The position numbers and the translations under genes were made by a program. From an uncultured virus (IMG/VR IMGVR_UViG_3300031521_000018) (taxonomy: Duplodnaviria; Heunggongvirae; Uroviricota; Caudoviricetes): a stretch of 64,000 nt of DNA. This document shows positions 1-64,000 of the stretch, piece by piece. The stretch lies in the IMG/VR virus record IMGVR_UViG_3300031521_000018, positions 1-64,000 of that record; one strand, 5' to 3'. Each line of letters opens with the position of its first letter. Positions within the stretch are counted from its first letter, which is position 1. The notes under the pieces are model-generated. The model was not told the DNA's origin and searched no databases. It saw nothing but the letters and a program-made list of their open reading frames with translations.

Positions 1-744
1 ACCAAATATTCTATTAATATCTGTAGATAACATTCCAGCAGTTACATAGGCATCTCGAAGGAGTTGCACATTTGCTTTTGAATCATTAGTCCATATAGGT
101 GTTTGTATAGATATATTATTAAATGAAAATATACAATCCGATGGAAATATTGTATATTTAAATGGAATGCCATCGACTTGAACATAAATACTATTAAAAC
201 TTTTAACAATAATAGTATTTAAAACCCAACCTTCTCTAAATGCACTAACATCATCTAAAACTGTACAATTAATTAAACTTGATTTACTAGAATAATTACC
301 ATTAACATATTTTTTAAAAAAAGTATAATAACATATTAACTGCTCTACGTTAGGTAAATCCTGCATAAAATGTACTCTTGTTAAAAAAGAGGTATAATTA
401 GGATTAAACATCTGTTTAATAGTATCAACTTTTAAATTAGCTAACCTATTAGTAGAAAATGTATAGTTAGAACTTAGTAATATCTGGTTACTATCATCTC
501 CCATTATAACTAAATAATTAGAAAATAACTCATTAATTACTCCACGAAAAACACAATATCTCATTCCACTTTTTTGTCCAGCTCTGAACATTCCTTTAAA
601 TGGATGTTCTCTTGTACCATCCCCCGAAAAATCATCACCAACATAAGTATGAATAAATACAGTATTAGTATTATCTAATAACTCTCCTTCACCAATAAGG
701 TCATAATTAATAGCATAACGAAGTTTAAATAAATTTGAACTCAT
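1..744 (-). CDS. Partial (runs off window) beta-helix/tailspike-like virion protein
   Basis: Manual translation from ATG 744: MSSNLFKLRYAINYDLIGEGELLDNTNTVFIHTYVGDDFSGDGTREHPFKG. The GDD-x-GDGT-x3-PFK motif resembles the N-cap of right-handed beta-helix (DUF1565-like) proteins. It is in an operon with fibre-like genes. Confidence 0.55.
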   Translation of the reverse strand, partial: MSSNLFKLRYAINYDLIGEGELLDNTNTVFIHTYVGDDFSGDGTREHPFKGMFRAGQKSGMRYCVFRGVINELFSNYLVIMGDDSNQILLSSNYTFSTNRLANLKVDTIKQMFNPNYTSFLTRVHFMQDLPNVEQLICYYTFFKKYVNGNYSSKSSLINCTVLDDVSAFREGWVLNTIIVKSFNSIYVQVDGIPFKYTIFPSDCIFSFNNISIQTPIWTNDSKANVQLLRDAYVTAGMLSTDINRIFG

Positions 745-887
745 AGTAATTTATTTAAAGGTAATTGATTTAATACTTTCTCAAATTCTTGTGCATATTG
801 AATAGTTTTAAATGGAAATTCAAGAGTCCCATTTTCAATAGTTTCAGTAGATTTTGGATTTATAAAAAATATATTAGTTATTTCCAT
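741..887 (-). CDS. 48-aa mini-protein made of a beta-helix N-cap-like motif
   Basis: MEITNIFFINPKSTETIENGTLEFPFKTIQYAQEFEKVLNQLPLNKLL*. Its TGA overlaps the next ATG (ATGA at 744-741). It is below the ORF-track cutoff. Confidence 0.55.
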   Translation of the reverse strand: MEITNIFFINPKSTETIENGTLEFPFKTIQYAQEFEKVLNQLPLNKLL

Positions 888-889
888 AA

Positions 890-1147
890 TTATTTAATTT
901 TTAAGTAGAAGTCAGAACAAGCCCAATTACTTTGATCTCTATAAATATATTCAGGTTGTACCTGAATAGTAAATTCTCCAACAACTACAGTATAACTTTG
1001 TGGTCGATTAAATCTATCCAAGTAATCAGGAACTAACTTATCATTAATAAGAATATTTACATTCTGATTATACCAGGCTTGAAATTCAGTTGTTTGTTTT
1101 GAAAGGTTTTGATTTTCATCAAATTCTACAATATCATTTATTTTCAT
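890..1147 (-). CDS. Hypothetical protein (fibre operon)
   Basis: 85-aa ORF tightly packed between co-oriented genes. Confidence 0.6.
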   Translation of the reverse strand: MKINDIVEFDENQNLSKQTTEFQAWYNQNVNILINDKLVPDYLDRFNRPQSYTVVVGEFTIQVQPEYIYRDQSNWACSDFYLKIK

Positions 1148-1153
1148 ATTATA

Positions 1154-3589
1154 TTATGTTAGAATAATTACTGCATTAGCATTATTTAGACCTGCTTTAA
1201 TAAGAACATCATTAATTATTAGTTCTTGTCCAGCAAGTAGAATTATACCTATAATTGTAGTTTGGTTATAAGTAGTAGTTCCTATTGTTACAGAAATTCC
1301 ATTACAGTTAGAAGCTAAATTTATTTCTGTAATAGTTCTATCTTTAGTATTAGGATATAATTGTGGAAGTATCATTCCATTAGCTCCATTTTTACTTACT
1401 GCAATTTTTATAGATGAATCTCCACTACTTGGAGGAATGGCAGCAATAGCATCATTTACATATACCTTAGTAGCATATTCACTAAGTGCTAAATTAGGTA
1501 TTTGTGTAAAATATTTAAACCAAATAATTTCTGAGTTTCCATTATAACTTTGGTCATTTATTGTAATAATATTATCTACTAATGATATAATAGGAATTGA
1601 TTGAAATACCCCATCGTTTGGAAAGTGTATATTTAAAATACCTTCTTTAGAAATAGGTGGATAACTTAATCTCATCACTGCATCCACACCTGGAGTTCCA
1701 GACACATAGGTAGCTAACTCATCAATAATCATAGTATCTTGTCTACCCATTAATTGACCATATTCAAATACAGCTTTGGCAGAAGCATATTGTAAATCAG
1801 TGGAGGTTGAAGATACTACAATAGCTTTATTAGATACATCTTCCTTAGCAGAGTCGTGGTGTATAGTTCCAATTTTTTCAAATGCTACTGTGCTTGGGTC
1901 AAATCCATCATATATATTTTCATAAGCCCCATCTCCTTCAACACGTACTGTGTTTAAAGTTATACCAAGAACTACCAATTTTACCAAATTATAAGAGCCT
2001 ATTTTTACAATTTTTGAATATACTCCATTTGAGTAATCTTCCTGTTCTGAAAGTAAAAACAAATCACCATCACTTAAATCATCTATAATCGTACTAGTTG
2101 CACGAAATGTATTATTTGTTGATGGTACGAGAGTAATGTTTTCTTTTAAAATTGCTTTTACAGATATATCTGAGTAATTAGGAATTTCAGGTATATCTAC
2201 AACAGTTGAATCAATAGTCCATGTACCTTGAGTATAAATAGCAAAAACTGTATTGCCTGCGGGAATTAATATACCATTAAACGTTATAGGATTTGATGTT
2301 ATAGATATAATAAAAGTTACCGATTTTGCAGTATCACCCAATGACGGAAAAATTACACTTGTACCATCTACATCAGCACTTATTTTAAAATTTTCGGCTG
2401 TACTTACATTAACTGTATAATTTAAATGACCTAAAATAAGTTTTATTTCCTCGGCTTCTACAGGAATTATTGCGGGTTGTGCAGTACCATAAATTGTAAA
2501 TTCTGGCTTTGGGTCATTGGGTGCTGAAACGTTTACAGTACGATAATAAATTTTATCCATTGTATCAACCCTTTGCTTAACATTAGGTGCTACAAATTGT
2601 CCTATATAAGTTCCACCCAAGCTTCCAATATTTCGGTAATTTCCCGAATTCAAGAATGTATCAAAGAAAGCTAATGTGTTTGCTGTTATAGTATCAGTAC
2701 CCCCAATTTCAAACAATTTACTACCATTCCACATATAATTTTTGGAGTTATATATGTAAATAACACCCGATAATGGGATAATTCCTATTGGAGGATTTCC
2801 ATTAACATGGACTCCAAATTGAAATTGTCCACCACCTAGTTGAGCCTGATAAATTAAGTTTGTGGTAGAATCATAGTAAAAATGATTTGTACTTGAGTAT
2901 GTTAAATGTGGCTGATCTGTTATAGATTCAAGTGTTACCTTACCAACTTTGTTTGACAGATTTACTAATAGTTCATTTATAGAGCCAACAACAAGCTTAG
3001 AAACAGTGTTTAATGTTTCATCTATTTTGTCTTGTTTATCAGACATGTTTGCAACACTATTTTCTATAGATGTAAATTTGGATAGGTATGTTATTATGGT
3101 GTCACCTGATAGATTTCCACTTTTATATATTTTTTTAGTTTCAGAATTATAAATTACATTTCCACCCTCTGTTGATAAAAGTATAGTTTCTATTACGTTT
3201 TTACTAGTTATAGGTGTATAAGCAGTTGGAACATCAAATTGAGTACCCGAAGCAGAATTTATAAAATGTATAGTAAGAAAAACACTTCTCCCGAACTTAT
3301 TATAAGATATAAATTCAGAGCCTTGTATAATAGTTGAGTTTTTAACGGAATCATCAATTATTATTCTACCATCTCGTCCTGGCTTTCCTATATTATTGGT
3401 TGATACATCGCCTTTGCTTATTCGTTGTTCTATTTTTTTGGTAATAAAATCAACGAAATTAATGTCAGCTATTTGAGATAACGATGAAAAATTTGTATTT
3501 ATTATCTCAATAGCCTGTTCAAGTGTGGCATTTTGAGGCATTTCAACAATATCAATATGGTCTATTCCATTTAAATCGTATTGTGTCAT
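1154..3589 (-). CDS. Putative tail fibre / modular virion protein
   Basis: 811 aa, Thr/Ser/Gly/Asn-rich and modular. It has fibre-like segments (DKQDKIDETLNT..LVVGSINEL; KEDVSNK..QYASAKAV; YATKVYVNDAIA) and a short GKPGRDG. Confidence 0.55.
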   Translation of the reverse strand: MTQYDLNGIDHIDIVEMPQNATLEQAIEIINTNFSSLSQIADINFVDFITKKIEQRISKGDVSTNNIGKPGRDGRIIIDDSVKNSTIIQGSEFISYNKFGRSVFLTIHFINSASGTQFDVPTAYTPITSKNVIETILLSTEGGNVIYNSETKKIYKSGNLSGDTIITYLSKFTSIENSVANMSDKQDKIDETLNTVSKLVVGSINELLVNLSNKVGKVTLESITDQPHLTYSSTNHFYYDSTTNLIYQAQLGGGQFQFGVHVNGNPPIGIIPLSGVIYIYNSKNYMWNGSKLFEIGGTDTITANTLAFFDTFLNSGNYRNIGSLGGTYIGQFVAPNVKQRVDTMDKIYYRTVNVSAPNDPKPEFTIYGTAQPAIIPVEAEEIKLILGHLNYTVNVSTAENFKISADVDGTSVIFPSLGDTAKSVTFIISITSNPITFNGILIPAGNTVFAIYTQGTWTIDSTVVDIPEIPNYSDISVKAILKENITLVPSTNNTFRATSTIIDDLSDGDLFLLSEQEDYSNGVYSKIVKIGSYNLVKLVVLGITLNTVRVEGDGAYENIYDGFDPSTVAFEKIGTIHHDSAKEDVSNKAIVVSSTSTDLQYASAKAVFEYGQLMGRQDTMIIDELATYVSGTPGVDAVMRLSYPPISKEGILNIHFPNDGVFQSIPIISLVDNIITINDQSYNGNSEIIWFKYFTQIPNLALSEYATKVYVNDAIAAIPPSSGDSSIKIAVSKNGANGMILPQLYPNTKDRTITEINLASNCNGISVTIGTTTYNQTTIIGIILLAGQELIINDVLIKAGLNNANAVIILT

Positions 3590-3602
3590 ATTAATAATTA
3601 AT

Positions 3603-6600
3603 TTATAATAATGTTAAACTATACACCAAACTCAATGATTGGTCTGTGTATTTATTTAGTATTATTTCCGAATATCCATTTCCGAAGTCTGTTTTTACAG
3701 AATAATCTGTAATTTGTTTGTAATTTGTTTTAGTTAAGTATGATTCAGTTACTTGACTTATATTTACATTGCTTAAACTATCATTCCTTGTGTAAATTTT
3801 TATCAAATTTATAGAATATAATTTAAATATTTTATCAATAATCAATCCAATAAATTTTTCAAAGTCTGAATTTATTATTGAATATTTGAATATTTGGTCT
3901 TTAATTGTGTCATACATTATATCTTTTAACAACATTTTGTAATTTATACGTATGTTTAATTGATTATTAGCTGAATCTTTGGTATAGTACAATGCCGATT
4001 TATCTATTAAATTTGTCTGTGATGAAACACTTTTAAATGATGAAGAAAATATATTAAACGGCAATTTTATATTTACAGAATTTAAAAACGTTTTTAAAAA
4101 ATCAAATTCCTGTGAACTTGAAATATTAACAAATTTGGATGTATATTGGTTGTCGTAAAGTGTATATTGGTTATCAAATATATTTTTGAATATGTCTATT
4201 TTGAATCTGTCTATGGAATTGTTTAACTCATATTTTTGATTATTTTTGATATTGTATCCATACAGAACATAAGGAAGGTATTTGTCGATTTCAAGGTTGG
4301 ATTCTAGCAAAGTTTGTGAATTACCAATCCTGCTAATATCATTAGAATAAACCGTTGGCTCAAGAATAATCTTGGAATCCAATTTTAATTTTGATTCCTC
4401 TATAGTTTCGCTAGCTATTTTTGTTTTGAAATTTATAACATCAAAAGTTTCGGGGTAATATTCACCCGATAACCTTACAAAATCATATTTATTTTGCTCT
4501 AATTTGTTAGATTTGGTATTGTAAGTTACAGGTAAGTTAAGCTTTGTATGTTGAATCATAAGCAGCTTATTTCCGTCATTAATTACCGAATTATTGATAT
4601 AGCTTTTATTTTCTTGTATTAATCTAAAAAACGATGATGCTGTTAACAGTTGCTGTAATTTTAAATAAATGTCCTGACCACCGCCTATAATCAAGATATA
4701 AGCCAAATCTGTAATATATTGATTATCCATTCCAAACACCACACCTGTACCCTTGGCATATGAATTAACAAATTCTGATAGCTGATATTTATAATCCTCT
4801 AACCTTGTTATTATATATTCCAAATTGTTTATGTGTATATCATTCATAGTCATCATATTCTCAAGTACTGATCTTGCTATTGGTGCTATATATTGTTTAC
4901 TTTCATCTATTAATATTGATAAGTCTTGTGTTGACTGTAAGATGTTTCTAAGGTACAGTGGGTCTGTTTTTAATTTCAAAGCTAATTCTTGTTCATCAAA
5001 GTTAAAAATAGACCTTAATTTATACCCAAATGTTTTTGTCACAGCCACATTATCAATGAATATATTGTATGGTAATGTTGATAAGTCAAACGGTTGACCA
5101 TAAGCTTTGTTTGTCTGATCATTTATTATATTATTACCAACAACTGAAACCAAAGACCGCATCATGTACATATAAACATAATCGGGTCTTTGGTTACCAT
5201 TCTTATCTATAATTTTGTAGTCATTGATTTCAATATTTATACACATACATATTGATTTGTATGTGTGATTGGTGGATATATCAACGTCAAGAAGTCCATT
5301 ACCAACAGATTTTTTTACGTTTAATATAACAGCAAATTTATAATCTGAGTAATCAATACCATCTGAAACAATCCTATATTTTATGCCGTTAAAAAACACA
5401 TCATATTGATTATCATATGTTTTATTAAAAGTCGACCATCTTTGTTGATAATTAACATCATACATTACATCATCAATATTGGCGGAATATACAGTGAAAT
5501 ATCTAGTGAAATAGTCAACAGTATTTACCTTGTGTAGTTCTGATTCAAAATATTTGTCGAAATAGTATTTGTTATTCTTTATATCATCAGGCAAAATTAA
5601 TTCAGGATATGATGAAAGATAAAACCACTCATTTGTAAAATATTCCTGATTTGGTGCGAACATATCTATTGCAGGACATTGATTTGTTTCACCAAATGCG
5701 GGTGATATATTAAGCCTATAATTATCGCCTCTTACATCCTTTTCTTTCATAGACCATCTATTTATAATAAAAGGTAATAATTTGCTATCCTCATATATTT
5801 TATTAACGTCTTCTTTCATTCGTTTGTATTCGTTTATATAATCGTATGAAAGAATATACTTTATTTTATCCTCTTGAACAACAACAGTTTGTATAAAATT
5901 TTGTGCACGTTTAACGTAATAATCGTCATACGAACCACCATTGACTACATCATATGGTATCCATTGATTTGTTGATTCATTAATTACATCATCAGCCAAA
6001 GTAAGAGTCCTAACAACATAGGGAACGGATGTAGCATCCTTATAAACATTGAGTTGGTATGAAAACTTAGTTGAATCGTTATTAAGACCATAAAACCCCG
6101 AAAAATTATAAATTTCAGAATCATTATAATATTTCTTATTAACTATAATTGGAATACCATCTACAACAGAAAAATGTGATTCCTCGGCTGTGAATTCAAC
6201 AAATATTCCTGATGTACTTGTATCGGCTTGATACACAATACCGTTATGATTTATGCTAGTTGGAAGTGTATTATATGAGAATAGGTAATATGTTTCTCCA
6301 ATAACAAGTTGACCATCAACAACATTAAAGTATTTGTTATATTCATTCAAATGTGGATTTTTATACTGTTCCTCAAAATCAGTAAAAAATGATTTTATTG
6401 GTAACATATCAAAAGCACACCTTTTGAAAATTTTATCTTTATATAAGTACACCTTATTTTTTTGTGTAAACAGAACTTCATCTGATGTATTACTTACCGT
6501 AACTGATATGTAATTATCCAATTCAAGGAAATTTATAATTTCATTATCATCAGATGAATTAACAAAATCCAAATCAAGGAAATTTGAAAAATTTTTTATC

Positions 6601-8270
6601 CTTGATAATTGACCTGACATAGTTTGTATATAAGATGATTTATCAAACAGAGATTTATCTGATTTGCTTATTAAGAACCTATGATTTTTAGACTTTGCTA
6701 TTCCTGTAAAATGAGAATTCTCTATATATATTGAATTTTCACCAAATTGACATGAATATTTAAGCTCTAAATCAATATCGGGAGAAAAAGTTAAATAGAA
6801 GTAAATCTTATTACTATTCCAAAAATATTTAACGTTGCTTATACCAATGTTATTTAAAACGTTATTTAATGTTTTACACATTCTTTTAGCAACCTCAGAA
6901 ATAGAGCCTATCGGGTTGTAATAATTGTATATAGAACCATATTTAATCCAATTTTCATACAAATAATCACCCTGAGATAAATTATCAAGTTCATCACCAA
7001 TTATGCTTGCTATATATTCACCATTTTTGAATATTTGTAATTCGTCACTAGATTTCAATTTATCTATAACTTCTAAACAAATTGAACTAACTCCATTCGA
7101 ATTTACTCTTTTTGATTGTATTGTGCTTATAAGTACAGGTGAACTATCAATTACAGTCTTTGGTTCTTTGGTATCGTTATCAATTATATGTAGTTCTTTG
7201 GTATAAACATCTCTTACATAATGTAATATATCCATTTCCTCTAAAACAGGCATTTTAATATTATCCTCAGATAATTCATTTACATAAAGACCAAAATATC
7301 TATTAAATTGATAATCATTAGATGTATTATCATCAAACAAAAATTCAAAATTTATAAGATTTGACAAACATATACCATTTCGCATAAATCCATCAGTTAC
7401 AAATCTATCAAATTTTGAAACCTCCATTTCTTTTTCCAACAGGTTTTCAAAGTTTTCTTCTACAGTTATTATTTCGCCTTTATCCTTAGAAATTCCTGTA
7501 TAATACAACCTTTTATCATTAAAGTCAACCCTTAATGGTGCTTCTGAAAATTTTGAATTGGATGTAAGTTTAGATAGATATGTTGAAATTGAAGAACCTT
7601 GAAAGTCAAATACCTTTACAATGTTTGACTTTTTAATGTATGAAGAAAATATATCCTGATTGATATCAATAACAGGTTCTATGTAATTTAGTACCTTGAC
7701 ATTTTTGGACTTACTTACAACATAGCTTTCCGATGTAGCCACAAAAATGTCTGAATGTTTATAGGTTATTCCGTTGGAAATTATATTATCATCCGATGTA
7801 GTAGACTGTATGATATATTTGTTACCTATAATTAGTGAACTTTGATTTATTTTTTCATCACCAATACCATCAACTTTGAATACAACAAGATATTTAGGTA
7901 ATATTTTCCCTATAAGTAATGGTGCAAATATCTTTAATTGCTCAGTATGTAATTTTGATGTACAATTATCAGTTCCGTATGAGTACAGCATATGAAACTG
8001 CTCAAGCAAATTTGTTTTTTGTGAATTTACATCATTTTCCTGAACATTATAAAATATATCATTTGGTATAGACTTGTATTTGTTGTATATATCATTAACA
8101 AATTCACCATCTTTATCTATAACAGGATTACTAATGATAGATGATTTCAATGTTTGATTTGCGGGTATTAATTCCAAGAATAATTTATCGGAAGAATCAA
8201 CAACAAGTTTTATGTTTCCTGTTAACCTAGCATTGGAACTCAACAGTAGCGATGATTTATTATCAAGCAT
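3603..8270 (-). CDS. Large virion structural protein (baseplate-associated, unknown family)
   Basis: 1555-aa ORF preceded by a TAAATAA late-type motif; heads the fibre operon; no catalytic motifs seen. Confidence 0.5.
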   Translation of the reverse strand: MLDNKSSLLLSSNARLTGNIKLVVDSSDKLFLELIPANQTLKSSIISNPVIDKDGEFVNDIYNKYKSIPNDIFYNVQENDVNSQKTNLLEQFHMLYSYGTDNCTSKLHTEQLKIFAPLLIGKILPKYLVVFKVDGIGDEKINQSSLIIGNKYIIQSTTSDDNIISNGITYKHSDIFVATSESYVVSKSKNVKVLNYIEPVIDINQDIFSSYIKKSNIVKVFDFQGSSISTYLSKLTSNSKFSEAPLRVDFNDKRLYYTGISKDKGEIITVEENFENLLEKEMEVSKFDRFVTDGFMRNGICLSNLINFEFLFDDNTSNDYQFNRYFGLYVNELSEDNIKMPVLEEMDILHYVRDVYTKELHIIDNDTKEPKTVIDSSPVLISTIQSKRVNSNGVSSICLEVIDKLKSSDELQIFKNGEYIASIIGDELDNLSQGDYLYENWIKYGSIYNYYNPIGSISEVAKRMCKTLNNVLNNIGISNVKYFWNSNKIYFYLTFSPDIDLELKYSCQFGENSIYIENSHFTGIAKSKNHRFLISKSDKSLFDKSSYIQTMSGQLSRIKNFSNFLDLDFVNSSDDNEIINFLELDNYISVTVSNTSDEVLFTQKNKVYLYKDKIFKRCAFDMLPIKSFFTDFEEQYKNPHLNEYNKYFNVVDGQLVIGETYYLFSYNTLPTSINHNGIVYQADTSTSGIFVEFTAEESHFSVVDGIPIIVNKKYYNDSEIYNFSGFYGLNNDSTKFSYQLNVYKDATSVPYVVRTLTLADDVINESTNQWIPYDVVNGGSYDDYYVKRAQNFIQTVVVQEDKIKYILSYDYINEYKRMKEDVNKIYEDSKLLPFIINRWSMKEKDVRGDNYRLNISPAFGETNQCPAIDMFAPNQEYFTNEWFYLSSYPELILPDDIKNNKYYFDKYFESELHKVNTVDYFTRYFTVYSANIDDVMYDVNYQQRWSTFNKTYDNQYDVFFNGIKYRIVSDGIDYSDYKFAVILNVKKSVGNGLLDVDISTNHTYKSICMCINIEINDYKIIDKNGNQRPDYVYMYMMRSLVSVVGNNIINDQTNKAYGQPFDLSTLPYNIFIDNVAVTKTFGYKLRSIFNFDEQELALKLKTDPLYLRNILQSTQDLSILIDESKQYIAPIARSVLENMMTMNDIHINNLEYIITRLEDYKYQLSEFVNSYAKGTGVVFGMDNQYITDLAYILIIGGGQDIYLKLQQLLTASSFFRLIQENKSYINNSVINDGNKLLMIQHTKLNLPVTYNTKSNKLEQNKYDFVRLSGEYYPETFDVINFKTKIASETIEESKLKLDSKIILEPTVYSNDISRIGNSQTLLESNLEIDKYLPYVLYGYNIKNNQKYELNNSIDRFKIDIFKNIFDNQYTLYDNQYTSKFVNISSSQEFDFLKTFLNSVNIKLPFNIFSSSFKSVSSQTNLIDKSALYYTKDSANNQLNIRINYKMLLKDIMYDTIKDQIFKYSIINSDFEKFIGLIIDKIFKLYSINLIKIYTRNDSLSNVNISQVTESYLTKTNYKQITDYSVKTDFGNGYSEIILNKYTDQSLSLVYSLTLL

Positions 8271-8295
8271 ATTTATTTTTGATTATTTAAAAGTC

Positions 8296-8332
8296 AAAGA
8301 CCATATACTTTTGGTTATAGTATACGGTCTTT
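8296..8332 (-). terminator. Intrinsic terminator after the ligase gene
   Basis: Minus strand AAAGACCGTATACT-loop-AGTATATGGTCTTT followed by GACTTTT. Confidence 0.6.
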
Positions 8333-8351
8333 TAATCTTTTAAATCGATTC

Positions 8352-10451
8352 TTAGAACAAAGATGTTTTATCGTTTTCTGTATTAATTATATTTTCTGCA
8401 GTAGGTTCAGTAGCTGTAATCCCCAACATTGTGTTGAGTTCCTGTTCATCTATTATTTTTATTCCCGCTTTTTCGGATTTAGTTACTTTTGTTGTAATAA
8501 CCAATTTATCTTTAACAACTAATGTAGTTATATCAAGCGAAAATGAATTCTTTATTTTGCCACCTCTTGAAACTATTAATTTTTCAGCTTCTACACTTCT
8601 AAAACCCGTAAAACAGAATTTTTGACCCATTAGTTCATCAGATATATCCCCTGTTTCAGACGAGGTATCTTCCTTTGATTCATTAATGTCATAAATATTC
8701 GCATACCATAAAACAAAAGGAATAATACCTTTGACAAAGATTAAAGCTGTTTTTTCAGCATATCCACCAACGTTTTTAATTTCATCAAGTGTTAAATTTC
8801 TCAATTTCTCAATATTGTTGAACGTGATGCCATATTTCTCAAGTACCCAAGATATTTTAGTTTCGGCAAGATTTGGAAATAAGTTGGTTGCCGACATAAG
8901 TAATGCCAAAGATGCATTATTGAATGCATTGTGAATTGATGAATATGTAATTTCTGCTTTCCTTTCACCGAAATTTTCAAACTTATTGAATTCAGATTCA
9001 GGTGTGCGAAGTATGGTGGTGATAAAATCAAGGTAATATTGGCTGTATTTATAAATTTCAACTTGAAATTGCCTTATTAATTTTTCCCCAATATTTTTAG
9101 CTTTAATTTGGGTAAAAAAGAATTCAACACGTTTGTGGAATATTTCAGGACAATTTTCGTTGCTACATCTCATTGTAACCTCATTTTCATTATAATTTAT
9201 GTGTGTATCACAATAAGGACATTTACTAGGTAATATATCCGCTATAAGCATAGATTCATAAGAATCAAATACCTCATTGCTCTGATATGTAAGGACTTTA
9301 TAAACCCTCGGTATTATTTGACCACCTCTTTTAATAATAATATCAGCACCAACAGAGATTTTGCTTTTACGAATGAAATCAATGGTATCAACAAAGATAT
9401 TCTTACCACATTCAGCACCATCAAGCATAACCAAATCTGTACTTATGCATGGGTTAAATTGTCCATCTTTATCAATAGGAAATTGTATTGAACGTATTTT
9501 TACTGTTGCTCTGTCACCGAATGTATCCTCATTCTTATAGGCAACAGTAAATTTAGGATTACCTTTAGTATCATATCCAAGCTGATTTCTTATTTCGGCA
9601 TCATCTATATCAATTACCAGTCCATCAATTACGAAAATTTCAGACCATTGCTTATAAAGTTCATAAAACCTATCCTCAAGAACTTGCTTATCATAATTTT
9701 CAGAGATAATAATCTCGATATAAGGAACTTTATAAATATGGTTAAATTGTGAATTTAAATAATCAAGTATATGTGTCTTATTTTGTTCTTTAAGTGATTT
9801 ATCATAAACACCATACCTAACATAGTAAATATCTTTAAGCGATTCAGTTGATTCAGAAAGTGGGTTTAATTTACCCGCAACCATATTCCTTACATTTTTA
9901 TATACATCAGAATATTTTGGCTTGAATATGTCGTTTGGCATTATAAATTCACCAATATGATAAAATTCATCAAACACAGCTGAATCGGAAATGATATTTT
10001 TGTTAATATGGGTAAAATGATTGTGTACAGGATAAGCCTCGTTATCCTTCCCTTTAATGGTTACTATTCTATGACCTTGCTCAATTGTATCTTTTTGGTT
10101 ATTATTAAGAATCCCCGACACCCCGTCATATTTTGGTGTTGCTATTAATTTTTTCCCAAGTAGATTGTTTTTGACAATCCATTTCATAAAATCATCCATT
10201 GTGGTAATTTTATTAATGCCTGTCATTGGCAAAAGATTTTCTACTTTTTCACCATTTAACTTAAGGTATTGTACCTTACCATCTATGGAATTTATGTGTT
10301 GACCTGTAATTTCTACATATTTATAGTAAAGTTCATCAAATACTTTATCAGAAATTTCAGGCAAACCCATCCGATATAGATTGTTTAGACGAATTAATTC
10401 ATTCTTAAGACTTGATAAATTTTCAAATTGTTTATCTCCTATTGTTATCAT
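8352..10451 (-). CDS. ligA: NAD-dependent DNA ligase
   Basis: Domain Ia (Y-x5-ISDKVFD), adenylation motif PKYDG, NVRNMVAG, IDGLVI, Zn finger CPYC..CSNENCP, HhH repeats and a C-terminal BRCT (GQKFCFTG..GGKI). Confidence 0.95.
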   Translation of the reverse strand: MITIGDKQFENLSSLKNELIRLNNLYRMGLPEISDKVFDELYYKYVEITGQHINSIDGKVQYLKLNGEKVENLLPMTGINKITTMDDFMKWIVKNNLLGKKLIATPKYDGVSGILNNNQKDTIEQGHRIVTIKGKDNEAYPVHNHFTHINKNIISDSAVFDEFYHIGEFIMPNDIFKPKYSDVYKNVRNMVAGKLNPLSESTESLKDIYYVRYGVYDKSLKEQNKTHILDYLNSQFNHIYKVPYIEIIISENYDKQVLEDRFYELYKQWSEIFVIDGLVIDIDDAEIRNQLGYDTKGNPKFTVAYKNEDTFGDRATVKIRSIQFPIDKDGQFNPCISTDLVMLDGAECGKNIFVDTIDFIRKSKISVGADIIIKRGGQIIPRVYKVLTYQSNEVFDSYESMLIADILPSKCPYCDTHINYNENEVTMRCSNENCPEIFHKRVEFFFTQIKAKNIGEKLIRQFQVEIYKYSQYYLDFITTILRTPESEFNKFENFGERKAEITYSSIHNAFNNASLALLMSATNLFPNLAETKISWVLEKYGITFNNIEKLRNLTLDEIKNVGGYAEKTALIFVKGIIPFVLWYANIYDINESKEDTSSETGDISDELMGQKFCFTGFRSVEAEKLIVSRGGKIKNSFSLDITTLVVKDKLVITTKVTKSEKAGIKIIDEQELNTMLGITATEPTAENIINTENDKTSLF

Positions 10452-10660
10452 AATGATTTATATTTGTGTAAGTTTTTCAAATATTTAATTAAGTAATTTT
10501 TTGAATTTGGATAATTAGTGCAAACAAATTCCTCAATATCTTTTCTATCAAAATCAGCATTATATAAATAATCTATCATATCTGATGGTGCTTCATCTCC
10601 AACATTAGTTTTTCTAAGTAATTCCAATGCTGTGTCTGATAAATCTTGGTGTTTAATCAT
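10448..10660 (-). CDS. Hypothetical protein
   Basis: 70 aa; overlaps the ligase start by 4 nt. Confidence 0.6.
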   Translation of the reverse strand: MIKHQDLSDTALELLRKTNVGDEAPSDMIDYLYNADFDRKDIEEFVCTNYPNSKNYLIKYLKNLHKYKSL

Positions 10661-10703
10661 AATTTTCTATATTTTAAAATTATTAAATCATATATTAATT
10701 CCC

Positions 10704-10719
10704 ACAAAAATCGTGCCAA
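10704..10719 (-). promoter_or_regulatory. Sigma54-like -24/-12 element upstream of the ligase operon
   Basis: Minus strand TTGGCACGATTTTTGT versus consensus TGGCAC-N5-TTGC (one mismatch); intergenic. Confidence 0.35.
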
Positions 10720-10752
10720 GTTTATTATTATATATGTCAATTCGTGTATTTA

Positions 10753-10818
10753 TTAACAAAACTTAACAGGAAAACCAAAATTTTAACATTATTTAACATC
10801 ATGCATGTATATTTGACA
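10753..10818. repeat. Phased TTAACA direct-repeat array
   Basis: TTAACA at 10753, 10763, 10783 and 10793, and TTGACA at 10813, all in exact 10-bp register. Confidence 0.6.
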
Positions 10819-10911
10819 TTATTTTATAAATACAAGGCAGCCAACGTATCATCACGACATGTTGGCTGCGGGGAGAAAAGAAGAAAGAAGGAGCACGAGA
10901 AAATTTTTAGT

Positions 10912-13900
10912 TTACATGTATTGTAAAATTATGTTCTTTGGGAATATTTCTTTAACCTCTGCATCAATAAATTTTTGTATATTATCCTCAAAAGTATCTG
11001 CATCAGATTCATCCTCTGTTTCAGTATAACCTTTGATAAAACTGTTTACATAATCAATATCCATGTATTCATCAAAAATTTCTTGAGGCAAATCATATCC
11101 ACCTCTAACAATAATAGCCTGAACTTTATAAATCTTATCATCTTGATCACTTTCATTTACTTTACCTTTAAGACCAATGATCTTTTTAAATTCATCTATT
11201 GATAAATCTGTCATAAGATTAAAAGTACTATCGGCATTGCGTTTTAGAGTTGCAATATGATTATCTTTCCCAACATAAACCAATACCAAATTTTCAGTAT
11301 CAATTGTGTTAAAATTATTACCACCGCTTGACTGTAATTTTAACACAATTGAATTATCAACTTGTGTATATTCATGGCTAAATTCTTTAGATTTTGATAT
11401 TTGATTTGCCACATTATCTCCAAAGTCCTCATTTACTGATTTAGTAGGGTCAACACCCATTTGATTGGCATAATCATCAATTTCTTCCATTGAAATCCAT
11501 TCAGGTTTTTCAGTAAATGAATCCCATAATGCTTTCATAAGTTCTATTTGCTTGGCTTCATCATCCATAAACAAATGTTTACTACTCTTACCACCATTAC
11601 CTAAGTAATATTCACAATCTGATTGCATTCTTCCAAGTAACTGATATTTGAATTTATCATCCTTTTGAGTATATTCTGATAAGTAATTATCACCAACATT
11701 TTCATTAATTGGTTTTGAGCTATCAATCAAAGATTTTAATTTGTCTAAGTCCCAATACCATGTATCATTTATAGATGGTGCTTTATAAACTTTTGTTTCC
11801 TGTCCACCACTTGTATCAACTTTACTATGGATTGTTACACCGTTATACTCAGTATTATCATCTTCATTTACAGCATTTGGATTATTCAAAGCATTTAACA
11901 TACTTTTTGCCGTAACCAAGTCATTACCATCATAAACAATTTGATCATCAATAGGTTTTGTTGTATCTTTGACAATAAAATTTCCGTTTTCTGCATTTTC
12001 CATAGTTCCACGAGAATTATTATCATTACCCTCGTTGACTGAATCTAATTTGAGATACTGTTTAAGTTTATCCTTTTTAATAGTTATTGTTTTATCATAA
12101 TCATCAGTTGCTTTACTAGTTCCATTTTTGAATCCGATGGTAAAATCATCACCATCTTCTTTAAGTATAGTTCCTGTTCCATTCATTACACCTGACAAAG
12201 CTTGTGCTTTAAATGAATCACCAACAGCACATTCATTAATTTTTCCTTTTTTGTCAACATTATCAAGATTTGTAATTTTTACTGATTTTTCATCAAGCTC
12301 AACCTGAAATACTGTACCAAATTTTTCATTAGTATCACGACCTGCAGTTTTTAAAAATAATTGTTTGCCCTCACCACCAACAGGTGCATCAAGGTCAAAT
12401 TTCAAGACACCTTTACCATCCCAATCATTTATTTTTGTCCTAGCAAGTTCTGTTGCAGCGGTATAAGATTCAGAATTTGTATCCTCATTAACAGCATTGT
12501 CTTTCATAAATGTTGAATTCCATTTATTTGCAAATTCATCGGCAGCAGCAACAGCCTCAGCAACTGTATTAAACTGTTTATCTTTTAAACCTCTGAGTTC
12601 ATTTCTGTACTCATTAAACTCTTGAGAAGTTATCGCTGAATGCACGCTACCTTCATCAACTAAGAATTTACTTGTATTTTTATCAAGTACTATAGACATT
12701 GACTTGATTCTAAGATTAGAATCTTTCAAGGTTTTATCATTACCATAAACTTTGTGATAATTTCCTTCAACACCTTTATTGTCTTCAACGCCATCAATAG
12801 TGTGTTTATAAGATTCTTCCAAACCATTACCATAACTTGTAAGTTCTTGTAATTTTGCTTCATAATCGTTAGAATCCTCATTTATTGATTCAACCGATTT
12901 ATAGATTTCAAAAGTTTTGCTTATAATATCCTTATAACCCTGTTCATCGATCATTGAATCATCTTCACCAATATAACCAAGCTCTTTAGCTATCCAAGTT
13001 GAAACCCTATCAATAACACCCGCCTTTTTATCAGCGTTTTGTAGTTCAGCACCCACTTTGGTAATAAGTTCATCTGAAAGTTCAGGAAATTGACCCTTTA
13101 TTTTATCAATTAATGAATTATCTGATTCATTTACAGAATCATTGTACCAAGCAAATGATATGTCATACCAAAATTCACCATCAATATCAGATTTAAATCT
13201 TTTAACATCCTTATTAAACTCGTATCTATCAACCAAATTATATGAAATATTATTACATTTTAGATATAAATCAGTTTCATGATGGTCGATTTCTTCGGGC
13301 AACATATGTGCTTTAGCTTGTGCAAAAATATCAAAATCATTACTTTCATTTACACTTTCAGCCACATAATCAACAATACCAGATTCAAAATATTTTACAG
13401 CTAAATCATTAAGATTGTTTTGTAAATCTTTATCAATACCATCTTTTCCATCAGGAGAATTTAATTCTATATACACACCATATCCTGATATTGTATCTGA
13501 ATCTTTTGAAATAGTCAAATCAATTGTTCCGCCATTATAAAAGAAATCATTTAAACGGACTTCATCAAATTTATCCTTATTTTTTTCAACAAAATTTGAG
13601 TCAAAGTTATCATAAAGTTCCTGTGTGGAACTTAAGTCGAAAGTTCCAATATTTAAATCCAAGTCAGAACTTTCGTTTATTTTCCTTGACAAGTGATAAT
13701 ATTTTTGCTCAAGTGCTGAAAATTCCTCGTTGATTTTTTGACACGAAAGCTTACCTTTACCATTTTCAAAAACTTTTCTAGCCTCAACAAACAATCGGTT
13801 GTTTTCCTTACGATAATTTTCAAGTACAGCAAATATTTCGCTTTTTTTGCTAACTATATTTTTTAAGGTTACGAATTCAAAATTATTATGAGCTATATGA

Positions 13901-14049
13901 TTGTCTGATAAAAATCCATTCAATTTTTCATTAATAGCTTTTGAGTCTTTGGAATTCAAAATTTTGTGGTTTTCGTTTACAAATTTTTTAAAATTCGCTT
14001 TAACCTCTGTAGTGCTATTATCAACTATTTTTTTAACTTTGGTGATCAT
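10912..14049 (-). CDS. Multi-module internal head polyprotein with repeated (V/I)NE sites and an LPD11-like domain
   Basis: Acidic, 1045 aa, with about 12 spaced xVNE/xINE motifs. The segment FKYQLLGRMQSDCEYYLGNG..KHLF..QIELMKALWDSFTEKPEWISMEEI resembles large-polyvalent-protein domain 11. Confidence 0.6.
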   Translation of the reverse strand: MITKVKKIVDNSTTEVKANFKKFVNENHKILNSKDSKAINEKLNGFLSDNHIAHNNFEFVTLKNIVSKKSEIFAVLENYRKENNRLFVEARKVFENGKGKLSCQKINEEFSALEQKYYHLSRKINESSDLDLNIGTFDLSSTQELYDNFDSNFVEKNKDKFDEVRLNDFFYNGGTIDLTISKDSDTISGYGVYIELNSPDGKDGIDKDLQNNLNDLAVKYFESGIVDYVAESVNESNDFDIFAQAKAHMLPEEIDHHETDLYLKCNNISYNLVDRYEFNKDVKRFKSDIDGEFWYDISFAWYNDSVNESDNSLIDKIKGQFPELSDELITKVGAELQNADKKAGVIDRVSTWIAKELGYIGEDDSMIDEQGYKDIISKTFEIYKSVESINEDSNDYEAKLQELTSYGNGLEESYKHTIDGVEDNKGVEGNYHKVYGNDKTLKDSNLRIKSMSIVLDKNTSKFLVDEGSVHSAITSQEFNEYRNELRGLKDKQFNTVAEAVAAADEFANKWNSTFMKDNAVNEDTNSESYTAATELARTKINDWDGKGVLKFDLDAPVGGEGKQLFLKTAGRDTNEKFGTVFQVELDEKSVKITNLDNVDKKGKINECAVGDSFKAQALSGVMNGTGTILKEDGDDFTIGFKNGTSKATDDYDKTITIKKDKLKQYLKLDSVNEGNDNNSRGTMENAENGNFIVKDTTKPIDDQIVYDGNDLVTAKSMLNALNNPNAVNEDDNTEYNGVTIHSKVDTSGGQETKVYKAPSINDTWYWDLDKLKSLIDSSKPINENVGDNYLSEYTQKDDKFKYQLLGRMQSDCEYYLGNGGKSSKHLFMDDEAKQIELMKALWDSFTEKPEWISMEEIDDYANQMGVDPTKSVNEDFGDNVANQISKSKEFSHEYTQVDNSIVLKLQSSGGNNFNTIDTENLVLVYVGKDNHIATLKRNADSTFNLMTDLSIDEFKKIIGLKGKVNESDQDDKIYKVQAIIVRGGYDLPQEIFDEYMDIDYVNSFIKGYTETEDESDADTFEDNIQKFIDAEVKEIFPKNIILQYM

Positions 14050-14071
14050 TGTTGTATATTTTAGTTAATTA

Positions 14072-15070
14072 TTATTTTAAGAGTTTGATGTTATTAAGGT
14101 TTTTCCCCGAAACCATATAATAGTTTTCGTTTATTCCTTTTATTATATTTATATTGGATAATGATGTTAGTAATCTCCTACATTCATTTATAGGAAACAG
14201 TTTTGTATATAATATCAAAAGATTTTCGTTTATTCTTGTGCCATATTGGCTTTGTATTGATTGCCAAAATTGGTCAACATCTGATTGAGTTGAATTATTA
14301 CTTACTAGTAATGAATCTTGTTGTTCGGGTGAAATAGGTGATAAATATCGTGAAATCTGACCCGCAGGGTGTCTTACCACCTCTTCTGAAAGTTCAGACC
14401 GCATGGAAAATCTAAAGCTAGCTGTATAATCACCCGTAAATATAGAATAAAGGAACGTAATGGATTGATCATCCATTTCTTCCAATTTCCTTATTTTATC
14501 AGATACATTATCACTTTCCAAAATAGCATCATTTCCTAAAATATCTCTTGTTATACTTGCCGATTCAACATTCTCAATAAATCCCTTATCAAACATATTT
14601 TTTGAATCGAAGTATTCAATTATAGATTCTCTTACGCTTTCTTTGAGTTCACAGCTAAGCTCAATATCATAGACATTATTGAAATTGATAGATGATTCTA
14701 TATTCAACAAAATTTGGTTTATGCTTGATAAGTCAATAGCAGTAAGATTATCAATATCAAAATACATGAGTTCTTGATAAGTAAAGAAATTTGAAAGAAA
14801 GACCGTTAAATCTATTTTTGATTTAAAATAACTTCTACAACAATCTAAAATAGAACTATATATAAGACTCAACTGTGGCTCTGAAAGATTGGGTAATTTT
14901 TTAATAAGCGAATCAGTATCTTTCCCATCTATAAATTCTCTTATGATATTAAGTAATATCATATCGGAATCAGGAATGTTTACATCATTTATTGCAGAGT
15001 CAATTTGATTTAATAAATCAAAGGTTTGTGATTCTCTGATTTTGTCTTGTATAAGGTCAATTATTTCCAT
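14072..15070 (-). CDS. Hypothetical late (probable head-associated) protein
   Basis: 332 aa with TAAATA upstream; several (I/L/V)xES motifs. Confidence 0.5.
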   Translation of the reverse strand: MEIIDLIQDKIRESQTFDLLNQIDSAINDVNIPDSDMILLNIIREFIDGKDTDSLIKKLPNLSEPQLSLIYSSILDCCRSYFKSKIDLTVFLSNFFTYQELMYFDIDNLTAIDLSSINQILLNIESSINFNNVYDIELSCELKESVRESIIEYFDSKNMFDKGFIENVESASITRDILGNDAILESDNVSDKIRKLEEMDDQSITFLYSIFTGDYTASFRFSMRSELSEEVVRHPAGQISRYLSPISPEQQDSLLVSNNSTQSDVDQFWQSIQSQYGTRINENLLILYTKLFPINECRRLLTSLSNINIIKGINENYYMVSGKNLNNIKLLK

Positions 15071-15143
15071 AATTTTATTTTATTTTATTTATTTAAACCC
15101 AAGCAAATTTCATATATGTAAATAATAAAATAATTTTACAAAT

Positions 15144-16499
15144 ATGATAGATGCTGTAGTAATTTTTAATCCTGAAATAGAGCTTTCTGAATTATCCGTA
15201 CCAAATTCTGAGGAAAAGAAAGAATATAACAGTACAAACCCAAATATGGCTTTGGGTTTGTACTCACCTATAATACAAATAAATGATAAATATTTCGACC
15301 ATTATTCAATAACAAGTTCTGTAATAGAGGTAGGAGATTTTTTGCCAAAGTTAACTATATCTATTAAAGATGATGAAAGAATATTATCAAATCAAGCGGC
15401 TGTAACTGATTCCATAGTTAAACTGTTTGTTAGAAGTAAAAATAAGGATTTCAAGCCAATAAGGCAAGATTACAAGATTACATCTTTTTCAAAGTTTGAT
15501 TCAATAGTTTATATAACGGCTGTTTTAAATTTACCTGATCTATTCAATGAAAAGATAATAAGTTATGGTAAATTATCAAGCTTTGATACATTAAAGAAAA
15601 TAGCCAAAGATTTAAAATTAGGATTTGCATCAAATGAAACGTCAACCAACGATTCAATGTGTCATGTTTGTCCGTCATTATCATTATCAGATTTTATACA
15701 AAATGACATAATACCATCAATTTATAAAGATGATAGTTCTTTCTTTAAAGTATTCATAGATCAGTTTTACTATCTTAATATAATAGAAATCAATAAAATG
15801 GTAGTTACAGATGGAGAATTACAAAAAATAACGTCAATAAAGGAAATAGCCCTTGGTGATGTTATGAATGGTGAAGAGGATGATGGAACTTTAGAGGAAT
15901 TTTTCTTACATAATATAGATGATTTCGGTAGAACCAATTTTATAGCCGATTACAACAATAAAAATAGCTTAGGTAGTGCTATAAATAGCATAGGTAGTAA
16001 ATTGTATTTACAAATGTATGAAAAAACCGATGAAGAATTCAAGGAATTTTATATAAAACCTCTATTAACTGAGGGAAGTAAAGAAAAATATAAAACAAAT
16101 GAAATAATAAATGAAATAATAAAGACTGTGCATTTTGGTGAGCAAAACAACATAAACGTTCATAAAAATTATTTTGCCGCTAAAGGGCTTAATGAGATAA
16201 ATATAACCTCTCTACTTAATTATAAGCTATCAGTAAGTTTAACTACAATAAACCCCGCCATTAGATGCTTCATGCAAATTCCAATAATCATACAAAACAG
16301 AGATGTAGATCAATTTTTACATAACGACCCAAATGACGAAAATAATGATCTACAATATAATGAAAAATTAAAAAAAGAAATAGTTGTTGATAAGTTTGTT
16401 AGTGGTTTTTATATATCAACAAAAATAAGATATATATTTACAGGTATGAACATAATTACGATGGATATAGATTGCAATAAGAGAGATTTTGCTGAATAA
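15144..16499 (+). CDS. Putative baseplate hub protein (gp27-like)
   Basis: SYGKLSSFDTLKKIAKDLKLGFASN, FIDQFYYLN and the C-terminal DKFVSGFYISTKIRY match contractile-tail hub architecture. Confidence 0.5.
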   Translation: MIDAVVIFNPEIELSELSVPNSEEKKEYNSTNPNMALGLYSPIIQINDKYFDHYSITSSVIEVGDFLPKLTISIKDDERILSNQAAVTDSIVKLFVRSKNKDFKPIRQDYKITSFSKFDSIVYITAVLNLPDLFNEKIISYGKLSSFDTLKKIAKDLKLGFASNETSTNDSMCHVCPSLSLSDFIQNDIIPSIYKDDSSFFKVFIDQFYYLNIIEINKMVVTDGELQKITSIKEIALGDVMNGEEDDGTLEEFFLHNIDDFGRTNFIADYNNKNSLGSAINSIGSKLYLQMYEKTDEEFKEFYIKPLLTEGSKEKYKTNEIINEIIKTVHFGEQNNINVHKNYFAAKGLNEINITSLLNYKLSVSLTTINPAIRCFMQIPIIIQNRDVDQFLHNDPNDENNDLQYNEKLKKEIVVDKFVSGFYISTKIRYIFTGMNIITMDIDCNKRDFAE

Positions 16500-16504
16500 A
16501 TATA

Positions 16505-17974
16505 TTATATTGAAATCTTACAAGTAGAATAATTGGCTATATACTCAATAGGTGTAGTATCAGACAAAACAGCATTAACAAGTCCGCTTACACCCCAATT
16601 TACTTCATTTGTTTGACCACCAAAACGCCTAGTAGTCTGTATAAAAAATCGGTTCATTGGCACAACAGTATTAGCGGGTATGTTAATACTAAAACTTTGA
16701 GCGGGTATAGTTAATGTCCAAGTATTGTGATCATTAACTATCGTACCTGAAACCAAAGTTTTACCCAAAACATAAAAAACAGCTGAATTTAAATCTTGTT
16801 CGTATTGGTAAGTATCATCCGCAATACTTTCTATAGTACTTAATGATATGCTAAGCGTTCCAACTATATCTCTTTTGGCGGTTAATGTTCCATCAGGATT
16901 AATAGTAAATAAATGCATAAAATTAGCATCGCTGCCAATAGGTAATGGTAATTCAATATATGGGTTGCCTGAATAAAAATCATTTCTTGATATTGTCAAG
17001 TTTTCAAATACAGATGGAATGTCATAACTATAAGCAGCATTTGGTGTTATTTCAACTGTAAACCCAAGTGTTGTTTTGGATATAGTTCTAAACTTTGCAT
17101 CCATGCCATCTGCTGAAAATTGTATGATATAATTAGCAGATGGTAAGGGTCGTACAAATACTACTGAGTAATCTCTTGCCGCACCTCCATAAATACTCAT
17201 TATATTTGCTCTTTGATATGCACTACTATCACCCGATAATACTTGCTTTCCTGTACCATCCCACCAATAATCACTTTCATAATCATTTATAATAAACAAA
17301 TTTGTACCAACTTTCATGTTAATAGGTAACGCATCTGAATCGTTTATCGGTACGCCACCTGTACCCGCTATCCAACTATCTAGTTCAGCAACAGTATGAA
17401 AGGCATATGACACTGTTGCACCTTGAGCTATTTCCTTTGTAAGTGCCAAATCTGTTGCTTTAGCAAACCATGTTACAGGTATTTTACCAAGCAATTTATT
17501 AGTATCAAATACGGCTATATGTGTTGCGGCTGATTGAATAACACCCTCTAATTTATTGATGAATAAACCTTCTGAACCCGTTGTAAGCAAAGGTTCATCT
17601 TGATTAAAAATTATAAAATACCCATTTGATATTCCGAAAATTCTGTCACCTCTATAATCAAGAAACATCAAATCTTCATCAGTTTTCTGTCTAAACAGTT
17701 TTGATGTGTCGATGGTTACAGTATTGTCTTCATTTATGATGAAATAATCCTTAAGGTAACTTCTATTTATAAGTTTCATGAATTCATTTTTGAATTCAGT
17801 AAAAGTTCCGTTGAATTGTGATGGTATACTATTTGTTGGATTTGATAGGTTTACATTACCATCCTTGTCCAAATTCGGTCCAATATTTGATAATGCAGGA
17901 TATAATGAAAAATTGATCATGTTCAACATTTCATCTACTTGTCCACCTGTATAAGGACTTTTATGTTCAGACAT
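16505..17974 (-). CDS. Putative fibre/baseplate-attached virion protein
   Basis: 489 aa; N-terminal SPYTGGQVDEML; GTNLFII..DYWWDG fibre-like module; beta-rich C-terminus; TAAATA upstream. Confidence 0.45.
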   Translation of the reverse strand: MSEHKSPYTGGQVDEMLNMINFSLYPALSNIGPNLDKDGNVNLSNPTNSIPSQFNGTFTEFKNEFMKLINRSYLKDYFIINEDNTVTIDTSKLFRQKTDEDLMFLDYRGDRIFGISNGYFIIFNQDEPLLTTGSEGLFINKLEGVIQSAATHIAVFDTNKLLGKIPVTWFAKATDLALTKEIAQGATVSYAFHTVAELDSWIAGTGGVPINDSDALPINMKVGTNLFIINDYESDYWWDGTGKQVLSGDSSAYQRANIMSIYGGAARDYSVVFVRPLPSANYIIQFSADGMDAKFRTISKTTLGFTVEITPNAAYSYDIPSVFENLTISRNDFYSGNPYIELPLPIGSDANFMHLFTINPDGTLTAKRDIVGTLSISLSTIESIADDTYQYEQDLNSAVFYVLGKTLVSGTIVNDHNTWTLTIPAQSFSINIPANTVVPMNRFFIQTTRRFGGQTNEVNWGVSGLVNAVLSDTTPIEYIANYSTCKISI

Positions 17975-18011
17975 ATGCGTTAGTTTTAATAATTTTATTT
18001 ATTTATTAAAA

Positions 18012-18848
18012 CTATCTATTGAATACTGATGTTAGATCACCTGAATCATCGGATTGTAAAGGCACTTTACCCATTATATCAGATATAGCATTCCAAAATT
18101 CTTGTGGGCAATATTGCGAAATATCATCCACAAGCTCTTGAAATTCAGGTAATTTTCTTACGTGTGTGATATTTACAGAGGTCATTATACAATCATCATT
18201 ACCAATCATTGCACAATATCCACCAAAATTACCATTCTTTAATTTTTTTCGTGCAAATGATAATGCCTCCTCTATTGTTATAAATTCTGTTAATACCAAT
18301 TGTGTCTGCCTCATTTGGGTTTTCATCATTGTAGTACCCAAGTTTTTAGTATGGTCATTTTGCTTGATTCCAACACGCACAGCATAAGATTGATCATCTT
18401 TCATATTGTATGCAAATTGTAAGAAAAGTAAATCGCCATCTATTTCATTCTCCTCACCATATAATTTAATAACAATTTCCCTAAAATAGTTTCCATCATA
18501 ATTATTTTCAAGACATGTCCTTACGTTATCGGGTATAAAAAGCTCAACTAAGCAATGATAATACCATTTAGCTAATTCGGGTACTATTACTTGATTTGAC
18601 CTGAACATAGCAACCTGAACCATTTTAAAAAAAGAATATTCATCTTCTATAATTGATACTTTTCCTATTTCATCAATGGTCATAGGTAGAACCTCAAAGA
18701 TGTTTATGACTGAATAATCACCACCCGTTCCCTCAGCCAAATCTATTGAGTGTACAAATCTCCTACGTTCATCTTTAAATCTTGATATGTCAATAGATGA
18801 ATGAACTAAGAAATACATATCAAGATCAAGCAGTGTTTCAGAATACAT
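18012..18848 (-). CDS. Terminase large subunit, stand-alone C-terminal nuclease domain (T4 gp17-like)
   Basis: RNase H-fold motifs SIDLAEGTGGDYS, LENNYDG and GNDDCIMT; no ATPase motifs and no intein. Confidence 0.85.
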   Translation of the reverse strand: MYSETLLDLDMYFLVHSSIDISRFKDERRRFVHSIDLAEGTGGDYSVINIFEVLPMTIDEIGKVSIIEDEYSFFKMVQVAMFRSNQVIVPELAKWYYHCLVELFIPDNVRTCLENNYDGNYFREIVIKLYGEENEIDGDLLFLQFAYNMKDDQSYAVRVGIKQNDHTKNLGTTMMKTQMRQTQLVLTEFITIEEALSFARKKLKNGNFGGYCAMIGNDDCIMTSVNITHVRKLPEFQELVDDISQYCPQEFWNAISDIMGKVPLQSDDSGDLTSVFNR

Positions 18849-18913
18849 AGAGTAATTTTTGTTTTTTATAATATATTTGCCTTTAATTAATCAACTATAT
18901 ATTATATTTTAAG

Positions 18914-18925
18914 TTATTTAAATAA
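18914..18925. promoter_or_regulatory. Palindromic bidirectional late-type promoter motif TTATTTAAATAA
   Basis: Gives TAAATAA on both strands between the divergent TerL-nuclease and 18942 genes. Confidence 0.4.
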
Positions 18926-18941
18926 ACAAAATAAATTCTAT

Positions 18942-20468
18942 ATGTCAAAAGCTGTTATAAGATTACAAGACGAGGTATTGTTAGAATACAATTATGCAGA
19001 AACAAATGAAAATGCTGTAAATAATGGCTTATTCGTTGTTGAAAATTTACATGATAATTCAAAGACAGTATTAAAGCCAAATCAAGATAGGTATACTGCA
19101 GAAGAAAATTCTAACAATCTAACCTTACTCAACGAGGATGGTGTATATGATTTATTAACAGTTGATTCAGATATACACAAAATAATTCCTAGTATATCTG
19201 ATACCTTTGTTATGAAGTACAATACTGTAAGGATAAATATAGCATCAGGATTCAATTTTATTGGTCATGATGGATTTAATCTGAAAGTATTCACTTATAC
19301 AAAATCGGGTCAAAAGGTGTACTTTGCCAATTTTGTGTATTTAAGAAAGTTTGCTGAGCTAATACAATATAATTCAAAGCCTATAAAATTATCAGAGGCT
19401 GTATTTGATAAATATATAGAGCTACAAATTCCTTCGCTTGAATATTGGTTAGAATTACAGAATGTTGAAAACGAGGATATATTATCAATTTTCAACGATA
19501 AATTAATAGTCGAAAATTCTTTATATTTTGAATATTCACTCATTCAGAATGGTGTTTATAACAACGGTTTTTATCAGTTTTTGTTGGTTGACACAATCAC
19601 AAACCAATTTATAACTCAAAACAAGTATACATCTTTGGCAGGATTTGTACAATTAGCTATCGATGGTGATTATTTCGAATTTCAGTTACAATATAATAAT
19701 GATCAAATTGAGGATTTCATTTTTAAGCTAAATTCCATTCCAGGAAATAATTTTTATTTAATTCATACTATTAAAGTAATTGAGCAGATAGGTGATGAAT
19801 ATATAATCACTGATGAATATACTACAATACAAAATTCAAATTATCAAAGATTGTATAAGTTCAAGCCTGTTATACAAAATTCAAGTCTATCATCAATATC
19901 AATAGATTATTCAGTACAGCTAATTAATAATGTTGATGGTATGGGTGTTACAATAGAATCATCTGTTTCAACTCAGGAAATATTCAGATTTAGCAATAGG
20001 CTTGTAAAACTTGATATACCATTAACTAAATTTGATGTTTACAATCACATCTCAAAATCACAGAGGAATATACAACAGCAAATTGACGAGGTAATAAAAA
20101 CAGTTGTAGTTAATCAATATGTTGAAAGATTGTCATTGAAAACTAACGGTGGAATATTAGAGATAGCACCACTTAAAAATAACTTGCTTTTATCGTTTAT
20201 TGATGAATCAAACGCACTGATTGAAATTTCAAACAGCCTTGTGTATTATCTTGTATTCCCAAACAAGTCGGCAAGTAGAATAGAAATTAAAGAAACTGTT
20301 AATTCATCAGTCAACAAGTCAAAAGGTCAATTGCTGTTTGTAATAGAAGAATCCACATCAAGTCAAATTTATGCTATTGGTAGTGGTAATTTATGTTATG
20401 TAATTGGAAAGTCAACTAACGGAAACAATGAGTCAATATTTAGTAAAATGTCCTTTACTTTGGATTAA
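18942..20468 (+). CDS. Putative virion structural protein
   Basis: 508 aa, beta-rich, TAAATAA about 20 nt upstream. Confidence 0.5.
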   Translation: MSKAVIRLQDEVLLEYNYAETNENAVNNGLFVVENLHDNSKTVLKPNQDRYTAEENSNNLTLLNEDGVYDLLTVDSDIHKIIPSISDTFVMKYNTVRINIASGFNFIGHDGFNLKVFTYTKSGQKVYFANFVYLRKFAELIQYNSKPIKLSEAVFDKYIELQIPSLEYWLELQNVENEDILSIFNDKLIVENSLYFEYSLIQNGVYNNGFYQFLLVDTITNQFITQNKYTSLAGFVQLAIDGDYFEFQLQYNNDQIEDFIFKLNSIPGNNFYLIHTIKVIEQIGDEYIITDEYTTIQNSNYQRLYKFKPVIQNSSLSSISIDYSVQLINNVDGMGVTIESSVSTQEIFRFSNRLVKLDIPLTKFDVYNHISKSQRNIQQQIDEVIKTVVVNQYVERLSLKTNGGILEIAPLKNNLLLSFIDESNALIEISNSLVYYLVFPNKSASRIEIKETVNSSVNKSKGQLLFVIEESTSSQIYAIGSGNLCYVIGKSTNGNNESIFSKMSFTLD

Positions 20469-20902
20469 TTACTAATATAAATCCTTCTTGATGTCGTTTT
20501 AATCACTTTTATTTTATTCTTCTTAAGAACAGTAGAAATATAATTTGGTGTACCACATACCTCATTCAAATCTATAAACGACATACCATCGTCATCCTTT
20601 TTAAATATGAAATCATTTGCACAGCCATCAAAAGCTACCTCGACTTTTTTAATCAAGTTCCTTTGACCCGATGTATAATGTTTTTGTGGAGAATAATAAT
20701 AATTACACACCTCTTCAATCTTATCAAATTTTTCATGTGTGCAATTATTAAAAACGAATTTAAATTCTATGGGCTTAAATACACCACCCAATGTTTTTAA
20801 TTCATCCGAAAAAGGAGGATTGTAATCAAATTCAGAAACCTCACATGTGTTTATTATGCATTTTAATTTTATTGTACCGATTAATTTGATTTGATTTCCC
20901 AT
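20465..20902 (-). CDS. Hypothetical protein
   Basis: 145-aa ORF at the end of the clamp operon. Confidence 0.6.
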   Translation of the reverse strand: MGNQIKLIGTIKLKCIINTCEVSEFDYNPPFSDELKTLGGVFKPIEFKFVFNNCTHEKFDKIEEVCNYYYSPQKHYTSGQRNLIKKVEVAFDGCANDFIFKKDDDGMSFIDLNEVCGTPNYISTVLKKNKIKVIKTTSRRIYISN

Positions 20903-20924
20903 TTTTTAAAATCTTTTACTAAAA

Positions 20925-21605
20925 TTATGTCCTCTTATTCAATGCTAAAACTATTTTATTTTGAGTTTTATCATCCAAAGACTTGAATATTTTCTTTACA
21001 TCTATTTTCATGTAATTTGAAAAGGATACAAAAACATCATATATTGTATCCTTGTCAACAGAAAATCTTGATATCAATTCATCAAACAAAAATTTAACGT
21101 CTTTGTTTGTAATATTTTTGCATGAATTATCGTTTGGAAGCAAGTCATTTCTATCGATAAGCTTTATTGAATCCTTGCCATGGTTGTGAATCAATACTGT
21201 ATTATCGTTAAAAACATATTGAACCTCGTATAATTCATTTAAATATAACACAGAAGAACCGCTTTCTATGAATTCTATTGACAAATCTCGTATATAAGCA
21301 TATTTTTCATGTTTGCTAGATATATCTTTTAAATACCCTACAACTCTTTCATAAATAAACTTACTACCATAATAATTCTCAGGGTCTGATAATTCTTCAT
21401 TAACCTCTACGCAAGCATCTATGGCAAATGACATAGGTGCTTGTGTAGAAATAATATAATCAGATTCAGATGTTTGCTCAGAAAATTCTACGTTTTCGTC
21501 AATATCTAAAAATGATTCATCAAACTCTGAATCTAATTCATCAAACTCTGAATCTAATTCATCGTTCGGTTGTTCAACTATTTCATCGTTATTTTGCAAC
21601 ATCAC
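20925..21605 (-). CDS. Hypothetical acidic protein
   Basis: 226 aa; acidic N-terminus with a DELDSEF tandem duplication; overlaps the clamp gene end. Confidence 0.6.
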   Translation of the reverse strand: MMLQNNDEIVEQPNDELDSEFDELDSEFDESFLDIDENVEFSEQTSESDYIISTQAPMSFAIDACVEVNEELSDPENYYGSKFIYERVVGYLKDISSKHEKYAYIRDLSIEFIESGSSVLYLNELYEVQYVFNDNTVLIHNHGKDSIKLIDRNDLLPNDNSCKNITNKDVKFLFDELISRFSVDKDTIYDVFVSFSNYMKIDVKKIFKSLDDKTQNKIVLALNKRT

Positions 21606-22434
21606 AGCTTACTAGGTATTTTTTGGGTTTTGTTCCACGTTCAATTTCCTCTTTTTCCAAATTTATTTCCTCTATGTATGACATATAAATGCCTCTTGAG
21701 GATTTATAAATACTTATTTTATGAGAATTAGATTTATCCAATAGTTTAATCATTATATCAAAGCAGTGAATTTCTTTTTCCTCTCTCATTACATCTACCT
21801 CACCAACAGCATATTCCCATTTATTTTCATATGATGCAATTACGAAATTACCATCAACACATTTTAATGTAAATTTGTTGAAATCACCCGTTTTATTTAG
21901 AAGATCTGTGTCCTTATCTATCGCCAACAGTTTTAAAATATTGGTTATGTCCAAGCTTGACAAATTAAACACCATAGAAGAATTTGATACCTCTGAGATA
22001 ACTGTGTCCCATATCTTCGTATTCATATACTGAATATTACTAAATTCACCAAGGGTCAATTTATTTTTTAATTTACCAGATTTAATATTCAGTATATGGG
22101 CTATGAAATTTCCATCTATATCCTCACTGTATTGTATATCTCCACCAACAAAATTATATTCGTTTGCGTTGTATAATTCAAATACTTTTGTTAATTTATT
22201 AACGTCGTTTATTGGAAAATATATATGCTTGTATTGCTCCAACCCCTCGAATATATCATTAATACCAATTTCAACGAATTTAATATAGGTTTTTATTTTT
22301 GCATGTGATTTACATACCAACCTGTCACTCTCAAAATCTATAATTTCTTTTTCCTTAATATTAGTACTAGATAAATATTCAATAAATTTCTTAACGTTTA
22401 ATTTATTAAATTTCAGGGTTTTCAGATTTTCCAT
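21589..22434 (-). CDS. Putative sliding clamp (gp45-like)
   Basis: 281 aa with a two-domain alpha/beta pattern (helix-strands repeated, FNLSSLDITNILKLL..FTLKCVDGNFVI). Size and context are consistent, but no diagnostic motif was seen. Confidence 0.45.
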   Translation of the reverse strand: MENLKTLKFNKLNVKKFIEYLSSTNIKEKEIIDFESDRLVCKSHAKIKTYIKFVEIGINDIFEGLEQYKHIYFPINDVNKLTKVFELYNANEYNFVGGDIQYSEDIDGNFIAHILNIKSGKLKNKLTLGEFSNIQYMNTKIWDTVISEVSNSSMVFNLSSLDITNILKLLAIDKDTDLLNKTGDFNKFTLKCVDGNFVIASYENKWEYAVGEVDVMREEKEIHCFDIMIKLLDKSNSHKISIYKSSRGIYMSYIEEINLEKEEIERGTKPKKYLVSCDVAK

Positions 22435-23020
22435 TTTTTTCGTTTTTTTGTATTAATTCTTTTATTAATTCTTTTTCTTTTTCCTTATTTTTATTCACAA
22501 ATACATTCAAATTTTTCCTACCGTCAGGGTATCTTGATTTCAGTTTAACCATATTGGCTTCCATAACCTCTTCGAAATTAGTACCTACTAATCTCATTAT
22601 ACCAACATAGTAAAATAAATTATCTGAAAGTTCATCAATCATTCTCCATTTCTCATATGGTGCACCGAAATATACGTTTTTCTGCAAAAGACCTAAAACC
22701 TCGTTTGATTCAATGGAATTTCCCATACACATATTAAGTAAATCAAGAATAATTTTATTACCTGATTTATTATTCATTATCTCCTGACCAACATAATTTA
22801 CATATGTTTCTATATAATCATAATCTTTTACAGATGGTAATATTTCAACAGATGCTAATGAAGTCTTGGTAATTATAAGTTCTATACCAAACAACCTTAT
22901 GACTTTAGTTTTATATATAACCAAATTGCTCCCTTTAATCTCAACAGCTAAATTCTTATTTTTACTATATTGGTTTGTGATATCAAGTAATTCTGCTGTG
23001 GTTTTGATAGTATATTTCAT
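22406..23020 (-). CDS. MazG-like nucleotide pyrophosphohydrolase
   Basis: ExxE (ESNE) and ExxD (DELSD) motifs, then FEEVMEANMVKLKSRYPDG, typical of phage MazG-like all-alpha NTP-PPases. Confidence 0.8.
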   Translation of the reverse strand: MKYTIKTTAELLDITNQYSKNKNLAVEIKGSNLVIYKTKVIRLFGIELIITKTSLASVEILPSVKDYDYIETYVNYVGQEIMNNKSGNKIILDLLNMCMGNSIESNEVLGLLQKNVYFGAPYEKWRMIDELSDNLFYYVGIMRLVGTNFEEVMEANMVKLKSRYPDGRKNLNVFVNKNKEKEKELIKELIQKNEKNGKSENPEI

Positions 23021-23064
23021 GTATAACTTTTAATTTTTATATTTATTATGAGTTTTTATTGTCA

Positions 23065-23107
23065 AACATAGATAAAGCCAAGGGTTACCCTTGGCTTTAT
23101 CTATGTT
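23065..23107. terminator. Near-perfect 43-bp palindrome, likely terminator
   Basis: AACATAGATAAAGCCAAGGGT-T-ACCCTTGGCTTTATCTATGTT, downstream of the 23122 ORF. Confidence 0.55.
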
Positions 23108-23121
23108 CAAAATTTGTGTTT

Positions 23122-23760
23122 TTACTTTAAGCTTTCTTCTATTTTGGCTGCATTTTGCTTCTGAGCATCGGCAACGTTTTTAGTAACTACTTTTGTGGGT
23201 TTTGTGGGCTTTACAACAGGTGCTTTGGTTTCCTCTGTCTTAACTGCTTCCACAACAGGTGCTTCCACAACAGGTGCTTCCACAACAGGTGCTTCCACAA
23301 CAGGTGCTTCCACAACAGGTGCTTCCACAACAGGTGCTTCCACAACAGGTGCTTCCACTTCTTCCACAACAGGTGCTTCCACAACAGGTGCTTCCACTTT
23401 TTCCTCCTCAGCAGTTGGAAATTGAACTTCCAAAACCGATATTGTTGGCATTAGTATACCTGTTTTGTTGTTAACAACATAAAATTTACATTTATCTATC
23501 GTCAATAATGTCAGAGCACCCATAAAAAATTGAGTTGTTTTAACATTGTCTTCAAATAAATGACGTAAATTCTTTACAGATTTACCGTTTAATTGCCTTA
23601 CATTAGTAAAGTTTTTTCTGACAATACTTTCTACCTCTGATAATATTTCATCAGATATGTTTTCGTCAAAATTAGGTGTAATGTACAAATCACCAACTTG
23701 TATCGATGAATTGCTAATTTTTGCACGTGACAGTACAAAATTGTTTGCTAGATTTTTCAT
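23122..23760 (-). CDS. Hypothetical late protein with an EAPVV repeat tail
   Basis: 212 aa; TATAAATA upstream; low-complexity EAPVV repeats. Confidence 0.7.
   Translation of the reverse strand: MKNLANNFVLSRAKISNSSIQVGDLYITPNFDENISDEILSEVESIVRKNFTNVRQLNGKSVKNLRHLFEDNVKTTQFFMGALTLLTIDKCKFYVVNNKTGILMPTISVLEVQFPTAEEEKVEAPVVEAPVVEEVEAPVVEAPVVEAPVVEAPVVEAPVVEAPVVEAPVVEAVKTEETKAPVVKPTKPTKVVTKNVADAQKQNAAKIEESLK
23246..23397. repeat. 15-bp coding tandem repeat (GCTTCCACAACAGGT)
   Basis: Seven exact consecutive units plus two more after a short interruption; encodes EAPVV on the minus strand. Confidence 0.95.
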
Positions 23761-23790
23761 TTTTCTAATTTTTAATTTATTTTAATTTAT

Positions 23791-25413
23791 TTATATTGGT
23801 ATCAGTCCCATGAATATTTTTCCTTTATCACAGCATGAATTAAGAAATTTTAAGAATACAAGATTTAACGGTGACATTCTATACATTGGTGGAAATGCAT
23901 CTTCCAACATTGGTGCACTTTCAGTTATGTTAGTATTAATGTCAATAACGGCTTGTGAATCACCTATATATTGAGGTAAATTAAATCCTGTTGGTACAGT
24001 TTTAGAACCTTGGCTCTCCTCTATTAGTTGCTTTCCACCCCTAAACAGTACTTCCCAAGTTGATTTTGTTTTACCATCTACTACCATTACAACAGGTGCT
24101 ATAGCCAAACCATTTATTGTTAGCCAAACTACTATGTTTGTACTTCCGATTGGTATAGTAAGCAAATGAATGTAAATTATAGGTAATTTAACGGGTGCAC
24201 CAACGGGTGTTATAAATCCTACAGTCCAATGATTTGGTAACAATGATATTAAGTTTAAATATGTAGTCCATACCATCCAATAAGTCGGTAGGAATATATT
24301 GTATTCATCTGAATTAATAGGAATATCCTTGAGATTTTCTTTATATTGAGCTTTGTTATTTGTTACCGATTCATAAAATCCTTTATTTGAACTTGTACAA
24401 GGAATAATTGATAATTCATATATTAGTTCATATTTGATTTGATCTAAATCAAACATATCAATTATAGAAAAGTATTCGGATAAGTTTTTTTGTAGTGATG
24501 TGTTAAGAGATTTATAGTACTCAATTATTTCATCATCTGTCTTTAACGTTATACTTATCCCCGAAATTAGTTTTTTATTAGTTATTTCAGAAATATTTCC
24601 ATTAAAATAAGTATTTATAATACCCGATGATAAATTATAAATTAGTGGTTGTGGTAGTAAAGGAGTATTGACAGTTTTGTATAATTCACCAAGTACACCT
24701 AATAAAATATTTTTAAATGTTAGTAACCTTGTGTATATTATAGTTTTTATATCCACAGTTCCATCACCTATATCACTATCAGACAACTTGTTTAAATCTA
24801 CAAAATATTTTATTACATGAGATATATTTGTATTTTGTGTGGTTTTATATTCCTTTTTAATAATTACAGACCTTATCATATCATCAAATATATCATGTAT
24901 GCCATAAGACCTAATTCCTGATTGTAAATGATAATTTTTAATACGTGGAATAAGGCTGTAATAATTATCAGAGTTCAAAGATAAATTAAAACATTGATGT
25001 GATTTGTTGTTTTTTTCAAGTATAGTGTTGTATATTGTTATTTCTATTAAATTTAACAATATTTTTTGTAAAGGTATTAATTGATTTTTATTCAACCTAT
25101 CTAAACTTGCCTTTGAAAGGTTTAAAGCTACAGTTTGTATAATATCTAGACAATTCTTCCTTTGTTCGTCTAAATTTACATCTTTAAGTAACGGTGAATC
25201 AGATAGTATAGAACTTATTATGTCATTTATGCCTTTTACATCTTTTACATTGTTGAATTTGGGTATTACAGGAACACACCCTTGTAATATATCAATAGGT
25301 TCACCATTTTTTGGAATCCTGCAGGTATCTAGTTCCACAACGTTTTTATCAAGGTTAACTAATTCTTGATAAAGGTCTTCGGGTAATATAGATTTTAATA
25401 ATTCGTTATCCAT
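23791..25413 (-). CDS. Hypothetical virion-associated protein with a hydrophobic C-terminal region
   Basis: 540 aa; YWMVWTTYLNLISLLP..IVVWLTINGLAIAPVV; co-transcribed with tail-type genes. Confidence 0.5.
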   Translation of the reverse strand: MDNELLKSILPEDLYQELVNLDKNVVELDTCRIPKNGEPIDILQGCVPVIPKFNNVKDVKGINDIISSILSDSPLLKDVNLDEQRKNCLDIIQTVALNLSKASLDRLNKNQLIPLQKILLNLIEITIYNTILEKNNKSHQCFNLSLNSDNYYSLIPRIKNYHLQSGIRSYGIHDIFDDMIRSVIIKKEYKTTQNTNISHVIKYFVDLNKLSDSDIGDGTVDIKTIIYTRLLTFKNILLGVLGELYKTVNTPLLPQPLIYNLSSGIINTYFNGNISEITNKKLISGISITLKTDDEIIEYYKSLNTSLQKNLSEYFSIIDMFDLDQIKYELIYELSIIPCTSSNKGFYESVTNNKAQYKENLKDIPINSDEYNIFLPTYWMVWTTYLNLISLLPNHWTVGFITPVGAPVKLPIIYIHLLTIPIGSTNIVVWLTINGLAIAPVVMVVDGKTKSTWEVLFRGGKQLIEESQGSKTVPTGFNLPQYIGDSQAVIDINTNITESAPMLEDAFPPMYRMSPLNLVFLKFLNSCCDKGKIFMGLIPI

Positions 25414-25414
25414 A

Positions 25415-25666
25415 TTAATTTATAAGGTCTGTATCTTTATCAACACATATGTTTACTCTAGATTTAATAGTCTTAACACCAACAATCATAAAATCCAAGC
25501 AGCTGTCTATAAGCTTTAATATATCTTGGAGAGTTTGATTATTACTATTTTTTATAATATTGGAAATAGAATTTTTCATTATATTACCTCTATAATCATA
25601 CCCAAGATTTTTAACATTATCTTTTCTATGTTTTAATGACTTATATATAGAATAATCTGAGTTCAT
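25415..25666 (-). CDS. Hypothetical protein
   Basis: 83 aa, tightly coupled in the operon. Confidence 0.6.
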   Translation of the reverse strand: MNSDYSIYKSLKHRKDNVKNLGYDYRGNIMKNSISNIIKNSNNQTLQDILKLIDSCLDFMIVGVKTIKSRVNICVDKDTDLIN

Positions 25667-25667
25667 A

Positions 25668-27296
25668 TTAGTTTATTTTTTGATTTGTATTTCCAATAAA
25701 CAGGGTTTCCCTTAACAATTTAATTTCATCAGTACCATCCAAGATCATGGTAAGTACTTTCTTCCTCAAATCCTCATTTTGTGCTTTCTTGGTTTCTTCC
25801 TTTAAATTTATTGCGTATAATGATTTGATACCTGAGTTTATGTTTTTAATATCAGGCATAAACTCAGAGATAGCTCCTTTTGTATTTATAACATTAGTAT
25901 TATCACTAACAATGTCGGAAGTAGGCTGTATAACATTGTTTTGATTTATTAAAAGTGATGCAAGCCTTTCATTATCGGCATTTCTTTTTAAATTACCTGT
26001 TTTGTTAGTAGAATTAGCTTCCAAATCGTCTATAAAACTATTAAGCCCATCATTTACATTTTTAGATACCTTATCAAGTTCATCACCTATTAATCTATTA
26101 ATTATATTAGATGGTGTATATTCAGATATTATTTCTTTACCAAGAGTTTCTAATTTGGAAACTCCAAAAGTTATGGTGTTTTCGACTTTACTTGTAACTT
26201 GCTTTATTAGTCCGTTTGCTGTTTTAGCCGCCTCTTCTTTTACTATATCAAGAGCCATATCAAATATACCTTTGTCAGATTGTTCTGACTTGACATTAAA
26301 CCTATTTAGTTCTGATTCCGTGTCATAATTTACATCATTAACCAATGGGTATATTTCATCATAATATTTATAAACATGAGAAAATGGATGTAAATTAGTC
26401 AAATGAAAAGACATTTTACCAAGACACATACCTATTTCGTTTTCGGGTGATTTAGGAGATTGATTACTTATATTCGACAAGTATTTATTTATATGCTCTG
26501 ATTCAAAGCTACACTTATTAAACCTAATAGCATAAGCACCTATATATTTGTTAAGCAAAAACATTGAATCTTTATCAAGTACATAATTTATATTAGTATC
26601 ATCAAGATAATTGTCACTAATTATGTTATATACAGTCTTGAATTTTCTTACCTCAGAAATATAAATTATTAAATCGAAGTACAATAAATTTATAGGAACT
26701 ACCCATTTAAGTTCTGTAAAATCATATACCGCATTTATGTAATCATGCATCATTGCCGATATAAATAGGTCTACAGATTCATATGTTTTTATTTTTAATT
26801 TCCTTTCATAATATGATCTATGCCCTTCTATTTTGTACAAATCACCCAATCCCGATAATTCTTGTAAATAATATGGATATTCCTGTACAAGAAGTTTAAA
26901 AGACTCAATAAAATTAAGTAATTTTTTGGCTCTGTCTTGTTGATTTATTGATAAAAGATATGCAAATGCCGATTCCTCCTGTTCTTCGTTAGAATCAGCA
27001 ACAGTAATATTAAACAACGGGCTTGATAAGTTTGGAATCAATTTAAATCCTAGTAAAGTAGGGTCATCTGCATATTTTAATACAACAGTGTCCTTATTTT
27101 TAATATTACTATCACCCCTAGATTTCTTGTAATTGAAACTTGAATTGAAAAATCTTTCTTTGCCATTATCAAGAAATTTATCCTGCTCATTTCTTTTCTT
27201 TTCTACATCGGTAAATAAAGAATCTACCCCAAGCAATTTATTAATAGCACCACCCGATTTGATATTCTCGTATGTTTTTGATAAATCCATTGTCAA
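25668..27296 (-). CDS. Putative tail tube-like / baseplate tube-initiator protein
   Basis: DDPTLLGF..PYYLQELSGL..KIKTYESVD..YDFTELKWVVPINLLYFDLIIYISEVR resembles tube-fold baseplate proteins; TAAATA upstream. Confidence 0.4.
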   Translation of the reverse strand: MTMDLSKTYENIKSGGAINKLLGVDSLFTDVEKKRNEQDKFLDNGKERFFNSSFNYKKSRGDSNIKNKDTVVLKYADDPTLLGFKLIPNLSSPLFNITVADSNEEQEESAFAYLLSINQQDRAKKLLNFIESFKLLVQEYPYYLQELSGLGDLYKIEGHRSYYERKLKIKTYESVDLFISAMMHDYINAVYDFTELKWVVPINLLYFDLIIYISEVRKFKTVYNIISDNYLDDTNINYVLDKDSMFLLNKYIGAYAIRFNKCSFESEHINKYLSNISNQSPKSPENEIGMCLGKMSFHLTNLHPFSHVYKYYDEIYPLVNDVNYDTESELNRFNVKSEQSDKGIFDMALDIVKEEAAKTANGLIKQVTSKVENTITFGVSKLETLGKEIISEYTPSNIINRLIGDELDKVSKNVNDGLNSFIDDLEANSTNKTGNLKRNADNERLASLLINQNNVIQPTSDIVSDNTNVINTKGAISEFMPDIKNINSGIKSLYAINLKEETKKAQNEDLRKKVLTMILDGTDEIKLLRETLFIGNTNQKIN

Positions 27297-27342
27297 TGAT
27301 TTATTTTATTTAAAGTTATGTTTTTAAATAAAATAAAAATTA

Positions 27343-27876
27343 ATGAAGCCTTTAAAATTATCTGAAAATAATGTTATTATAAAAGTAAGTTCCAAACCTG
27401 TTTTTGAGGCTATGGGTTCTGTGAAGTTAGATCAACTTATAAAGGCTATTAACACAAGGCAATATATTAGTTTTTATTATACCGATAAAACAGGTGATGG
27501 CACTAGCGGTCCAAGGTTTGGTGAACCATATGCCATAGGTTACAGAACAAATAAAAAAGGGGAAACTGTAACATATATGAGATTTTATGTTATATCAGAC
27601 ACATTAAAAGATGATTCCATAACTGATAAATTAGCTAGACACAAATCAAAATCTCAAAAATCTAAAAATCTAAAAACAGGATTTGCAAAAAAGTCGGGTT
27701 GGAGAATGTTTATAGTAGATGATAGGTACATTAAAAATTTATTTCTTACAGGCAAAAAATTTTCAATGTACCGTTCAGGTTATAATGATTCAGGCGATAA
27801 ATTTATAACAACTATAATAGCACAACAACCAAAGTCGAGTTTCCCAAAAGGTGAAAACACGGATACCAATTTTTAA
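27343..27876 (+). CDS. Stand-alone WYL-domain protein
   Basis: LIKAINTRQYISFYY..RFGEPYAIG..GWRMF is the WYL pattern; no HTH; late-type motif upstream. Confidence 0.7.
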   Translation: MKPLKLSENNVIIKVSSKPVFEAMGSVKLDQLIKAINTRQYISFYYTDKTGDGTSGPRFGEPYAIGYRTNKKGETVTYMRFYVISDTLKDDSITDKLARHKSKSQKSKNLKTGFAKKSGWRMFIVDDRYIKNLFLTGKKFSMYRSGYNDSGDKFITTIIAQQPKSSFPKGENTDTNF

Positions 27877-28355
27877 CCATTATTGATTATAATATAATCA
27901 AAGTCTGTATATTCCATAAACAGACTGTAGTCGGCAAAAAGTCTGTCATTTATATTTTCCTCAGACATTCCTCGTTTCAATAATCTTTTGTATATTATAT
28001 CTTCATCTGATTTCACCCAAATTACTGTACATTTATCTCTATCCTCTTTTGTTAGCTGCTTAAGACCATCAGGTGACATTATGAATAAGTTACATTCGTT
28101 GAAGTCCTCCCTTGATGTTCCGTAATATGCACTACCAAAATCAGAGTATTGCAGCATTTCACCATGCTCAATTTTTCTTTTAAAATCGTATTTTGACATA
28201 AATCTATAATCCTCACCATTGATTTCACCATTTCTTGGTAATCTAGAGGTACAAGATATGCCAAATTTAAAATTAAGAGTATACTGAAAGTTTTTCCTTA
28301 AGAAGTCTTTACCCGATGCACCCGCACCTATTAAAATAATTTTTTTACCAAACAT
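27873..28355 (-). CDS. gmk: Guanylate kinase
   Basis: P-loop GAGASGKD, TSRLPRNGEINGEDYRF and YYGT. Confidence 0.9.
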   Translation of the reverse strand: MFGKKIILIGAGASGKDFLRKNFQYTLNFKFGISCTSRLPRNGEINGEDYRFMSKYDFKRKIEHGEMLQYSDFGSAYYGTSREDFNECNLFIMSPDGLKQLTKEDRDKCTVIWVKSDEDIIYKRLLKRGMSEENINDRLFADYSLFMEYTDFDYIIINNG

Positions 28356-28359
28356 GACT

Positions 28360-29373
28360 TTACTGATTTATAAATGAATATTTGGAAACCGCTTCAAAAT
28401 CAGTAACAGAACCTTTGAAATTTTGGAACAACCATTTATCTTTTATATTATTTTGTATTGTTTTCAAATTGTTTTCAAAGTTTCCATTAAATATATGACC
28501 ATCAGAACATAAAAGCAATTGAATGTTGTTGCAGACAGCTTTATCGATTATTTTTTCAATATCCTCTTTATCAATTGCACTTGTTTTCAAATTTGAGTTA
28601 GGACAAAATTCAATTGGTATGCCATTAGAGGCTATAATATCAACAGCAAATTTTGAATACAACAAAAATTGTACACCATGACCTATTCTGTCAATACTTT
28701 TAATTATGTTTTTGAAATTAGTTAACGAATTTCTATCGCTCTCGTCAGGCACATCTTTAATAATTTCACCAAAATGTAAGGTTATTTTAAGACCATTTTC
28801 CTTTATAAATTTGAATGCTTCCTTATAAAATCCGTTTAAAAGGTTGGATGAATAATCTAAATGATACCCCGAAATATCTACTCCTACAATACCAAAATTT
28901 TTGAATTTAACCGCTTTTTCAAATATAATTTTTGTGAGTTCTATGGAAAATGATTGATCTGATTCAATTATCAAACCACATCGCAAGTCTTTGAATATAG
29001 CCTTTGCTTTCTGCAATCCATTACAAGCAGACATTATTATTGTATCCAAATCATATAGACCTTTTTGATTTCTCAAGGCAGGGTTTAGCTTTAATTCAAT
29101 AAGTCTATATCCATGGTTAATATATAAGTCCTCAAGAACATGATAAACAGAAAGTTCTATTGATTGCGGATAAGAACAAATTTCTTGAATCATTTTATAT
29201 CTACCTAAATATCCTGTCAAAGATTTATCCTCATTTGCACCATTAAAAATTGTATCAGAAAATTTGTCATAATCCTGATACTTTTTGATTTTTAATCCTC
29301 TATCATAAGCTATAGAAAACAATGTTTGTGGTAATGTAGAACCACCTAAATGAGTATGGAATTCAGCGTACAT
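28360..29373 (-). CDS. Adenosine/AMP deaminase-family metallohydrolase
   Basis: EFHTHLGGS, GVDISG, TLHFGE, RIGHG, EFCPNSN and SDG (canonical SDD/TDD). Confidence 0.9.
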   Translation of the reverse strand: MYAEFHTHLGGSTLPQTLFSIAYDRGLKIKKYQDYDKFSDTIFNGANEDKSLTGYLGRYKMIQEICSYPQSIELSVYHVLEDLYINHGYRLIELKLNPALRNQKGLYDLDTIIMSACNGLQKAKAIFKDLRCGLIIESDQSFSIELTKIIFEKAVKFKNFGIVGVDISGYHLDYSSNLLNGFYKEAFKFIKENGLKITLHFGEIIKDVPDESDRNSLTNFKNIIKSIDRIGHGVQFLLYSKFAVDIIASNGIPIEFCPNSNLKTSAIDKEDIEKIIDKAVCNNIQLLLCSDGHIFNGNFENNLKTIQNNIKDKWLFQNFKGSVTDFEAVSKYSFINQ

Positions 29374-29375
29374 AT

Positions 29376-29642
29376 TTATACAAGTTTATTTTTAACCACG
29401 ATATTTTCGAAATCATGATTTGATTCTTTAATTAAATTATCAATATCATGCAATTTAATATCTTTAGTTGTTTTGCCTTTAATAAAGTCAGATATCTTTT
29501 CAATAAGCATTGCATCTTTCATATCTACAGAAACACCAATAGTTCTGTATGCCAACACAAGTGCAGTATAATGACCTATTTGAAATTCAGTGCTTTCAGT
29601 GCTTTCAGTTTTGTTTTCTATATCCATGTCCATGTTTTTCAT
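29376..29642 (-). CDS. Hypothetical protein
   Basis: 88 aa; heads the deaminase-kinase operon. Confidence 0.6.
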   Translation of the reverse strand: MKNMDMDIENKTESTESTEFQIGHYTALVLAYRTIGVSVDMKDAMLIEKISDFIKGKTTKDIKLHDIDNLIKESNHDFENIVVKNKLV

Positions 29643-29723
29643 TATTTTATATTATCTGATTTTATATTATCAGCTTTATAAAATAATCAAATGTTTTATA
29701 AATAACTAAAAATAGTATTAAAT

Positions 29724-31514
29724 ATGTCAAGTGCTTCAACAGATTTTAATAGCTTATCGAGTCCATCAGCCTCAATGAACCTTGGTAAATCACCTATCGT
29801 TGGTGGTATACCTCAGAAAAAATCATATGTTAATGATTCATTCAAAGGTTTAAAACGTGAATCAAAAGACCCCGTTAATAAACCAAAAGCATCATTGGTT
29901 AAGGGAAATGGTATGAGGATGTATACATCAGAAGGAAAAGCCGATAAAAGTTATACTGTAGGTCAAAATGTGAAGGGGGTAAATTCTTTATTCAATAATT
30001 ATATTTTGTTCACACATTCTTTTTGTAATGGAATAAATGATTTCTATGACAAACAGGGTGAAAATGGTGTGTTTGGACATGTAGAGGATAAACCTGAATT
30101 AACTATAGGAAATTTGTTAGCTGATTTTACACCCGACAAATCGCCATCAATGCCATATTTTGCCAATGATTTTTTATATGCAAAATACTATGATAAAATA
30201 CCTCTTAATAGGTTATTAACATTAAGAAGGTTTGCTTATCCTGTATATGATAATTTACAGTTTTCAAATACAAATCGTAATGATATAAAGCCAATAGCTC
30301 AAGCAATTACGTATTTTGGTGACCCAACAGATAATAAATTATCTTCTTTATTTTCCATAACAGGAAGTATCTCTTGGAAAAATGTATCATCTCAGATATG
30401 GGATGAAGCAAATCAAAACATACCAACACTTGAATCTCAAAAAAATGCTGTAACAGGGTTTGTTCCAACTCTTGGTGGTAGGCTTAGTGGAATAAATCTT
30501 AAGGGTTATGTTGGTCAGGGAATGGATATGGCATCAAGGGCATCTACTTTTACAGGAGATTCTCAAACATCCGATTTGTCAGGTGCTAGCAATTCAAGAA
30601 TAGATGCAATAAAGGCATCTAGAGATTTTTCATATATTCACAAGGTACTAGGTCCAATAAATGTGATAAAGGATACAATGACTAGAGAATCAGGAATTGG
30701 TGCTGATTTATCTTTCAGATTAAAATTTGAATATGAATTAAAATCATATAAAAATATAAATCCAAAGTTAGCAATGCTTGACCTTATTGGTAACATGTTA
30801 GCACTTACATTTTATCACGCTAAATGGTGGGGTGGTGCTAACAGGTTTACACCTCGTGTTATGGAGCAATTTGGGTTTTTGGGTGATTATCATAAGCTTT
30901 ATTCGGGTGATTATGGCGGATTCTTTAAATCTGTAGCGGGAAATATAGGAAGTGTTATGGGGAAAACAGGAAACGCACTTTCGGGGTTGTGGCAAAGTAT
31001 GATGTCAGGGAATTTTCAATCATTATTTTCTAATTTATTAGGTGGTGGGAAAATTGGTGGAGATAAAATGCTTGATATGGCAACTAAAAAATCAAGACCA
31101 AATATTGTTGCTATACATTCACTTGTATCGGGTGCACCTGTTGGTGAATATCACCTAGTTGTTGGCAATCCCTATAATCCAATTTATACAATAGGAAATT
31201 TAATTTGTGATTCTTTTACAGTTACGCCTAGCGATGAACTTGGATTTGATGATTTCCCAACTAAATGGACTTTGGAAATTAGTTTGAAAAGAGCTAGAAA
31301 AATGGATAGTGGTGATATTCAGGCTATATTAAATGCGGGTCAGGGTAGGACATATTTACCACTTTCGGGGATGTTAGACGAGATAATTGGTGATGATGAT
31401 AAGCTAAAAACTAATTCAGAGGGAACTGCTGTTGAATTCCAAAATGGAGATGTCAAGAATGGTCTGAGCATAAACGCAACAGATGCACAGGGTGCGGGTG
31501 GTGTTGTTTATTAA
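29724..31514 (+). CDS. Putative baseplate tail-tube cap/junction protein (gp48/gp54-like)
   Basis: DFLYAKYYDKIPLNRLLTLRRFAYPV, LKFEYELKS and GEYHLVVGNPYNPI..DELGFDDFPT; exact TATAAATA upstream. Confidence 0.45.
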   Translation: MSSASTDFNSLSSPSASMNLGKSPIVGGIPQKKSYVNDSFKGLKRESKDPVNKPKASLVKGNGMRMYTSEGKADKSYTVGQNVKGVNSLFNNYILFTHSFCNGINDFYDKQGENGVFGHVEDKPELTIGNLLADFTPDKSPSMPYFANDFLYAKYYDKIPLNRLLTLRRFAYPVYDNLQFSNTNRNDIKPIAQAITYFGDPTDNKLSSLFSITGSISWKNVSSQIWDEANQNIPTLESQKNAVTGFVPTLGGRLSGINLKGYVGQGMDMASRASTFTGDSQTSDLSGASNSRIDAIKASRDFSYIHKVLGPINVIKDTMTRESGIGADLSFRLKFEYELKSYKNINPKLAMLDLIGNMLALTFYHAKWWGGANRFTPRVMEQFGFLGDYHKLYSGDYGGFFKSVAGNIGSVMGKTGNALSGLWQSMMSGNFQSLFSNLLGGGKIGGDKMLDMATKKSRPNIVAIHSLVSGAPVGEYHLVVGNPYNPIYTIGNLICDSFTVTPSDELGFDDFPTKWTLEISLKRARKMDSGDIQAILNAGQGRTYLPLSGMLDEIIGDDDKLKTNSEGTAVEFQNGDVKNGLSINATDAQGAGGVVY

Positions 31515-31553
31515 TTTTTGTAACAATATTAAATAATCAAAAGCATACTAAAT

Positions 31554-31838
31554 ATGAAAAGATTAAAGGTGTTTGAATCACAAGATCAAAAACTTAATAT
31601 GGTTGATACATTAAGAGGTGGGGAAGGTGATAATACTGATGATTCAACATTTGACCAAGAGGAATTACAAGTTGGATGTTTGGTTGAGGTTGAACATACT
31701 AATAACCCATCAATAGCAAAGGAAATTGCAACAGATCATTTATCACGTGTAAATAATTATTATCATAAATTAATGGCTGCGGGATTGGTTGATGAAAAAG
31801 ATGCTTTGGATTTGGCTAAATCATTTGGATGGAATTAA
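31554..31838 (+). CDS. DUF5661-like small head-associated protein
   Basis: QEELQVGCLVEVEHT..AKEIATDHL..YYHKL; N-terminal KVFES is a protease-like site. Confidence 0.55.
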   Translation: MKRLKVFESQDQKLNMVDTLRGGEGDNTDDSTFDQEELQVGCLVEVEHTNNPSIAKEIATDHLSRVNNYYHKLMAAGLVDEKDALDLAKSFGWN

Positions 31839-31912
31839 AATCAAAGTTAAAATTATTAAAAATAAAAAATTAAAAATATTAAGGATTATAAAAATATTAT
31901 ATAAATAAGTTC

Positions 31913-31948
31913 AAATGGGATTACCAATTAATTTTGATAGTCCCATTT
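31913..31948 (+). terminator. Hairpin terminator
   Basis: AAATGGGATTA..TAGTCCCATTT, just before the next TATAAATA. Confidence 0.4.
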
Positions 31949-31974
31949 AAGTATAAATAAATTAAAATAACAAC

Positions 31975-33606
31975 ATGGCTGTTAATAATGATAATTTAGA
32001 AAATAAATTAATACCTAAAAACAAGGTAAAAGCTATAGATTCTATAAATGAACTTACTAATAATTTAATTATTAGATTCAAAAACAACCTTAGGTCTTTC
32101 ACATATGCCTCAAGTTTTGGTCAAATAATACTTGTATTACAAAATCACGTTAATAATATTTTCTATTATATTAACGACTCAGCAACTCAATCTAATTTTA
32201 AAACAGCTAACAGAATACATTCTGTACATGGTCTTGCAAGATTACAAGGTCACAACGCTTTTAGAGGTTCATCGGCAAGGGGAAGTATTATACTTATTAG
32301 AAACCCATCAATAAATATAAGTATAGCGGGTGACAAAATACACATACCTAATTACACCAAAATACAGAATTTGGAAAATGGTTTACAGTATACAATATTA
32401 ATGAATACTGATTTCAAAACATTCAATATAAATGATACAAAGGAATTACAAATACCTATTGTAGAAGGTGTTGTAGAAACTCATACATTCACAGGAACAG
32501 GTACAAATATACAAACATATGAATTACCAAACTTACAATTTCAAATGTATGATGATTCATATGTTGAGGTAATGGTTAACGGTAAAATATATGAGCAGTA
32601 TATTTCGCTGTATGATATACCATATGGTGCTGCAGGGTGTTTAGTTAAAACGGGTATGACATCAGGTGTTGATATAATATTTGGGAAAAACAATTTCCAA
32701 GAGATTCCACCTTTAGGCTCTGAAATAAAAGTAAATGTACTTACAACCAATGGAAGTATAGGTAATTTATTCAATTCAAAAACAACTTGGAAACTTAATG
32801 ATACATGCTTTGATGGTAATGGTAATGAATTAAGTCTTGATGATATTTTTTATGTAAACAACAATATATTACCTTGCCTTGGTGCTGATTCAGAGGATAT
32901 AAATTTAACAAAAATTTTAGCACCAAACATTTCAAGAAGTTTTATATTACATGACAAAAAGTCAATTAATTATTTCTTTAAAAAGATGAATTATTTTTCG
33001 TCAATCAACATATTTAAGAAAACTATTGATAATATAAACGAATATTCTGTGTACTTAGTACCATCTTTGATTAACAGGTTAATAACAGGTGAAAATTATT
33101 TTACTATATCTTTAGATAAATTTTTATTATTGGATTATGAAAAAGCTCAAATTTTATCACAGATACAGGAGTCAGGTATTGAATCAGCCAATATAACTAT
33201 GGAACTTATAAATCCTCTTATACAGAAGTTCGCAATGATGATTTACTGTGAATTGGAGGATGGTGTGGATGCCGATATATCAAATATGATGATTACAAGA
33301 CAAAATATTTTAAATATTATAAGTAATTATTTGTTGAATAGAGAATCAACATCAGACATAATACATTCTGAAATAGTGTCACTTATTAACGGATTAGATA
33401 ATATTTATTCCGTTAAGGTTATATTATTATCTCAAGATAGCAAATACATAGATTCTTTAGGAAATATAAAAGTCGATAATAATCAAATAGCAGTTATAAG
33501 AGGTGATTGGACTGACAGCAATAATGTATATTTTAAGGATGAATTTGACCCATTGAATGATTATATGGGGTGTGTAAACATAAATATAGAGAGATTCCAC
33601 TCATAA
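31975..33606 (+). CDS. Baseplate wedge subunit (gp6-like)
   Basis: ASSFGQII..TANRIHSVHGLARLQGHN, IIFGKNNFQEIPPLGSEIKV..TNGSIGN and GADSED; exact TATAAATA upstream. Confidence 0.8.
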   Translation: MAVNNDNLENKLIPKNKVKAIDSINELTNNLIIRFKNNLRSFTYASSFGQIILVLQNHVNNIFYYINDSATQSNFKTANRIHSVHGLARLQGHNAFRGSSARGSIILIRNPSINISIAGDKIHIPNYTKIQNLENGLQYTILMNTDFKTFNINDTKELQIPIVEGVVETHTFTGTGTNIQTYELPNLQFQMYDDSYVEVMVNGKIYEQYISLYDIPYGAAGCLVKTGMTSGVDIIFGKNNFQEIPPLGSEIKVNVLTTNGSIGNLFNSKTTWKLNDTCFDGNGNELSLDDIFYVNNNILPCLGADSEDINLTKILAPNISRSFILHDKKSINYFFKKMNYFSSINIFKKTIDNINEYSVYLVPSLINRLITGENYFTISLDKFLLLDYEKAQILSQIQESGIESANITMELINPLIQKFAMMIYCELEDGVDADISNMMITRQNILNIISNYLLNRESTSDIIHSEIVSLINGLDNIYSVKVILLSQDSKYIDSLGNIKVDNNQIAVIRGDWTDSNNVYFKDEFDPLNDYMGCVNINIERFHS

Positions 33607-33610
33607 AAAC

Positions 33611-33645
33611 AAAATAGTCCGAGAAACAATTTCTCGGACTATTTT
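33611..33645. terminator. Bidirectional terminator between convergent genes
   Basis: AAAATAGTCCGAGAAA-CAA-TTTCTCGGACTATTTT. Confidence 0.8.
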
Positions 33646-33672
33646 TAATTTATTTGCTTTTGGTATTAGTTA

Positions 33673-34971
33673 TTAGTTAATATCATCAGGCAAATTGTCA
33701 AAGTTTAAATCACCAAAGCCTTTTTGATCAGTTTGTGTAACTGATTTTACAGCAGTTTCTACAGGTTTTTCATTTGCGGCAATAGTTTCTACAGGATTTG
33801 CTTCTATAACGGTTTCTACAGGTTTTTCACTTGCGGAAACAGTACCTGCATTGTCTTTCAATGACTTGAATTTCGATGTAGTGTCAACAGATGCTTTATC
33901 AGTTGTTGTTTCCACAACTTTTGGTTGAGTTGTTGTTTCCACAACTTTTGGTTGAGTTGTTGTTTCCACAACTTTTGGTTGTTCGGCAACTTTTGGTTGT
34001 ACCTGTGTAGTTCCCTGTTGTAATCCTACAGCCTGTTGACCTTCGGCAACTGTTGTAACATTATTGTATTCGGGTACGTACTGAGTTCCAAAAACTTCAA
34101 AATACAATTCACAGAATTCTTTATAATACTGTTCACCAAATGCTATTTTAATGCAATTGATTAACAATTTAGCATCTTCTGCTGTTGTTTCTTTGTAGTA
34201 CGTTTGTGACAGGTCAGGGGAATTTGTCTTTAAAAAATCAAAAACTTGTTTTCCTGTTTCTTGGTTAAATTCTTTGATTGTAGTTTTACCACAATCAAAT
34301 GAAATACCACAAAGACCATCATTGAAAGAACTTTGTTCATATGTTGGCATATTTTGATTTCCCTCTGATACCACAATAGTTAAATCTTTACCATTAATAA
34401 GGTCAAACGGCACAATCGGCTTTCTTTTGAGAATTGGGTCACCCTTTAATAATTGATCAAGTTTAACGTTAAGGATTTTGCCATATCTCAAAATTTTGAT
34501 TTTACCATTCAATTCAGGGTGTTGTGGGTCATCATAAATCAAAAACAGGGAATAATTGTAAGTATTGCGTTTAAGCACTTCCAACCGTTTTGATAATTGT
34601 ATTGGGGTGTTTTGGTCGTAATTCTTACCTTTATCGTACACATGCTTCATATATGCTGCAGTAGCTAAATCCTTGAGTTTAGGATTATTACTTGGTGCAT
34701 CTACATAAATTCGGGCTTTAGGGTCATTTGGGTCAGGAAGATAATACATATGTTTGGTAACACGGTCACGCCTGATTTCTCCACAATTAACATCGGGAAC
34801 TAATCTGCCTGTTACTACATAGCGACCATCTTTTACCTTTTCATCGTCAAGTTTTAATGCCAAAAAATCCTCATTAAAATTGCTTGATGTTGGTTGTTCA
34901 AAATTTTCTGCTGTTACCGCAAAAATTCCGCCAAATTCAAAATTTTCAGTTTGTTCAATTTTTTCACTCAT
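33673..34971 (-). CDS. Single-stranded DNA-binding protein (gp32-like)
   Basis: LIYDDPQHPELNGKIKILRYGK, PFDLINGKD and PTYEQSSF; long low-complexity linker; acidic tail DLNFDNLPDDIN. Confidence 0.8.
   Translation of the reverse strand: MSEKIEQTENFEFGGIFAVTAENFEQPTSSNFNEDFLALKLDDEKVKDGRYVVTGRLVPDVNCGEIRRDRVTKHMYYLPDPNDPKARIYVDAPSNNPKLKDLATAAYMKHVYDKGKNYDQNTPIQLSKRLEVLKRNTYNYSLFLIYDDPQHPELNGKIKILRYGKILNVKLDQLLKGDPILKRKPIVPFDLINGKDLTIVVSEGNQNMPTYEQSSFNDGLCGISFDCGKTTIKEFNQETGKQVFDFLKTNSPDLSQTYYKETTAEDAKLLINCIKIAFGEQYYKEFCELYFEVFGTQYVPEYNNVTTVAEGQQAVGLQQGTTQVQPKVAEQPKVVETTTQPKVVETTTQPKVVETTTDKASVDTTSKFKSLKDNAGTVSASEKPVETVIEANPVETIAANEKPVETAVKSVTQTDQKGFGDLNFDNLPDDIN
33901..33981. repeat. 27-bp coding tandem repeat x3 (QPKVVETTT)
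   Basis: AGTTGTTGTTTCCACAACTTTTGGTTG repeated three times in the SSB linker. Confidence 0.9.
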
Positions 34972-35045
34972 TTCAATAGTTTTTTAATTATACAATAGTT
35001 TTCAAAAATTCAAAATATTTTATACCGTTACAAACCAAAGATTTT

Positions 35046-35172
35046 CAACACTACATGGATTTCATACCATGATAAAAATTCTATATATCGTGACTTATTG
35101 AATTCTGCTAGGTTCGGGTATCAATCACACTTCCCTAGCTAGCCGTTCTAATGAGTATTGAACTATAGTGCC
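35046..35172 (-). ncRNA. tRNA-like cloverleaf with an expanded anticodon loop and long variable arm
   Basis: Acceptor GGCACTA/TAGTGTT+G, linker TA, D stem GTTC/GAAC, anticodon stem GCTAG/CTAGC (27-nt loop), variable stem AGAATTC/GAATTTT, T stem CATGG/CCATG (loop TATGAAAT). Confidence 0.65.
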
Positions 35173-35183
35173 GAAAATTTTGG

Positions 35184-36782
35184 TTATATTAAGATGTCCT
35201 CGACTTTCATCGCTATATTGTCGGTAAGTAAAAACATTGTAGCTACGGAAATAGCATTTTCTATACAATTCCTTATTACTTTTGTTGGGTCGATAATACC
35301 ATCCTCGACAAGGTTTGCTAATTCACCATACATATTAATACCATTATTGTCATCTAATATGTCATCTATAATCAGCTTATCAATATCGGAAATACACAAG
35401 TTGCTTAACAATTTTCTTTTTATTGATTCCGATGCCGACTTAATCAAATTGCCTGAAATTGAATAAGGTGGTAATTGATAAGCAGCCTTTATGTATGATG
35501 CACCCGCACCAACCGATACACCTTCCTCAATAGATGATTTAACGGCAGCTATTGCATCATCAATTCTATCCTTTACCTCATAAATTTCTGTATCGGAATT
35601 ACCACCGATTTTAATCGTAGCTATATTTCCCTTTGCAAAAGATAGCAAATTACGTTTCCATTGAATAGCCTCATTCTCTTCGGGTGAACCTGTTTCAATC
35701 ATAGACTTTATATTTTCCTCTATTTGACAAATTTTTGTATCAAGATTAGGCTTATTAATGTCATATATTTGAATATTTGTTTCATCTTTACTCACTACAA
35801 TTTTTTGAGCAGAGCCAATAAACTTAGAACTGAATTCAGCTAGCTTAGTACCAGACTCAATATAAAAAGGTGTTGCTAATGTAGCGGATGCAATCATTGA
35901 CAAATAATCTTTTCTTCTTTCACCGTAAAATGTTGGTTTTATCAAACATATTTTCATCTTTTGGCTCATATGATTGGCAATCATAGTCTGAACAGCTTCA
36001 CCCTCAATATTCTCACCAATTATAAGTAATGATTTATAATTGGTATTGGCTATACTAAGAATTTTTAACATATCAGAGCCTTTTGAAATGTTGTGGTCTG
36101 TTATAATTATACCACAATCTGTTAGCTCAGAAATCATCTTATTAACATCTGTCATGAACATATAACTAGAATATCCCGAAGCTATTTTAATCCCGCTTTG
36201 TATAGTTATTGATGTTTCAGTTGATGGTGATGGTTCAACCATTATAGTTCCATGTTCATTTCCGAATTTATCATATGCCGATGCAATCAAATCGGATATT
36301 CTAACATCTCCATTTGTAGAAATCATGGCAATGTTTCTAATATCCTTATTTGTTTTTGAAATTATTGAATGATCCTTAATATATTCAATCATCAAATCCT
36401 TTGATTTGTTTAAATCATCACGGAGTTTATGAACATTAAAATCAGGATTTGATTTCAAAAATTCATTTATCTCTTTCATAAGTGCATAAGCAAACACAAC
36501 CGTAGATGTAGTGCCATCACCCGCATTTAATGCCGTTCTCATTGATGATTGCTTGAGCAGGTTACACCCTATGTTTTCCCATTCATTTTCAAGTTCTATA
36601 AATTTAGCAACAGTGACACCATCTTTTGTGGATTGTATGATTCTTTCATTTAAATGCTTGAGTAATACGTTTTTGCCTCCAGGACCTAGTGTAGATGATA
36701 CAATATCACATAATTGTTTTGCACCATAAAGTATCGTATCTCTTGCCTCAGCACCTGTTTTTATTTGTACTTTGTCATTCAT
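35184..36782 (-). CDS. groEL: Chaperonin GroEL-like
   Basis: TLGPGGKNV, TKDGVTVA, AGDGTTS, EVKDRIDDA, EEGVSVGAG and GIIDPTKV; lacks the GGM tail. Confidence 0.95.
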   Translation of the reverse strand: MNDKVQIKTGAEARDTILYGAKQLCDIVSSTLGPGGKNVLLKHLNERIIQSTKDGVTVAKFIELENEWENIGCNLLKQSSMRTALNAGDGTTSTVVFAYALMKEINEFLKSNPDFNVHKLRDDLNKSKDLMIEYIKDHSIISKTNKDIRNIAMISTNGDVRISDLIASAYDKFGNEHGTIMVEPSPSTETSITIQSGIKIASGYSSYMFMTDVNKMISELTDCGIIITDHNISKGSDMLKILSIANTNYKSLLIIGENIEGEAVQTMIANHMSQKMKICLIKPTFYGERRKDYLSMIASATLATPFYIESGTKLAEFSSKFIGSAQKIVVSKDETNIQIYDINKPNLDTKICQIEENIKSMIETGSPEENEAIQWKRNLLSFAKGNIATIKIGGNSDTEIYEVKDRIDDAIAAVKSSIEEGVSVGAGASYIKAAYQLPPYSISGNLIKSASESIKRKLLSNLCISDIDKLIIDDILDDNNGINMYGELANLVEDGIIDPTKVIRNCIENAISVATMFLLTDNIAMKVEDILI

Positions 36783-36867
36783 TTTTTTAAATTTTATATA
36801 TTTTTGTTATGTTAGTATTATGAAAATGATTTAAATTAAAGGAAAGTATATCGTCTGCAGCAGAGGG

Positions 36868-37152
36868 CTATTTTTTGGTTATGATTAATAAAATATCACC
36901 CTCTTCCATAACCCTATATTTTTTGCTTTCGATAGTTAACTGAGTACCTGAAAATCTATTAAACATTACTCTTTTACCAACAACAGTATTTTCACCTACA
37001 CTTTCACCTACACCGACAATTTCACCAAGAGTTTGGTCTGTATCATCAATTTTTATAGCTATCAATCCGCTTTCGGTTTGTTCAATTTGTTCTTCAATTT
37101 TAACAAGTATTCTACTTTTAATTACATCTACTATTAATTTTTCACCTTCCAT
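36868..37152 (-). CDS. groES: Co-chaperonin GroES
   Basis: RILVK..TESGLI..GEIVGVG..VGKRVMFNRFSGT..EEGDIL. Confidence 0.92.
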   Translation of the reverse strand: MEGEKLIVDVIKSRILVKIEEQIEQTESGLIAIKIDDTDQTLGEIVGVGESVGENTVVGKRVMFNRFSGTQLTIESKKYRVMEEGDILLIITKK

Positions 37153-37163
37153 AATATTTATTT

Positions 37164-38642
37164 TTAAGCTATTAATTTTTTAAGTTCTTCTATATCATGA
37201 GCAATATCATGATTAGCATATTTTGCCTTAACACGCTTTGTAAACAAGTTGTCTATGACAGTTCTAACACATCCATCTTTTTCACTTGTATATACTACAC
37301 CATTGTTAGCACGTATCATAGTGTTTTTATCATATGGTATTTGCTCACCTGTTTTTGTAACAACGGTTGTTTTATCGTCATATGTTTGACCTATATAAGT
37401 ATCAAGACCAACATTTAGGAATTGCATTATGGATGGATAAAGACTTTCGAAGTCATAAATGCCAATGTATTCATATAAGCCTATTGTTGGCTCAACAACA
37501 AAAGCACCCGCATAGCCTTCTTTTATGTTTTCTTCTTTTATAAATACCTTATTGTAAGTTTTGTAATAATAATCACTAAAGATTGATTCTATTATAATTG
37601 AAACCGATGTTCCCAAAAGTAAATCAACCTTTCCAATGTTGGTTATAGTTTGCATCAAGGAAAATATATCGGTTTTCTTGTCAATCATTTCTACAAGAAA
37701 AGCATCAGTTATACCATAAAAGCAAAATTTCTCAAAATCTGTGTCGTATAAATCTTGTAAGTTTCCATTGTATTCAATTTTGGTAACACCCAATACCTCA
37801 TTCGAAATAAACCCTAATGACATAGATGTTTTATACGCAACAGATTGGTCAAAGAATTCAAATATTTGCATATAATCAATAATTGGTCTATGCAATGGTA
37901 AATCTAATATTATTTTATTTTCTTTGTTGTATTTATCAGAAAGCGAATGAGAAAATGTTTTTCCTACAGGTGATATAATTTTTGCATAATCAATACCTGT
38001 TCTTTTACACCTATTAAAATAATATTGTGCATCAAATTTTAAAACATTCCAACCGAATATTACAGACATTTTGCTCATATAGTTTACGGCAAAATCGCAA
38101 TTCATGGAGTATTCATCTTTGTATTGACGGTATTTTAGATTTACTTGTTTAACTATTTTTTTATCCAATATTTTAGATAAATGAGCGTTTAATTTTATTT
38201 CAATTCTTTTTAATTGCTCACCCGTCAATTCCTTCATCCCAAATATAGTACCATTTCCATATTCATCACAAATAGTATGGAGTAATATTCTACCAATAGG
38301 ATTGGATGCCTCGGTATACACACCATTAACAGTTTCTGTTTCTATATCCCAAAACCATTTCTTTGGCTTGTTATCTGAAAATATTTTGTCCTGTAAATGC
38401 TGTGGTAAATTATTTATATATTCGTATTGCCTGTATTTTGTTAGATAATTTTTACGTATCTTTTTTACGGGTCTATCAAATTGAGATGTTATAGTAGGAT
38501 GTTTGTATCTATCATCTAATCCTGCTTCCTCCCAAACAAATTTTTCACTATCTGAAATTGGAATATTAACCAAGTCTATTTCACCATTTTCATTGAAATA
38601 GGAGATAGACATGTCATTAAATATTTGTTTTGAATTTATCAT
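37164..38642 (-). CDS. Family B DNA polymerase, N-terminal half (exonuclease + motif A) of a split gene
   Basis: ExoI WDIETE, ExoII GWNVLKFDAQY, ExoIII YGITDA, YAGAFV and motif A DFESLYPS. It ends in the fingers helix before motif B; no YGDTDS. Confidence 0.9.
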   Translation of the reverse strand: MINSKQIFNDMSISYFNENGEIDLVNIPISDSEKFVWEEAGLDDRYKHPTITSQFDRPVKKIRKNYLTKYRQYEYINNLPQHLQDKIFSDNKPKKWFWDIETETVNGVYTEASNPIGRILLHTICDEYGNGTIFGMKELTGEQLKRIEIKLNAHLSKILDKKIVKQVNLKYRQYKDEYSMNCDFAVNYMSKMSVIFGWNVLKFDAQYYFNRCKRTGIDYAKIISPVGKTFSHSLSDKYNKENKIILDLPLHRPIIDYMQIFEFFDQSVAYKTSMSLGFISNEVLGVTKIEYNGNLQDLYDTDFEKFCFYGITDAFLVEMIDKKTDIFSLMQTITNIGKVDLLLGTSVSIIIESIFSDYYYKTYNKVFIKEENIKEGYAGAFVVEPTIGLYEYIGIYDFESLYPSIMQFLNVGLDTYIGQTYDDKTTVVTKTGEQIPYDKNTMIRANNGVVYTSEKDGCVRTVIDNLFTKRVKAKYANHDIAHDIEELKKLIA

Positions 38643-38648
38643 ATCAAT

Positions 38649-39167
38649 TTATATTTTAATCAGCCTTATAATGTCTAAAACAACTTTGATTAATTCAAAA
38701 TGGTTTATTAAAAACACAGATAAAAAGCTTACCAAAACATAACATATGAATCTTGAAAATGTATTTTTGTATAGTATTGGAACAAATTTAATATAAAAAA
38801 TGGCATTTTTAATTTCTTGATCAGAAGTAACTAAATATTTTTCCTTTCTTGTCTTCACCAAGCCATAAAGATTCTGAACAACCATTGCCTGTTCTAGTAT
38901 TGTTAAATATGTTTGTAAGTATTCATCAAAGTATTCAGATTCAACTTCTTCGGGTATAACTACAACTAAATACATAGTACCAAACGTTGATACTCTTAGG
39001 TTATTAATGGTATTTCCTTTGATAGTTATAGTATACTTTTCTTGAATATATTTTATTCCACAAATATTATAGAAACAGTTAATTGTATAGCTATATAATT
39101 TAACGGTCTTCCAATAAAACAAAACAAAACAAAACAAAAATACCGATATAAGCATTATTAGCCCCAT
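38649..39167 (-). CDS. Hypothetical membrane protein
   Basis: Hydrophobic N- and C-terminal segments. Confidence 0.6.
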   Translation of the reverse strand: MGLIMLISVFLFCFVLFYWKTVKLYSYTINCFYNICGIKYIQEKYTITIKGNTINNLRVSTFGTMYLVVVIPEEVESEYFDEYLQTYLTILEQAMVVQNLYGLVKTRKEKYLVTSDQEIKNAIFYIKFVPILYKNTFSRFICYVLVSFLSVFLINHFELIKVVLDIIRLIKI

Positions 39168-39171
39168 AATT

Positions 39172-39453
39172 TTAAATTTCGATTAAATCAATTAAATATT
39201 GTGTAATCTGTGATTCTGTGTAATTTGCCTCTAGTGCATCGGGTAAAAATATTTCATCACCCATTTCAATAAGGTTTTTAAATGAATTACACATATAATT
39301 TAAAAAATCTCTTTGGTGTACATCTACTCTACTTAACGATTTTGATACATCATTTCTTATCATCTCAACATTCTCTAATGACAAGTTTATACCTTGATAT
39401 CTTTCAGATGTCTTCTTGATGGATTTCAATAGGGCAATAGTTTCATTTTTCAT
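39172..39453 (-). CDS. Hypothetical protein
   Basis: 93-aa ORF in the operon. Confidence 0.6.
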   Translation of the reverse strand: MKNETIALLKSIKKTSERYQGINLSLENVEMIRNDVSKSLSRVDVHQRDFLNYMCNSFKNLIEMGDEIFLPDALEANYTESQITQYLIDLIEI

Positions 39454-39499
39454 TCCAATACTTGTTTTAAGTTCTTATATAATTACATAAATTGTGTTG

Positions 39500-40588
39500 T
39501 CAAGATGCATTGGAAAGCCGATTATTTGTAAAGTGTGATTGATATGATTTTAATGACTTCATAACATCAGATGGCAAAAGTAATTGTTGATTGGTATCAA
39601 AACTATTTCCATACTCTTGCTCAAATGCTTCCTCAGAACCTATGTTGGCTGTTTCCTCTTGTTTCCATTTATCATCTCTACCCTCAACATCAAACCAATC
39701 TACACGTATAGGATTGAAATAATTTTTACCAAGTAATCCATCAGTGTACAATTGCCAAAATAAATTTCTGCCTCTTGCTGTAGATGTAATTATCATCTTT
39801 GCTGTTTTTGACGATGACATTGTTGGAAAAATAGTTTGATAGAATATTTTTAATACCTGTGGGTCAATCAGTGCAAATTCATCACAGTAAAGTATACCGT
39901 TAACAGTAAGACCTGCACCCGCTTTCTCTGTTGCTGTTTCACCTTTTATTGAGCAGCCATTATCATATATTTTCCTCTTTTGATTATCAACACATATACC
40001 AAGTTTCATATAAAATGGCAAATTGTCGTATATTGTATCTATCTTTTCTATAAGTTCTTTAACTTTATCATCGGTTGCCGAAGTACATGCGACACCTTTA
40101 TCATAATTGGTAAGTAAATACCACATTATAAAAATACCTGATGTAATAGAATTATGGCTCAGTATATCATTAGAAAAATAACTCATTTCTCCTGAACCAA
40201 CTGTAACATCAAAAGTAAATTGTCTAGGTAATTTTTCTACTTTTACAACACGTGATATTCCTTGTTTTGTGATTAAAAATGTCTGCCTTGTTACGTTATT
40301 AGCATCAATTATCTGCATATTTGAATCATAAAACAAATGATTTACAGAACACTTTACAAAGCATCCATTTTTAGTAGTTATTTTAAGTATTTCGGCATTT
40401 GTCTTAATATGGACAGCCGATAAATATTGACCACCCTTTATACCGTTTACCAATAAATTATCTTTAGGAATAGAGGAACTAATTATACAGTCTTCCTCAA
40501 CTTTATATTTCCACAGATTATAATTTAAAAATATAACTATTTTTAATATAGCATTTAAAGTTTTTTCCAAAATTTCTAATAGTCCCAT
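39500..40588 (-). CDS. Split-intein C-fragment fused to the terminase large subunit ATPase core
   Basis: Likely start is ATG 40588, 4 nt after the upstream stop. After SHN comes S-ITSG (the Ser of Walker A GKS), Walker B ILYCDEFA, motif III IITSTARG, VDWFDVEGRDDKW and FEQEYG. RQxGK and the nuclease domain are absent. Confidence 0.88.
   Translation of the reverse strand: MGLLEILEKTLNAILKIVIFLNYNLWKYKVEEDCIISSSIPKDNLLVNGIKGGQYLSAVHIKTNAEILKITTKNGCFVKCSVNHLFYDSNMQIIDANNVTRQTFLITKQGISRVVKVEKLPRQFTFDVTVGSGEMSYFSNDILSHNSITSGIFIMWYLLTNYDKGVACTSATDDKVKELIEKIDTIYDNLPFYMKLGICVDNQKRKIYDNGCSIKGETATEKAGAGLTVNGILYCDEFALIDPQVLKIFYQTIFPTMSSSKTAKMIITSTARGRNLFWQLYTDGLLGKNYFNPIRVDWFDVEGRDDKWKQEETANIGSEEAFEQEYGNSFDTNQQLLLPSDVMKSLKSYQSHFTNNRLSNAS
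40151..40588 (-). mobile_element. Atypical (long, 146-aa) IntC of a split intein at TerL Walker A
   Basis: Block B KCSVNHLF, block F FTFDVTV..SYFSNDI, block G LSHN|S; no block A and no endonuclease. Confidence 0.85.
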
Positions 40589-40592
40589 TGTG

Positions 40593-41726
40593 TTAGTCCA
40601 TAAAGCTGCTAAATATATCCTCAGCGTTTTTTTCAACAAGTATTTCTTCGTCTTTAGATGATTCACTTTGAGTGTGAATTTTAAACGATGTTTCATACCT
40701 GTTTCTTTCATTATCTTTGATATTATTTCTTAAATTCTGATTGGGCGATAGAGGTATTAAATCATCAGCTTCAACAACCTCAGAAAGCTCCATTATTAAT
40801 TTTTTCCTATCATTGAAAACAGGTGTATCAGGTATTATAACCTCACCTTCCTCTATTCCTGACTGATTAACAAATTCACCATTAACATAATCTTTCTTGA
40901 GTTTTTTGAAAGATTCCTCGACATCAGACAAGTATTCCCTTTGATATTTACTCAAGGCTAATTGTGACATTTGTATTTTAGACAGTGATTCAATGTTTTT
41001 AGCTGTAGGATTTTTAATTACTTGTTTAAAAAATTTCTTAAGCACAAGCTGCGAAATCATCATTTGAGTATGAATCATTTGTATAGAATTCTCCTCAAAA
41101 TATAATTTATTTTTGAAATACGGAAATTTTTCTATAACACCTTTTTCGATATAAAGTTCAGCTATAGAGCCTAATAAGCTTTTTGCCTCTGTAAGTGCTA
41201 TAGATGATGCCTGTATGTATTTTTCCTCAGCTTGTAATACATCCTCATCATGTTCTTTTTCGTGTTCTTCATCTTCATCTTCATCATCAAATTTGGGTAG
41301 ATCACTGAAATTTGACTTTCTTTTTGGTTGACTTTTTACCAATGATGGGAGATATTGCTCAAATGTCCTTTCAAGTTGTTCAATAACTATATCCTCTACA
41401 TCATCCTCTGTATTTTCTATAACTTCCTTATTTTTGCTCATTAGTTTAGCATATTGTGAATATGCTAAAGCTCTTGAATCAAATAACAAGCTTTTTTCAT
41501 CAGCTAATAAATTACCTGATAAATCCGTGAAATCTATTCTCCATTTGCCCGAATTATCAGTATAAAATTGAGCCGCTTGTCCTTTATCAGGAAAATTAAA
41601 TTTTCGTTTAGATGCTTTAGACCTACCGTTAAATATATTAACAAAATATCCAACCGTGTCAGTTTTATACGGTTGTGATAATACTTGTTCAATAGGTTCT
41701 GTTGGTATTTTAATTATATTTGCCAT
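40593..41726 (-). CDS. Hypothetical helical protein (possible small-terminase-like)
   Basis: 377 aa with an acidic linker and a coiled-coil region; immediately upstream of the TerL fragment. Function is inferred from position only. Confidence 0.4.
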   Translation of the reverse strand: MANIIKIPTEPIEQVLSQPYKTDTVGYFVNIFNGRSKASKRKFNFPDKGQAAQFYTDNSGKWRIDFTDLSGNLLADEKSLLFDSRALAYSQYAKLMSKNKEVIENTEDDVEDIVIEQLERTFEQYLPSLVKSQPKRKSNFSDLPKFDDEDEDEEHEKEHDEDVLQAEEKYIQASSIALTEAKSLLGSIAELYIEKGVIEKFPYFKNKLYFEENSIQMIHTQMMISQLVLKKFFKQVIKNPTAKNIESLSKIQMSQLALSKYQREYLSDVEESFKKLKKDYVNGEFVNQSGIEEGEVIIPDTPVFNDRKKLIMELSEVVEADDLIPLSPNQNLRNNIKDNERNRYETSFKIHTQSESSKDEEILVEKNAEDIFSSFMD

Positions 41727-41731
41727 GAATT

Positions 41732-42526
41732 TTAATTAATATCTGAACTACCTAATAATTCGTTTCCCTCTTCTCCAACCGATTTCAAATATTCATCAAT
41801 ATGTATACTTTTAACTTTAGTATCAAGTTTTTGTGCTGTTGATTTATCAATTATAGGTCTTTTTGTATAAATTTCCAATTGCAATTTTAAAGATGGTAAA
41901 TCGCTTTGTGAATTGGCAAAAAATGAAAATGATCTACTTAATTGTTGTGTTTCAGGAAATGCAATTGTTAAAGGTATCTTTTTAAACCCTTTATAATCAT
42001 CTATATAAGTTTTCCTAGTTTTGTACAAGTTTTCTATTATAGCATCATATATTTTCAACCTATCTAGCTCTGATGATGCTTTTATTTCTAAATCCACCAA
42101 AAATGATTCAGGAAACCACACACCCCTTGCTGAATACGGAACTTGCGGTTGTACACCGTGCTCATTTTCTTCGTCTACAAAATATAAAATCCTTTCATTA
42201 CCGCCACTAACACTAGAATTTTGTACACCCGATTCTTTGACAGAAAATGTACCTGAGGGTATAGGCATTACATTACCCTCAGCTAATTGTTTCCCGCCAC
42301 TATATGGAAATCTGTGAGAATCTAAAAACATATCAGACAGAAAAGCCTGATCACCTGTATATGAATAAAACACAGGGCATTTAATAATTTCAGTTTTACC
42401 TTTTTTATGTCTTTCAAATTCAATTATGTCTGACATGAAAGATGTGAAAGAAACAATTACAGACCGTAAGAATACATTTTCGTAATTCTTTTTAACGTTC
42501 ATCTCATTATTGAATTCATCTGCCAT
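41732..42526 (-). CDS. Tail terminator / sheath stabiliser (gp15-like)
   Basis: FLRSVIVSF..IKCPVFYSYTGDQAFL..IPSG; TAAATAA upstream. Confidence 0.6.
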   Translation of the reverse strand: MADEFNNEMNVKKNYENVFLRSVIVSFTSFMSDIIEFERHKKGKTEIIKCPVFYSYTGDQAFLSDMFLDSHRFPYSGGKQLAEGNVMPIPSGTFSVKESGVQNSSVSGGNERILYFVDEENEHGVQPQVPYSARGVWFPESFLVDLEIKASSELDRLKIYDAIIENLYKTRKTYIDDYKGFKKIPLTIAFPETQQLSRSFSFFANSQSDLPSLKLQLEIYTKRPIIDKSTAQKLDTKVKSIHIDEYLKSVGEEGNELLGSSDIN

Positions 42527-42551
42527 AGCAATTTTTTATTATTTAAATATA

Positions 42552-42588
42552 TTTGAAGAGGATAATTATAACAATTATCCTCTTCAAA
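42552..42588 (-). terminator. Terminator after the purZ-like gene
   Basis: TTTGAAGAGGATAATT-N5-AATTATCCTCTTCAAA inverted repeat. Confidence 0.65.
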
Positions 42589-42605
42589 AGTATAATCAAT
42601 AGGTA

Positions 42606-44009
42606 TTATCTTGGAAAGCTAATAAATTCTCCAACCCATTTACCTGTTCCAAGTATTGAAAGTGATACGTTATCAAATTCATCGATAACATCAAAATTGC
42701 TTTCAAGCCACTCAATTACTTTGTGAGTAGTATCAGTTAATTTGGTTTTACCCTCAATCTCCTTATCAAGCCAATTACAGAAATTTAAAGATAGAAAAAT
42801 TTCAGAATCTTTAGATGGTCTGTTATATCTTATTGCATCAACAAGCAATTCTTTTGAGAATGTGGCTACTCTCCTTGGCATAAGAGTAAGCGATGTATAA
42901 ATTGCTTTTTTATCAATCACACCACCATATTGAGCCTCAACCTGTTCCCAAGTAAGTTCTTCCTGTGTTTCGGGTTTTTCCCATCCATTTCTATACCAAT
43001 CGCCAGAATAAGAATCAATTTCGTCATATGGAATATTTGGGTATTTTTCCAAATCAAATCCCGTAAGGAAAATATCCTTTTTGGTTATGACTTTTACCAA
43101 ATAATCTTCATTATCTTCGAAATTAAACAACCTTTCATCAAATCTTGCCTTAACCTCAGATAATGATAGTTCATTTGTAGTATAATATTGAATACCACCT
43201 TTTAAAACCCACTTTTTATTGTTTATTTTAATAGGGAATGTACGCAAGTTAATAAATACGTTACCCGCATAAAATGGTGGAATCATTGCATCATCCATGG
43301 CTGCAGTAATTGAGCAGTTACGTGCCGTTGTGTTACGTTTACTGTATGAAAGTCCACTTGATAATGCAAAGCCCTGAGCAATTTCGAAAAGCCCTGACTG
43401 ACCCGCATCAAGTCTGTCCATAATTTCACGTTCTGTATCACACAAAAAATCCTGTAATTCAGGATATTCATATGCATAAATCCTTTGATCAGGATTTCTC
43501 ATACATTTTTTGGCACGTACAGAACCCGCACCGCTAGCGGTTGTACCTGAGGTAACTGTTCCCTTTTGGCGTTCCTCGTTAACTTTACCCTCGTAATTAC
43601 AAACACCTGATTCAAAATCTCTGTCTTGCTTGGAAATAATCCCCGCCTTGTAATGAATTCTTACCTTGCCACGTGGTATACCTGTAAGTTCAATTTCCTC
43701 AAGCAATCTTTGAGGTTCAAAGGCAGCACCCTGAGCAACATATACTGCATCAAGTTTTTCATGATAAACAGATGATGTAGGAAGTACTTTGAATAAAATA
43801 ATTTTTTCTGTACCATCAGGAAATTTTTCCTCATAATAATGAGATGCATTTTGACCATTGGTTGAAACAGCAAAATTACAATTATTGCTGTATTTTACCA
43901 AATTTGATGCTAAAAGACCCTTTCCACTACTCCCAGCGAACCCATCCATAATGAATGAAATTTTCCCTTCTTTAAAAAAGGGGTTAAAAAGCGTTTTTGA
44001 ATGTGACAT
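42606..44009 (-). CDS. purZ: Adenylosuccinate synthetase family, PurZ-like (2-aminoadenine synthesis candidate)
   Basis: GSSGKG (Ser in place of the PurA GDEGKG Asp), NASH, EIAQGFALS, RTFPIKI, SGDWY, ELTWEQV, TSLTLMPRRVATFS and LNFCNW (NFxN in place of PurA TKLD). Confidence 0.7.
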   Translation of the reverse strand: MSHSKTLFNPFFKEGKISFIMDGFAGSSGKGLLASNLVKYSNNCNFAVSTNGQNASHYYEEKFPDGTEKIILFKVLPTSSVYHEKLDAVYVAQGAAFEPQRLLEEIELTGIPRGKVRIHYKAGIISKQDRDFESGVCNYEGKVNEERQKGTVTSGTTASGAGSVRAKKCMRNPDQRIYAYEYPELQDFLCDTEREIMDRLDAGQSGLFEIAQGFALSSGLSYSKRNTTARNCSITAAMDDAMIPPFYAGNVFINLRTFPIKINNKKWVLKGGIQYYTTNELSLSEVKARFDERLFNFEDNEDYLVKVITKKDIFLTGFDLEKYPNIPYDEIDSYSGDWYRNGWEKPETQEELTWEQVEAQYGGVIDKKAIYTSLTLMPRRVATFSKELLVDAIRYNRPSKDSEIFLSLNFCNWLDKEIEGKTKLTDTTHKVIEWLESNFDVIDEFDNVSLSILGTGKWVGEFISFPR

Positions 44010-44012
44010 ATA

Positions 44013-44378
44013 TTAATTTTTATAAGTGTCTTTTAATTCTTCACCAAGTTCTTCATTAAAAACATCCTTGAGCTGAGTTAAAAAATCAATGTATGACGTG
44101 ATCTTTGATCTTTCCATAGTGGAATTTTTGTCGTTAAAATTCTCGATTTTCTTACGTTTTTCAATTAATTCATCAATTAATGATGTATACTCCAATATTT
44201 TCAGAGAAATGGTAGAACGGTTTACTACACCTTCAGAAATTTCAGAAATGGTGGTGTCAAAATGCTTAACCATCTCTGTAAAATACGTTTTATTGTAAAT
44301 TTCATCGAGAGTATTAAAAGATTTCTTGACTTGTAAACCGTTTTTTAAATTGGCTAATTTGTTAATAAGTTCTTGCAT
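44013..44378 (-). CDS. Hypothetical coiled-coil protein
   Basis: 121 aa in the operon. Confidence 0.6.
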   Translation of the reverse strand: MQELINKLANLKNGLQVKKSFNTLDEIYNKTYFTEMVKHFDTTISEISEGVVNRSTISLKILEYTSLIDELIEKRKKIENFNDKNSTMERSKITSYIDFLTQLKDVFNEELGEELKDTYKN

Positions 44379-44421
44379 AGCTGTAATTAATAAATGGTTT
44401 AATAATGGTTAATTTTCCTTT

Positions 44422-45552
44422 TTATATATCCAACATTTTCACATTGTCTTTAGATATTTCATATAATTTGTTAAGGTTATTTATAATTTTATCCTTTGTT
44501 ACCGCTGAAATTTGAATTAGCTTCTTATCTATAATCACAGAATCTAATGATGTAACGTATTCTGACATAATATCTTTGATATCATCATTTATATCAAAAT
44601 CAACATTTTCATCAGAATTAGTTATTTCATTCTGTGAATATATTTTACCAACTTTTTGTTCATATTTAAGTGAATAGTAACCTGTAAGAAATTCAGTTAT
44701 CTTTACTGTACTTATTCTATTAAAATCATCAACAAACACGGAAACCCTGTTATTTTTAATTAAATCATTTGCATCGGTAACAGTCATATCCAATAAATCG
44801 GGAAGATATACATTTAAATATTTTGGTGATACATTATTTTCTATATATTTAAATGATTCATCGGCAATATTTATTATCATAATCTGTGGTTTGTTTTCCC
44901 ACTCATTTTTCCTTGTGTGATATGCTGCACCAACATAAACTATATTTTTGTTCTCTTGTGGCTTGTGGATGTGACCGATGATAGCATGCTTATACTTGGA
45001 AAAATGTGACATATTAATAGATTTTTCCTCGGTTACCATAATTCCTTCATGAGAAAATCCCGCTATATCATCATGACCAAACATATAATCAGCGTATTCA
45101 TCGTTTGATATAACCTCAGCTAATCCATCTTTATTTTCAATTGCGGGGATGAATGATACCTTTTTACCGCTTTTTGTTAAAAATCTTGTAGGCTGTCTTA
45201 CAACAATACAGTTACTTATGTATGATAGCACACGATTTGTTGTTATTGTTTGATTAAACTTATCATGATTACCCGTATCAACAACAACAATATTGTGCTC
45301 AGAAATTTTTTCGAACGTATCGAGTATTGAATCTTGTATTTCGGTTGAAATTAATGATCTGTTATCATATACATCACCAACTTGTATTATACCAACATTT
45401 TCAGCACCATATGCTTTATTCAACTTATCAAGAATCGGCAAAATAAATTTTCTAAAATAGTTAAGTGATATTTCTAACTCTTTCAGATCATTGCTATATC
45501 TACCAAAATGTAAATCACCTATAACAATATTTATATCGGGTATTGTAATCAT
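44422..45552 (-). CDS. Mre11/SbcD-like recombination nuclease (gp47-like)
   Basis: Metallophosphoesterase motifs GDLHFG, GDVYD, GNHD, FGH and GHIH. Confidence 0.92.
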   Translation of the reverse strand: MITIPDINIVIGDLHFGRYSNDLKELEISLNYFRKFILPILDKLNKAYGAENVGIIQVGDVYDNRSLISTEIQDSILDTFEKISEHNIVVVDTGNHDKFNQTITTNRVLSYISNCIVVRQPTRFLTKSGKKVSFIPAIENKDGLAEVISNDEYADYMFGHDDIAGFSHEGIMVTEEKSINMSHFSKYKHAIIGHIHKPQENKNIVYVGAAYHTRKNEWENKPQIMIINIADESFKYIENNVSPKYLNVYLPDLLDMTVTDANDLIKNNRVSVFVDDFNRISTVKITEFLTGYYSLKYEQKVGKIYSQNEITNSDENVDFDINDDIKDIMSEYVTSLDSVIIDKKLIQISAVTKDKIINNLNKLYEISKDNVKMLDI

Positions 45553-45651
45553 ATTATTGTTTTATACATTTATATTCACGTTATTACAATAGTATCAAAT
45601 CATGAAAACATAACTTAATTAAGCATATAAACATATAAACGTATAAAAATT

Positions 45652-46089
45652 ATGGACACCCCTGAAAGCACTAAAACAGAAGATAGTAATTTTTTTGACC
45701 CCGAATTGGAAGGTATATTAAAAGCCACTAGTGAGATATCAGTTACAGATAACTCAACAAAGGTAGATAATATAATGTTGAAGCCGAAAGACAGACCTGT
45801 GAGGCAAGAGGGAATAAATATGATTAAATCGGAATTTACAAAAAATACACCAAAGGTTGAAAGCACAATTATAGAAATTTTATCTAGGAAGTCAAAGATT
45901 CCTTTAAAGTCTACAATAAATCTACAGGTTTACGATAAAAAAACATTTAAATTTTTATTAGATTTGTTCGAACAGGATTTAAAGCAAGAGGAAATTATTG
46001 ATATAATAATAAACAATTTGGATATGGAGGATGTTAGAAAATCCATCAAGAGTACTTTGGAGTTTTATTACGGAAGAACATCAAAATAA
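45652..46089 (+). CDS. Hypothetical protein
   Basis: 145-aa ORF. Confidence 0.6.
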   Translation: MDTPESTKTEDSNFFDPELEGILKATSEISVTDNSTKVDNIMLKPKDRPVRQEGINMIKSEFTKNTPKVESTIIEILSRKSKIPLKSTINLQVYDKKTFKFLLDLFEQDLKQEEIIDIIINNLDMEDVRKSIKSTLEFYYGRTSK

Positions 46090-46092
46090 AAT

Positions 46093-46794
46093 TTAAATTT
46101 CACCTGTTTTTATTTTAGCAAGTATTGATTGCCTTATTGATGTTGATAAGCCCTGAGATTTTGTTGCTGAATCAGAGCATTTTTTACTACTTACATTAGC
46201 ACCCAATATAACTTTCCCATCAATTATCTTAAGTTGATCAGATGTTGTCATGTTGGGTGATTTTATATAATCATCTAATGTTGATACCTTACCTGTTTTT
46301 GTATTAATTCCCGCATCATTTATATTGGATATGTCTGATAAAGTAACGCTAGATGGGTTACTTTGTCTTATCAGTTCCATAACACGCTTTTTGTCTTGAA
46401 CATTAATGTTCTTCGCAAATTCTATTTGCGATTTATTCTTTTTCTTCTTTGTTACCTCAGATGATTGAGAATTCACAGCACCAACAGCATCAGAAATATC
46501 AGGCATCATAACAATCATATCAGATGAAATAGAAAATGGATTGCTTATTTCACTATAAAACATCATTATATCGGCAACATTTTGATCTGTATATAATGCA
46601 TATGATACCAAATTTGGCTTACCTTCAAATTCGGGTGATATAATAAAAGTTCCATTATGATTGAAATTAACCGCCTTTTTGCTTGAAAAAATTTGATCTG
46701 TAAAGTCTATAATTTTATCAGCATTAATTTCAATCTCCTGTCTAGTTTCTATTGAGAAATATGTTATTGGTGAAATAGCTTTCTGCGTAACCAT
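46093..46794 (-). CDS. Baseplate wedge protein (gp53-like, LysM-related)
   Basis: EGKPNLVSYALY..DIMMFYSEISNPFSI..IVMMP. Confidence 0.6.
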   Translation of the reverse strand: MVTQKAISPITYFSIETRQEIEINADKIIDFTDQIFSSKKAVNFNHNGTFIISPEFEGKPNLVSYALYTDQNVADIMMFYSEISNPFSISSDMIVMMPDISDAVGAVNSQSSEVTKKKKNKSQIEFAKNINVQDKKRVMELIRQSNPSSVTLSDISNINDAGINTKTGKVSTLDDYIKSPNMTTSDQLKIIDGKVILGANVSSKKCSDSATKSQGLSTSIRQSILAKIKTGEI

Positions 46795-47015
46795 TACAAT
46801 TTTATTTTATTTAAAAATAAAATGATAATAATAAATACAATTAATGATGATAAGAAAAATATATATGAGGTCTTGAAAGCTTTATTTATTTTGTATAATT
46901 CTTTATATGGTATATTATGAAATAAATCATTATAAAGAATTATAGAACCCAAAACAAACGTGGATATAAATGGTATAAATATAAAAATTCCTAACAATAA
47001 TATAATAATAATCAT
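46794..47015 (-). CDS. Small membrane protein
   Basis: 73 aa with two hydrophobic helices. Confidence 0.5.
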   Translation of the reverse strand: MIIIILLLGIFIFIPFISTFVLGSIILYNDLFHNIPYKELYKINKAFKTSYIFFLSSLIVFIIIILFLNKIKL

Positions 47016-47027
47016 AATCAGTTGATA

Positions 47028-48395
47028 TTAAAATGTTTTATAATCATTAAGGTCAAAGTTTATAAGTTTATCATACATTATCTTATTAATTACACAATCA
47101 GAATAAAGCTTAATAATAAAATTTCTGTAGCTAAGTTTATCTGTCAACTTTGTATCTTTCAGACGATTGAATATTGTTTCATAAGCGTCGGGTAATCCCG
47201 CATTTTTCATGAATAGCTGCAGATATTCAGCTGACATTTCATAATGATTATCTAATTCTTTGGTTATAAATTCTTCATTTAATGATGTTTTAGACAAGCC
47301 TCTACGTAAAGAATTTATGGCAACATCAAACATTGCGAAACTTTCAAATACCATTCTAATAGCAACAGAATCAGTCAGGTCACGTTGTAATCTTGATTTC
47401 GAAAATTTCTTGATATAAAATGAAAAATCAGATTCCATCTTTTCCATTATACCCTCACAATTTTCGAAATCTATTGGATTAGTTTTTTGAACCATCGTTG
47501 ATGAACCAATTTGACCATCATCTTTACTTTGATACAAATATCCTATTGAACAATAATGCCATAAATCTCGGCATAAATCAATACATATTGATGCAAGTTG
47601 TAAATATTCTTTAAGTAAATCAACCAAATATACCCAATTATCAACTTGAGTAGTATTCTCAGAACGTTTTAATGACATATTTACACTCAAGTTCAATGAT
47701 GTAAACCCATTAATAAATTTATCCATTAATTCATCTATGTTGGTAATACCTATTAGTTTCATAGATGAATTATTACCAACAGCACCACCAAACTTAACAC
47801 TTGGTTGTATATTAGTCAGATTGGTGAGTAAAGATGAGATTCTACTATTATAGTTTTTGTATATTAATTTTGAATTTATTGGTACAGCGGGTTGTCCGTG
47901 AGTGAATCCAATCATTAATACAGAATTTTCACAAAATACTTTATGTAACGAGTCCAATAACATTGTAATGTTAAATATCAATTCATTAGAAATATTTGAA
48001 AAAAGTGAATTTGATGATAGGCTTACTATATCTTGACTTGTAAGACCAAAATGTATGTATGATATAATTTTTATACCCTCAAGTTCTGATTTTGATGTGT
48101 AAAAATCAGAACTTTGAGCAACAGATTTTACATAATATTCAACAGCTTTTATATCATGCTTTGTTATTTTTTCAAAAGCATTAAATTTTTCTAAGTTGTT
48201 AAAAAGGTGTGAATATAGCTCATTAAGTTGTGAATTACTTGGTGGTATACCATTAATTTCACAAAGAAAGAGAAACCATTGAAATTCAGAATAAATTTTT
48301 GTGTTTATCTGATTCTCGTATGAACATAGTTCACGCATAACACCATCCTTACGGTATCTACTATCTATTGGGGATATTGATTTGAATTTTGACAT
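47028..48395 (-). CDS. purB: Adenylosuccinate lyase
   Basis: SPIDSRY, TKHDIKAVEY, IHFGLTSQD, THGQPAVP, KFGGAVGN, GSSTMVQKTNPIDFEN and SRLQRDLTDS. Confidence 0.95.
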   Translation of the reverse strand: MSKFKSISPIDSRYRKDGVMRELCSYENQINTKIYSEFQWFLFLCEINGIPPSNSQLNELYSHLFNNLEKFNAFEKITKHDIKAVEYYVKSVAQSSDFYTSKSELEGIKIISYIHFGLTSQDIVSLSSNSLFSNISNELIFNITMLLDSLHKVFCENSVLMIGFTHGQPAVPINSKLIYKNYNSRISSLLTNLTNIQPSVKFGGAVGNNSSMKLIGITNIDELMDKFINGFTSLNLSVNMSLKRSENTTQVDNWVYLVDLLKEYLQLASICIDLCRDLWHYCSIGYLYQSKDDGQIGSSTMVQKTNPIDFENCEGIMEKMESDFSFYIKKFSKSRLQRDLTDSVAIRMVFESFAMFDVAINSLRRGLSKTSLNEEFITKELDNHYEMSAEYLQLFMKNAGLPDAYETIFNRLKDTKLTDKLSYRNFIIKLYSDCVINKIMYDKLINFDLNDYKTF

Positions 48396-48396
48396 T

Positions 48397-48810
48397 TTAT
48401 TTTAATAAAGTAAGAATTAAAAAAACAGTAGCGGCAACACCGCTTATATAGGTTGTTGATTTCCAAAACAAAGTTTTCTTTTGCTCAGATTTAATCACAG
48501 TTTTCTGATTGTCTATTATAAGATTATCATCTACACTATTTTTCTTTAAGTTCAATATTATTTCTGAATCGTTTTTGATTTCTCTCTTATAATTGGAAAT
48601 CAAAGTTGAATCATTAACAAATATTGAATCATTCACTGAGTTCAATTTTATAAACTTACTTCTGTCACGGAAAACTGTTGTAATGTCATCCATATCACAA
48701 ATTGTTAACTTAACATTTTTTATGCTGTCACAATTCCTTGACTGAGATAATGCTGACTGAGATAATATTATTATCACTGAAAGCATTATAAATTTACTTA
48801 CTTTTTTCAT
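48397..48810 (-). CDS. Secreted/membrane coiled-coil protein (possible spanin-like)
   Basis: Signal-peptide-like N-terminus, coiled coil and a C-terminal TM helix. Confidence 0.4.
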   Translation of the reverse strand: MKKVSKFIMLSVIIILSQSALSQSRNCDSIKNVKLTICDMDDITTVFRDRSKFIKLNSVNDSIFVNDSTLISNYKREIKNDSEIILNLKKNSVDDNLIIDNQKTVIKSEQKKTLFWKSTTYISGVAATVFLILTLLK

Positions 48811-49186
48811 CTCTGTATTTATTAAGTTCTTTAATCATTTCTTTGTATGCCTGTTCAGGTGTATCAGATATTTGTTTGGTTGGAGTAATGTATATATTGT
48901 GCTTTACCAATTTTAGGCTATCAATTCGAAGAGTCAATATTTTATTTGAATTGATAATGCTGTCATTAACAGATTCAAATTTCTTGATAATAACATTTCT
49001 AACGGATATTTCAGATTCCTTATCCTTAATAAAAGCATTACTATCTTTAAGAGTAGAAGAGGTTCTAAAATACATTGTTGACATGATAATAAGTACGGTA
49101 CTTAACACGGTACTTAATATAATTAATATAATTACGTTTCTTGATAATTTTTTCATTTTATATTGTTTTAATATGTTTACATACAT
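48794..49186 (-). CDS. N-terminal TM coiled-coil protein (possible i-spanin-like)
   Basis: Single TM followed by a coiled coil; overlaps the next gene. The true start may be the internal MKKLSR. Confidence 0.4.
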   Translation of the reverse strand: MYVNILKQYKMKKLSRNVIILIILSTVLSTVLIIMSTMYFRTSSTLKDSNAFIKDKESEISVRNVIIKKFESVNDSIINSNKILTLRIDSLKLVKHNIYITPTKQISDTPEQAYKEMIKELNKYRDEKSK

Positions 49187-49235
49187 TAGAATATAAGGGA
49201 AATATATCCCGTAAATTAAGGAATATATCGTTTTA

Positions 49236-50861
49236 TTATATTACATCACCAAAGGTTTCTTTATTAAGTTCAGGGAATGAAGATTTTTTAATTTTCCTTA
49301 AGTTTGTAATTGGTTCACAATCATCAATAATGGTAAATGCTGATGCTTTCTTGACATTTTTTGTTAGCATTATATATTGATGAAATTGCTCTTGTATTAC
49401 ATAATTACTTAATCTTATACACCTTATATAATAGTTACCTTCATATAATTGAACTATGCTATTTGTGAATAAGATTTCGTTTTGTATGGTATTGTTGGTA
49501 TAATCAATCCTTTGTAATCCGTTGGCTGTAATACCATATATGAATTTTGATATGGTTTTGAATTGATTGTTAATGGATATCACGCAGCAAACAGAGCCAT
49601 TATAATCCTGAGGTATTTCTAAGTTAAAATCTTTTGTATTATCATTAATATATAGCTCAAAATTATTTCCTATTGATAATAATTTACAAGATAGTTTACT
49701 TTCGTTACGTTTCCCAACATTTAATATTACAGGTTTAATCCAAAACATGATAGATATACCACCATTTGAGTCCAAAAATACTTTTGGTTTGTATATAACC
49801 TGTGATGTTACAGCCGTCATGTCGTAAAAATGGCTGCTTATTAGCGATGAATTATATTTGAAATCATCATCTGATATTACTACTTTTTTGGATACCAATT
49901 CTCTAACATTATCATATACAACATCTTTCTCTATATTCTGCTGATAATTTGTACCGTCAATCATTTCCATTTTCTGCTGTTCTGTGTAGCCTTGTACCTC
50001 TATATGTTCCTTAAGGAAATCCAATGAATCTTCATCTTTTTCAATAGCGGAAATATCTTGGTACTTCTTTAGAACACAAACATTAAAATTACCAACCTCA
50101 TTTATACCATGTTCAAGATAGTTATCCTCTATATAATACATCCTGTTTAATTGCTTGAAGTAAATGTAATCGTAACTACGTGGATTTTCATTAACACCAA
50201 ACATTTCCTCAAAATATGTTTTCTCAATGTATATTTCAAGTTTTTCGAATTCGATTCCCCATTGAGAAAATTCATGTTTTGGTATAGGGGTTTTATTATC
50301 TGTTGCAACAACCTTTATTAACTTACTAGAAACAAGATTGTATAATGAATATTCTTTTAAGAAATCATCCTTTGTAGACATATCAGGATTAGTATGGAAA
50401 TACATAGCTTGTATACCATTATGTTTGTTAAGGAAGTAATTAAGGTCTGTTTCCAATTTAACTAATCCCTCACCCATTTCAGCATAATCAAGCATATTAT
50501 CTTCCGAAACACCCGATAAAAGAATGGATTCTCCCTGAGCTATTATATATGGTTTTGGTTTATCAGTTATAAATGTCATTTCCTCAATGGTAATTTGGCT
50601 TTCTACTGAGGATGAATATAATAATTTTAATTTAAGGAAAAATGGGAACTTTTCGAATGATTTATACCAATCTGTGTCTTCAACCATTATCCAATCAGTA
50701 TAAGTCCTGTCATCTTTAGAAATAGAATAGGAAATATTTATATCGGGTATTGAAATATAGTAACTTATTATAGAATGTGTAAAATCTAATATTTTGTATT
50801 TTATCTCACCAAACTTTATAATAAGTTCTGAGTCGGAGTATAATATTTCGTTGATCTTCAT
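49236..50861 (-). CDS. Neck protein (gp14-like) with extra domains
   Basis: MYFHTNPD..DDFLKEYSLYN, FSQWGIE and YIEKTYFEEMFG..PRSYDYIYFKQLNRMY; LamG-like ISIMFWIK in the C-terminus. Confidence 0.65.
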   Translation of the reverse strand: MKINEILYSDSELIIKFGEIKYKILDFTHSIISYYISIPDINISYSISKDDRTYTDWIMVEDTDWYKSFEKFPFFLKLKLLYSSSVESQITIEEMTFITDKPKPYIIAQGESILLSGVSEDNMLDYAEMGEGLVKLETDLNYFLNKHNGIQAMYFHTNPDMSTKDDFLKEYSLYNLVSSKLIKVVATDNKTPIPKHEFSQWGIEFEKLEIYIEKTYFEEMFGVNENPRSYDYIYFKQLNRMYYIEDNYLEHGINEVGNFNVCVLKKYQDISAIEKDEDSLDFLKEHIEVQGYTEQQKMEMIDGTNYQQNIEKDVVYDNVRELVSKKVVISDDDFKYNSSLISSHFYDMTAVTSQVIYKPKVFLDSNGGISIMFWIKPVILNVGKRNESKLSCKLLSIGNNFELYINDNTKDFNLEIPQDYNGSVCCVISINNQFKTISKFIYGITANGLQRIDYTNNTIQNEILFTNSIVQLYEGNYYIRCIRLSNYVIQEQFHQYIMLTKNVKKASAFTIIDDCEPITNLRKIKKSSFPELNKETFGDVI

Positions 50862-51009
50862 AAAATATGCTTCATTTTATTATTTACATCGGTGCATGAT
50901 GCTTATGTCAATATTCTAAATATTTTTACTTATTTCAATACAATCCATAGCATATCTTATCGTTTTCGTTTGCAAAACAACTTCATAATCACTTATTGCT
51001 TCATGAAAT

Positions 51010-51135
51010 GAATCAGTTGATTGGGGTAATGAAGTGATATCTTCGAAAAGAACTAAACAAAGTGGTGACTGCAAAGCAGGCATAGTTCATAAGAAGGTAT
51101 TATTAATTTTTACCCCAATCATATACAATTGGTGA
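51010..51135 (+). ncRNA. Candidate structured RNA (long bulged rod)
   Basis: Nested stems TGATTGGGGTAA/TTACCCCAATCA, GTGATATCTTC/GAAGGTATTAT, GAACTA/TAGTTC and CTGC-AAA-GCAG. G-U pairs favour the + strand. Confidence 0.45.
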
Positions 51136-51268
51136 TTTGATTTAGATGTTATATAACTTATAATGATTGCTGTCAATGTGCTGTCATCTATGTCAACAGT
51201 TATCACATGTGAATACAGATATAGAATTTGTGTTCACTCATATTACAAAAAATATATGAATTTTCCAT

Positions 51269-51284
51269 TGTTTCACGTGAAACA
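51269..51284. promoter_or_regulatory. parS: parS site (bacterial chromosomal ParB consensus)
   Basis: Exact TGTTTCACGTGAAACA inside a 28-bp perfect palindrome at 51263-51290. Confidence 0.8.
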
Positions 51285-51316
51285 ATGGAATAAAAATTTA
51301 AATAAACAATTATTGC

Positions 51317-53065
51317 CTATTTATTGAAAAGCAAATCAAATCCTACATTATTTTGTAAGAAATTAGTTCCGCTCTTTTTATTAAAAAACTTTGATATAAA
51401 AATTTCTTGACTATTTTCAGACCTTACTGACTCGCAATCTTTCGTACTGTACATTATCGTAACTGAACTTTTGCCAAGAAATTTGTATAACATGTAATCT
51501 TCTACATGTGTTCCATTTATGAAATTTCTGTAATATGTATTCTTTGTGGATTTATACACCTCAAAATGAACATCTTTGAAATTTACATAAATATAACATG
51601 TTCTATTGTTAAATCTAACTTTAAAATGTTCTATCCTGTTCCCTAATTTTTGTAATTTTTGTAATTTTTCCTTTAACTCTTTGAAAGGATTACCTAATAG
51701 AGAAATGTTTAACAATTTATTGTTTCCGTATTTCTTTTTTATTTTTTTACCTATTTGCCAAGTTGTACTAACATGATTTAATATATCATATTCATTTTTC
51801 GGCTTAAGATAAAGATTATTGTTGTGTATATAATAATTTCCTCTAGGTTTAATAAATGATTTAACATTTTCTTCAACCAATATACTGTCAAAGTGATTTT
51901 TAAATATCAATTTTGACTTAACCATTTCATTTATTAAATCAACAGTTTTTGATCTACTTAATTTACAACACGATGAAAGTTCTGTATAAGATATACTTTT
52001 ATTTTCATGTTGTACAGCGTACATTATTCTAGTTTCAGCTAATTTTCGTTTTATTGAATGGTATGGGTTTGATTTTATAAAATCTAAATCAAGCTTGTAG
52101 CTTATTTCGGGTGTTATCAATAAATCCTTTACTATTGAATAATTTGATAACTGTAACCATTCATACTGATTTATAGTTTGCTTATTGTGTTCCTGTGTTG
52201 GTATTCTATCTTTTAATTGGCTTATATTTGGTCTAAAGGAATTTATTTTTATAGTCATATTGTTATCAAAGCTCAACATGCTTTTTAGATTGTTGAATTT
52301 TGATAACTTATCACAAAATTTTTTGTTTGATACCCTAAAAATTTTGTACCTGTTTATTTTTTGTATGTTTTTCCTTTCGATATTTTTATTCCTGTACTCA
52401 CCGAAATTATCAACATTCATATTATCGAATGTTGATAATAATATGTTAAATTGTTTCTTTATGTATGGCTCTAAGAACGACATTTTACGTTTTAATACTA
52501 TATCTGATTTAAGATAAAGCATTAAATTCTCAACGGATTGTAAAATTGTTTGTAAAGATTTATAATCCGTTTCTAACGAGAAAGATTTTTGTGATAACTT
52601 ATCAAACGTATTCAAATATAGGCTAGCTCTAGTATGTCTTTTCAATATTACTTTAGCAACACAAAAAGAATTATGTAAAAATTCTTTATAATTTGATATG
52701 TTGAAAGCTATTGAGCTATATTTTGTTAAAAAATCATTTAAAATTAATATATCATCTCCGCTTGATAAGTTATAAGAAATTAAAAAAGGCTTTACATAAT
52801 CAATCATAACAGACCTATAATCATCTATCATGCTATAATCATCTATCATCTGATTCTTTGATAAAAAATGATAATCAAATGCTTTGTTTATTAGTTTTAA
52901 TAGTGTAGGTTGATTGTATTGTAATTTTGATTGAAGTCTCGGCAAATCGTAAATTGAAAATATACCACTTTCGAATTCAGCTTTGAGTCTTAATATGAAT
53001 ATAAACAGATCATCCTCCAAATCTTTGTTTACTATATAACTTCTTGGTATTGATATTATACTCAT
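51317..53065 (-). CDS. Large basic protein with a winged HTH (possible replication initiator/regulator)
   Basis: 582 aa, Lys-rich; HTH-like SISYTELSSCCKLSRSKTVDLINEMVKSKLIF; flanked by the two longest intergenic regions. Confidence 0.45.
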   Translation of the reverse strand: MSIISIPRSYIVNKDLEDDLFIFILRLKAEFESGIFSIYDLPRLQSKLQYNQPTLLKLINKAFDYHFLSKNQMIDDYSMIDDYRSVMIDYVKPFLISYNLSSGDDILILNDFLTKYSSIAFNISNYKEFLHNSFCVAKVILKRHTRASLYLNTFDKLSQKSFSLETDYKSLQTILQSVENLMLYLKSDIVLKRKMSFLEPYIKKQFNILLSTFDNMNVDNFGEYRNKNIERKNIQKINRYKIFRVSNKKFCDKLSKFNNLKSMLSFDNNMTIKINSFRPNISQLKDRIPTQEHNKQTINQYEWLQLSNYSIVKDLLITPEISYKLDLDFIKSNPYHSIKRKLAETRIMYAVQHENKSISYTELSSCCKLSRSKTVDLINEMVKSKLIFKNHFDSILVEENVKSFIKPRGNYYIHNNNLYLKPKNEYDILNHVSTTWQIGKKIKKKYGNNKLLNISLLGNPFKELKEKLQKLQKLGNRIEHFKVRFNNRTCYIYVNFKDVHFEVYKSTKNTYYRNFINGTHVEDYMLYKFLGKSSVTIMYSTKDCESVRSENSQEIFISKFFNKKSGTNFLQNNVGFDLLFNK

Positions 53066-53427
53066 ATTTTTATTTGTGTTCCTGTTTATTTATATTTTTC
53101 AGTAAAAACATCCACACTATTATTAATATTCCAATCATACCTATATTTTCAAATTAAATTGACCATATAATAACAAATATACAACTAATATATTAAATAC
53201 AACTACTTTTGATAATGTATACTATTACAAAATATAAAGTGAAAAAGGCTTTTAGGTACATGATAATATATTGAACTGACCAATGAGTAACAAATTTTAA
53301 TAGGTATATGAAACAATGCATTTGGAATATCAAAAAACTTATTAGCTGATACTTTCTATAATATGTAAATAACCTGAACTCTGTAAATTAAAAAATATTA
53401 ATAAGCTAATTTTAAATTTTTAAACAA

Positions 53428-55437
53428 ATGATTAACCCCGACAAATTATTATCAGATATTGTTGTTTTCACAAAATATTCTAGAACAACCGAAAATGTAG
53501 ATGGAACTAAAAGAAAAATGAATTGGGATGAAATAGTTGATGAATACCTAAAAATGATGGTACGCAAATACCCACATATTGAAGATGAAATACTTACAAA
53601 TGGAGAATACATCAAAAATAAAAAGGTATTTCCGTCTATGCGGGCATTACAATATGCTGGTATTCCCATAGAAAACAATCACGCTAGAATGTATAATTGT
53701 TCGGGCATAGAACTTGATGATATTAAAGTCTTTTCAGAGGTAATGTTTTTATCACTTTCGGGTTGTGGTGTTGGTGTTTCATTAAAGAAAAGGTGTATAA
53801 GTAAATTACCACCTGTAATACAACCTGCACAAGCAAAAAAATTCAGAATTTCTGACAATATAGAGGGTTGGGCTGATGCAATTCGTATGTTGGTGTATTC
53901 TTATTTTAGGGGCACAAATTATCCTACATTTGATTTTTCAGACATACGTAAAAAAGGTACTGAAATTAAAAAATTGCAATGTTTAGCTCCTGGTAGTTCA
54001 AGATTAAAGCAAGCTATAAGGGAAATTGACAAAATACTTAAAAATGCAATAGGAAGACAGCTAACATCAATAGAATGCTTGGACATTATAACTATTATTG
54101 CGGGTGCTGTTGTTTCGGGTGGAATACGTTCTGCAGCTATTATAATATTTGCTGATAAAGATGATTTGGATATAATTAATGCCAAGGGTATTGTACAATT
54201 CAAATCACATAAAATGATACTTACAGGTGACGATGGTTATAACGTTTATGAAATTACTACAAAAGATAATCTTACTCATATAGTAAAATTTCCATCTGAT
54301 AGTGTTAATGACATTGCAATGTTAAGACATAATCAGATTCAATGGTATCATGTTTACCCACACAGAGCAATGTCTAATAATTCAGTTTCTGAAACATATG
54401 ATAATATTACAGAAGATGAATTTAAGATTATAATGAGAAAATCAATATCAAACGGAACGGGAGAGCCAGGAATTTTATTTACTAATTCCGAAGATTTACT
54501 TTCAAATCCATGTGGTGAGATTGTCTTTGAGTCAGAATCGTTCTGTAATTTAACTACTATTAACGCCTATGATATTGATGATCAAGAGGATTTCAACAAC
54601 CGTTCTAGGATGTCTGCTTTTTTTGGAACTTTACAAGCGGGATTTACTGATTTTCATTATATCAGATATTCTTGGAAAGAGAAAGCACAAAGACAAGCAC
54701 TTCTTGGTGTTTCAATTACAGGTATAGCGGGTAGGAAAATTGATAATTTAGATGAAAGTTGGGCTGCAAAATGTGCAATAAATGAAAATGAAAGAGTAGC
54801 CAATTTGATTGGTATAAATAAAGCCGATAGAGTTACATGTATTAAACCTGAGGGTACTACAACGTTGGTAGCTGAGGCATTTGGTGCGGGTGTACATTCA
54901 GCATTTTCTGATAGATATATTAGAAGATTAAGGATACAAAAAGATCAACCTATTGCAGCATATTTAAAATCAATAATGCCTGATTTTATTGAGGATGATG
55001 TAATGGACTCCTCTAAATTGGTGCTTTCTCTTCCTCTAAAAAGTGCCGATGGCTGTATTACGGAAATGGAATCGCCTATTGAACTTCTTGAACGTATAAA
55101 AAGATATAATGTTAATTGGATACGTAATGGTCATAGAGTTGGTAAATCCTATAATAATGTTTCAGCAACGATACATGTTGATAACGAAGATGTAGAGGAG
55201 GTAATCGATTGGATTTGGAAAAACAGGTTTGAATGTGCAGGATTAACGTTATTACCTAAAACTAATAATTCTTATAGGCAAATGCCATTTGAAAAAATAG
55301 ACGAAGCACACTATGAATATATGATGTCCATGATGCCCGAAAAAGTTGATTTATCATTGGTAAACGTTTCAATAAATAAGGAAACAACACGTGAGGCAGC
55401 TTGTGCGGGTGGTAGTTGTGAAGTACATTCAGTTTAA
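53428..55437 (+). CDS. nrdJ: Class II (adenosylcobalamin-dependent) ribonucleotide reductase, monomeric NrdJ-like
   Basis: PSMRALQYAG, YNCS, SGGIRSAA, GEPG, catalytic NPCGEI, CNLT, TCIKPEGT and C-terminal CAGGSCE; no class I tyrosine pair. Confidence 0.85.
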   Translation: MINPDKLLSDIVVFTKYSRTTENVDGTKRKMNWDEIVDEYLKMMVRKYPHIEDEILTNGEYIKNKKVFPSMRALQYAGIPIENNHARMYNCSGIELDDIKVFSEVMFLSLSGCGVGVSLKKRCISKLPPVIQPAQAKKFRISDNIEGWADAIRMLVYSYFRGTNYPTFDFSDIRKKGTEIKKLQCLAPGSSRLKQAIREIDKILKNAIGRQLTSIECLDIITIIAGAVVSGGIRSAAIIIFADKDDLDIINAKGIVQFKSHKMILTGDDGYNVYEITTKDNLTHIVKFPSDSVNDIAMLRHNQIQWYHVYPHRAMSNNSVSETYDNITEDEFKIIMRKSISNGTGEPGILFTNSEDLLSNPCGEIVFESESFCNLTTINAYDIDDQEDFNNRSRMSAFFGTLQAGFTDFHYIRYSWKEKAQRQALLGVSITGIAGRKIDNLDESWAAKCAINENERVANLIGINKADRVTCIKPEGTTTLVAEAFGAGVHSAFSDRYIRRLRIQKDQPIAAYLKSIMPDFIEDDVMDSSKLVLSLPLKSADGCITEMESPIELLERIKRYNVNWIRNGHRVGKSYNNVSATIHVDNEDVEEVIDWIWKNRFECAGLTLLPKTNNSYRQMPFEKIDEAHYEYMMSMMPEKVDLSLVNVSINKETTREAACAGGSCEVHSV

Positions 55438-55449
55438 TTTTATACAGAT

Positions 55450-55845
55450 ATGGCAAAAGAGATAACGGGTAATGAAACACCTGAGGAATTGATTCAATAC
55501 GACAAAAAAATTTTACAGACTATAAACACTGTAGAATTTTTAGGTGAATCGGTATTCAACAATCAATCAGGAAACTCCATTTATTTGGGTAATTTTTTAA
55601 TAAACGTTGATGGTAATGTTGACAAATCAACCATAACATTAAAACCTGATGCATCCATTACAATGTCATGTGATAATGTTTGTATGTTCATAAAAGATTC
55701 TAAAATAATATTATTGGAAAAAATTGAACCCACACAAGAAGTGTTTAATGCACAGCACTTGGTATTTACAAGTGGTGATATAAAAATAACCAACAATAAT
55801 GTCACCAATGTCGTTGTTGATTTTTTATTATATAAAGTAAAGTAA
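55450..55845 (+). CDS. Hypothetical beta-rich protein
   Basis: 131-aa ORF. Confidence 0.6.
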   Translation: MAKEITGNETPEELIQYDKKILQTINTVEFLGESVFNNQSGNSIYLGNFLINVDGNVDKSTITLKPDASITMSCDNVCMFIKDSKIILLEKIEPTQEVFNAQHLVFTSGDIKITNNNVTNVVVDFLLYKVK

Positions 55846-55863
55846 AAAATATTACATAAACTT

Positions 55864-55893
55864 ATTAGGCTGTAGAAACTTCTACAGCCTAAT
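55864..55893 (+). terminator. Hairpin terminator
   Basis: ATTAGGCTGTAGAA-AC-TTCTACAGCCTAAT. Confidence 0.55.
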
Positions 55894-55944
55894 CTGTGTT
55901 AGACAACTAAGGACTAATATAAATATAAAAATGAAAATTGATAT

Positions 55945-56058
55945 ATGAAAGCTTATAAATTAGTTGAATATAAAGACAGCAAAGAAGGTAAACAGGAAAT
56001 TAAGCACAGAGACACCTGTAGAAAGAATAAGGCTAAACGAAAAAATAAAATCAAATGA
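55945..56058 (+). CDS. 37-aa basic peptide coupled to the Rad50-like gene
   Basis: MKAYKLVEYKDSKEGKQEIKHRDTCRKNKAKRKNKIK*; ATGA overlap with the next start. Confidence 0.4.
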   Translation: MKAYKLVEYKDSKEGKQEIKHRDTCRKNKAKRKNKIK

Positions 56059-58802
56059 AAATAAAATCACTTACCCTGCAGAATGTAATGTTGTTTGGAA
56101 ATAACAAACAATTTATTGACTTTGAAAATTTATCCAATAATAACCAACCAACAATGAACATATTGTTGGGTAAAAATGGTAGTGGCAAATCATCATTGAT
56201 CAATTGCCTTAAATTAGGAATGTATTTTGATAAAGTTCCAATTAACGTATCAGAAATTTCAAATGATATAAATGGTAATGGTTATATCAAGGTGGAACTT
56301 GAATCGTTTAATAGTGTGTGGTCTATTGAGAGTAATTACACTAAATCATCCATGAAATCCATAATCATTACAAAAGATAATGTGATTTTGGATACAGGCA
56401 AGCTACCTGAAACCAAAAAATATATATATGAAAATATTTTAGATATTGAATACCATATATTTTCAAATATTGTATCGCTTTCAATGGCTGATTTTAAAAG
56501 CTTTATAGCAATGTCCGCCAAAGACACTAGACTTATCCGTGACAGAATATTCGGGTTCTATATTTTAAATGAAATGAATGAACAGAATAAAGTTGGAATC
56601 AAAAAATATGTAGATAAGTTAACGGAAAATACTATAAAAAAAGATTTCATAGAAAGCGAAATTGAAAAATTGAAAAATAGTTTAGATAGTGATGAAAGAA
56701 TATCAGAGCTTGAACAGGAAATAAAAATACTTGAAGAAGGAAATAAAATAAAAACTGAAATATCCAACAATAAAATTGTTTGTATAGAGGAATGTCAAAA
56801 AGAATATGATATAGCTCTTAAATATATTGAATACTCTACAAATGAACAGGCAAAAATAGCTATAAAATCTGAGGAACTTGAACTTGAAAAAGTTAAAGTC
56901 AATATAGATAGCCTCAGAAAATCAGAAAAAAAGAATTCGGAAGAAATAGATAATATTATTTCAGACATTCAGACATATTACAAGAAAAATTCTCTTAAGC
57001 AATATAATGACTACTTGTCGTTGTTATCAGAACTCAACTATAAGTCTTCTGAACAATCAAAAAAAGCTATAAAAATACGGGATGAATATAATCTCTTAGT
57101 ACAAAATAAATTGTATAATGATTTCAATAATATTATTGAAAAATCTATTGAGGATTTCAATAATATAAAAGAAACAAGGAATCAATATACAAGAGAGCTA
57201 AGCCTTAAAAATGAACTTTCAAAGCAATATGATGAACTTATTAATTTGCGTGATGAAGAGCAAATTAATATTAATTCAAAATCAGATAACGTAAAGAATA
57301 ATGAAAGGCTTATAGGTCTTTATAAATCGGGTATGTGTCCAACCTGTGAAACCTCATTCGAGGATGTTGATCATCAGCATAAAATAATTGAACTTGAGGA
57401 GCTTAATGAGAAATTTGGTAGGGAGCTTCCTATTTTAAAAGATTCATTGAAAGTTAAGAATGAAACGATTGTTAAAGTTGGTACTGATATAGATACAGCC
57501 AAAAGAAAAATGATTGAATTTAAATTAAAACTTAAATCAAATTTTAATCCTGTATCAGAAATTATCTTTAATACGCAACTTGCTAGCATAACAACAGACG
57601 AGGTAATTGAAACACTCACAAATTGGTATAAGCTGCTTAATACATATTTGGTAACTGAAAATATGATAAAATTTGGTAAAGATGATGAAATGCTTGCTAA
57701 TATGAAAGTAAAAATTTCTGAGGTATCTGAAAACATTGATGTTAAAAAACAAGAACTTGATAATATAAGCAAAGAATATAACGAAACCACATCAAAACAA
57801 AGAATATATCAAGGAGAGGTTGATAAATTTGATAAAACCAAATCAACTGAAATCAACCAACTTAAATATGGTCTTGTTGATATTACTGACAATAATGTTG
57901 CCGCAACAGAGAATAGACTTAAAGAACTTAAAGAGAAATCTATTTCAAAATTAATTGAATCTGAATCTGAACGCAAAGTAAATATAGAAAAAGATATAGA
58001 AAACCTGAAAAATCGCTTATCCAATGACGAAACACAATTTGAACAATGCATAACAAAATTTGACTCATTAGATACTGCTCAGATCAAACTGAAAGAATTG
58101 GAACTTAAATCTGAAATGGTTGCTAAAGAGAATAAAGAAATTAACAACGAAATAAATCAAAATCTTCAAACCATAAACAATAATAAGCTAATTATAACCA
58201 ACAATAAGGATTTAATGAAAGTTAAATTAATAGAATACAATAAACAGGTTGAAAATATTTTAAAGGAATATAATACCACCAATACAATATTGCTATTCTT
58301 AAAATTAATTGAATACTCACTTTCTGACAAAGGAATAAAAAGCTTTATAATTGGTAAAATTATACCATACATTAATCAATCCGTTAATCGTATACTTAAT
58401 CAATTTGATTTGCCTTTGGCTATAAAGTTTGATGATGAATTCAAACCCGCTATATACAGATTTGGGAACGATGTTTCATACAGAACGATATCTCTAGGTC
58501 AATCCAAAATGATTGATTATTCAATCATTATCACAATAATCAAATTTATTAAAAACAAATGCACAAATCTTAATGTTGTTTTCCTTGATGAAATATTTTC
58601 TTCATTACATGTTTCAATGTTACCAATAATACTTGAAATAACCAAAAAAGAAATAGTAGATGGTTTAAATATGGATGTGTTCTTGGTAAATCATTCATTA
58701 ATTAATCCTACATTTTTTGATAATAAAATAGAAATGACTGTGGATAATAATTTTTCTGAAATTAAAATAACAAACATGAGATCAGGTAATGAAAAAGGTT
58801 AA
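56055..58802 (+). CDS. Rad50/SbcC-like recombination ATPase (gp46-like)
   Basis: Walker A GKNGSGKS, long coiled coil, zinc hook CPTC, signature ISLGQ, Walker B VVFLDE and H-loop VNH. Confidence 0.93.
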   Translation: MKIKSLTLQNVMLFGNNKQFIDFENLSNNNQPTMNILLGKNGSGKSSLINCLKLGMYFDKVPINVSEISNDINGNGYIKVELESFNSVWSIESNYTKSSMKSIIITKDNVILDTGKLPETKKYIYENILDIEYHIFSNIVSLSMADFKSFIAMSAKDTRLIRDRIFGFYILNEMNEQNKVGIKKYVDKLTENTIKKDFIESEIEKLKNSLDSDERISELEQEIKILEEGNKIKTEISNNKIVCIEECQKEYDIALKYIEYSTNEQAKIAIKSEELELEKVKVNIDSLRKSEKKNSEEIDNIISDIQTYYKKNSLKQYNDYLSLLSELNYKSSEQSKKAIKIRDEYNLLVQNKLYNDFNNIIEKSIEDFNNIKETRNQYTRELSLKNELSKQYDELINLRDEEQININSKSDNVKNNERLIGLYKSGMCPTCETSFEDVDHQHKIIELEELNEKFGRELPILKDSLKVKNETIVKVGTDIDTAKRKMIEFKLKLKSNFNPVSEIIFNTQLASITTDEVIETLTNWYKLLNTYLVTENMIKFGKDDEMLANMKVKISEVSENIDVKKQELDNISKEYNETTSKQRIYQGEVDKFDKTKSTEINQLKYGLVDITDNNVAATENRLKELKEKSISKLIESESERKVNIEKDIENLKNRLSNDETQFEQCITKFDSLDTAQIKLKELELKSEMVAKENKEINNEINQNLQTINNNKLIITNNKDLMKVKLIEYNKQVENILKEYNTTNTILLFLKLIEYSLSDKGIKSFIIGKIIPYINQSVNRILNQFDLPLAIKFDDEFKPAIYRFGNDVSYRTISLGQSKMIDYSIIITIIKFIKNKCTNLNVVFLDEIFSSLHVSMLPIILEITKKEIVDGLNMDVFLVNHSLINPTFFDNKIEMTVDNNFSEIKITNMRSGNEKG

Positions 58803-58827
58803 AAAACTACTTAAATTTGATAATGAT

Positions 58828-58883
58828 TTGGAAATTGATTTTAGCTTTAGGAATATGTCTATTCCTAAAGCTAAAATTTCCAA
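58828..58883. other. Long hairpin between the Rad50-like and UvsY-like genes
   Basis: ATTTTAGCTTTAGGAATA-TGTC-TATTCCTAAAGCTAAAAT (18-bp stem), extended by TTGGAAA/TTTCCAA. Confidence 0.6.
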
Positions 58884-58939
58884 CATTATACCTGTGAAAA
58901 AAACCACCATTATTGATAATAAAAATAAAAACACCAAAA

Positions 58940-59464
58940 ATGTCGGAATCTTCTGAAAACATATATGACCTCAATAAACCAATTAAAAGCCTCATAAATT
59001 CTAATATATTATCAAATCATATATCTGAAATATCAGTTTTTATTGAAGAAAGGAAGGAACATGATGTTCAAAAAATATCCAAAAACATACAAGACCTTAG
59101 TTATAATTTGAAAAATGTTGTACTTCTATCAAAATCAAAAAACAGGTTTTATTATGATAGACAGACAATCATAATACGGAAACAGTGTATTATTGATGAT
59201 TTAATATGGTTGTCAAAGGATGTGGCTGTTATTAAGGAAAAAGAAATCAAAAAATATAAATTCGGAAACAATCCTGATGGTATAAAGCCATCAAACGATA
59301 CAGAAAGAAAGATATTTTTAGAATCAAATCTTTCACAGTATCAATATTGTATATCACTACTTGAAAATCATATAAATTTTCTAGTTGAAACAATTAAAAA
59401 TATTTCCGATATGACGTTTGGGCATGAATTAGTATTAAAATTAGAAGAATACCAAAAATTATAA
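58940..59464 (+). CDS. Helical protein, possible UvsY-like recombination mediator
   Basis: Likely ATG 58940; NDTERKIFLESNL..LENHINFLVETIKNISDMTF resembles the UvsY C-terminus; near uvsW. Confidence 0.4.
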   Translation: MSESSENIYDLNKPIKSLINSNILSNHISEISVFIEERKEHDVQKISKNIQDLSYNLKNVVLLSKSKNRFYYDRQTIIIRKQCIIDDLIWLSKDVAVIKEKEIKKYKFGNNPDGIKPSNDTERKIFLESNLSQYQYCISLLENHINFLVETIKNISDMTFGHELVLKLEEYQKL

Positions 59465-59467
59465 ATT

Positions 59468-59986
59468 ATGGGAAATTTAATATTTAAGCACATAAAAGAA
59501 ACATTAAAAAAAGAGGCTGCTTTGTGGGAAATATGCATGTCTGTTGTGTTTTTGTGTATTTTTTTGGCAAGCATATCGTGTATTAAAGATGCATTTATGA
59601 GTGCATTTTTATGTGGAATATGTGCATACGTTATCGTCTATAGTATTACTAAAATTATAATAATTTATCTTGACTTAAGGATAGACTATTGGAGGCAACG
59701 TATACATAATCGTGCATGTAGTACATATAAAGAGCTGATTGAATTCAGGAAAGAATATAATATGAAATATATAGAAACTAGGGAGTTTAACGAGGTGTTT
59801 GAACTACTTATAACAAGTAGCAACAAATATATAGTATCTAAAGCATGTGAATACTTTAAAAATTATAAAAGGTTCGGTTGTAAAGACAAAGACAATAAAT
59901 TTATAATTGCATTATTCACATATATTTATGATGTTGAAAGACTTGATGAAAGATACTTGTTTATACACAGAAATAATATAAATTAA
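59468..59986 (+). CDS. Hypothetical membrane protein
   Basis: Two N-terminal hydrophobic helices. Confidence 0.6.
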   Translation: MGNLIFKHIKETLKKEAALWEICMSVVFLCIFLASISCIKDAFMSAFLCGICAYVIVYSITKIIIIYLDLRIDYWRQRIHNRACSTYKELIEFRKEYNMKYIETREFNEVFELLITSSNKYIVSKACEYFKNYKRFGCKDKDNKFIIALFTYIYDVERLDERYLFIHRNNIN

Positions 59987-59987
59987 T

Positions 59988-61574
59988 ATGATTGCTAAAC
60001 TATCTGATGATTTACAATATATAACTCTGTTTTTTGAAACAGAGGCTGAACAATTACAAACATCTGTTTACTTCAGGAAGAAAATAGATAATTTCCATTT
60101 TCTACAAAAGAAATTGAAAGCTAAAGGTAAAAGACTTGATGGTATTATAAACTATATGATAGGTGCTGATAAATTAAAGTCAACACAATGGTCTAATTTA
60201 ATGACTATGTGTGAAAGATTTGGATTTCCTATACAACTTCAAAATTTTGATAATCTAATAAGAGATAATATAACTTATGATCAGGTTAAAAAATTTTGCT
60301 ACAGCATGACAGAACATATCGATGATATAGTTCCTTATGATTACCAAGTAGAATCGATATACAATGCTTATAAATATAGGTTCTCAAGACTTGATGTTGG
60401 TACGGGTGGTGGTAAAACACTTACCATGTATTTACTAATGATGCTTCTTAGATATACAGGTCAGGCACATCACATACTTATTATAGAGCCTGACCCACAA
60501 TATGTAATACAAACATATCAAGAATTTACTGACTATTCAAATGGTAGATTCAACCTTAAGATGGGTATGGCTTATGGTGATTCAAAGGATAAAAAGAATA
60601 TAGGTAAATTTGATCATATAATTGGTAATTTTCAAACTTTGGCAAATTTAGATGAAACTTTTTTATCTAAATTTGATACAGTATTTTGTGATGAATCTCA
60701 TAGGTCTACATCATCATCCATAATGAATATAATTAAAAATTGTGGTGTACTTATGAACAGAGTTGGTCTATCAGGCTCACACCCAAAGGTTGGTGATAAT
60801 TCTGAACATTTCACAAACGAGGATAATTTTGGTCTTATATCATACATAATTTCAAAGAGGGATTTGGTTTCTGCAGGTGCTACAACAGATTGTAAAATAA
60901 AACAAATAATAATTGATTTTGCTAGTGATAAGGAAAAATTGCAATTAGCTATTGATAAGGAATATATAGATGACCCTGAGAAAAAATTAAGGTATGAACA
61001 GCAATTTGTAAGATCACACAGAAGACTTTTTGAATGGAAATGTCAATTGGTTAGTAAAATGAAAGGAAACACATTAGTTTATTTTACAGACAAGAAAGGT
61101 GGATATGGCAAACAAATATATGAAAGGCTTATTGAACTTAATATATACCAAAACCTTGGTAAAAAGATATATTTTATCGATGGTGATGTAGAGGTATCAA
61201 CAAGAGAAATAATAAAAAGCGAAATTAAAAATCATACTGAGGGTAACTGTATATTGGTTGCAAACTATTTAACTTTCTCAACGGGTCAATCAATCAAAAA
61301 CTTAGTTAATATTTTGTATGGTGAGGCATTTAAATCTAGTACAACTAATAATCAAACTATGGGTAGATTGGCACGTCTTTATGAGGGTAAAGATATGACA
61401 TATATTTATGATGTAGTTGAATCTACTAACACAAAGAAACAAAATTTGACAACAGGTAAATTGGAGTCAATTGTATCTTATATGCATAAATGGGGAAAGG
61501 AACGTTACTCCTATTATGTATCTGAGGAATTCGAGGTTGAACAAATAAAAATAAATATATCTAAAGACTATTAA
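59988..61574 (+). CDS. uvsW: UvsW-like SF2 DNA helicase
   Basis: Q-motif PYDYQ, GTGGGKT, DESH, GLSGS, FIDG, TFSTGQSIKNL and QTMGRLAR. Confidence 0.9.
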   Translation: MIAKLSDDLQYITLFFETEAEQLQTSVYFRKKIDNFHFLQKKLKAKGKRLDGIINYMIGADKLKSTQWSNLMTMCERFGFPIQLQNFDNLIRDNITYDQVKKFCYSMTEHIDDIVPYDYQVESIYNAYKYRFSRLDVGTGGGKTLTMYLLMMLLRYTGQAHHILIIEPDPQYVIQTYQEFTDYSNGRFNLKMGMAYGDSKDKKNIGKFDHIIGNFQTLANLDETFLSKFDTVFCDESHRSTSSSIMNIIKNCGVLMNRVGLSGSHPKVGDNSEHFTNEDNFGLISYIISKRDLVSAGATTDCKIKQIIIDFASDKEKLQLAIDKEYIDDPEKKLRYEQQFVRSHRRLFEWKCQLVSKMKGNTLVYFTDKKGGYGKQIYERLIELNIYQNLGKKIYFIDGDVEVSTREIIKSEIKNHTEGNCILVANYLTFSTGQSIKNLVNILYGEAFKSSTTNNQTMGRLARLYEGKDMTYIYDVVESTNTKKQNLTTGKLESIVSYMHKWGKERYSYYVSEEFEVEQIKINISKDY

Positions 61575-61595
61575 CAAAATTAAAATTTAAAAACT

Positions 61596-62075
61596 ATGAT
61601 GTACTTCAAAGCACTGATTAAAGAAGAAACCAAAACGGACTTCGGAATAGTACCAAAGACACAAGAATATTATATTCCCGCACTAAATTATACAGATGCT
61701 GAAAATATATTCAAGGAACTTATAAATCTTGATATGATATGTAAAGAATGTATATCTATTGAAAACAGAAAGCAACTTGAATTCAAAAAGATATTGAAGG
61801 AAGAAATTGAGGGTGTTGTTGGTGATGATAGCGATTTTTATTACAAAGTAGCCGTTAAATTTAGTACGGGTGAAGGTAATAAAACAGCAACCAACAATTT
61901 TTATGTTTCAAATGATAGCTGTGATGCATATAAAAAAATATCTGAATATATTAGCAAGGTAGGATATATGTCTGATAGTGAGATAATATCAATAGTTAAA
62001 AAGGATAGAATTAAAACAATCTTCGAAATGACTAACGAGGATTATAAATTGGCGTATGATAATATTGTTAAATAA
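61596..62075 (+). CDS. DUF4494-like protein
   Basis: Duplicated pattern YFKALIK..EYYIPALNYTDAE / FYYKVAVKF..SEIISI resembles the Bacteroidota DUF4494 family. Confidence 0.55.
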   Translation: MMYFKALIKEETKTDFGIVPKTQEYYIPALNYTDAENIFKELINLDMICKECISIENRKQLEFKKILKEEIEGVVGDDSDFYYKVAVKFSTGEGNKTATNNFYVSNDSCDAYKKISEYISKVGYMSDSEIISIVKKDRIKTIFEMTNEDYKLAYDNIVK

Positions 62076-62715
62076 TTTAAAAATATGTGTATATAAGACC
62101 TCTATTAAATTAATAGAGGTCTTAGAATATTTTATGATTTATAAGGAATATAGGTCTTATAACATAAGTAAATTTGGGTATTTTGTAAACATAGATGAAG
62201 ATCAAGAGTCAAAAATAACCCATGTTCATTACACAGGTATAAAAAGATTATACAAACTTGAAACATATGGTGGTAAAACCTTATATGCCACCCAAGACCA
62301 TATACTTCCTATATATCAGGTTACAGAGGTGTTAAAAGGAAATGATAAATTTTTTTCTATTGCTGATCTCAAACACAAAATTGATATGCATACAGGCAGC
62401 AAATATAGTGTTATAAATTCAGGTGGATTCTGTGAGGAGGTAAAATCGATAGAAAAAATATTGGGATTTCATAGAGTATTTGACTTAACTATAAGTAACA
62501 AAATGCATGTATTCGTTGCTAATGGTATCAAAGTGCATAACTGTGTAACTGCCGATACTGGTATAGAAATACTCAACAAAGAAACCTCAGAATTCAATCA
62601 CATTCCAATATTTGAACTGTATTATTCAAACATAAAATCTAAAAATTGGTTAACCAAATTTGAATATTGGTTAACAAAAACAATTTATAAAATAAATAAT
62701 AAAAACAAAGTGTAA
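62056..62715 (+). CDS. Extein-less IntC-IntN fusion (permuted/tandem split-intein protein)
   Basis: Block B YATQDHILP, block F RVFDLTI..HVFVANG and block G KVHN are followed at once (Cys163, 62542-62544) by block A CVTADTGIEI..HIPIFELYY and a 57-aa IntN tail. Confidence 0.85.
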   Translation: MIILLNNLKICVYKTSIKLIEVLEYFMIYKEYRSYNISKFGYFVNIDEDQESKITHVHYTGIKRLYKLETYGGKTLYATQDHILPIYQVTEVLKGNDKFFSIADLKHKIDMHTGSKYSVINSGGFCEEVKSIEKILGFHRVFDLTISNKMHVFVANGIKVHNCVTADTGIEILNKETSEFNHIPIFELYYSNIKSKNWLTKFEYWLTKTIYKINNKNKV

Positions 62716-62725
62716 TTTTACGTTT

Positions 62726-63259
62726 ATGAAAGAAGCTATATTAACATGTGACCAATTAACAGTGTACTCTCCAAATTACCGTGTGAAAATTATTAAACGT
62801 GGACACCGTGGATTTGTTATAGATAATAGCTTTATAAAAATATTCTGTATATCTCATGATGGAATAACGTTTTCATATAAAATTGAAAATAATGATTTTG
62901 AATATACAGATAAAGAATATAAACGCAATAATATAGATGTAATCAAAAATTTTGTAACTGAAAGTAATGAAAAGGATGAATTATACACTTTACTTTCAAC
63001 CGTACTTCTCAATAATAGCATAAATATTTACTCCAAAGATATGTATGCTAAAGCCATACACAACATATGTTCATCTAAAACTTATAAAAGTGATATTCTT
63101 CCTATACCATGTGATGAATATAGCTTTTATGAACTAATAGAGGAATGGTACACAAATAATGAAAGCGAAAATGATGAAGAACTGTTAACCAAGATTTTAC
63201 AAATTCTTCTTTTTGAATGTGAAGCCAACAATATTGATATTAATAAATTATTTGTATGA
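62726..63259 (+). CDS. Hypothetical protein
   Basis: 177 aa; overlaps the next start. Confidence 0.6.
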   Translation: MKEAILTCDQLTVYSPNYRVKIIKRGHRGFVIDNSFIKIFCISHDGITFSYKIENNDFEYTDKEYKRNNIDVIKNFVTESNEKDELYTLLSTVLLNNSINIYSKDMYAKAIHNICSSKTYKSDILPIPCDEYSFYELIEEWYTNNESENDEELLTKILQILLFECEANNIDINKLFV

Positions 63260-63999
63260 CAAAGAAAGAATTTGTAAATTGGTTAATCGATGAATTAACT
63301 GAGGGTGGTACTATTCCCGCCTCACCTAAAGTCCATAGAATTGAAACCATAATTAATAACACAAGGGATTATTATTATGAGTTATCTGATTTATCTCATG
63401 AATTTTGCTATATAGTAATAAGACAAACAGCATTTAATACACCATTGTTCAAGGCAAAGCGACAAATAGCTATGCCTGATGCTACTCATGCTATAACTAG
63501 AATACGCACATTGTCAGGTAATTTTAATGATGGCTTGTATACAGGTAAAGACACAGATTTTAAGCAAACCAATTGGAATTTTGCAATGGGTATAGCGGGT
63601 GATTCAGGTGCTATGCTTACAGCCATAACATATAATTTTTATACATCATTTTTAACAAATTTTATGGTTAAAGATTTGATATATGATTTTAATCAGAATA
63701 CCCATATGATAACGGTTGATGGTCAAGATATGAAATCAAGTGTACTTGCTGAATGTAGTATGAAAATACCCGAAGAAATGTTATATAATGATGTGATGTT
63801 TAAGAAATATTGCCTTGGTAAATGTAAAGTGTCATTCGCCAATATCGTAGCATTCACAGATCAAAAATTGATTGGTGGTTATAAAATAAATTTTACGGAA
63901 ATTAAAAGTGATGGTAAAGATATGATAAAAGAAGTGGATAAATATCTTATGGACTACCAATTAAATTCTGCATCGCTTGGAATCATGTATACAGATTAA
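63256..63999 (+). CDS. Neck/head-completion protein (gp13-like)
   Basis: MTKKEFVNWLIDEL..YDFNQNTH..IPEEMLYNDVMFKKY..LIGGYKINF..DGK. Confidence 0.7.
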   Translation: MTKKEFVNWLIDELTEGGTIPASPKVHRIETIINNTRDYYYELSDLSHEFCYIVIRQTAFNTPLFKAKRQIAMPDATHAITRIRTLSGNFNDGLYTGKDTDFKQTNWNFAMGIAGDSGAMLTAITYNFYTSFLTNFMVKDLIYDFNQNTHMITVDGQDMKSSVLAECSMKIPEEMLYNDVMFKKYCLGKCKVSFANIVAFTDQKLIGGYKINFTEIKSDGKDMIKEVDKYLMDYQLNSASLGIMYTD

Positions 64000-64000
64000 A

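Follow-up and report, generated by a model that had tools for sequence, protein, structure and literature searches.

Does a large T4-like phage supply itself with the precursors of DNA in which adenine is replaced by 2-aminoadenine (Z)? The window, that is the whole stretch of 64,000 nucleotides analysed here, lies on a 125,373-bp contig (29% GC) of a large T4-like myovirus from peat with a genome of approximately 170 kb. The initial annotation had read the locus as a dispersed but apparently complete chain for the supply of Z nucleotides, formed by a MazG-like pyrophosphohydrolase, a guanylate kinase (Gmk), a PurZ-like synthetase, the lyase PurB and a class II ribonucleotide reductase (RNR). 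These five genes are real, intact and as dispersed as described. It had passed over an adenosine deaminase (ADA)-family gene beside gmk and an HD hydrolase gene just outside the window. The following features are considered:

22406..23020, minus strand, MazG-family NTP pyrophosphohydrolase, 204 aa (PF03819, E 2.4e-5)
27873..28355, minus strand, guanylate-kinase-family enzyme, 160 aa (PF00625, E 2.1e-21)
28360..29373, minus strand, adenosine-deaminase-family enzyme, 337 aa (PF00962, E 1.2e-27)
37164..38642, minus strand, N-terminal half of a split family-B DNA polymerase (PF00136)
42606..44009, minus strand, predicted long-form ATP-type PurZ, 467 aa (by residues, fold and tree)
47028..48395, minus strand, adenylosuccinate lyase PurB of the E. 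coli type, 455 aa (PRK09285, E 6e-81)
53428..55437, plus strand, class II (B12) RNR, RTPR-like (best NCBIfam family TIGR02505 RTPR)

We propose that the phage probably uses PurZ, PurB, Gmk, MazG and the deaminase to form dZTP and that the adenine of its DNA is wholly or partly replaced by Z.

Occurrence of the gene set in related phages

Extension of the contig by exact pattern gave 0 matches and was achieved with an overlapping contig (G040), which is 100% identical with the last 12,373 bases of the 125,373-bp contig and whose terminus matches positions 3-768 of the window at 87%. Co-occurrence was counted in 10 complete relatives representing about six lineages, among them the cultured Flavobacterium phage MaF61, and eight small canonical PurZ phages served as comparison set. 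PurB is encoded in 8/10 of the complete relatives, Gmk in 9/10, MazG in 8/10, a YfbR-like HD hydrolase in 9/10 and ADA in 4/10, whereas PurB and Gmk were each found in 0/8 of the small phages. The combination of PurZ, PurB and Gmk exceeds chance, and the co-occurrence of lyase and kinase with purZ, which the initial annotation had proposed as a check, is thereby confirmed. The lack of PurB in two and of Gmk in one of the 10 complete genomes counts against a role in Z supply. No Ndk gene was found in the 125,373-bp contig or in any of the 10 complete relatives, so that the chain is not complete as had been claimed. A capsid-based search of IMG/VR for close PurZ-less relatives returned 15 loci and no new complete PurZ-less genome; hence, a close negative control is absent.

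The synthetase is of the PurZ type

The best PDB match of the synthetase is PurZ of phiVC8 (6fm1, E 1.8e-13) and its best NCBIfam family is PurZ (NF038379), with a score of 84 bits that lies below the cut-off of 300. S27 and T372 are equivalent to Vp S14 and T262, M377 is located at the position of PurA R303, and the ATP-type NFxN motif is present as N409-F410-C-N412 (Vp N294, F295, N297). T262 and the loss of R303 are associated with a deoxy, 2-amino substrate, and N-F-x-N/Q with adenine as donor base. Among 75 clade sequences, S14, N294, F295 and W252 are conserved in 75/75, T262 and P233 in 74/75, N297 in 72/75 and Y244 in 70/75; the scored residues are named as PurZ-specific in bioRxiv 2025.10.22.683976 and PMC8342488. 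All 75 have Ser in place of the catalytic PurA residue Asp13, and Leu or Met in place of R303. The position of Vp F12 is not aromatic in the phage enzyme (A25), being Ala in 55/75 clade members and Phe in 11/75 including MaF61; for its equivalent in S-2L (Y21), only backbone contacts are named (PMC8342488). Due to the score of 84 bits and the F12-to-Ala change in 55/75 clade members, we assume that the substrate pocket differs, a point against the Z reading. An insertion of about 70 residues is located near the substrate loop.

With the predicted structure (pLDDT 95) as query, a fold search ranked phiVC8 PurZ 6fm1 first, PurZ0 7vf6 eighth and bacterial PurA lower. In a quick tree of 40 rows, 26 large-phage sequences form one branch (SH-aLRT 94) that is sister to 11 canonical PurZ (96) and separate from PurZ0 and PurA. 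The NFxN motif, the separate branch and the eighth rank of 7vf6 place the synthetase outside PurZ0, and the replacement of Asp13, R303 and the GTP motif places it outside PurA. Judged by its residues, the enzyme is assigned to the PurZ type and not to PurA, in agreement with the initial annotation.

Lyase and kinase

The equivalents of the catalytic and substrate residues H91, H171, Q247, S295, K301, N303 and R335 of PurB are kept in 5/5 aligned clade copies; the phage protein scores below the NCBIfam cut-offs. A phage-borne PurB alongside a synthetase is already known, as it is annotated in records of PurZ0 phages. In guanylate kinases, the guanine base is read by a Glu (yeast E69, mouse E72). 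In alignments with PDB structures, Gln69 of the phage Gmk occupies this position and Ser95 that of yeast D100 or mouse D103. The Gln is found in 10/14 clade Gmk copies versus 0/4 Gmks of PurZ-less phages, and the substitution in a phage Gmk is a new observation of the present analysis. The change from Glu to Gln is as would be expected for specialization towards a 6-amino purine, and the enzyme is likely a dZMP kinase. The mouse guanylate kinase mutant E72Q/D103N of Stolworthy and Black (2001) is, according to the title, reportedly a functional adenylate kinase. The published Z-phage work, in the parts consulted, attributes the PurB and Gmk steps to the host, and in the openly accessible literature searched for a phage-encoded dZMP kinase the matching text also credits the host. 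The earlier suggestion that the phage carries its own, possibly specialized downstream enzymes is thus supported for PurB and Gmk by their co-occurrence and by the Gln of the kinase, but does not extend to Ndk.

MazG and ribonucleotide reductase

The MazG enzyme is a candidate for the conversion of dGTP (or dATP and dGTP) to dNMP. Its acidic metal motifs align with those of S-2L MazZ. BLASTP gave no match between the two proteins, and the guanine residues I56 and D60 of MazZ-1 are replaced by Phe and Gly; the proposed identity with MazZ is therefore not supported. A MazG is also present in the PurZ-less phage phiST, which speaks against the Z reading. The class II RNR reaches 218 bits on TIGR02505, below the cut-off of 340. 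MaF61 is annotated with alpha and beta subunits of a class I RNR instead, which argues against the RNR as a member of the chain; it is part of the general dNTP supply and outside the Z module.

Proposed removal of adenine nucleotides

The initial annotation had left out an arm for the removal of adenine, yet one is encoded, by an HD gene on G040 and by the deaminase gene beside gmk. The latter is located 4 bp upstream of gmk, an order that is conserved in the relative G001. The zinc-binding and catalytic residues (H6, H8, H200, E203, H232, D291) are intact and the ADA fold is confirmed (TM approximately 0.8, range 0.74-0.82), and the enzyme is likely a sink for adenine nucleosides or nucleotides. 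ADA and ADAL/MAPDA could not be told apart by fold or by profile, and the substrate may be a nucleoside or a nucleotide. The gene is found in 0/8 small PurZ phages, and 80 Gaiellales/Thermoleophilia loci of the bacterial ADA subfamily showed no conserved neighbour gene of nucleotide metabolism. PurZ is present in the same record in 6/11 ADA loci; of the other five, four are fragments (5-28% complete) without PurZ and one is a fragment of the present phage. These counts are biased since the query was built mostly from PurZ phages. In the openly accessible literature, no report of PurZ together with a phage adenosine deaminase was found.

The HD gene is located about 3.5 kb past the left edge of the window, on G040, and the 125,373-bp contig itself contains none. 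A profile built from the clade detects HD in G001, G002, G009, G012, G014, G037 and G040. The enzyme is of a distant YfbR-like type and not a close DatZ orthologue, which speaks against the Z reading. The HD proteins of the clade can be aligned with DatZ over the HD core, and where DatZ has W20/I22 or Y20/T-S22 they carry Tyr-Thr/Asn/Leu/Ala. Pfam HD_3 found no HD gene in the ADA carriers G001, G002 and G010, as if the deaminase had replaced DatZ as the only dATP sink. However, with the clade-built profile ADA and HD occur together in 3/4 complete ADA carriers; the replacement of DatZ by ADA was rejected on this ground, and a deaminase acting as sole sink is largely refuted and highly improbable.

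Polymerase and base composition

The other half of the split polymerase is encoded at positions 75674-76891 of the genome. A Pfam scan of the 125-kb contig detected no DpoZ-type family-A polymerase and family B only. As family B is the only type of replicative polymerase found, the split enzyme would have to incorporate dZTP. A DPPY-type methyltransferase is encoded at positions 115913-116617 of the genome and has no match in G001; such enzymes are usually adenine methylases. All DpoZ described in the consulted parts of the publications belong to family A, and S-2L likewise has no DpoZ. Z-modified contigs are reported to be GC-richer (bioRxiv 2025.10.22.683976), whereas the present genome has 29% GC. 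The lack of a DpoZ, the methyltransferase and the GC content are points against the Z reading.

In G000 and MaF61, 7/12 G/C-only and 0/36 A/T-containing palindromes are purged. The PurZ-less phage pT24 shows a similar pattern (5/11 versus 1/36), and the known Z phages have a weak one, with 2/12 G/C-only palindromes each. In the PurZ-less controls, the purged G/C-only palindromes amount to 2/12 (FCL-2), 1/8 (phiST), 1/9 (PAU), 0/9 (Lak) and 0/12 (MA9V-1), and partial loci of the clade members G010, G013, G018, G021 and G025 show no avoidance. Palindrome avoidance thus fits Z-DNA, yet is non-diagnostic. According to a published table of dZ sensitivity, HinfI, HindIII and PstI are blocked by dZ; the G/C-only site of HhaI is retained in MaF61. 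The four G/C-only 4-bp palindromes occur in the present genome at one site versus 195 expected, and due to this near-absence we assume that G/C-only restriction enzymes still cut its DNA.

Proposed route and alternative explanations

Observed above were the genes and their co-occurrence, the residues, the fold and the place of the synthetase in the tree; from these we infer the activities and substrates in this route and Z in the DNA. The MazG-type enzyme would supply dGMP, which the long-form PurZ would condense with aspartate using ATP or dATP as donor. The phage PurB would then release fumarate to yield dZMP, and the Glu-to-Gln kinase would form dZDP. Since no phage Ndk was found, conversion to dZTP is assigned to a host kinase, and the split family-B polymerase would insert dZTP into DNA. 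The YfbR-like HD hydrolase and the deaminase probably deplete the adenine deoxynucleotides; the deaminase would convert adenine products to hypoxanthine derivatives that host salvage could return to the guanine pool. Such a return would matter because full substitution draws every purine, half of all bases, from the guanine pool. By this route, the phage likely makes its Z-DNA precursors largely by itself.

The product of the synthetase could also be a different or further modified 2-aminopurine nucleotide, or Z could be present at a low fraction, so that no canonical ZTGC genome results. The F12-to-Ala change, the long insertion near the substrate loop, the family-B polymerase and the DPPY methyltransferase would be compatible with this, as would the under-representation of the Dam-type site (0.29). 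However, the true Z phage phiVC8 avoids this site even more strongly (0.03), and the conserved and catalytically intact PurB implies that the succinyl intermediate is cleaved to a plain 6-amino product. We therefore regard a modified product or a low fraction of Z as unlikely.

The purine nucleotide cycle consists of a deaminase, a synthetase and a lyase. All three are encoded here, the genome has 29% GC, and a Glu-to-Gln kinase would suit (d)AMP too; these points would be accounted for by a cycle or salvage set from which an AT-rich phage with unmodified DNA gains additional dATP or fumarate. The initial annotation had offered such a set, for dATP, as the alternative. It is nevertheless very unlikely, given that in 75/75 clade sequences Ser stands at the catalytic Asp13 of PurA and that R303 and the GTP motif are replaced in the manner of PurZ as well. 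Furthermore, ADA is absent from 6/10 complete genomes, and the HD hydrolase in 9/10 suggests removal rather than boosting of nucleotides. Genomes in which deoxyinosine replaces G exist in Campylobacter Firehammerviruses (cited in PMC8713573), and the position of the deaminase directly upstream of the kinase, kept in G001, could be taken to indicate a double swap, with Z for A and deaminase-made deoxyinosine for G. Such a swap appears extremely improbable in view of the near-absent G/C-only 4-bp palindromes, the presence of ADA in only 4/10 complete genomes, and the Gln of the kinase, which would suit a 6-amino base and not inosine.

Returning to the Z route, we put forward a broader proposal that is tentative and somewhat less probable than not: a T4-like, Bacteroidota-type family of myoviruses would have fully Z-substituted genomes that are copied by a family-B polymerase. 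These phages would encode PurZ enzymes of a third branch, a dZMP kinase in which Glu is naturally replaced by Gln, an own lyase and a deaminase feeding adenine back into the supply from guanine to Z, and MaF61 would be an unrecognised Z phage. The Z genomes described in the publications, as far as consulted, belong to sipho- and podoviruses with a family-A DpoZ or PrimPol and with lyase and kinases from the host. If the proposal is true, a T4-type replisome operates on Z-DNA; the range of Z genomes would then include a further class of viruses, and a family-B Z polymerase would be gained. For Z-DNA made in E. coli, 29-61% Z is reported. Host-supplied downstream steps possibly limit this production, in which case it would be of practical use to have a kinase for dZMP and a lyase that are dedicated to these steps. 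As MaF61 carries the same genes, except for ADA, and is cultured, the presence of Z is testable at once.

Comparison with known systems

The Z cluster PurZ-DatZ-MazZ(-DpoZ) is known from three phages, the vibriophage phiVC8, the cyanophage S-2L and SH-Ab 15497 of Acinetobacter. Like the present phage, they encode a PurZ with ATP-type residues and the corresponding fold, together with a hydrolase of the HD superfamily and an enzyme with the MazG fold. In contrast to them, the present phage is a T4-like myovirus of about 170 kb with dispersed genes, a family-B polymerase, an extra deaminase, a PurZ of 467 aa on a sister branch and its own PurB and Gmk, and neither its HD protein nor its MazG is closely orthologous to the respective cluster enzyme, DatZ or MazZ. 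Among the PurZ0 actinophages, GenBank annotates a PurB-like lyase and a synthetase in Gordonia phage Ghobes and Streptomyces phage Hiyaa, and a PurB-like lyase in Gordonia phage Archimedes. Unlike the present synthetase, the PurZ0 enzymes lack the NFxN motif and form a separate branch; the phages use DutZ and DmtZ, with DNA polymerase I in Ghobes and Archimedes, and their PurB is of another type that was not matched with the present PurB as query.

The phage deaminase has the barrel fold and the zinc-binding and catalytic residues in common with Add/ADA1 and ADAL/MAPDA, but two Asp residues are replaced by Gly, namely the one that follows HxH in E. coli Add and the second one of the DD motif. 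The phage kinase has the fold and the phosphate-binding Arg and Tyr residues in common with Gmk and with the mouse E72Q/D103N mutant; the mutant is altered at the two positions that correspond to Q69 and S95, a change that is natural in the phage. A cultured counterpart is Flavobacterium phage MaF61 (PQ858689; PMC13269007), a myovirus of 168 kb, in whose describing paper (main text) "purZ" and "adenylosuccinate" have 0 occurrences. MaF61 differs by having no ADA and a class I RNR, but has in common with the present phage a PurZ of the same branch (35.5% identity), PurB, a Gln-type Gmk, MazG, HD and PolB.

Pathway genes in the window and across the clade

The five genes from which the initial annotation had built a supply chain for Z (2-aminoadenine replacing adenine in DNA) are all intact ORFs, and immediately upstream of gmk lies an ADA-family gene that it had overlooked:

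22406-23020, minus strand: MazG-like gene
27873-28355, minus strand: guanylate kinase gene (gmk)
28360-29373, minus strand: ADA-family deaminase gene
42606-44009, minus strand: PurZ-like synthetase gene
47028-48395, minus strand: PurB-like lyase gene
53428-55437, plus strand: class II RNR gene

Neither an HD hydrolase (YfbR-like, a candidate for the DatZ role) nor Ndk was found within the 125,373-bp contig G000. A second contig, G040, is identical (100%) to the final 12,373 bases of G000, matches window positions 3-768 at 87% with its end, and encodes the capsid and sheath block as well as an HD gene about 3.5 kb ahead of that end. Thus, a candidate gene for dATP removal exists in this phage or in a strain very close to it, and its predicted product is a distant YfbR-like hydrolase and no close DatZ orthologue.

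We searched 39 records for co-occurring genes, among them 10 complete clade genomes (G001, G002, G003-G007, G009, G010 and the cultured Flavobacterium phage MaF61), which were counted as about six lineages because G003-G007 are of equal size and have an identical gene order around purZ. PurB is present in eight of the ten (missing in G002 and G010; 4/6 lineages), Gmk in nine (missing in G010; 5/6), MazG in eight at E <= 0.01 (missing in G009 and G010; 4/6), YfbR-like HD in nine (missing in G010; 5/6) and ADA in four (G001, G002, G009 and G010; 4/6). For PurB and Gmk, this bears out the co-occurrence that the initial annotation had proposed to check. Ndk was found in none of the ten (0/6 lineages).

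The PurZ-like synthetase

The top PDB match of the synthetase, by sequence and by fold, is phiVC8 PurZ; against the NCBIfam PurZ model it scores 84 bits at a cut-off of 300. An alignment was built from 74 of 120 listed homologues (308 found), the MaF61 sequence, three PurZ that have been characterised and the PurA of E. coli. In phiVC8 numbering, S14, N294, F295 and W252 are conserved in 75/75 clade sequences, T262 and P233 in 74/75 each, N297 in 72/75 and Y244 in 70/75. All 75 have Leu or Met where PurA has R303, and 55, the window's synthetase among them, have Ala at the F12 position. S14, T262, the NFxN-type residues and others are named PurZ-specific in sections of bioRxiv 2025.10.22.683976 and PMC8342488. 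In a quick IQ-TREE tree (40 rows, midpoint root), 26 large-phage sequences form one branch (SH-aLRT 94) adjoining 11 canonical PurZ (96), and two PurZ0 and PurA branch apart from both groups. Conserved residues and tree position together predict an ATP-type PurZ by residue, yet one on its own separate branch.

Guanylate kinase, lyase, MazG and deaminase

In guanylate kinases, guanine is read at its N1-H and its 2-amino group by a Glu (E69 in yeast, E72 in mouse). In the window's Gmk, Q69 aligns with this residue and S95 with D100/D103. Z, in which N1 is unprotonated and the 2-amino group present, could be satisfied by the Gln amide. Mouse Gmk E72Q/D103N is reportedly a functional adenylate kinase, as a 2001 title by Stolworthy and Black, cited in PMC4177761, has it. 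At the guanine-reading position 14 clade copies have Gln (10), Val (3) or Glu (1), and this replacement of Glu by Gln is the best support for the earlier idea of specialised downstream enzymes. The sole Glu copy is the second paralogue of the relative G012, which encodes one kinase of each type, Glu and Gln (22795-23247 and 124101-124418; L277, L279), the Gln copy adjoining MazG; the two are a natural pair for comparing specificity. Gmks of PurZ-less phages, a small set (n=4) among 103 records, have Glu, Glu, Thr and Thr, the closest being 38% identical.

The catalytic residues of PurB are intact in 5/5 copies aligned. MazG keeps its metal motifs and does not keep D60 of S-2L MazZ, with which the window's protein gave no BLASTP match; MazG is present too in phiST, a PurZ-less phage. 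The ADA protein retains the Zn and catalytic residues and lacks two Asp of E. coli Add, the fold comparison did not separate ADA from ADAL, and no match was found among 50,697 GenBank phage records. Among cellular proteins, its nearest family occurs widely across Gaiellales and Thermoleophilia genomes (an estimate of about 2000 stretches), and the gene neighbours there (L157-L236) include no conserved nucleotide-metabolism gene. A role of ADA as DatZ replacement was rejected because HD genes are found in ADA carriers too (G001, G002, G009); more likely, ADA alongside HD would channel adenine products to hypoxanthine and, via host salvage, to guanine.

Palindrome footprint and DNA modification

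Counting palindromes below a quarter of expectation as depleted, with 4-bp and gapped palindromes included in the G/C-only set, G000 has 7/12 G/C-only and 0/36 A- or T-specifying palindromes depleted. The counts of MaF61 are identical and those of G001 are 5/12 and 1/36. This pattern is compatible with a modification of A. A similar one occurs in the PurZ-less phage pT24 (5/11 and 1/36), and two known Z phages have just 2/12 G/C-only palindromes depleted each. Several of the most depleted A-specifying words, judged by eye, are BstYI, BsmAI, HpyAV and BspCNI sites, and these enzymes are listed as cutting dZ DNA in Table S1 of PMC12944874; the HinfI site, dZ-blocked according to that table's source, shows no depletion, and neither do many other dZ-sensitive sites. 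A firmer reading of the footprint is that G and C carry no modification, and it counts against a dI genome. Full Z substitution is mildly disfavoured by one gene of a variable region, which has no match in G001:

genome 115913-116617 (L004:2913-3617): DPPY-type N6/N4 DNA methyltransferase

Phage and likely host

The G000 contig, whose bases 1-64,000 are the window, has 29.4% GC and a CheckV completeness of 83% and encodes a T4-like portal, a terminase with intein, a split family-B polymerase, GroES/GroEL, NAD ligase, ThyX and dUTPase. The window stretch is present in 24 listed runs, all peat metagenomes, six of them possibly its source. The capsid of the close relative G001 has MaF61 as top match, followed by PAU and Prevotella, Tenacibaculum and Chryseobacterium phages, which makes a Bacteroidota host likely.

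window 35184-37152 and 10912-14049; L003:2329-2892; L002:11640-12536: GroEL/GroES, LPD11 and InPase polyvalent-protein domains, radical SAM gene
window 37164-38642: N-terminal half of the family-B polymerase
genome 75674-76891: other half of the family-B polymerase

This polymerase occurs in 9/22 records tested, and in 0/7 small PurZ phages among them; it is two distant genes in G000, G001, G002, G003 and G017 and a single gene in MaF61, G009 and G014. Terminase pieces with intein-like domains are likewise dispersed (window 39500-40711, 18012-18848 and 62056-62715; genome 76990-77496), three of them mapping onto MaF61's one terminase gene. G000 has ThyX (L004:11691-12329), G001 a gene (74557-75732) matching the MaF61 thymidylate synthase. 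A 2H phosphoesterase resembling anti-CBASS Acb1 (L003:5042-5581, genome 104042-104581; PF23474, 30.9 bits, cut-off 27) is kept in G001. Window 23122-23760 is a 212-aa ORF with tandem short Val/Glu/Ala/Pro repeats. Runs of small ORFs (genome 77493-78748 and 119378-121234; also in G001) have in common a near-identical Lys-rich N-terminal start, possibly a capsid-targeting signal.

Comparison with known Z pathways

In sections of PMC12884076, PMC12783734 and bioRxiv 2025.10.22.683976, the lyase step, or lyase and kinase steps, are attributed to the host; the sections of PMC12884076 do not mention PurB, deaminase, Gmk, jumbo or myovir. A phage-encoded PurB-like lyase together with a synthetase is already known from GenBank annotation: the lyase is annotated in Gordonia phages Ghobes, Archimedes, Frizzle and Sapo and Streptomyces phages Hiyaa, Spocter, Galactica and Keanu, with the synthetase in the same record in Ghobes and Hiyaa, and the MaF61 record annotates synthetase, lyase and kinase. 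The main text of the MaF61 paper (PMC13269007) has no purZ or adenylosuccinate in the sections consulted, and the ORF functions in its supplement may bear on this point. Eight small canonical PurZ phages encode HD (8/8) and no PurB, Gmk or ADA.

In conclusion, we consider it probable that this T4-like family has a Z-nucleotide pathway. The supply chain predicted for G000 is not the complete one that had been suggested, since Ndk was found in none of the ten complete genomes, yet the phage would supply more of it itself than in the published pathway.

Follow-up and report, generated by a model that had tools for sequence, protein, structure and literature searches.

A tRNA-derived cloverleaf within a long predicted closing helix between groEL and ssb of an uncultured T4-like phage

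Enlarged tRNA-like RNAs are already known from phages T4 and T5. In T5, rna1 (T5s03; NC_005859.1, 30501-30644) and RNA2 are each annotated as 'tRNA-like stable RNA with unknown functions'. We found T5 RNA1 in 487 of 50,697 phage records, and among nine aligned RNA1 genes 11 of the 33 base pairs carry double-sided changes. An excerpt of PMC3014915 gives the role of T4 RNA C, or species 1 RNA (rnaC; NC_000866.4, 70908-71046), as unknown, and an excerpt of PMC12685909 records a convergent change in rnaD among evolved lines. A literature search, with older subscription papers and supplements outside its range, returned no paper on the element described here or on the function of T5 RNA1. The element has the same body plan as these RNAs and occurs in an unrelated phage; it lies outside a tRNA cluster, is without elbow bases and sits inside a long closing helix.

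The stretch of DNA analysed, hereafter the window, covers 64 kb from the start of a virus record of 125 kb, which is 29% GC and 83% complete. The genome encodes a T4-like portal, a terminase, a split DNA polymerase, groES, groEL and a gp32-like ssb, and the only RNA genes called by ARAGORN across its 125 kb are a tRNA-Met and a tmRNA near 98.5-99.1 kb. The element is flanked upstream by groEL (35184..36782, minus strand; phrog_5725, PF00118), which is itself preceded by groES (36868-37152), and downstream by the gene for the gp32-like single-strand DNA binding protein (ssb; 33673..34971, minus strand; phrog_224). The host is guessed to be a member of the Bacteroidota, since a near relative of the phage encodes a type IX secretion tail domain.

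Several other features of these genomes were observed along the way. The tRNA-Met and the tmRNA, whose tag ends in AFAA, occupy an 885-nt stretch without a long open reading frame (G000:C1:98290-99175; L025:3290-4180), and both are absent from the near relative. A perfect 16-bp hairpin at 33611-33645 of the window, between the converging ssb and 543-aa genes, is terminator-like on both strands. An Acb1-like 2H phosphoesterase, possibly an anti-CBASS protein, is encoded at L162:3042-3578 on the plus strand (about 104042-104578 of G000) and also in the near relative. Intein-like segments are present at 39500-40711 and 62056-62712 of the window; the terminase reading frame has an N-terminal stretch outside its profile match, and a separate 219-aa frame gives a weak match to intein splicing domains.

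The tRNA-like core spans 35046..35172 on the minus strand between groEL and ssb, wherein tRNA position 1 corresponds to 35172 and the discriminator G73 to 35046. Read from the sequence, all 21 of its 21 stem pairs are intact (19 Watson-Crick and two G-U) and the spacing of the four stems is canonical, as the earlier note had described for this strand. The 7-bp acceptor stem consists of five Watson-Crick pairs along with G1-U72 and G2-U71, and is followed by U8 and A9. The D arm (35145..35163, minus strand) has a 4-bp stem and an 11-nt loop that includes A14, A15 and A21 and is without GG. G26 sits between the D stem and the 5-bp stem of the anticodon arm (35107..35143, minus strand), whose 27-nt loop starts with C32 and U33, ends with A37 and C38, and encloses an inner hairpin. 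The variable region (35072..35106, minus strand) is 35 nt long and forms a hairpin, wherein a 7-bp base stem with one G-U pair supports a loop that carries GUCAC at 35094-35090. The T arm (35054..35071, minus strand) has a 5-bp stem with G53-C61 and an 8-nt loop in which G replaces C56, and which retains U54, U55, A58 and U60 provided that one extra A is allowed. Four pairs in the predicted stems are not Watson-Crick, and every one is a G-U pair on the groEL/ssb strand.

The invariant tRNA nucleotides that are retained thus include U8, A14, A15 with U48, A21, G26, C32, U33, A37, G53-C61, U54, A58, U60 and G73. Those absent are G18, G19, C56 and the CCA end, the first three of which we take to be the bases that form the elbow between the D and T arms. 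Features of a canonical tRNA that the element does not have are a 7-nt anticodon loop, G18 and G19, and UUC in a 7-nt T loop; among 212 reference tRNAs, 201 have GG and 190 have TTC. The unusual lengths of the anticodon loop and the variable region, as well as the missing D-loop GG, TTC and CCA, had been reported in the earlier note and are confirmed from the sequence, and the distance from the core to the ssb ATG (34971), given there as about 75 nt, is 74 nt.

Two features are missing from the earlier note. One is the 8-nt length of the T loop; the other is an extension of the acceptor stem by 13 pairs, interrupted by one bulge, into the sequences that flank the core, which creates a closing helix of 20 bp. 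The 5′ arm of this extension (35173..35185, minus strand) begins within the groEL stop codon, of which it includes the final two bases, and its 3′ arm (35033..35046, minus strand) is made of G73 and the trailer, with a bulged C at 35040. The longest acceptor extension found among 374 phage tRNAs is five pairs. The fact that the extension pairs are all Watson-Crick, with no G-U, means that the extension does not by itself prove selection at the RNA level, and it could be an inverted repeat that matters as DNA. On its own, the 127-nt core shows no folding advantage over its shuffled versions (z of -1.2), whereas with the closing helix the value reaches -3.1 to -3.7, and thus the folding signal above shuffles is due to the closing helix. 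In the predicted fold, both large inserts (in the anticodon loop and the variable region) form hairpins, and position -1, G73 and the trailer are all paired. Additional tertiary contacts were sought with little return: a 4-bp pairing between the D and T loops is at chance level (p of 0.50), and pairing between the anticodon insert and the variable loop gives a p of 0.06.

Between the end of the closing helix and the ssb start lie 61 nt, and the stretch downstream of the helix is unstructured in the centroid fold. This stretch includes an A/T-rich spacer (34972..35024, minus strand) that is common to the near relative and opens with the motif TATAAAATA, which is a possible, although weak, promoter between the element and ssb. 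A sequence scan of the element for sigma-70 promoters or terminators gave nothing above shuffles, and the same scan found no terminator between groEL and ssb.

Established tools do not recognize the element. ARAGORN makes no call on it, even at a very low threshold with introns allowed that yields 198 calls in the genome, and Rfam, including RF00005, gives no match, such that the relaxed tRNA finder and covariance models to which the earlier note had looked do not lend their support. A strict descriptor found the element as its sole match in the 125-kb genome and matched none of 100 simulated genomes, although it was shaped on the element itself and missed the tRNA-Met of the same genome. A relaxed descriptor, which recovers five of eight T4 tRNAs, matched only the tRNA-Met and the element, and produced one match, with a mismatch, in 30 simulated genomes.

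Because the descriptors were shaped on the element, we built a log-odds tRNA model trained on 212 tRNAs that do not match the search patterns, with penalties for long loops and missing invariants. Its loop-length priors were chosen by us, and T4 and T5 tRNAs belong to the training set and so are not independent controls; the tRNA-Met of this phage lies outside that set. The model picks exactly the ends of the element, with a score of 20.6 bits that is second in the genome after the 78.2 bits of tRNA-Met. The best unrelated site in the genome scores -14.6 bits and the best site in the 167-kb genome of the near relative -9.4 bits. Genome-wide maxima for 35 simulated genomes have a mean of -8.8 bits (standard deviation 4.6) and a best value of 9.2 bits, and the highest value among 599 sequences with an intact closing stem and a shuffled interior is 5.1 bits. 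We conclude that the cloverleaf is real, tRNA-derived and above chance, and these scores and shuffles bear out the earlier description of a tRNA mimic that is not a working tRNA as written.

The ancestry of the element was examined by asking which phage tRNAs share its features. The combination of its D arm with G27 is present in 92 distinct phage tRNAs (seven uncalled), wherein 59 of the 85 called are specific for Arg and none for Ser. Its D arm along with the CU...AC loop ends occurs in 111 distinct tRNAs (15 uncalled) drawn from 120 of about 1,000 stretches; here, 64 of 96 called tRNAs are specific for Asp and, again, none for Ser. Among 16 Ser tRNAs, neither C38 nor G2-U71 was found and a 4-bp D stem occurs in three, and G2-U71 is present in 44 of 70 Asp tRNAs. 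A naive Bayes classification based on acceptor pairs, which are features not used in these search patterns, ranks Leu, Arg and Glu above Asp and places Ser 13th of 17, and Arg comes first when the T stem is added. From these comparisons, the ancestor was likely a class I tRNA that was Arg- or Asp-like, and not Ser-like.

The earlier note had matched the element to tRNA-Ser. The long variable arm and G73, which are serine identity features according to an excerpt of PMC9976931, are indeed present, although the arm of 35 nt compares with at most 23 nt in the Ser tRNAs parsed; the D arm, position 38 and the acceptor pairs are not of the Ser type, and that part of the match does not hold. On the strength of those two features SerRS binding is conceivable, but charging with serine would be unlikely given that G73 is predicted to be paired and CCA is absent. 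The proposed excision of 20 nt that leaves CGA is likewise undermined, since it is one of several 7-nt registers that leave CGA, AGA or AGG, and after it the element would still be without G18, G19, C56 and CCA. The recurrence of GUCAC in the inserts (p of 0.013) was noticed after the fact and depends on an Asp ancestry that the naive Bayes analysis does not confirm.

All other copies that we found belong to the same phage and are identical or differ by one D-loop change. In one such record (G003), the single difference in 20,000 bases is this D-loop variant at 35154, and one event says little. The near relative (G001), wherein ssb is 64% and groEL 76-77% identical, has a groEL-ssb spacer of 80 nt that shares its last 53 nt with that of our phage, is without the element, and has no tRNA gene. 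In nine loci from a distant group the order pol, groEL, ssb is conserved, the spacer measures 80 nt and no tRNA-like score exceeds -5.1. Nothing like the element was found in the whole of the near relative, the whole of one distant genome (G005) or parts of two others (G006 and G007). Because the near relative and the nine distant loci have only an 80-nt spacer, the element appears, most simply, to have been gained between groEL and ssb in this phage lineage. The idea raised earlier of a structured ssb leader as a conserved feature is weakened accordingly: relatives keep the gene order, the near relative keeps the end of the spacer, and none has the element.

Pattern scans of viral contigs (one of which covered about 120 of 170 stretches) and of bacterial genomes revealed no divergent homologue, only near-identical copies or noise, and a blastn search of 50,697 phage records gave the same outcome. 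Searches that started from proteins extended no further than this phage, one near relative and one distant group. As separate observations on these relatives, the near relative encodes RtcB (L017:539-1750, plus strand) while itself having no tRNA gene, and this protein is about 90% identical to many database proteins among the best 120 of 7,902 matches, which suggests recent transfer. A conserved gene of tRNA-like form, whose anticodon arm is shortened, lies in the tRNA cluster of the distant group (L320 near 9860, minus strand; L321 near 4372, plus strand).

We tentatively propose that the element encodes a non-decoding, structure-constrained, tRNA-shaped RNA, which is set free when the closing helix is cut. 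In this proposal, a cassette derived from a class I tRNA, with four stems intact and three loops enlarged, would have been gained between groEL and ssb, and its product is predicted not to decode. The element is probably co-transcribed with groES-groEL, since it lies on the same strand as groES-groEL-ssb and no terminator was found before it. Helices of 20 bp are of the size used by RNase III, and a cut by an enzyme of this type in the closing helix would release a separate small RNA and at the same time part the groEL message from the ssb message. The released RNA, presumably stable, would function in the manner of the T5 tRNA-like stable RNAs; through its tRNA shape it may engage a tRNA-binding protein of the host, either as a ligand or as a decoy. 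RNase III takes part in T4 tRNA synthesis, as the title of a work cited in PMC4810235 states. With its leader, G73 and trailer predicted to be paired and its elbow changed, the element looks poorly suited to the enzymes of tRNA-type maturation. The RNase P/Z processing signal put forward in the earlier note thereby loses ground, given the predicted pairing of position -1, G73 and the trailer. If the RNA is made and selected, then the shape of its arms would matter, rather than tRNA processing signals or decoding.

The chief alternative, possible although in our judgment doubtful, is that the element is instead a young, decaying pseudo-tRNA, wherein an acquired tRNA gene received insertions and lost its elbow bases, and the inverted repeat is an insertion scar. 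Consistent with decay are the restriction of the element to one known phage species, the unexceptional folding of the core alone, the failure of any Rfam or RNA1 model to accept it, and the occurrence of the sole change in 20,000 bases of G003 in its D loop. Moreover, G18, G19 and C56 are the only G or C nucleotides among the strict loop invariants, and so A/T-biased drift in a genome of 29% GC could explain their loss. However, such drift should break the stems as well, and C56 became G, which is not a change toward A/T. We modelled neutral decay as the survival of stems given the loss of G18, G19 and C56, with a flat prior on divergence, and the probability that 21 of 21 pairs remain intact is 0.0013; among real class I tRNAs, 239 of 314 have all 21. 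With divergence set to its most favourable value, neutrality reaches a joint likelihood of 5e-5 versus about 6e-3 with stems protected (the latter is the product of two values from the decay model), for a best-case comparison of about 100 to 1 for protected stems. These figures take no account of ascertainment, and because scans notice only intact copies we discount the odds for protected stems. That both large inserts fold as hairpins also speaks against decay, and on balance we consider structure-level selection on the element to be fairly probable.

Release of the RNA is not needed if the element acts only as a cis-acting mRNA structure, which protects the 3′ end of groEL or nucleates SSB binding on the A/U-rich leader in the manner of the gene 32 pseudoknot of T4. 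This is in line with the 61-nt distance from the closing helix to the ssb start, with the unstructured stretch that comes after the helix, with the T4 pseudoknot about 67 nt upstream of gene 32 (in an excerpt of PMC3014915), and with the overlap of the 5′ arm and the groEL stop codon, where a terminating ribosome could open the helix. We consider it unlikely as the whole explanation, because the near relative and the nine distant loci have no element, a cloverleaf with tRNA invariants exceeds what such a role needs, and the weak promoter motif, if real, lies between the element and ssb. Far less probable is an intron-containing tRNA-Ser (CGA) that is spliced like the anticodon introns of Lak phages and rejoined by RtcB. 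The loop does retain C32 U33 and A37 C38, Lak phage tRNAs do have introns (excerpts of PMC6784885 and bioRxiv 10.1101/356790), and the near relative encodes RtcB. Nevertheless, the body is not a canonical tRNA, unlike that of an insert-bearing tRNA at another locus (L109), the serine signatures fail, and a bulge-helix-bulge at 37/38, traced by hand, forms two of four pairs. A Pfam search of 122 open reading frames of the 83%-complete genome found no RtcB, RNA ligase with a known tRNA role or CCA enzyme, and gave one match of the 2H-phosphoesterase/Acb1-like type. An insert of 20 nt that ends in C does not fit a group I intron, and no intron family in Rfam matches the element. A chance cloverleaf within a hairpin-bounded insert of other origin would agree with the absence of calls by ARAGORN and Rfam, and yet is scarcely credible when the element scores 20.6 bits against best values of 5.1 among 599 interior shuffles and 9.2 among 35 simulated genomes.

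Having weighed these alternatives, we retain the tentative proposal of a released, tRNA-shaped RNA, for which the phage RNAs introduced above are the natural comparison. T5 RNA1 and RNA2 are, like the element, cloverleaves (125-144 nt) in which a structured insert replaces the anticodon loop and the variable arm is long, and they score 34.3 and 14.1 bits, respectively, in the log-odds model in comparison with 20.6 for the element. RNA1 and the element also share G26-GCU at the start of the anticodon stem, a combination found in two of 212 tRNAs. A 10-nt run in the element (35113..35122, minus strand) recurs unchanged on the 3′ side of the insert in the anticodon arm of five of nine aligned RNA1 genes; a shared run of this kind was reached in 238 of 400,000 shuffles, which is suggestive although after the fact. 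Likeness across the whole arm was matched by 18-256 of 20,000 null trials for five RNA1 members (p of 0.001-0.013), by 562-8,543 for the other four (0.03-0.43), and by 432 for the unrelated L109 tRNA (0.02). The variable arm has no likeness to that of RNA1 (p of 0.2-0.8). A covariance model built from nine close RNA1 sequences aligns the arms of the element in register, and its score of 9.5 bits (E of 0.46) ranks fourth in the window and below several ordinary tRNAs. On these sequence comparisons, remote kinship or convergence with RNA1 may be entertained, although we regard it as rather doubtful.

A bolder version of this idea seems quite improbable to us. It holds that the element, although its T4-like phage is unrelated, belongs remotely to the RNA1 kind, that its elbow was rebuilt (C19-G56 replacing G19-C56) and its second arm displays the Asp determinants GUC-AC, and that a ribosome ending at the groEL stop codon would open the helix, such that a decoy RNA is freed and the ssb message is uncoupled. 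If true, the shared 10-nt run would mark a functional site of a widespread and unexplained class of phage RNAs. If the RNA of the element is made and under selection, the run would also point to a site worth mutating in T5, a phage that can be cultivated. The element itself, from one uncultured species, is a lead and not a result.

Four further enlarged cloverleaves were recovered among 240 phage tRNA loci. Three of these (L174:1-112, minus strand; L125:342-444, minus strand; L208:221-328, plus strand) are 103-116 nt long, adjoin phage tRNAs and were missed by ARAGORN, and two pass RF00005. At L109 (294-412, plus strand), a relative of the L104 tRNA with anticodon CUA carries a 45-nt anticodon-loop insert that folds as an acceptor and T arm ending in ACCA and resembles the tRNA-in-tRNA arrangement of Lak phages. 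In Lak megaphage tRNAs generally, as in the element, an insert occupies the anticodon loop of a phage tRNA frame; however, according to an excerpt of PMC6784885, those inserts are recognized by comparison with copies of the same tRNA that have no intron, whereas the element has a non-canonical body and scans of bacterial genomes found no intron-less copy. Bacillus cereus tRNA-Other, a pseudo-tRNA that an excerpt of PMC3399842 describes as proposed to be a tRNA-like element inside a larger RNA, is similar in that respect, and differs in being chromosomal, located at a genomic island and apparently of ordinary tRNA length; this comparison is by description only. Two other classes were considered and rejected. 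YrlA RNAs have a permuted arm order, and for a Y RNA of this kind or a tmRNA there is no Rfam match, the arm order of the element is canonical, and no TROVE match, as a Ro60 partner would give, was found in the 122 open reading frames. For a MITE or retron-like element, only a single copy is present and the Pfam search found no reverse transcriptase in the same 122 frames of the 83%-complete genome.

The operator of T4 gene 32 is similar in position, as it also places a folded element about 60-70 nt before the start of a gp32-type gene with an A/U-rich stretch in between (excerpt of PMC3014915), but it is a pseudoknot rather than a cloverleaf, and the element is not conserved in the relatives of its phage. 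T4 RNA C is closer in form, with about 140 nt, a T arm, and long arms that replace the anticodon and variable loops. It differs from the element in its canonical T loop, the lack of a D stem in its fold, its site in a tRNA cluster and the absence of sequence likeness. Indeed, T5 RNA1 and T4 RNA C both combine a canonical T loop with a site in a tRNA cluster, as do three of the four further enlarged cloverleaves, and the element has neither. T5 RNA1 moreover has a Leu-type D arm with GG and wide conservation, whereas the element has a class I D stem without GG, an 8-nt T loop and a 20-bp closing helix, and is solitary and known from one species. Although the RNA1 family model does not accept the element, its architecture has a precedent, and the described RNAs to which it stands closest are those of the T5 RNA1 kind.

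Follow-up and report, generated by a model that had tools for sequence, protein, structure and literature searches.

To our knowledge, inteins have been described either as contiguous or as split in two, with each half attached to the protein that it repairs. Shi and Muir reportedly engineered, in 2005, a tandem trans-splicing system with two orthogonal split inteins. Engineered tandem trans-splicing proceeds via a middle piece, IntC(a)-X-IntN(b), and two consecutive reactions, as set out in the accessible part of PMC12707363. Engineered three-piece split inteins require three polypeptides per ligation, and those found in nature come from either a single gene or two, according to the available text of bioRxiv 10.1101/2023.01.30.526203.

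The atypically split inteins AceL-TerL, GOS-TerL, and the consensus Cat-TerL (6dsl) interrupt the terminase large subunit (TerL). Their split is close to the N terminus, so that the IntN is short and blocks B, F, and G all fall within a long IntC; the accessible part of the same source also states that the GOS-TerL IntN can be exchanged with that of AceL-TerL, and its table lists Cys at +1 (PMC11766414). In fractured genes, as far as the available text describes them, a free-standing endonuclease gene sits between the two halves of a split intein (Dassa et al. 2009, PMC2677866).

The inteins considered here likewise lie in TerL and share the AceL-TerL type of split. The window analysed, which comprises the 64,000 nucleotides at positions 1 to 64,000 of IMG/VR record IMGVR_UViG_3300031521_000018 (an uncultured virus of the Caudoviricetes), contains a gene for a protein made up only of halves of two different inteins, hereafter the bridge. 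A conserved protein of this kind would represent a third natural layout, in which one cysteine serves two inteins. A literature search found no published description of a natural extein-less IntC-IntN protein, in agreement with the sequence-only reading of this DNA, which knew of no described natural relay of that type.

Anatomy of the bridge gene

The bridge gene occupies 62056..62715 on the + strand and encodes 219 aa, with the IntC of one intein (intein 1) fused directly to the IntN of another (intein 2). The open reading frame had been read at the outset as a host-protein-free IntC-IntN fusion, and this is borne out: residues 1–162 are IntC, and a 57-aa IntN begins at Cys163. The IntC (62056..62541, +) opens with a leader helix upstream of the Hint core (approximately residues 1–30; 62056..62145, +) that bears the conserved acidic motif LIEVLEYF; it possesses blocks B, F, and G, lacks block A, and ends in His161-Asn162. 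The IntN (residues 163–219; 62542..62712, +) comprises the block-A strands, the short helix PIFELYY, and then a tail helix of about 20–30 aa (residues 198–215; 62647..62700, +) with Glu at its diagnostic position 7 (KFEYW). At the junction between the two (62536..62544, +), Cys163 does double duty, serving intein 1 as its +1 nucleophile and intein 2 as its first residue.

Leader, IntC, IntN, and tail account for all 219 aa, and searches of Pfam, NCBIfam, and PHROGs gave no other family. An extein is also absent from 13 stand-alone relatives of 198–232 aa, which share the layout. Asn162 is followed by Cys163 with zero residues between them in 14/14 family members, leaving no segment X to cyclise as a SICLOPPS-like layout would have. 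No endonuclease gene was seen adjoining the bridge, the neighbours being a DUF4494 protein and ORFs without a family match in Pfam or PHROGs.

Assignment of the two halves

Pfam Intein_splicing (PF14890) aligns with bridge residues 50–162 over profile positions 34–155 of 155 (E 3.2e-6; 27.4 bits, which falls below the 35.8-bit cut-off), and NCBIfam TIGR01443 (intein_Cterm) matches residues 141–163 at 21.7 bits, above its cut-off of 15.6. In the AlphaFold2 model (overall pLDDT 83.4), the leader forms a helix over residues 2–27, and the IntN is built of strands 163–165, 169–174, and 179–184 and helices 185–191 and 198–215. Compared with solved inteins by VIA-align, residues 31–163 of the model are closest to 4oz6_A (Z 12.4, rmsd 1.9, 120 residues aligned); Z reaches at least 8 for 72 of 997 chains, and those listed are nearly all inteins, as expected of a Hint fold. 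By sequence, the nearest solved chains are the Ssp and Npu DnaB mini-inteins. The split lies between blocks A and B, with the Pfam match beginning at profile position 34 and the structural alignments at chain residues 18–27.

All class 1 intein residues—the block B His, the block F Asp, the block G His-Asn, and the +1 Cys—are present in 14/14 family members. The motifs TQDH and VFDLT, named in the sequence-only reading, proved to be real and conserved: their H82 and D143 are invariant in the family, as are H161, N162, and C163, down to about 25% identity. Profile matches and model together identify residues 1–162 as the C-terminal half of an intein, predicted to be of the splicing type.

The second half is a short piece, and residues 163–219 drew no match from the curated libraries Pfam and NCBIfam; phmmer against the PDB likewise returned no intein at E <= 10, either for this tail or for the short IntN of the TerL N piece. 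The bridge family profile, however, matches the TerL-fused IntN tails of LR756500.1 and LR756501.1 (E 1.8e-4 and 1.9e-4), and local alignment of the bridge IntN with these two IntNs gives z 6.6 and 4.2. On these alignments, residues 163–219 are an IntN homologous to the IntNs borne by real TerL N pieces. Of the two halves originally proposed, intein HMMs give the IntC mixed scores, PF14890 falling below and TIGR01443 above cut-off, and leave the IntN uncalled, its homology coming via the family profile and local alignment.

Conservation of the bridge family

Four relatives of 218–225 aa and 50–74% identity retain the full architecture, and conservation among close relatives is highest in the tail; the architecture is therefore more than chance, as judged by sequence conservation. 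Within the leader, K9, K14, I17, L19, I20, and E24 are invariant among five close relatives. Every copy seen has an intact reading frame, and the gene is found on contigs of 150–247 kb from several sources. The bridge occurs in 3/3 lineages that have these TerL pieces. It is present in the complete genomes G001 and G002 (150 and 167 kb), which are relatives of this phage (G000). All three genes—TerL-N-IntN, bridge, and IntC-TerL-C—recur in both. A survey of related 'jumbo' phages for the same architecture had been suggested beforehand, and the two complete relatives share it; the term 'jumbo' is nevertheless loose, as an identical copy of the bridge gene sits on a contig of 172 kb.

Family alignments gave only the same three phage lineages and L023, and a word-based protein search with the bridge tail alone found only the same five proteins. 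Two proteins that bear on the choice of partners are treated below: P0057, which was not found among viral or metagenome contigs, and P0077, which was not found among viral contigs. The comparison with TerL partners takes in seven of the 14 bridge family members.

The terminase pieces

The C piece of the TerL ATPase lies at 39500..40588 (−) and encodes 362 aa. It had been picked out beforehand as an 'orphan' IntC-TerL gene, and Pfam and PHROGs (terminase large subunit) agree with that description. Its IntC (that of intein 2; residues 1–146; 40151-40588, −) is recognised by Pfam, ends in LSHN, and has gp41-1 as its nearest solved intein (E 3.4e-6). The extein (39503-40150, −) starts with SITSG, and residues 147–339 correspond to phrog_2 positions 291–462. 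A Cys at position 34 of this IntC was considered as the start of a complete intein and rejected, the Pfam and gp41-1 alignments both placing it after block A. Orthologues of the C piece are 83% identical in G001 and 64% identical in G002.

A TerL N-fragment of the form RQxGK-C(IntN), whose presence had been set in advance as a test, was found by genome search outside the window, at genome positions 76990-77493, where the TerL sequence ends in RQSGK and is followed by Cys and a 58-aa IntN. Both partner genes match the PHROGs terminase large subunit (E 7.6e-15 and 7.2e-19), and their exteins abut at phrog_2 290/291 with no profile position missing, as they do at phrog_5989 position 170; joining should therefore end in a seamless GK-SITSG product. 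In a profile search against the PDB, the TerL-N extein matches only T4 gp17, up to ...GK.

The TerL nuclease domain is encoded by a separate gene of 278 aa without an intein piece (18012..18848, −), which matches the nuclease part of the LR756500.1 TerL (E 4.5e-23, 25% identity); the genome census gave no intein hit at this gene. Pfam Terminase_6N and Terminase_6C found nothing across G000, where PHROGs and the TerL nuclease query did match. PolB, like TerL, is scattered over this genome.

The census of G000 recovered exactly two IntN and two IntC pieces (next best E 0.06 and 0.5), and the two Intein_splicing matches in each of G001 and G002 are the bridge and TerL-C. The three genes of G000 are dispersed over both strands, at 39.5, 62, and 77 kb. 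In two further phages, Synechococcus phage ACG-2014d and Sinorhizobium phage phiM12, tblastn matches over the IntC were dropped, TerL there being ordinary or simply divided with no intein annotated.

A proposed splicing relay

The sequence comparisons make it fairly probable that the three genes form a relay, in which the TerL-N IntN pairs with the bridge IntC, the bridge IntN pairs with the TerL-C IntC, and the bridge is needed. TerL would then carry two abutting inteins at the Walker A lysine (GK|S), each split just after block A, and would be distributed over three genes: TerL-N-IntN1, the extein-less IntC1-IntN2 bridge, and IntC2-TerL-C. In one route, IntN1 would dock on the bridge IntC1, and trans-splicing would transfer TerL-N to Cys163, giving TerL-N-IntN2. 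IntN2 would subsequently dock on IntC2, and a second trans-splicing would yield the seamless ...RQSGK-SITSG... ATPase, with Cys163 departing with the intein. The reverse route, in which the bridge and IntC2-TerL-C react first to give IntC1-TerL-C, would arrive at the same final product. The helices on each side of each split site (IntN tail and IntC leader) probably act as a zipper that sets partner choice, and the bridge would be obligatory for TerL joining.

A fuller proposal adds an origin. A split intein would have been duplicated into an IntC-IntN fusion, after which the pairs would have diverged by charge swaps in the zipper helices, a form of constructive neutral evolution. TerL maturation via two consecutive, mutually orthogonal trans-splicings through a residue-free all-intein bridge, which drifted by such swaps to indispensability, is a proposal that might equally prove right or wrong.

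Evidence on partner choice

Indirect evidence favours the relay, namely the similarity ranking of the halves, the charge pattern of the helices, matched rates of divergence, and a natural fusion protein; the census of intein pieces and the invariance of the catalytic residues also fit it. Three TerL inteins served as references for the ranking: those of LR756500.1 and LR756501.1, each in two pieces, and the contiguous one of Klebsiella phage Magnus. Against these, the TerL-C IntC scores z 9.6–18.7 and the bridge IntC z 0.9–8.0, while the bridge IntN scores z 3.0–8.4 and the TerL-N IntN z −0.1 to 5.0; the bridge IntN outscores the TerL-N IntN in 9/9 comparisons within a genome, with a margin of only 0.2 in one case. 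The bridge IntN and the TerL-C IntC therefore seem to share one lineage, and the two divergent halves a second.

Charge follows a similar division. Tail position 7 is Lys in the TerL-N tails (8/8) and the reference tails (2/2), and Glu in 12 of 14 bridge tails. The leaders have an acidic residue at position 7 or 10 in all 14 bridges and in both references, although position 7 itself is Lys, Arg, or Ser in four of the 14 bridges; the TerL-C leaders, available from three genomes only, lack an acidic residue at these positions, where Lys or His is found (3/3). Across G000, G001, and G002, identity is 40/21/23% for the bridge IntC, 56/34/38% for the TerL-N IntN, 65/42/42% for the bridge IntN, and 74/51/49% for the TerL-C IntC, and the partners proposed for the relay are thus the two fastest and the two slowest of the four pieces.

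The fusion protein is P0057 (376 aa, from a 168-kb contig), whose single chain runs from TerL-N through an IntN1-like part and a helical hairpin to an IntC1-like part that ends in VHN, and then to a Cys with an IntN2-like tail. It is also compatible with direct pairing, since its IntC1-IntN2 part could be a passenger. Elsewhere, in L023 (...MIVHN|CIAWDT...) and P0066 (...IFAHN|CFAGDT...), contiguous inteins directly adjoin each other with one Cys in common. Tail and leader lengths, matched by eye, give no uniform answer: those of G002 and G000 fit the relay, and those of G001 fit self-pairing better.

The four intein halves are homologous over their whole length, tails and leaders included, as would befit a network in which the diverged halves of one split intein still cross-react and TerL is joined either directly or via the bridge. 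The bridge would then buffer splicing, time it, or compete with it, or be a young duplicate that is becoming obligatory. Exchange of the GOS-TerL and AceL-TerL IntNs, as related in the accessible part of PMC11766414, makes cross-reaction among such inteins plausible. The P0077 subgroup, moreover, resembles a recent fusion of cognate halves: against a reference intein, P0077 scores z 35–47 for its IntC and z 15.7 for its IntN, its tail retains Lys at position 7, and on these scores the two bridge halves of this subgroup may be cognate. Within G000, however, the two IntCs are only 31% identical over 48 aa (E 0.021; z 1.2), the two IntNs score just z 1.0–2.8 against each other, and a dispensable gene should have been lost somewhere, whereas 3/3 lineages retain the bridge with intact catalytic residues. 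Such a network is considered unlikely.

A self-contained permuted intein would instead have the TerL-N IntN pair directly with the TerL-C IntC and the bridge halves with each other, leaving the bridge as a selfish or leftover protein that folds into a closed Hint domain and at most cleaves itself at Asn162|Cys163, outside TerL maturation. AlphaFold2 favours this arrangement, in that the bridge modelled alone has a confident tail (pLDDT 82–89 over residues 161–210) docked on its own IntC, which suggests that the bridge's IntN completes its own IntC. The same docking recurs in the P0057 model, in which the IntN1-like part has pLDDT < 50 and the IntN2-like tail 84–91; alignment depth is biased here, because MAFFT aligned the TerL-N IntNs with the second IntN and left the first without depth. 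The family profile also matches both halves of the LR756500.1 and LR756501.1 TerL inteins, the IntC at E 1.9e-19 and 4.7e-22 and the IntN at the values given above, and those two sets of halves have their closest relatives in the halves of P0077; the lengths of tail and leader in G001 fit better as well. The permuted arrangement would, however, bring like charges together, with a Glu tail meeting an acidic leader and a Lys tail a Lys/His leader, and would join in the bridge two halves that differ sharply in reference likeness and rate (G000–G002). For splicing, residue 1 and the +1 residue of one intein must be different residues, and Cys163 could not be both. A closed domain without a substrate also leaves unexplained the 14/14 invariance of H82, D143, H161, N162, and C163 at about 25% identity, together with persistence in 3/3 lineages without an adjoining endonuclease gene. 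The permuted intein is accordingly rated as quite improbable.

That the bridge is a leftover of terminase-locus rearrangement, now inert and neither expressed nor active, is conceivable given the scattering of TerL and PolB, but very improbable for a gene with an intact frame in all copies seen, a tail as its best-conserved part, catalytic residues invariant in 14/14 members, and a presence on contigs of 150–247 kb from several sources.

Significance

If the relay is correct, packaging in this phage group would need three separately encoded genes for one peptide bond, much like the AND gate suggested at the outset, and a post-translational step would have been added on which phage DNA packaging depends. 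Selfish elements could, in that case, become indispensable at the protein level. Protein engineers would gain a natural orthogonal pair of atypical split inteins with built-in zipper helices, in addition to a scarless adaptor by which an intein handle could be exchanged for a different one. Were the permuted reading correct, the bridge would be a natural circularly permuted intein, of which no published description was found either.

Comparison with known systems

The bridge model aligns with the Cat intein 6dsl_B over 113 residues (Z 10.8, rmsd 3.4), and the family profile matches CatC weakly (E 0.003), CatC being the only described member compared. Halves of the AceL-TerL type are described, in the part of the source available, as fused to exteins, whereas the bridge has neither an extein nor TerL residues, TerL being present only in its partner genes (PMC11766414). 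The IntNs here reach 57–58 aa, compared with the AceL-TerL type, because a tail helix of approximately 20–30 aa follows the Hint part.

LR756500.1 and LR756501.1, unannotated records of uncultured large phages, have two-piece TerL inteins at the same site (...RQTGK|C and ...RQVGK|C), with the same split position and the same tail and leader helices, and their IntNs are closest to the bridge IntN. They differ in having two genes only, and the family profile finds no bridge at E <= 1 in either genome. LR756500.1 has an endonuclease-like ORF between the halves, a fractured-gene layout that the bridge system lacks. Fractured genes resemble the present case in that split inteins divide a phage enzyme among separately encoded pieces; in contrast to those in the available description, the present system has three genes, one of them extein-less, which are spaced 15–37 kb apart over both strands and have no intervening endonuclease (PMC2677866).

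Klebsiella phage Magnus (NC_049462.1, Ackermannviridae) has an annotated TerL intein at the same Walker A site (...ARQSGK|C ... SHN|T), with a Hint core related to the TerL-C IntC (z 13–15.5). This intein is single and unsplit, with a plain loop where the split forms have tail and leader helices. SICLOPPS-like permuted constructs, IntC-X-IntN, have the same order of halves as the bridge, which has no X. Three-piece split inteins, as outlined in the available text, are one intein cut in three, whereas here there are two complete inteins with one cut each (bioRxiv 10.1101/2023.01.30.526203). The middle piece of engineered tandem trans-splicing, in the accessible part of its description, carries a wanted extein X (PMC12707363); in the natural bridge, X is reduced to 0 residues, and therefore one Cys serves for both inteins and the middle piece would be traceless in the product.

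The bridge protein and its setting

The gene at window positions 62056–62715 (+) encodes a 219-aa protein, here termed the bridge. The sequence-only reading had claimed it as a C-terminal intein half (IntC) followed by an N-terminal half (IntN) with no extein, and this description is confirmed by the open reading frame, by Pfam and NCBIfam matches to the IntC, and by Cys163 as the start of the IntN. Residues 50–162 align with positions 34–155 of the 155-position Pfam Intein_splicing profile (E 3.2e-6, 27.4 bits; cut-off 35.8 bits), and NCBIfam intein_Cterm matches residues 141–163 above its cut-off. Given these extents, the IntC comprises blocks B, F, and G, ends in His161-Asn162, and is devoid of block A. 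Cys163 follows Asn162 immediately and precedes 56 further residues; no other family was recognised in the bridge by Pfam, NCBIfam, or PHROGs. In an AlphaFold2 model built from a 14-sequence alignment (mean pLDDT 83.4), residues 31–163 superpose on solved inteins from approximately residue 18–27 of the latter, the top match being 4oz6_A (Z 12.4, rmsd 1.9, 120 aligned).

Curated models do not call the bridge tail, which is homologous to the IntNs borne by N-terminal pieces of the terminase large subunit (TerL) and which, on sequence evidence, is a real IntN. The 462-kb LR756500.1 has a TerL-N gene ending ...AARQTGK|C..., with an IntN that shares the PIFELYY helix and the FLDKI.Y.L.K tail with the bridge. 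The gene order there is TerL-N, an endonuclease-like ORF of 366 aa (L026 1248–2348, +), and a 628-aa IntC-TerL-C, a fractured-gene layout; a second TerL-ATPase-like gene, lacking an intein, lies after the terminase gene (L026 4326–5138, +). LR756501.1 carries both TerL intein pieces in the same form, 12 kb apart. In these two genomes, the bridge family profile recognises the IntCs (E 1.9e-19 and 4.7e-22) and the IntNs (E 1.8e-4 and 1.9e-4), and it detects no stand-alone bridge in either at E ≤ 1.

Two genes lie upstream of the bridge at 59988–62075 (+), one for a 528-aa helicase of the ResIII/DEAD type and one for a 159-aa protein of family DUF4494, whose end overlaps the bridge start by 20 bases; these neighbours place the bridge among replication-type genes and not beside packaging genes. 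A metagenome contig of 172,256 bases (L040) carries the bridge gene in identical form, and the record studied here (125 kb, rated at 83% completeness) thus probably represents part of a genome of around 172 kb.

Terminase partner genes and conservation of the set

TerL-C, at 39500–40588 (−), begins with a 146-aa IntC ending LSHN, to which the nearest solved intein is gp41-1 (6qaz, E 3.4e-6), and continues SITSG...; its extein matches the PHROGs terminase large subunit, with residues 147–339 on phrog_2 positions 291–462. The TerL N-fragment predicted to exist elsewhere in the genome, ending RQxGK before a cysteine and an IntN, was located, by scanning all 125 kb of the record for the motif, at genome positions 76990–77493 (+), outside the window. 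This 168-aa protein has an extein ending ...FLSSRQSGK, after which come Cys and a 58-aa IntN. The extein corresponds to phrog_2 positions 262–290 and phrog_5989 positions 95–170, and to T4 gp17 up to ...GK. TerL-C begins at position 291 of phrog_2 and 170 of phrog_5989; the N piece therefore ends where the C piece begins on both profiles, and no extein residue is missing between them. The TerL nuclease domain is encoded by a separate 278-aa gene without an intein piece (18012–18848, −), so that the packaging motor is distributed over three extein genes plus the bridge.

A census of the genome returned exactly two IntN and two IntC pieces (next best matches, E 0.06 and 0.5), although its models were built with this genome's own sequences, and only the absence of further matches is informative. 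Two genes that lie 37 kb from each other and on different strands (window 37164–38642, −; genome 75653–76888, +, outside the window) encode the family B DNA polymerase, and neither has an intein piece. The C part, with its YGDTDS motif, lies immediately upstream of TerL-N, an adjacency also seen in the relatives G001 and G002.

All three genes are present in G001 (167 kb) and G002 (150 kb), each rated 100% complete and each with two Intein_splicing matches. TerL-N and TerL-C are 68% and 83% identical to those of the present genome (G000) in G001, and 56% and 64% in G002, whose bridge matches at E 2.3e-31. Immediately after TerL-C in G002 comes an ORF of 424 aa (L017 2574–3848, +) that has zinc-finger-like Cys pairs and is a candidate homing endonuclease. 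IMG/VR scans with TerL-N and TerL-C alignments revealed no further lineage, and the bridge thus co-occurs with the split TerL in three of three lineages.

A word-based protein search found four bridge relatives (218–225 aa; 50%–74% identity over 92%–100% of the query), in which conservation is highest in the tail. When 1.84 billion representatives were searched by profile, 1470 proteins reached E ≤ 0.001. Most of them are ordinary intein-bearing proteins, but stand-alone proteins of 198–232 aa (P0007, P0008, P0010, P0012, P0015, P0056, and P0077) also match most or all of the bridge profile. Family members occur on contigs of up to 247 kb, and H82, D143, H161, N162, C163, E187, and Y190 are invariant in the 14-member alignment.

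Pairing of the intein halves

The best-supported reading, and probably the correct one, is a relay in which the TerL-N IntN pairs with the bridge IntC, and the bridge IntN with the TerL-C IntC. The relay is the only reading in which all the invariant catalytic residues would have a function. In co-ranking to three reference TerL inteins (the two-piece inteins of LR756500.1 and LR756501.1 and the contiguous intein of Klebsiella phage Magnus), the TerL-C IntC scores z 9.6–18.7 against 0.9–8.0 for the bridge IntC, and the bridge IntN 3.0–8.4 against −0.1 to 5.0 for that of TerL-N; the bridge IntN leads in all nine same-genome comparisons, once by only 0.2. The identity ranking agrees, with values across G000/G001/G002 of 40/21/23% for the bridge IntC and 56/34/38% for the TerL-N IntN, and of 65/42/42% and 74/51/49% for the bridge IntN and TerL-C IntC.

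Charges of the split-site helices also count for the relay. Tail position 7 is Lys in all eight TerL-N IntNs and both references, and Glu in 12 of 14 bridge tails. Leader position 7 or 10 is Glu/Asp in every bridge IntC (14/14) and both references, while TerL-C leaders have no acidic residue at these positions and carry Lys or His at position 4 (3/3). These tail and leader positions would be in contact if the helices form an antiparallel hairpin. Further support comes from P0057 (168-kb contig), which holds in a single chain TerL-N, a part like the TerL-N IntN, a helical hairpin, a part like the bridge IntC ending VHN, and Cys with a bridge-like tail; residue 1 of its first intein is Ser. Contiguous inteins that abut through one shared Cys (L023 and P0066) point the same way.

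The L023 frame (1–3102, +; >1000 aa) is tape-measure-like, its two inteins meeting with no extein between (...MIVHN|CIAWDT...) and the first bearing an HNH-like insert rich in zinc fingers. P0066 (1710 aa) has several inteins, two directly abutting (...IFAHN|CFAGDT...) ahead of a Walker-B-like LIDEA, and P0069 and P0123 have two inteins each, separated by 9 and 4 extein residues.

Several observations count against the relay. In the AlphaFold2 model, the tail of the bridge itself is confidently placed, and the P0057 model (from a biased alignment) gives pLDDT < 50 for the part like the TerL-N IntN and 84–91 for the bridge-like tail. In the P0077 subgroup, the IntC (z 35–47) and the IntN (z 15.7) both closely resemble the corresponding halves of a single reference intein, and the tail keeps Lys. 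P0057 taken alone is compatible with direct pairing of the two TerL halves too, leader position 7 is non-acidic in 4 of 14 bridges, and tail/leader length matching is mixed. Less likely alternatives to the relay are a cross-reactive network of the halves and, with slightly lower probability, a bridge that is a self-contained permuted intein.

Proposed splicing and origin

Under the relay, two abutting inteins, both split after block A, would occupy the Walker A lysine of the terminase. Either trans-splicing reaction may go first; both routes would yield ...RQSGK-SITSG..., and Cys163 would be lost along with the excised halves. Probably, one split intein was first duplicated into an IntC-IntN fusion, and divergence then produced two orthogonal pairs; the P0077 subgroup may preserve an early step, and P0057 may be a variant whose first intein is unsplit.

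Comparison with known systems

The natural inteins found by then were encoded by one gene or two, according to the abstract of bioRxiv 10.1101/2023.01.30.526203. A full-text literature search, with most subscription papers outside its reach, returned neither a natural protein of IntC plus IntN only nor natural abutting split inteins; whichever pairing holds, no description of the bridge layout was found in the literature searched. Close to it are fractured genes (PMC2677866) and engineered trans-splicing, either tandem (PMC12707363) or three-piece (the bioRxiv study above). The closest systems described, AceL-TerL, GOS-TerL, and Cat-TerL, are terminase inteins with an atypical split; all three have Cys at +1 in a table of the review PMC11766414, where GOS-TerL is entered as Ser1/Cys+1, the combination also present in the first intein of P0057.
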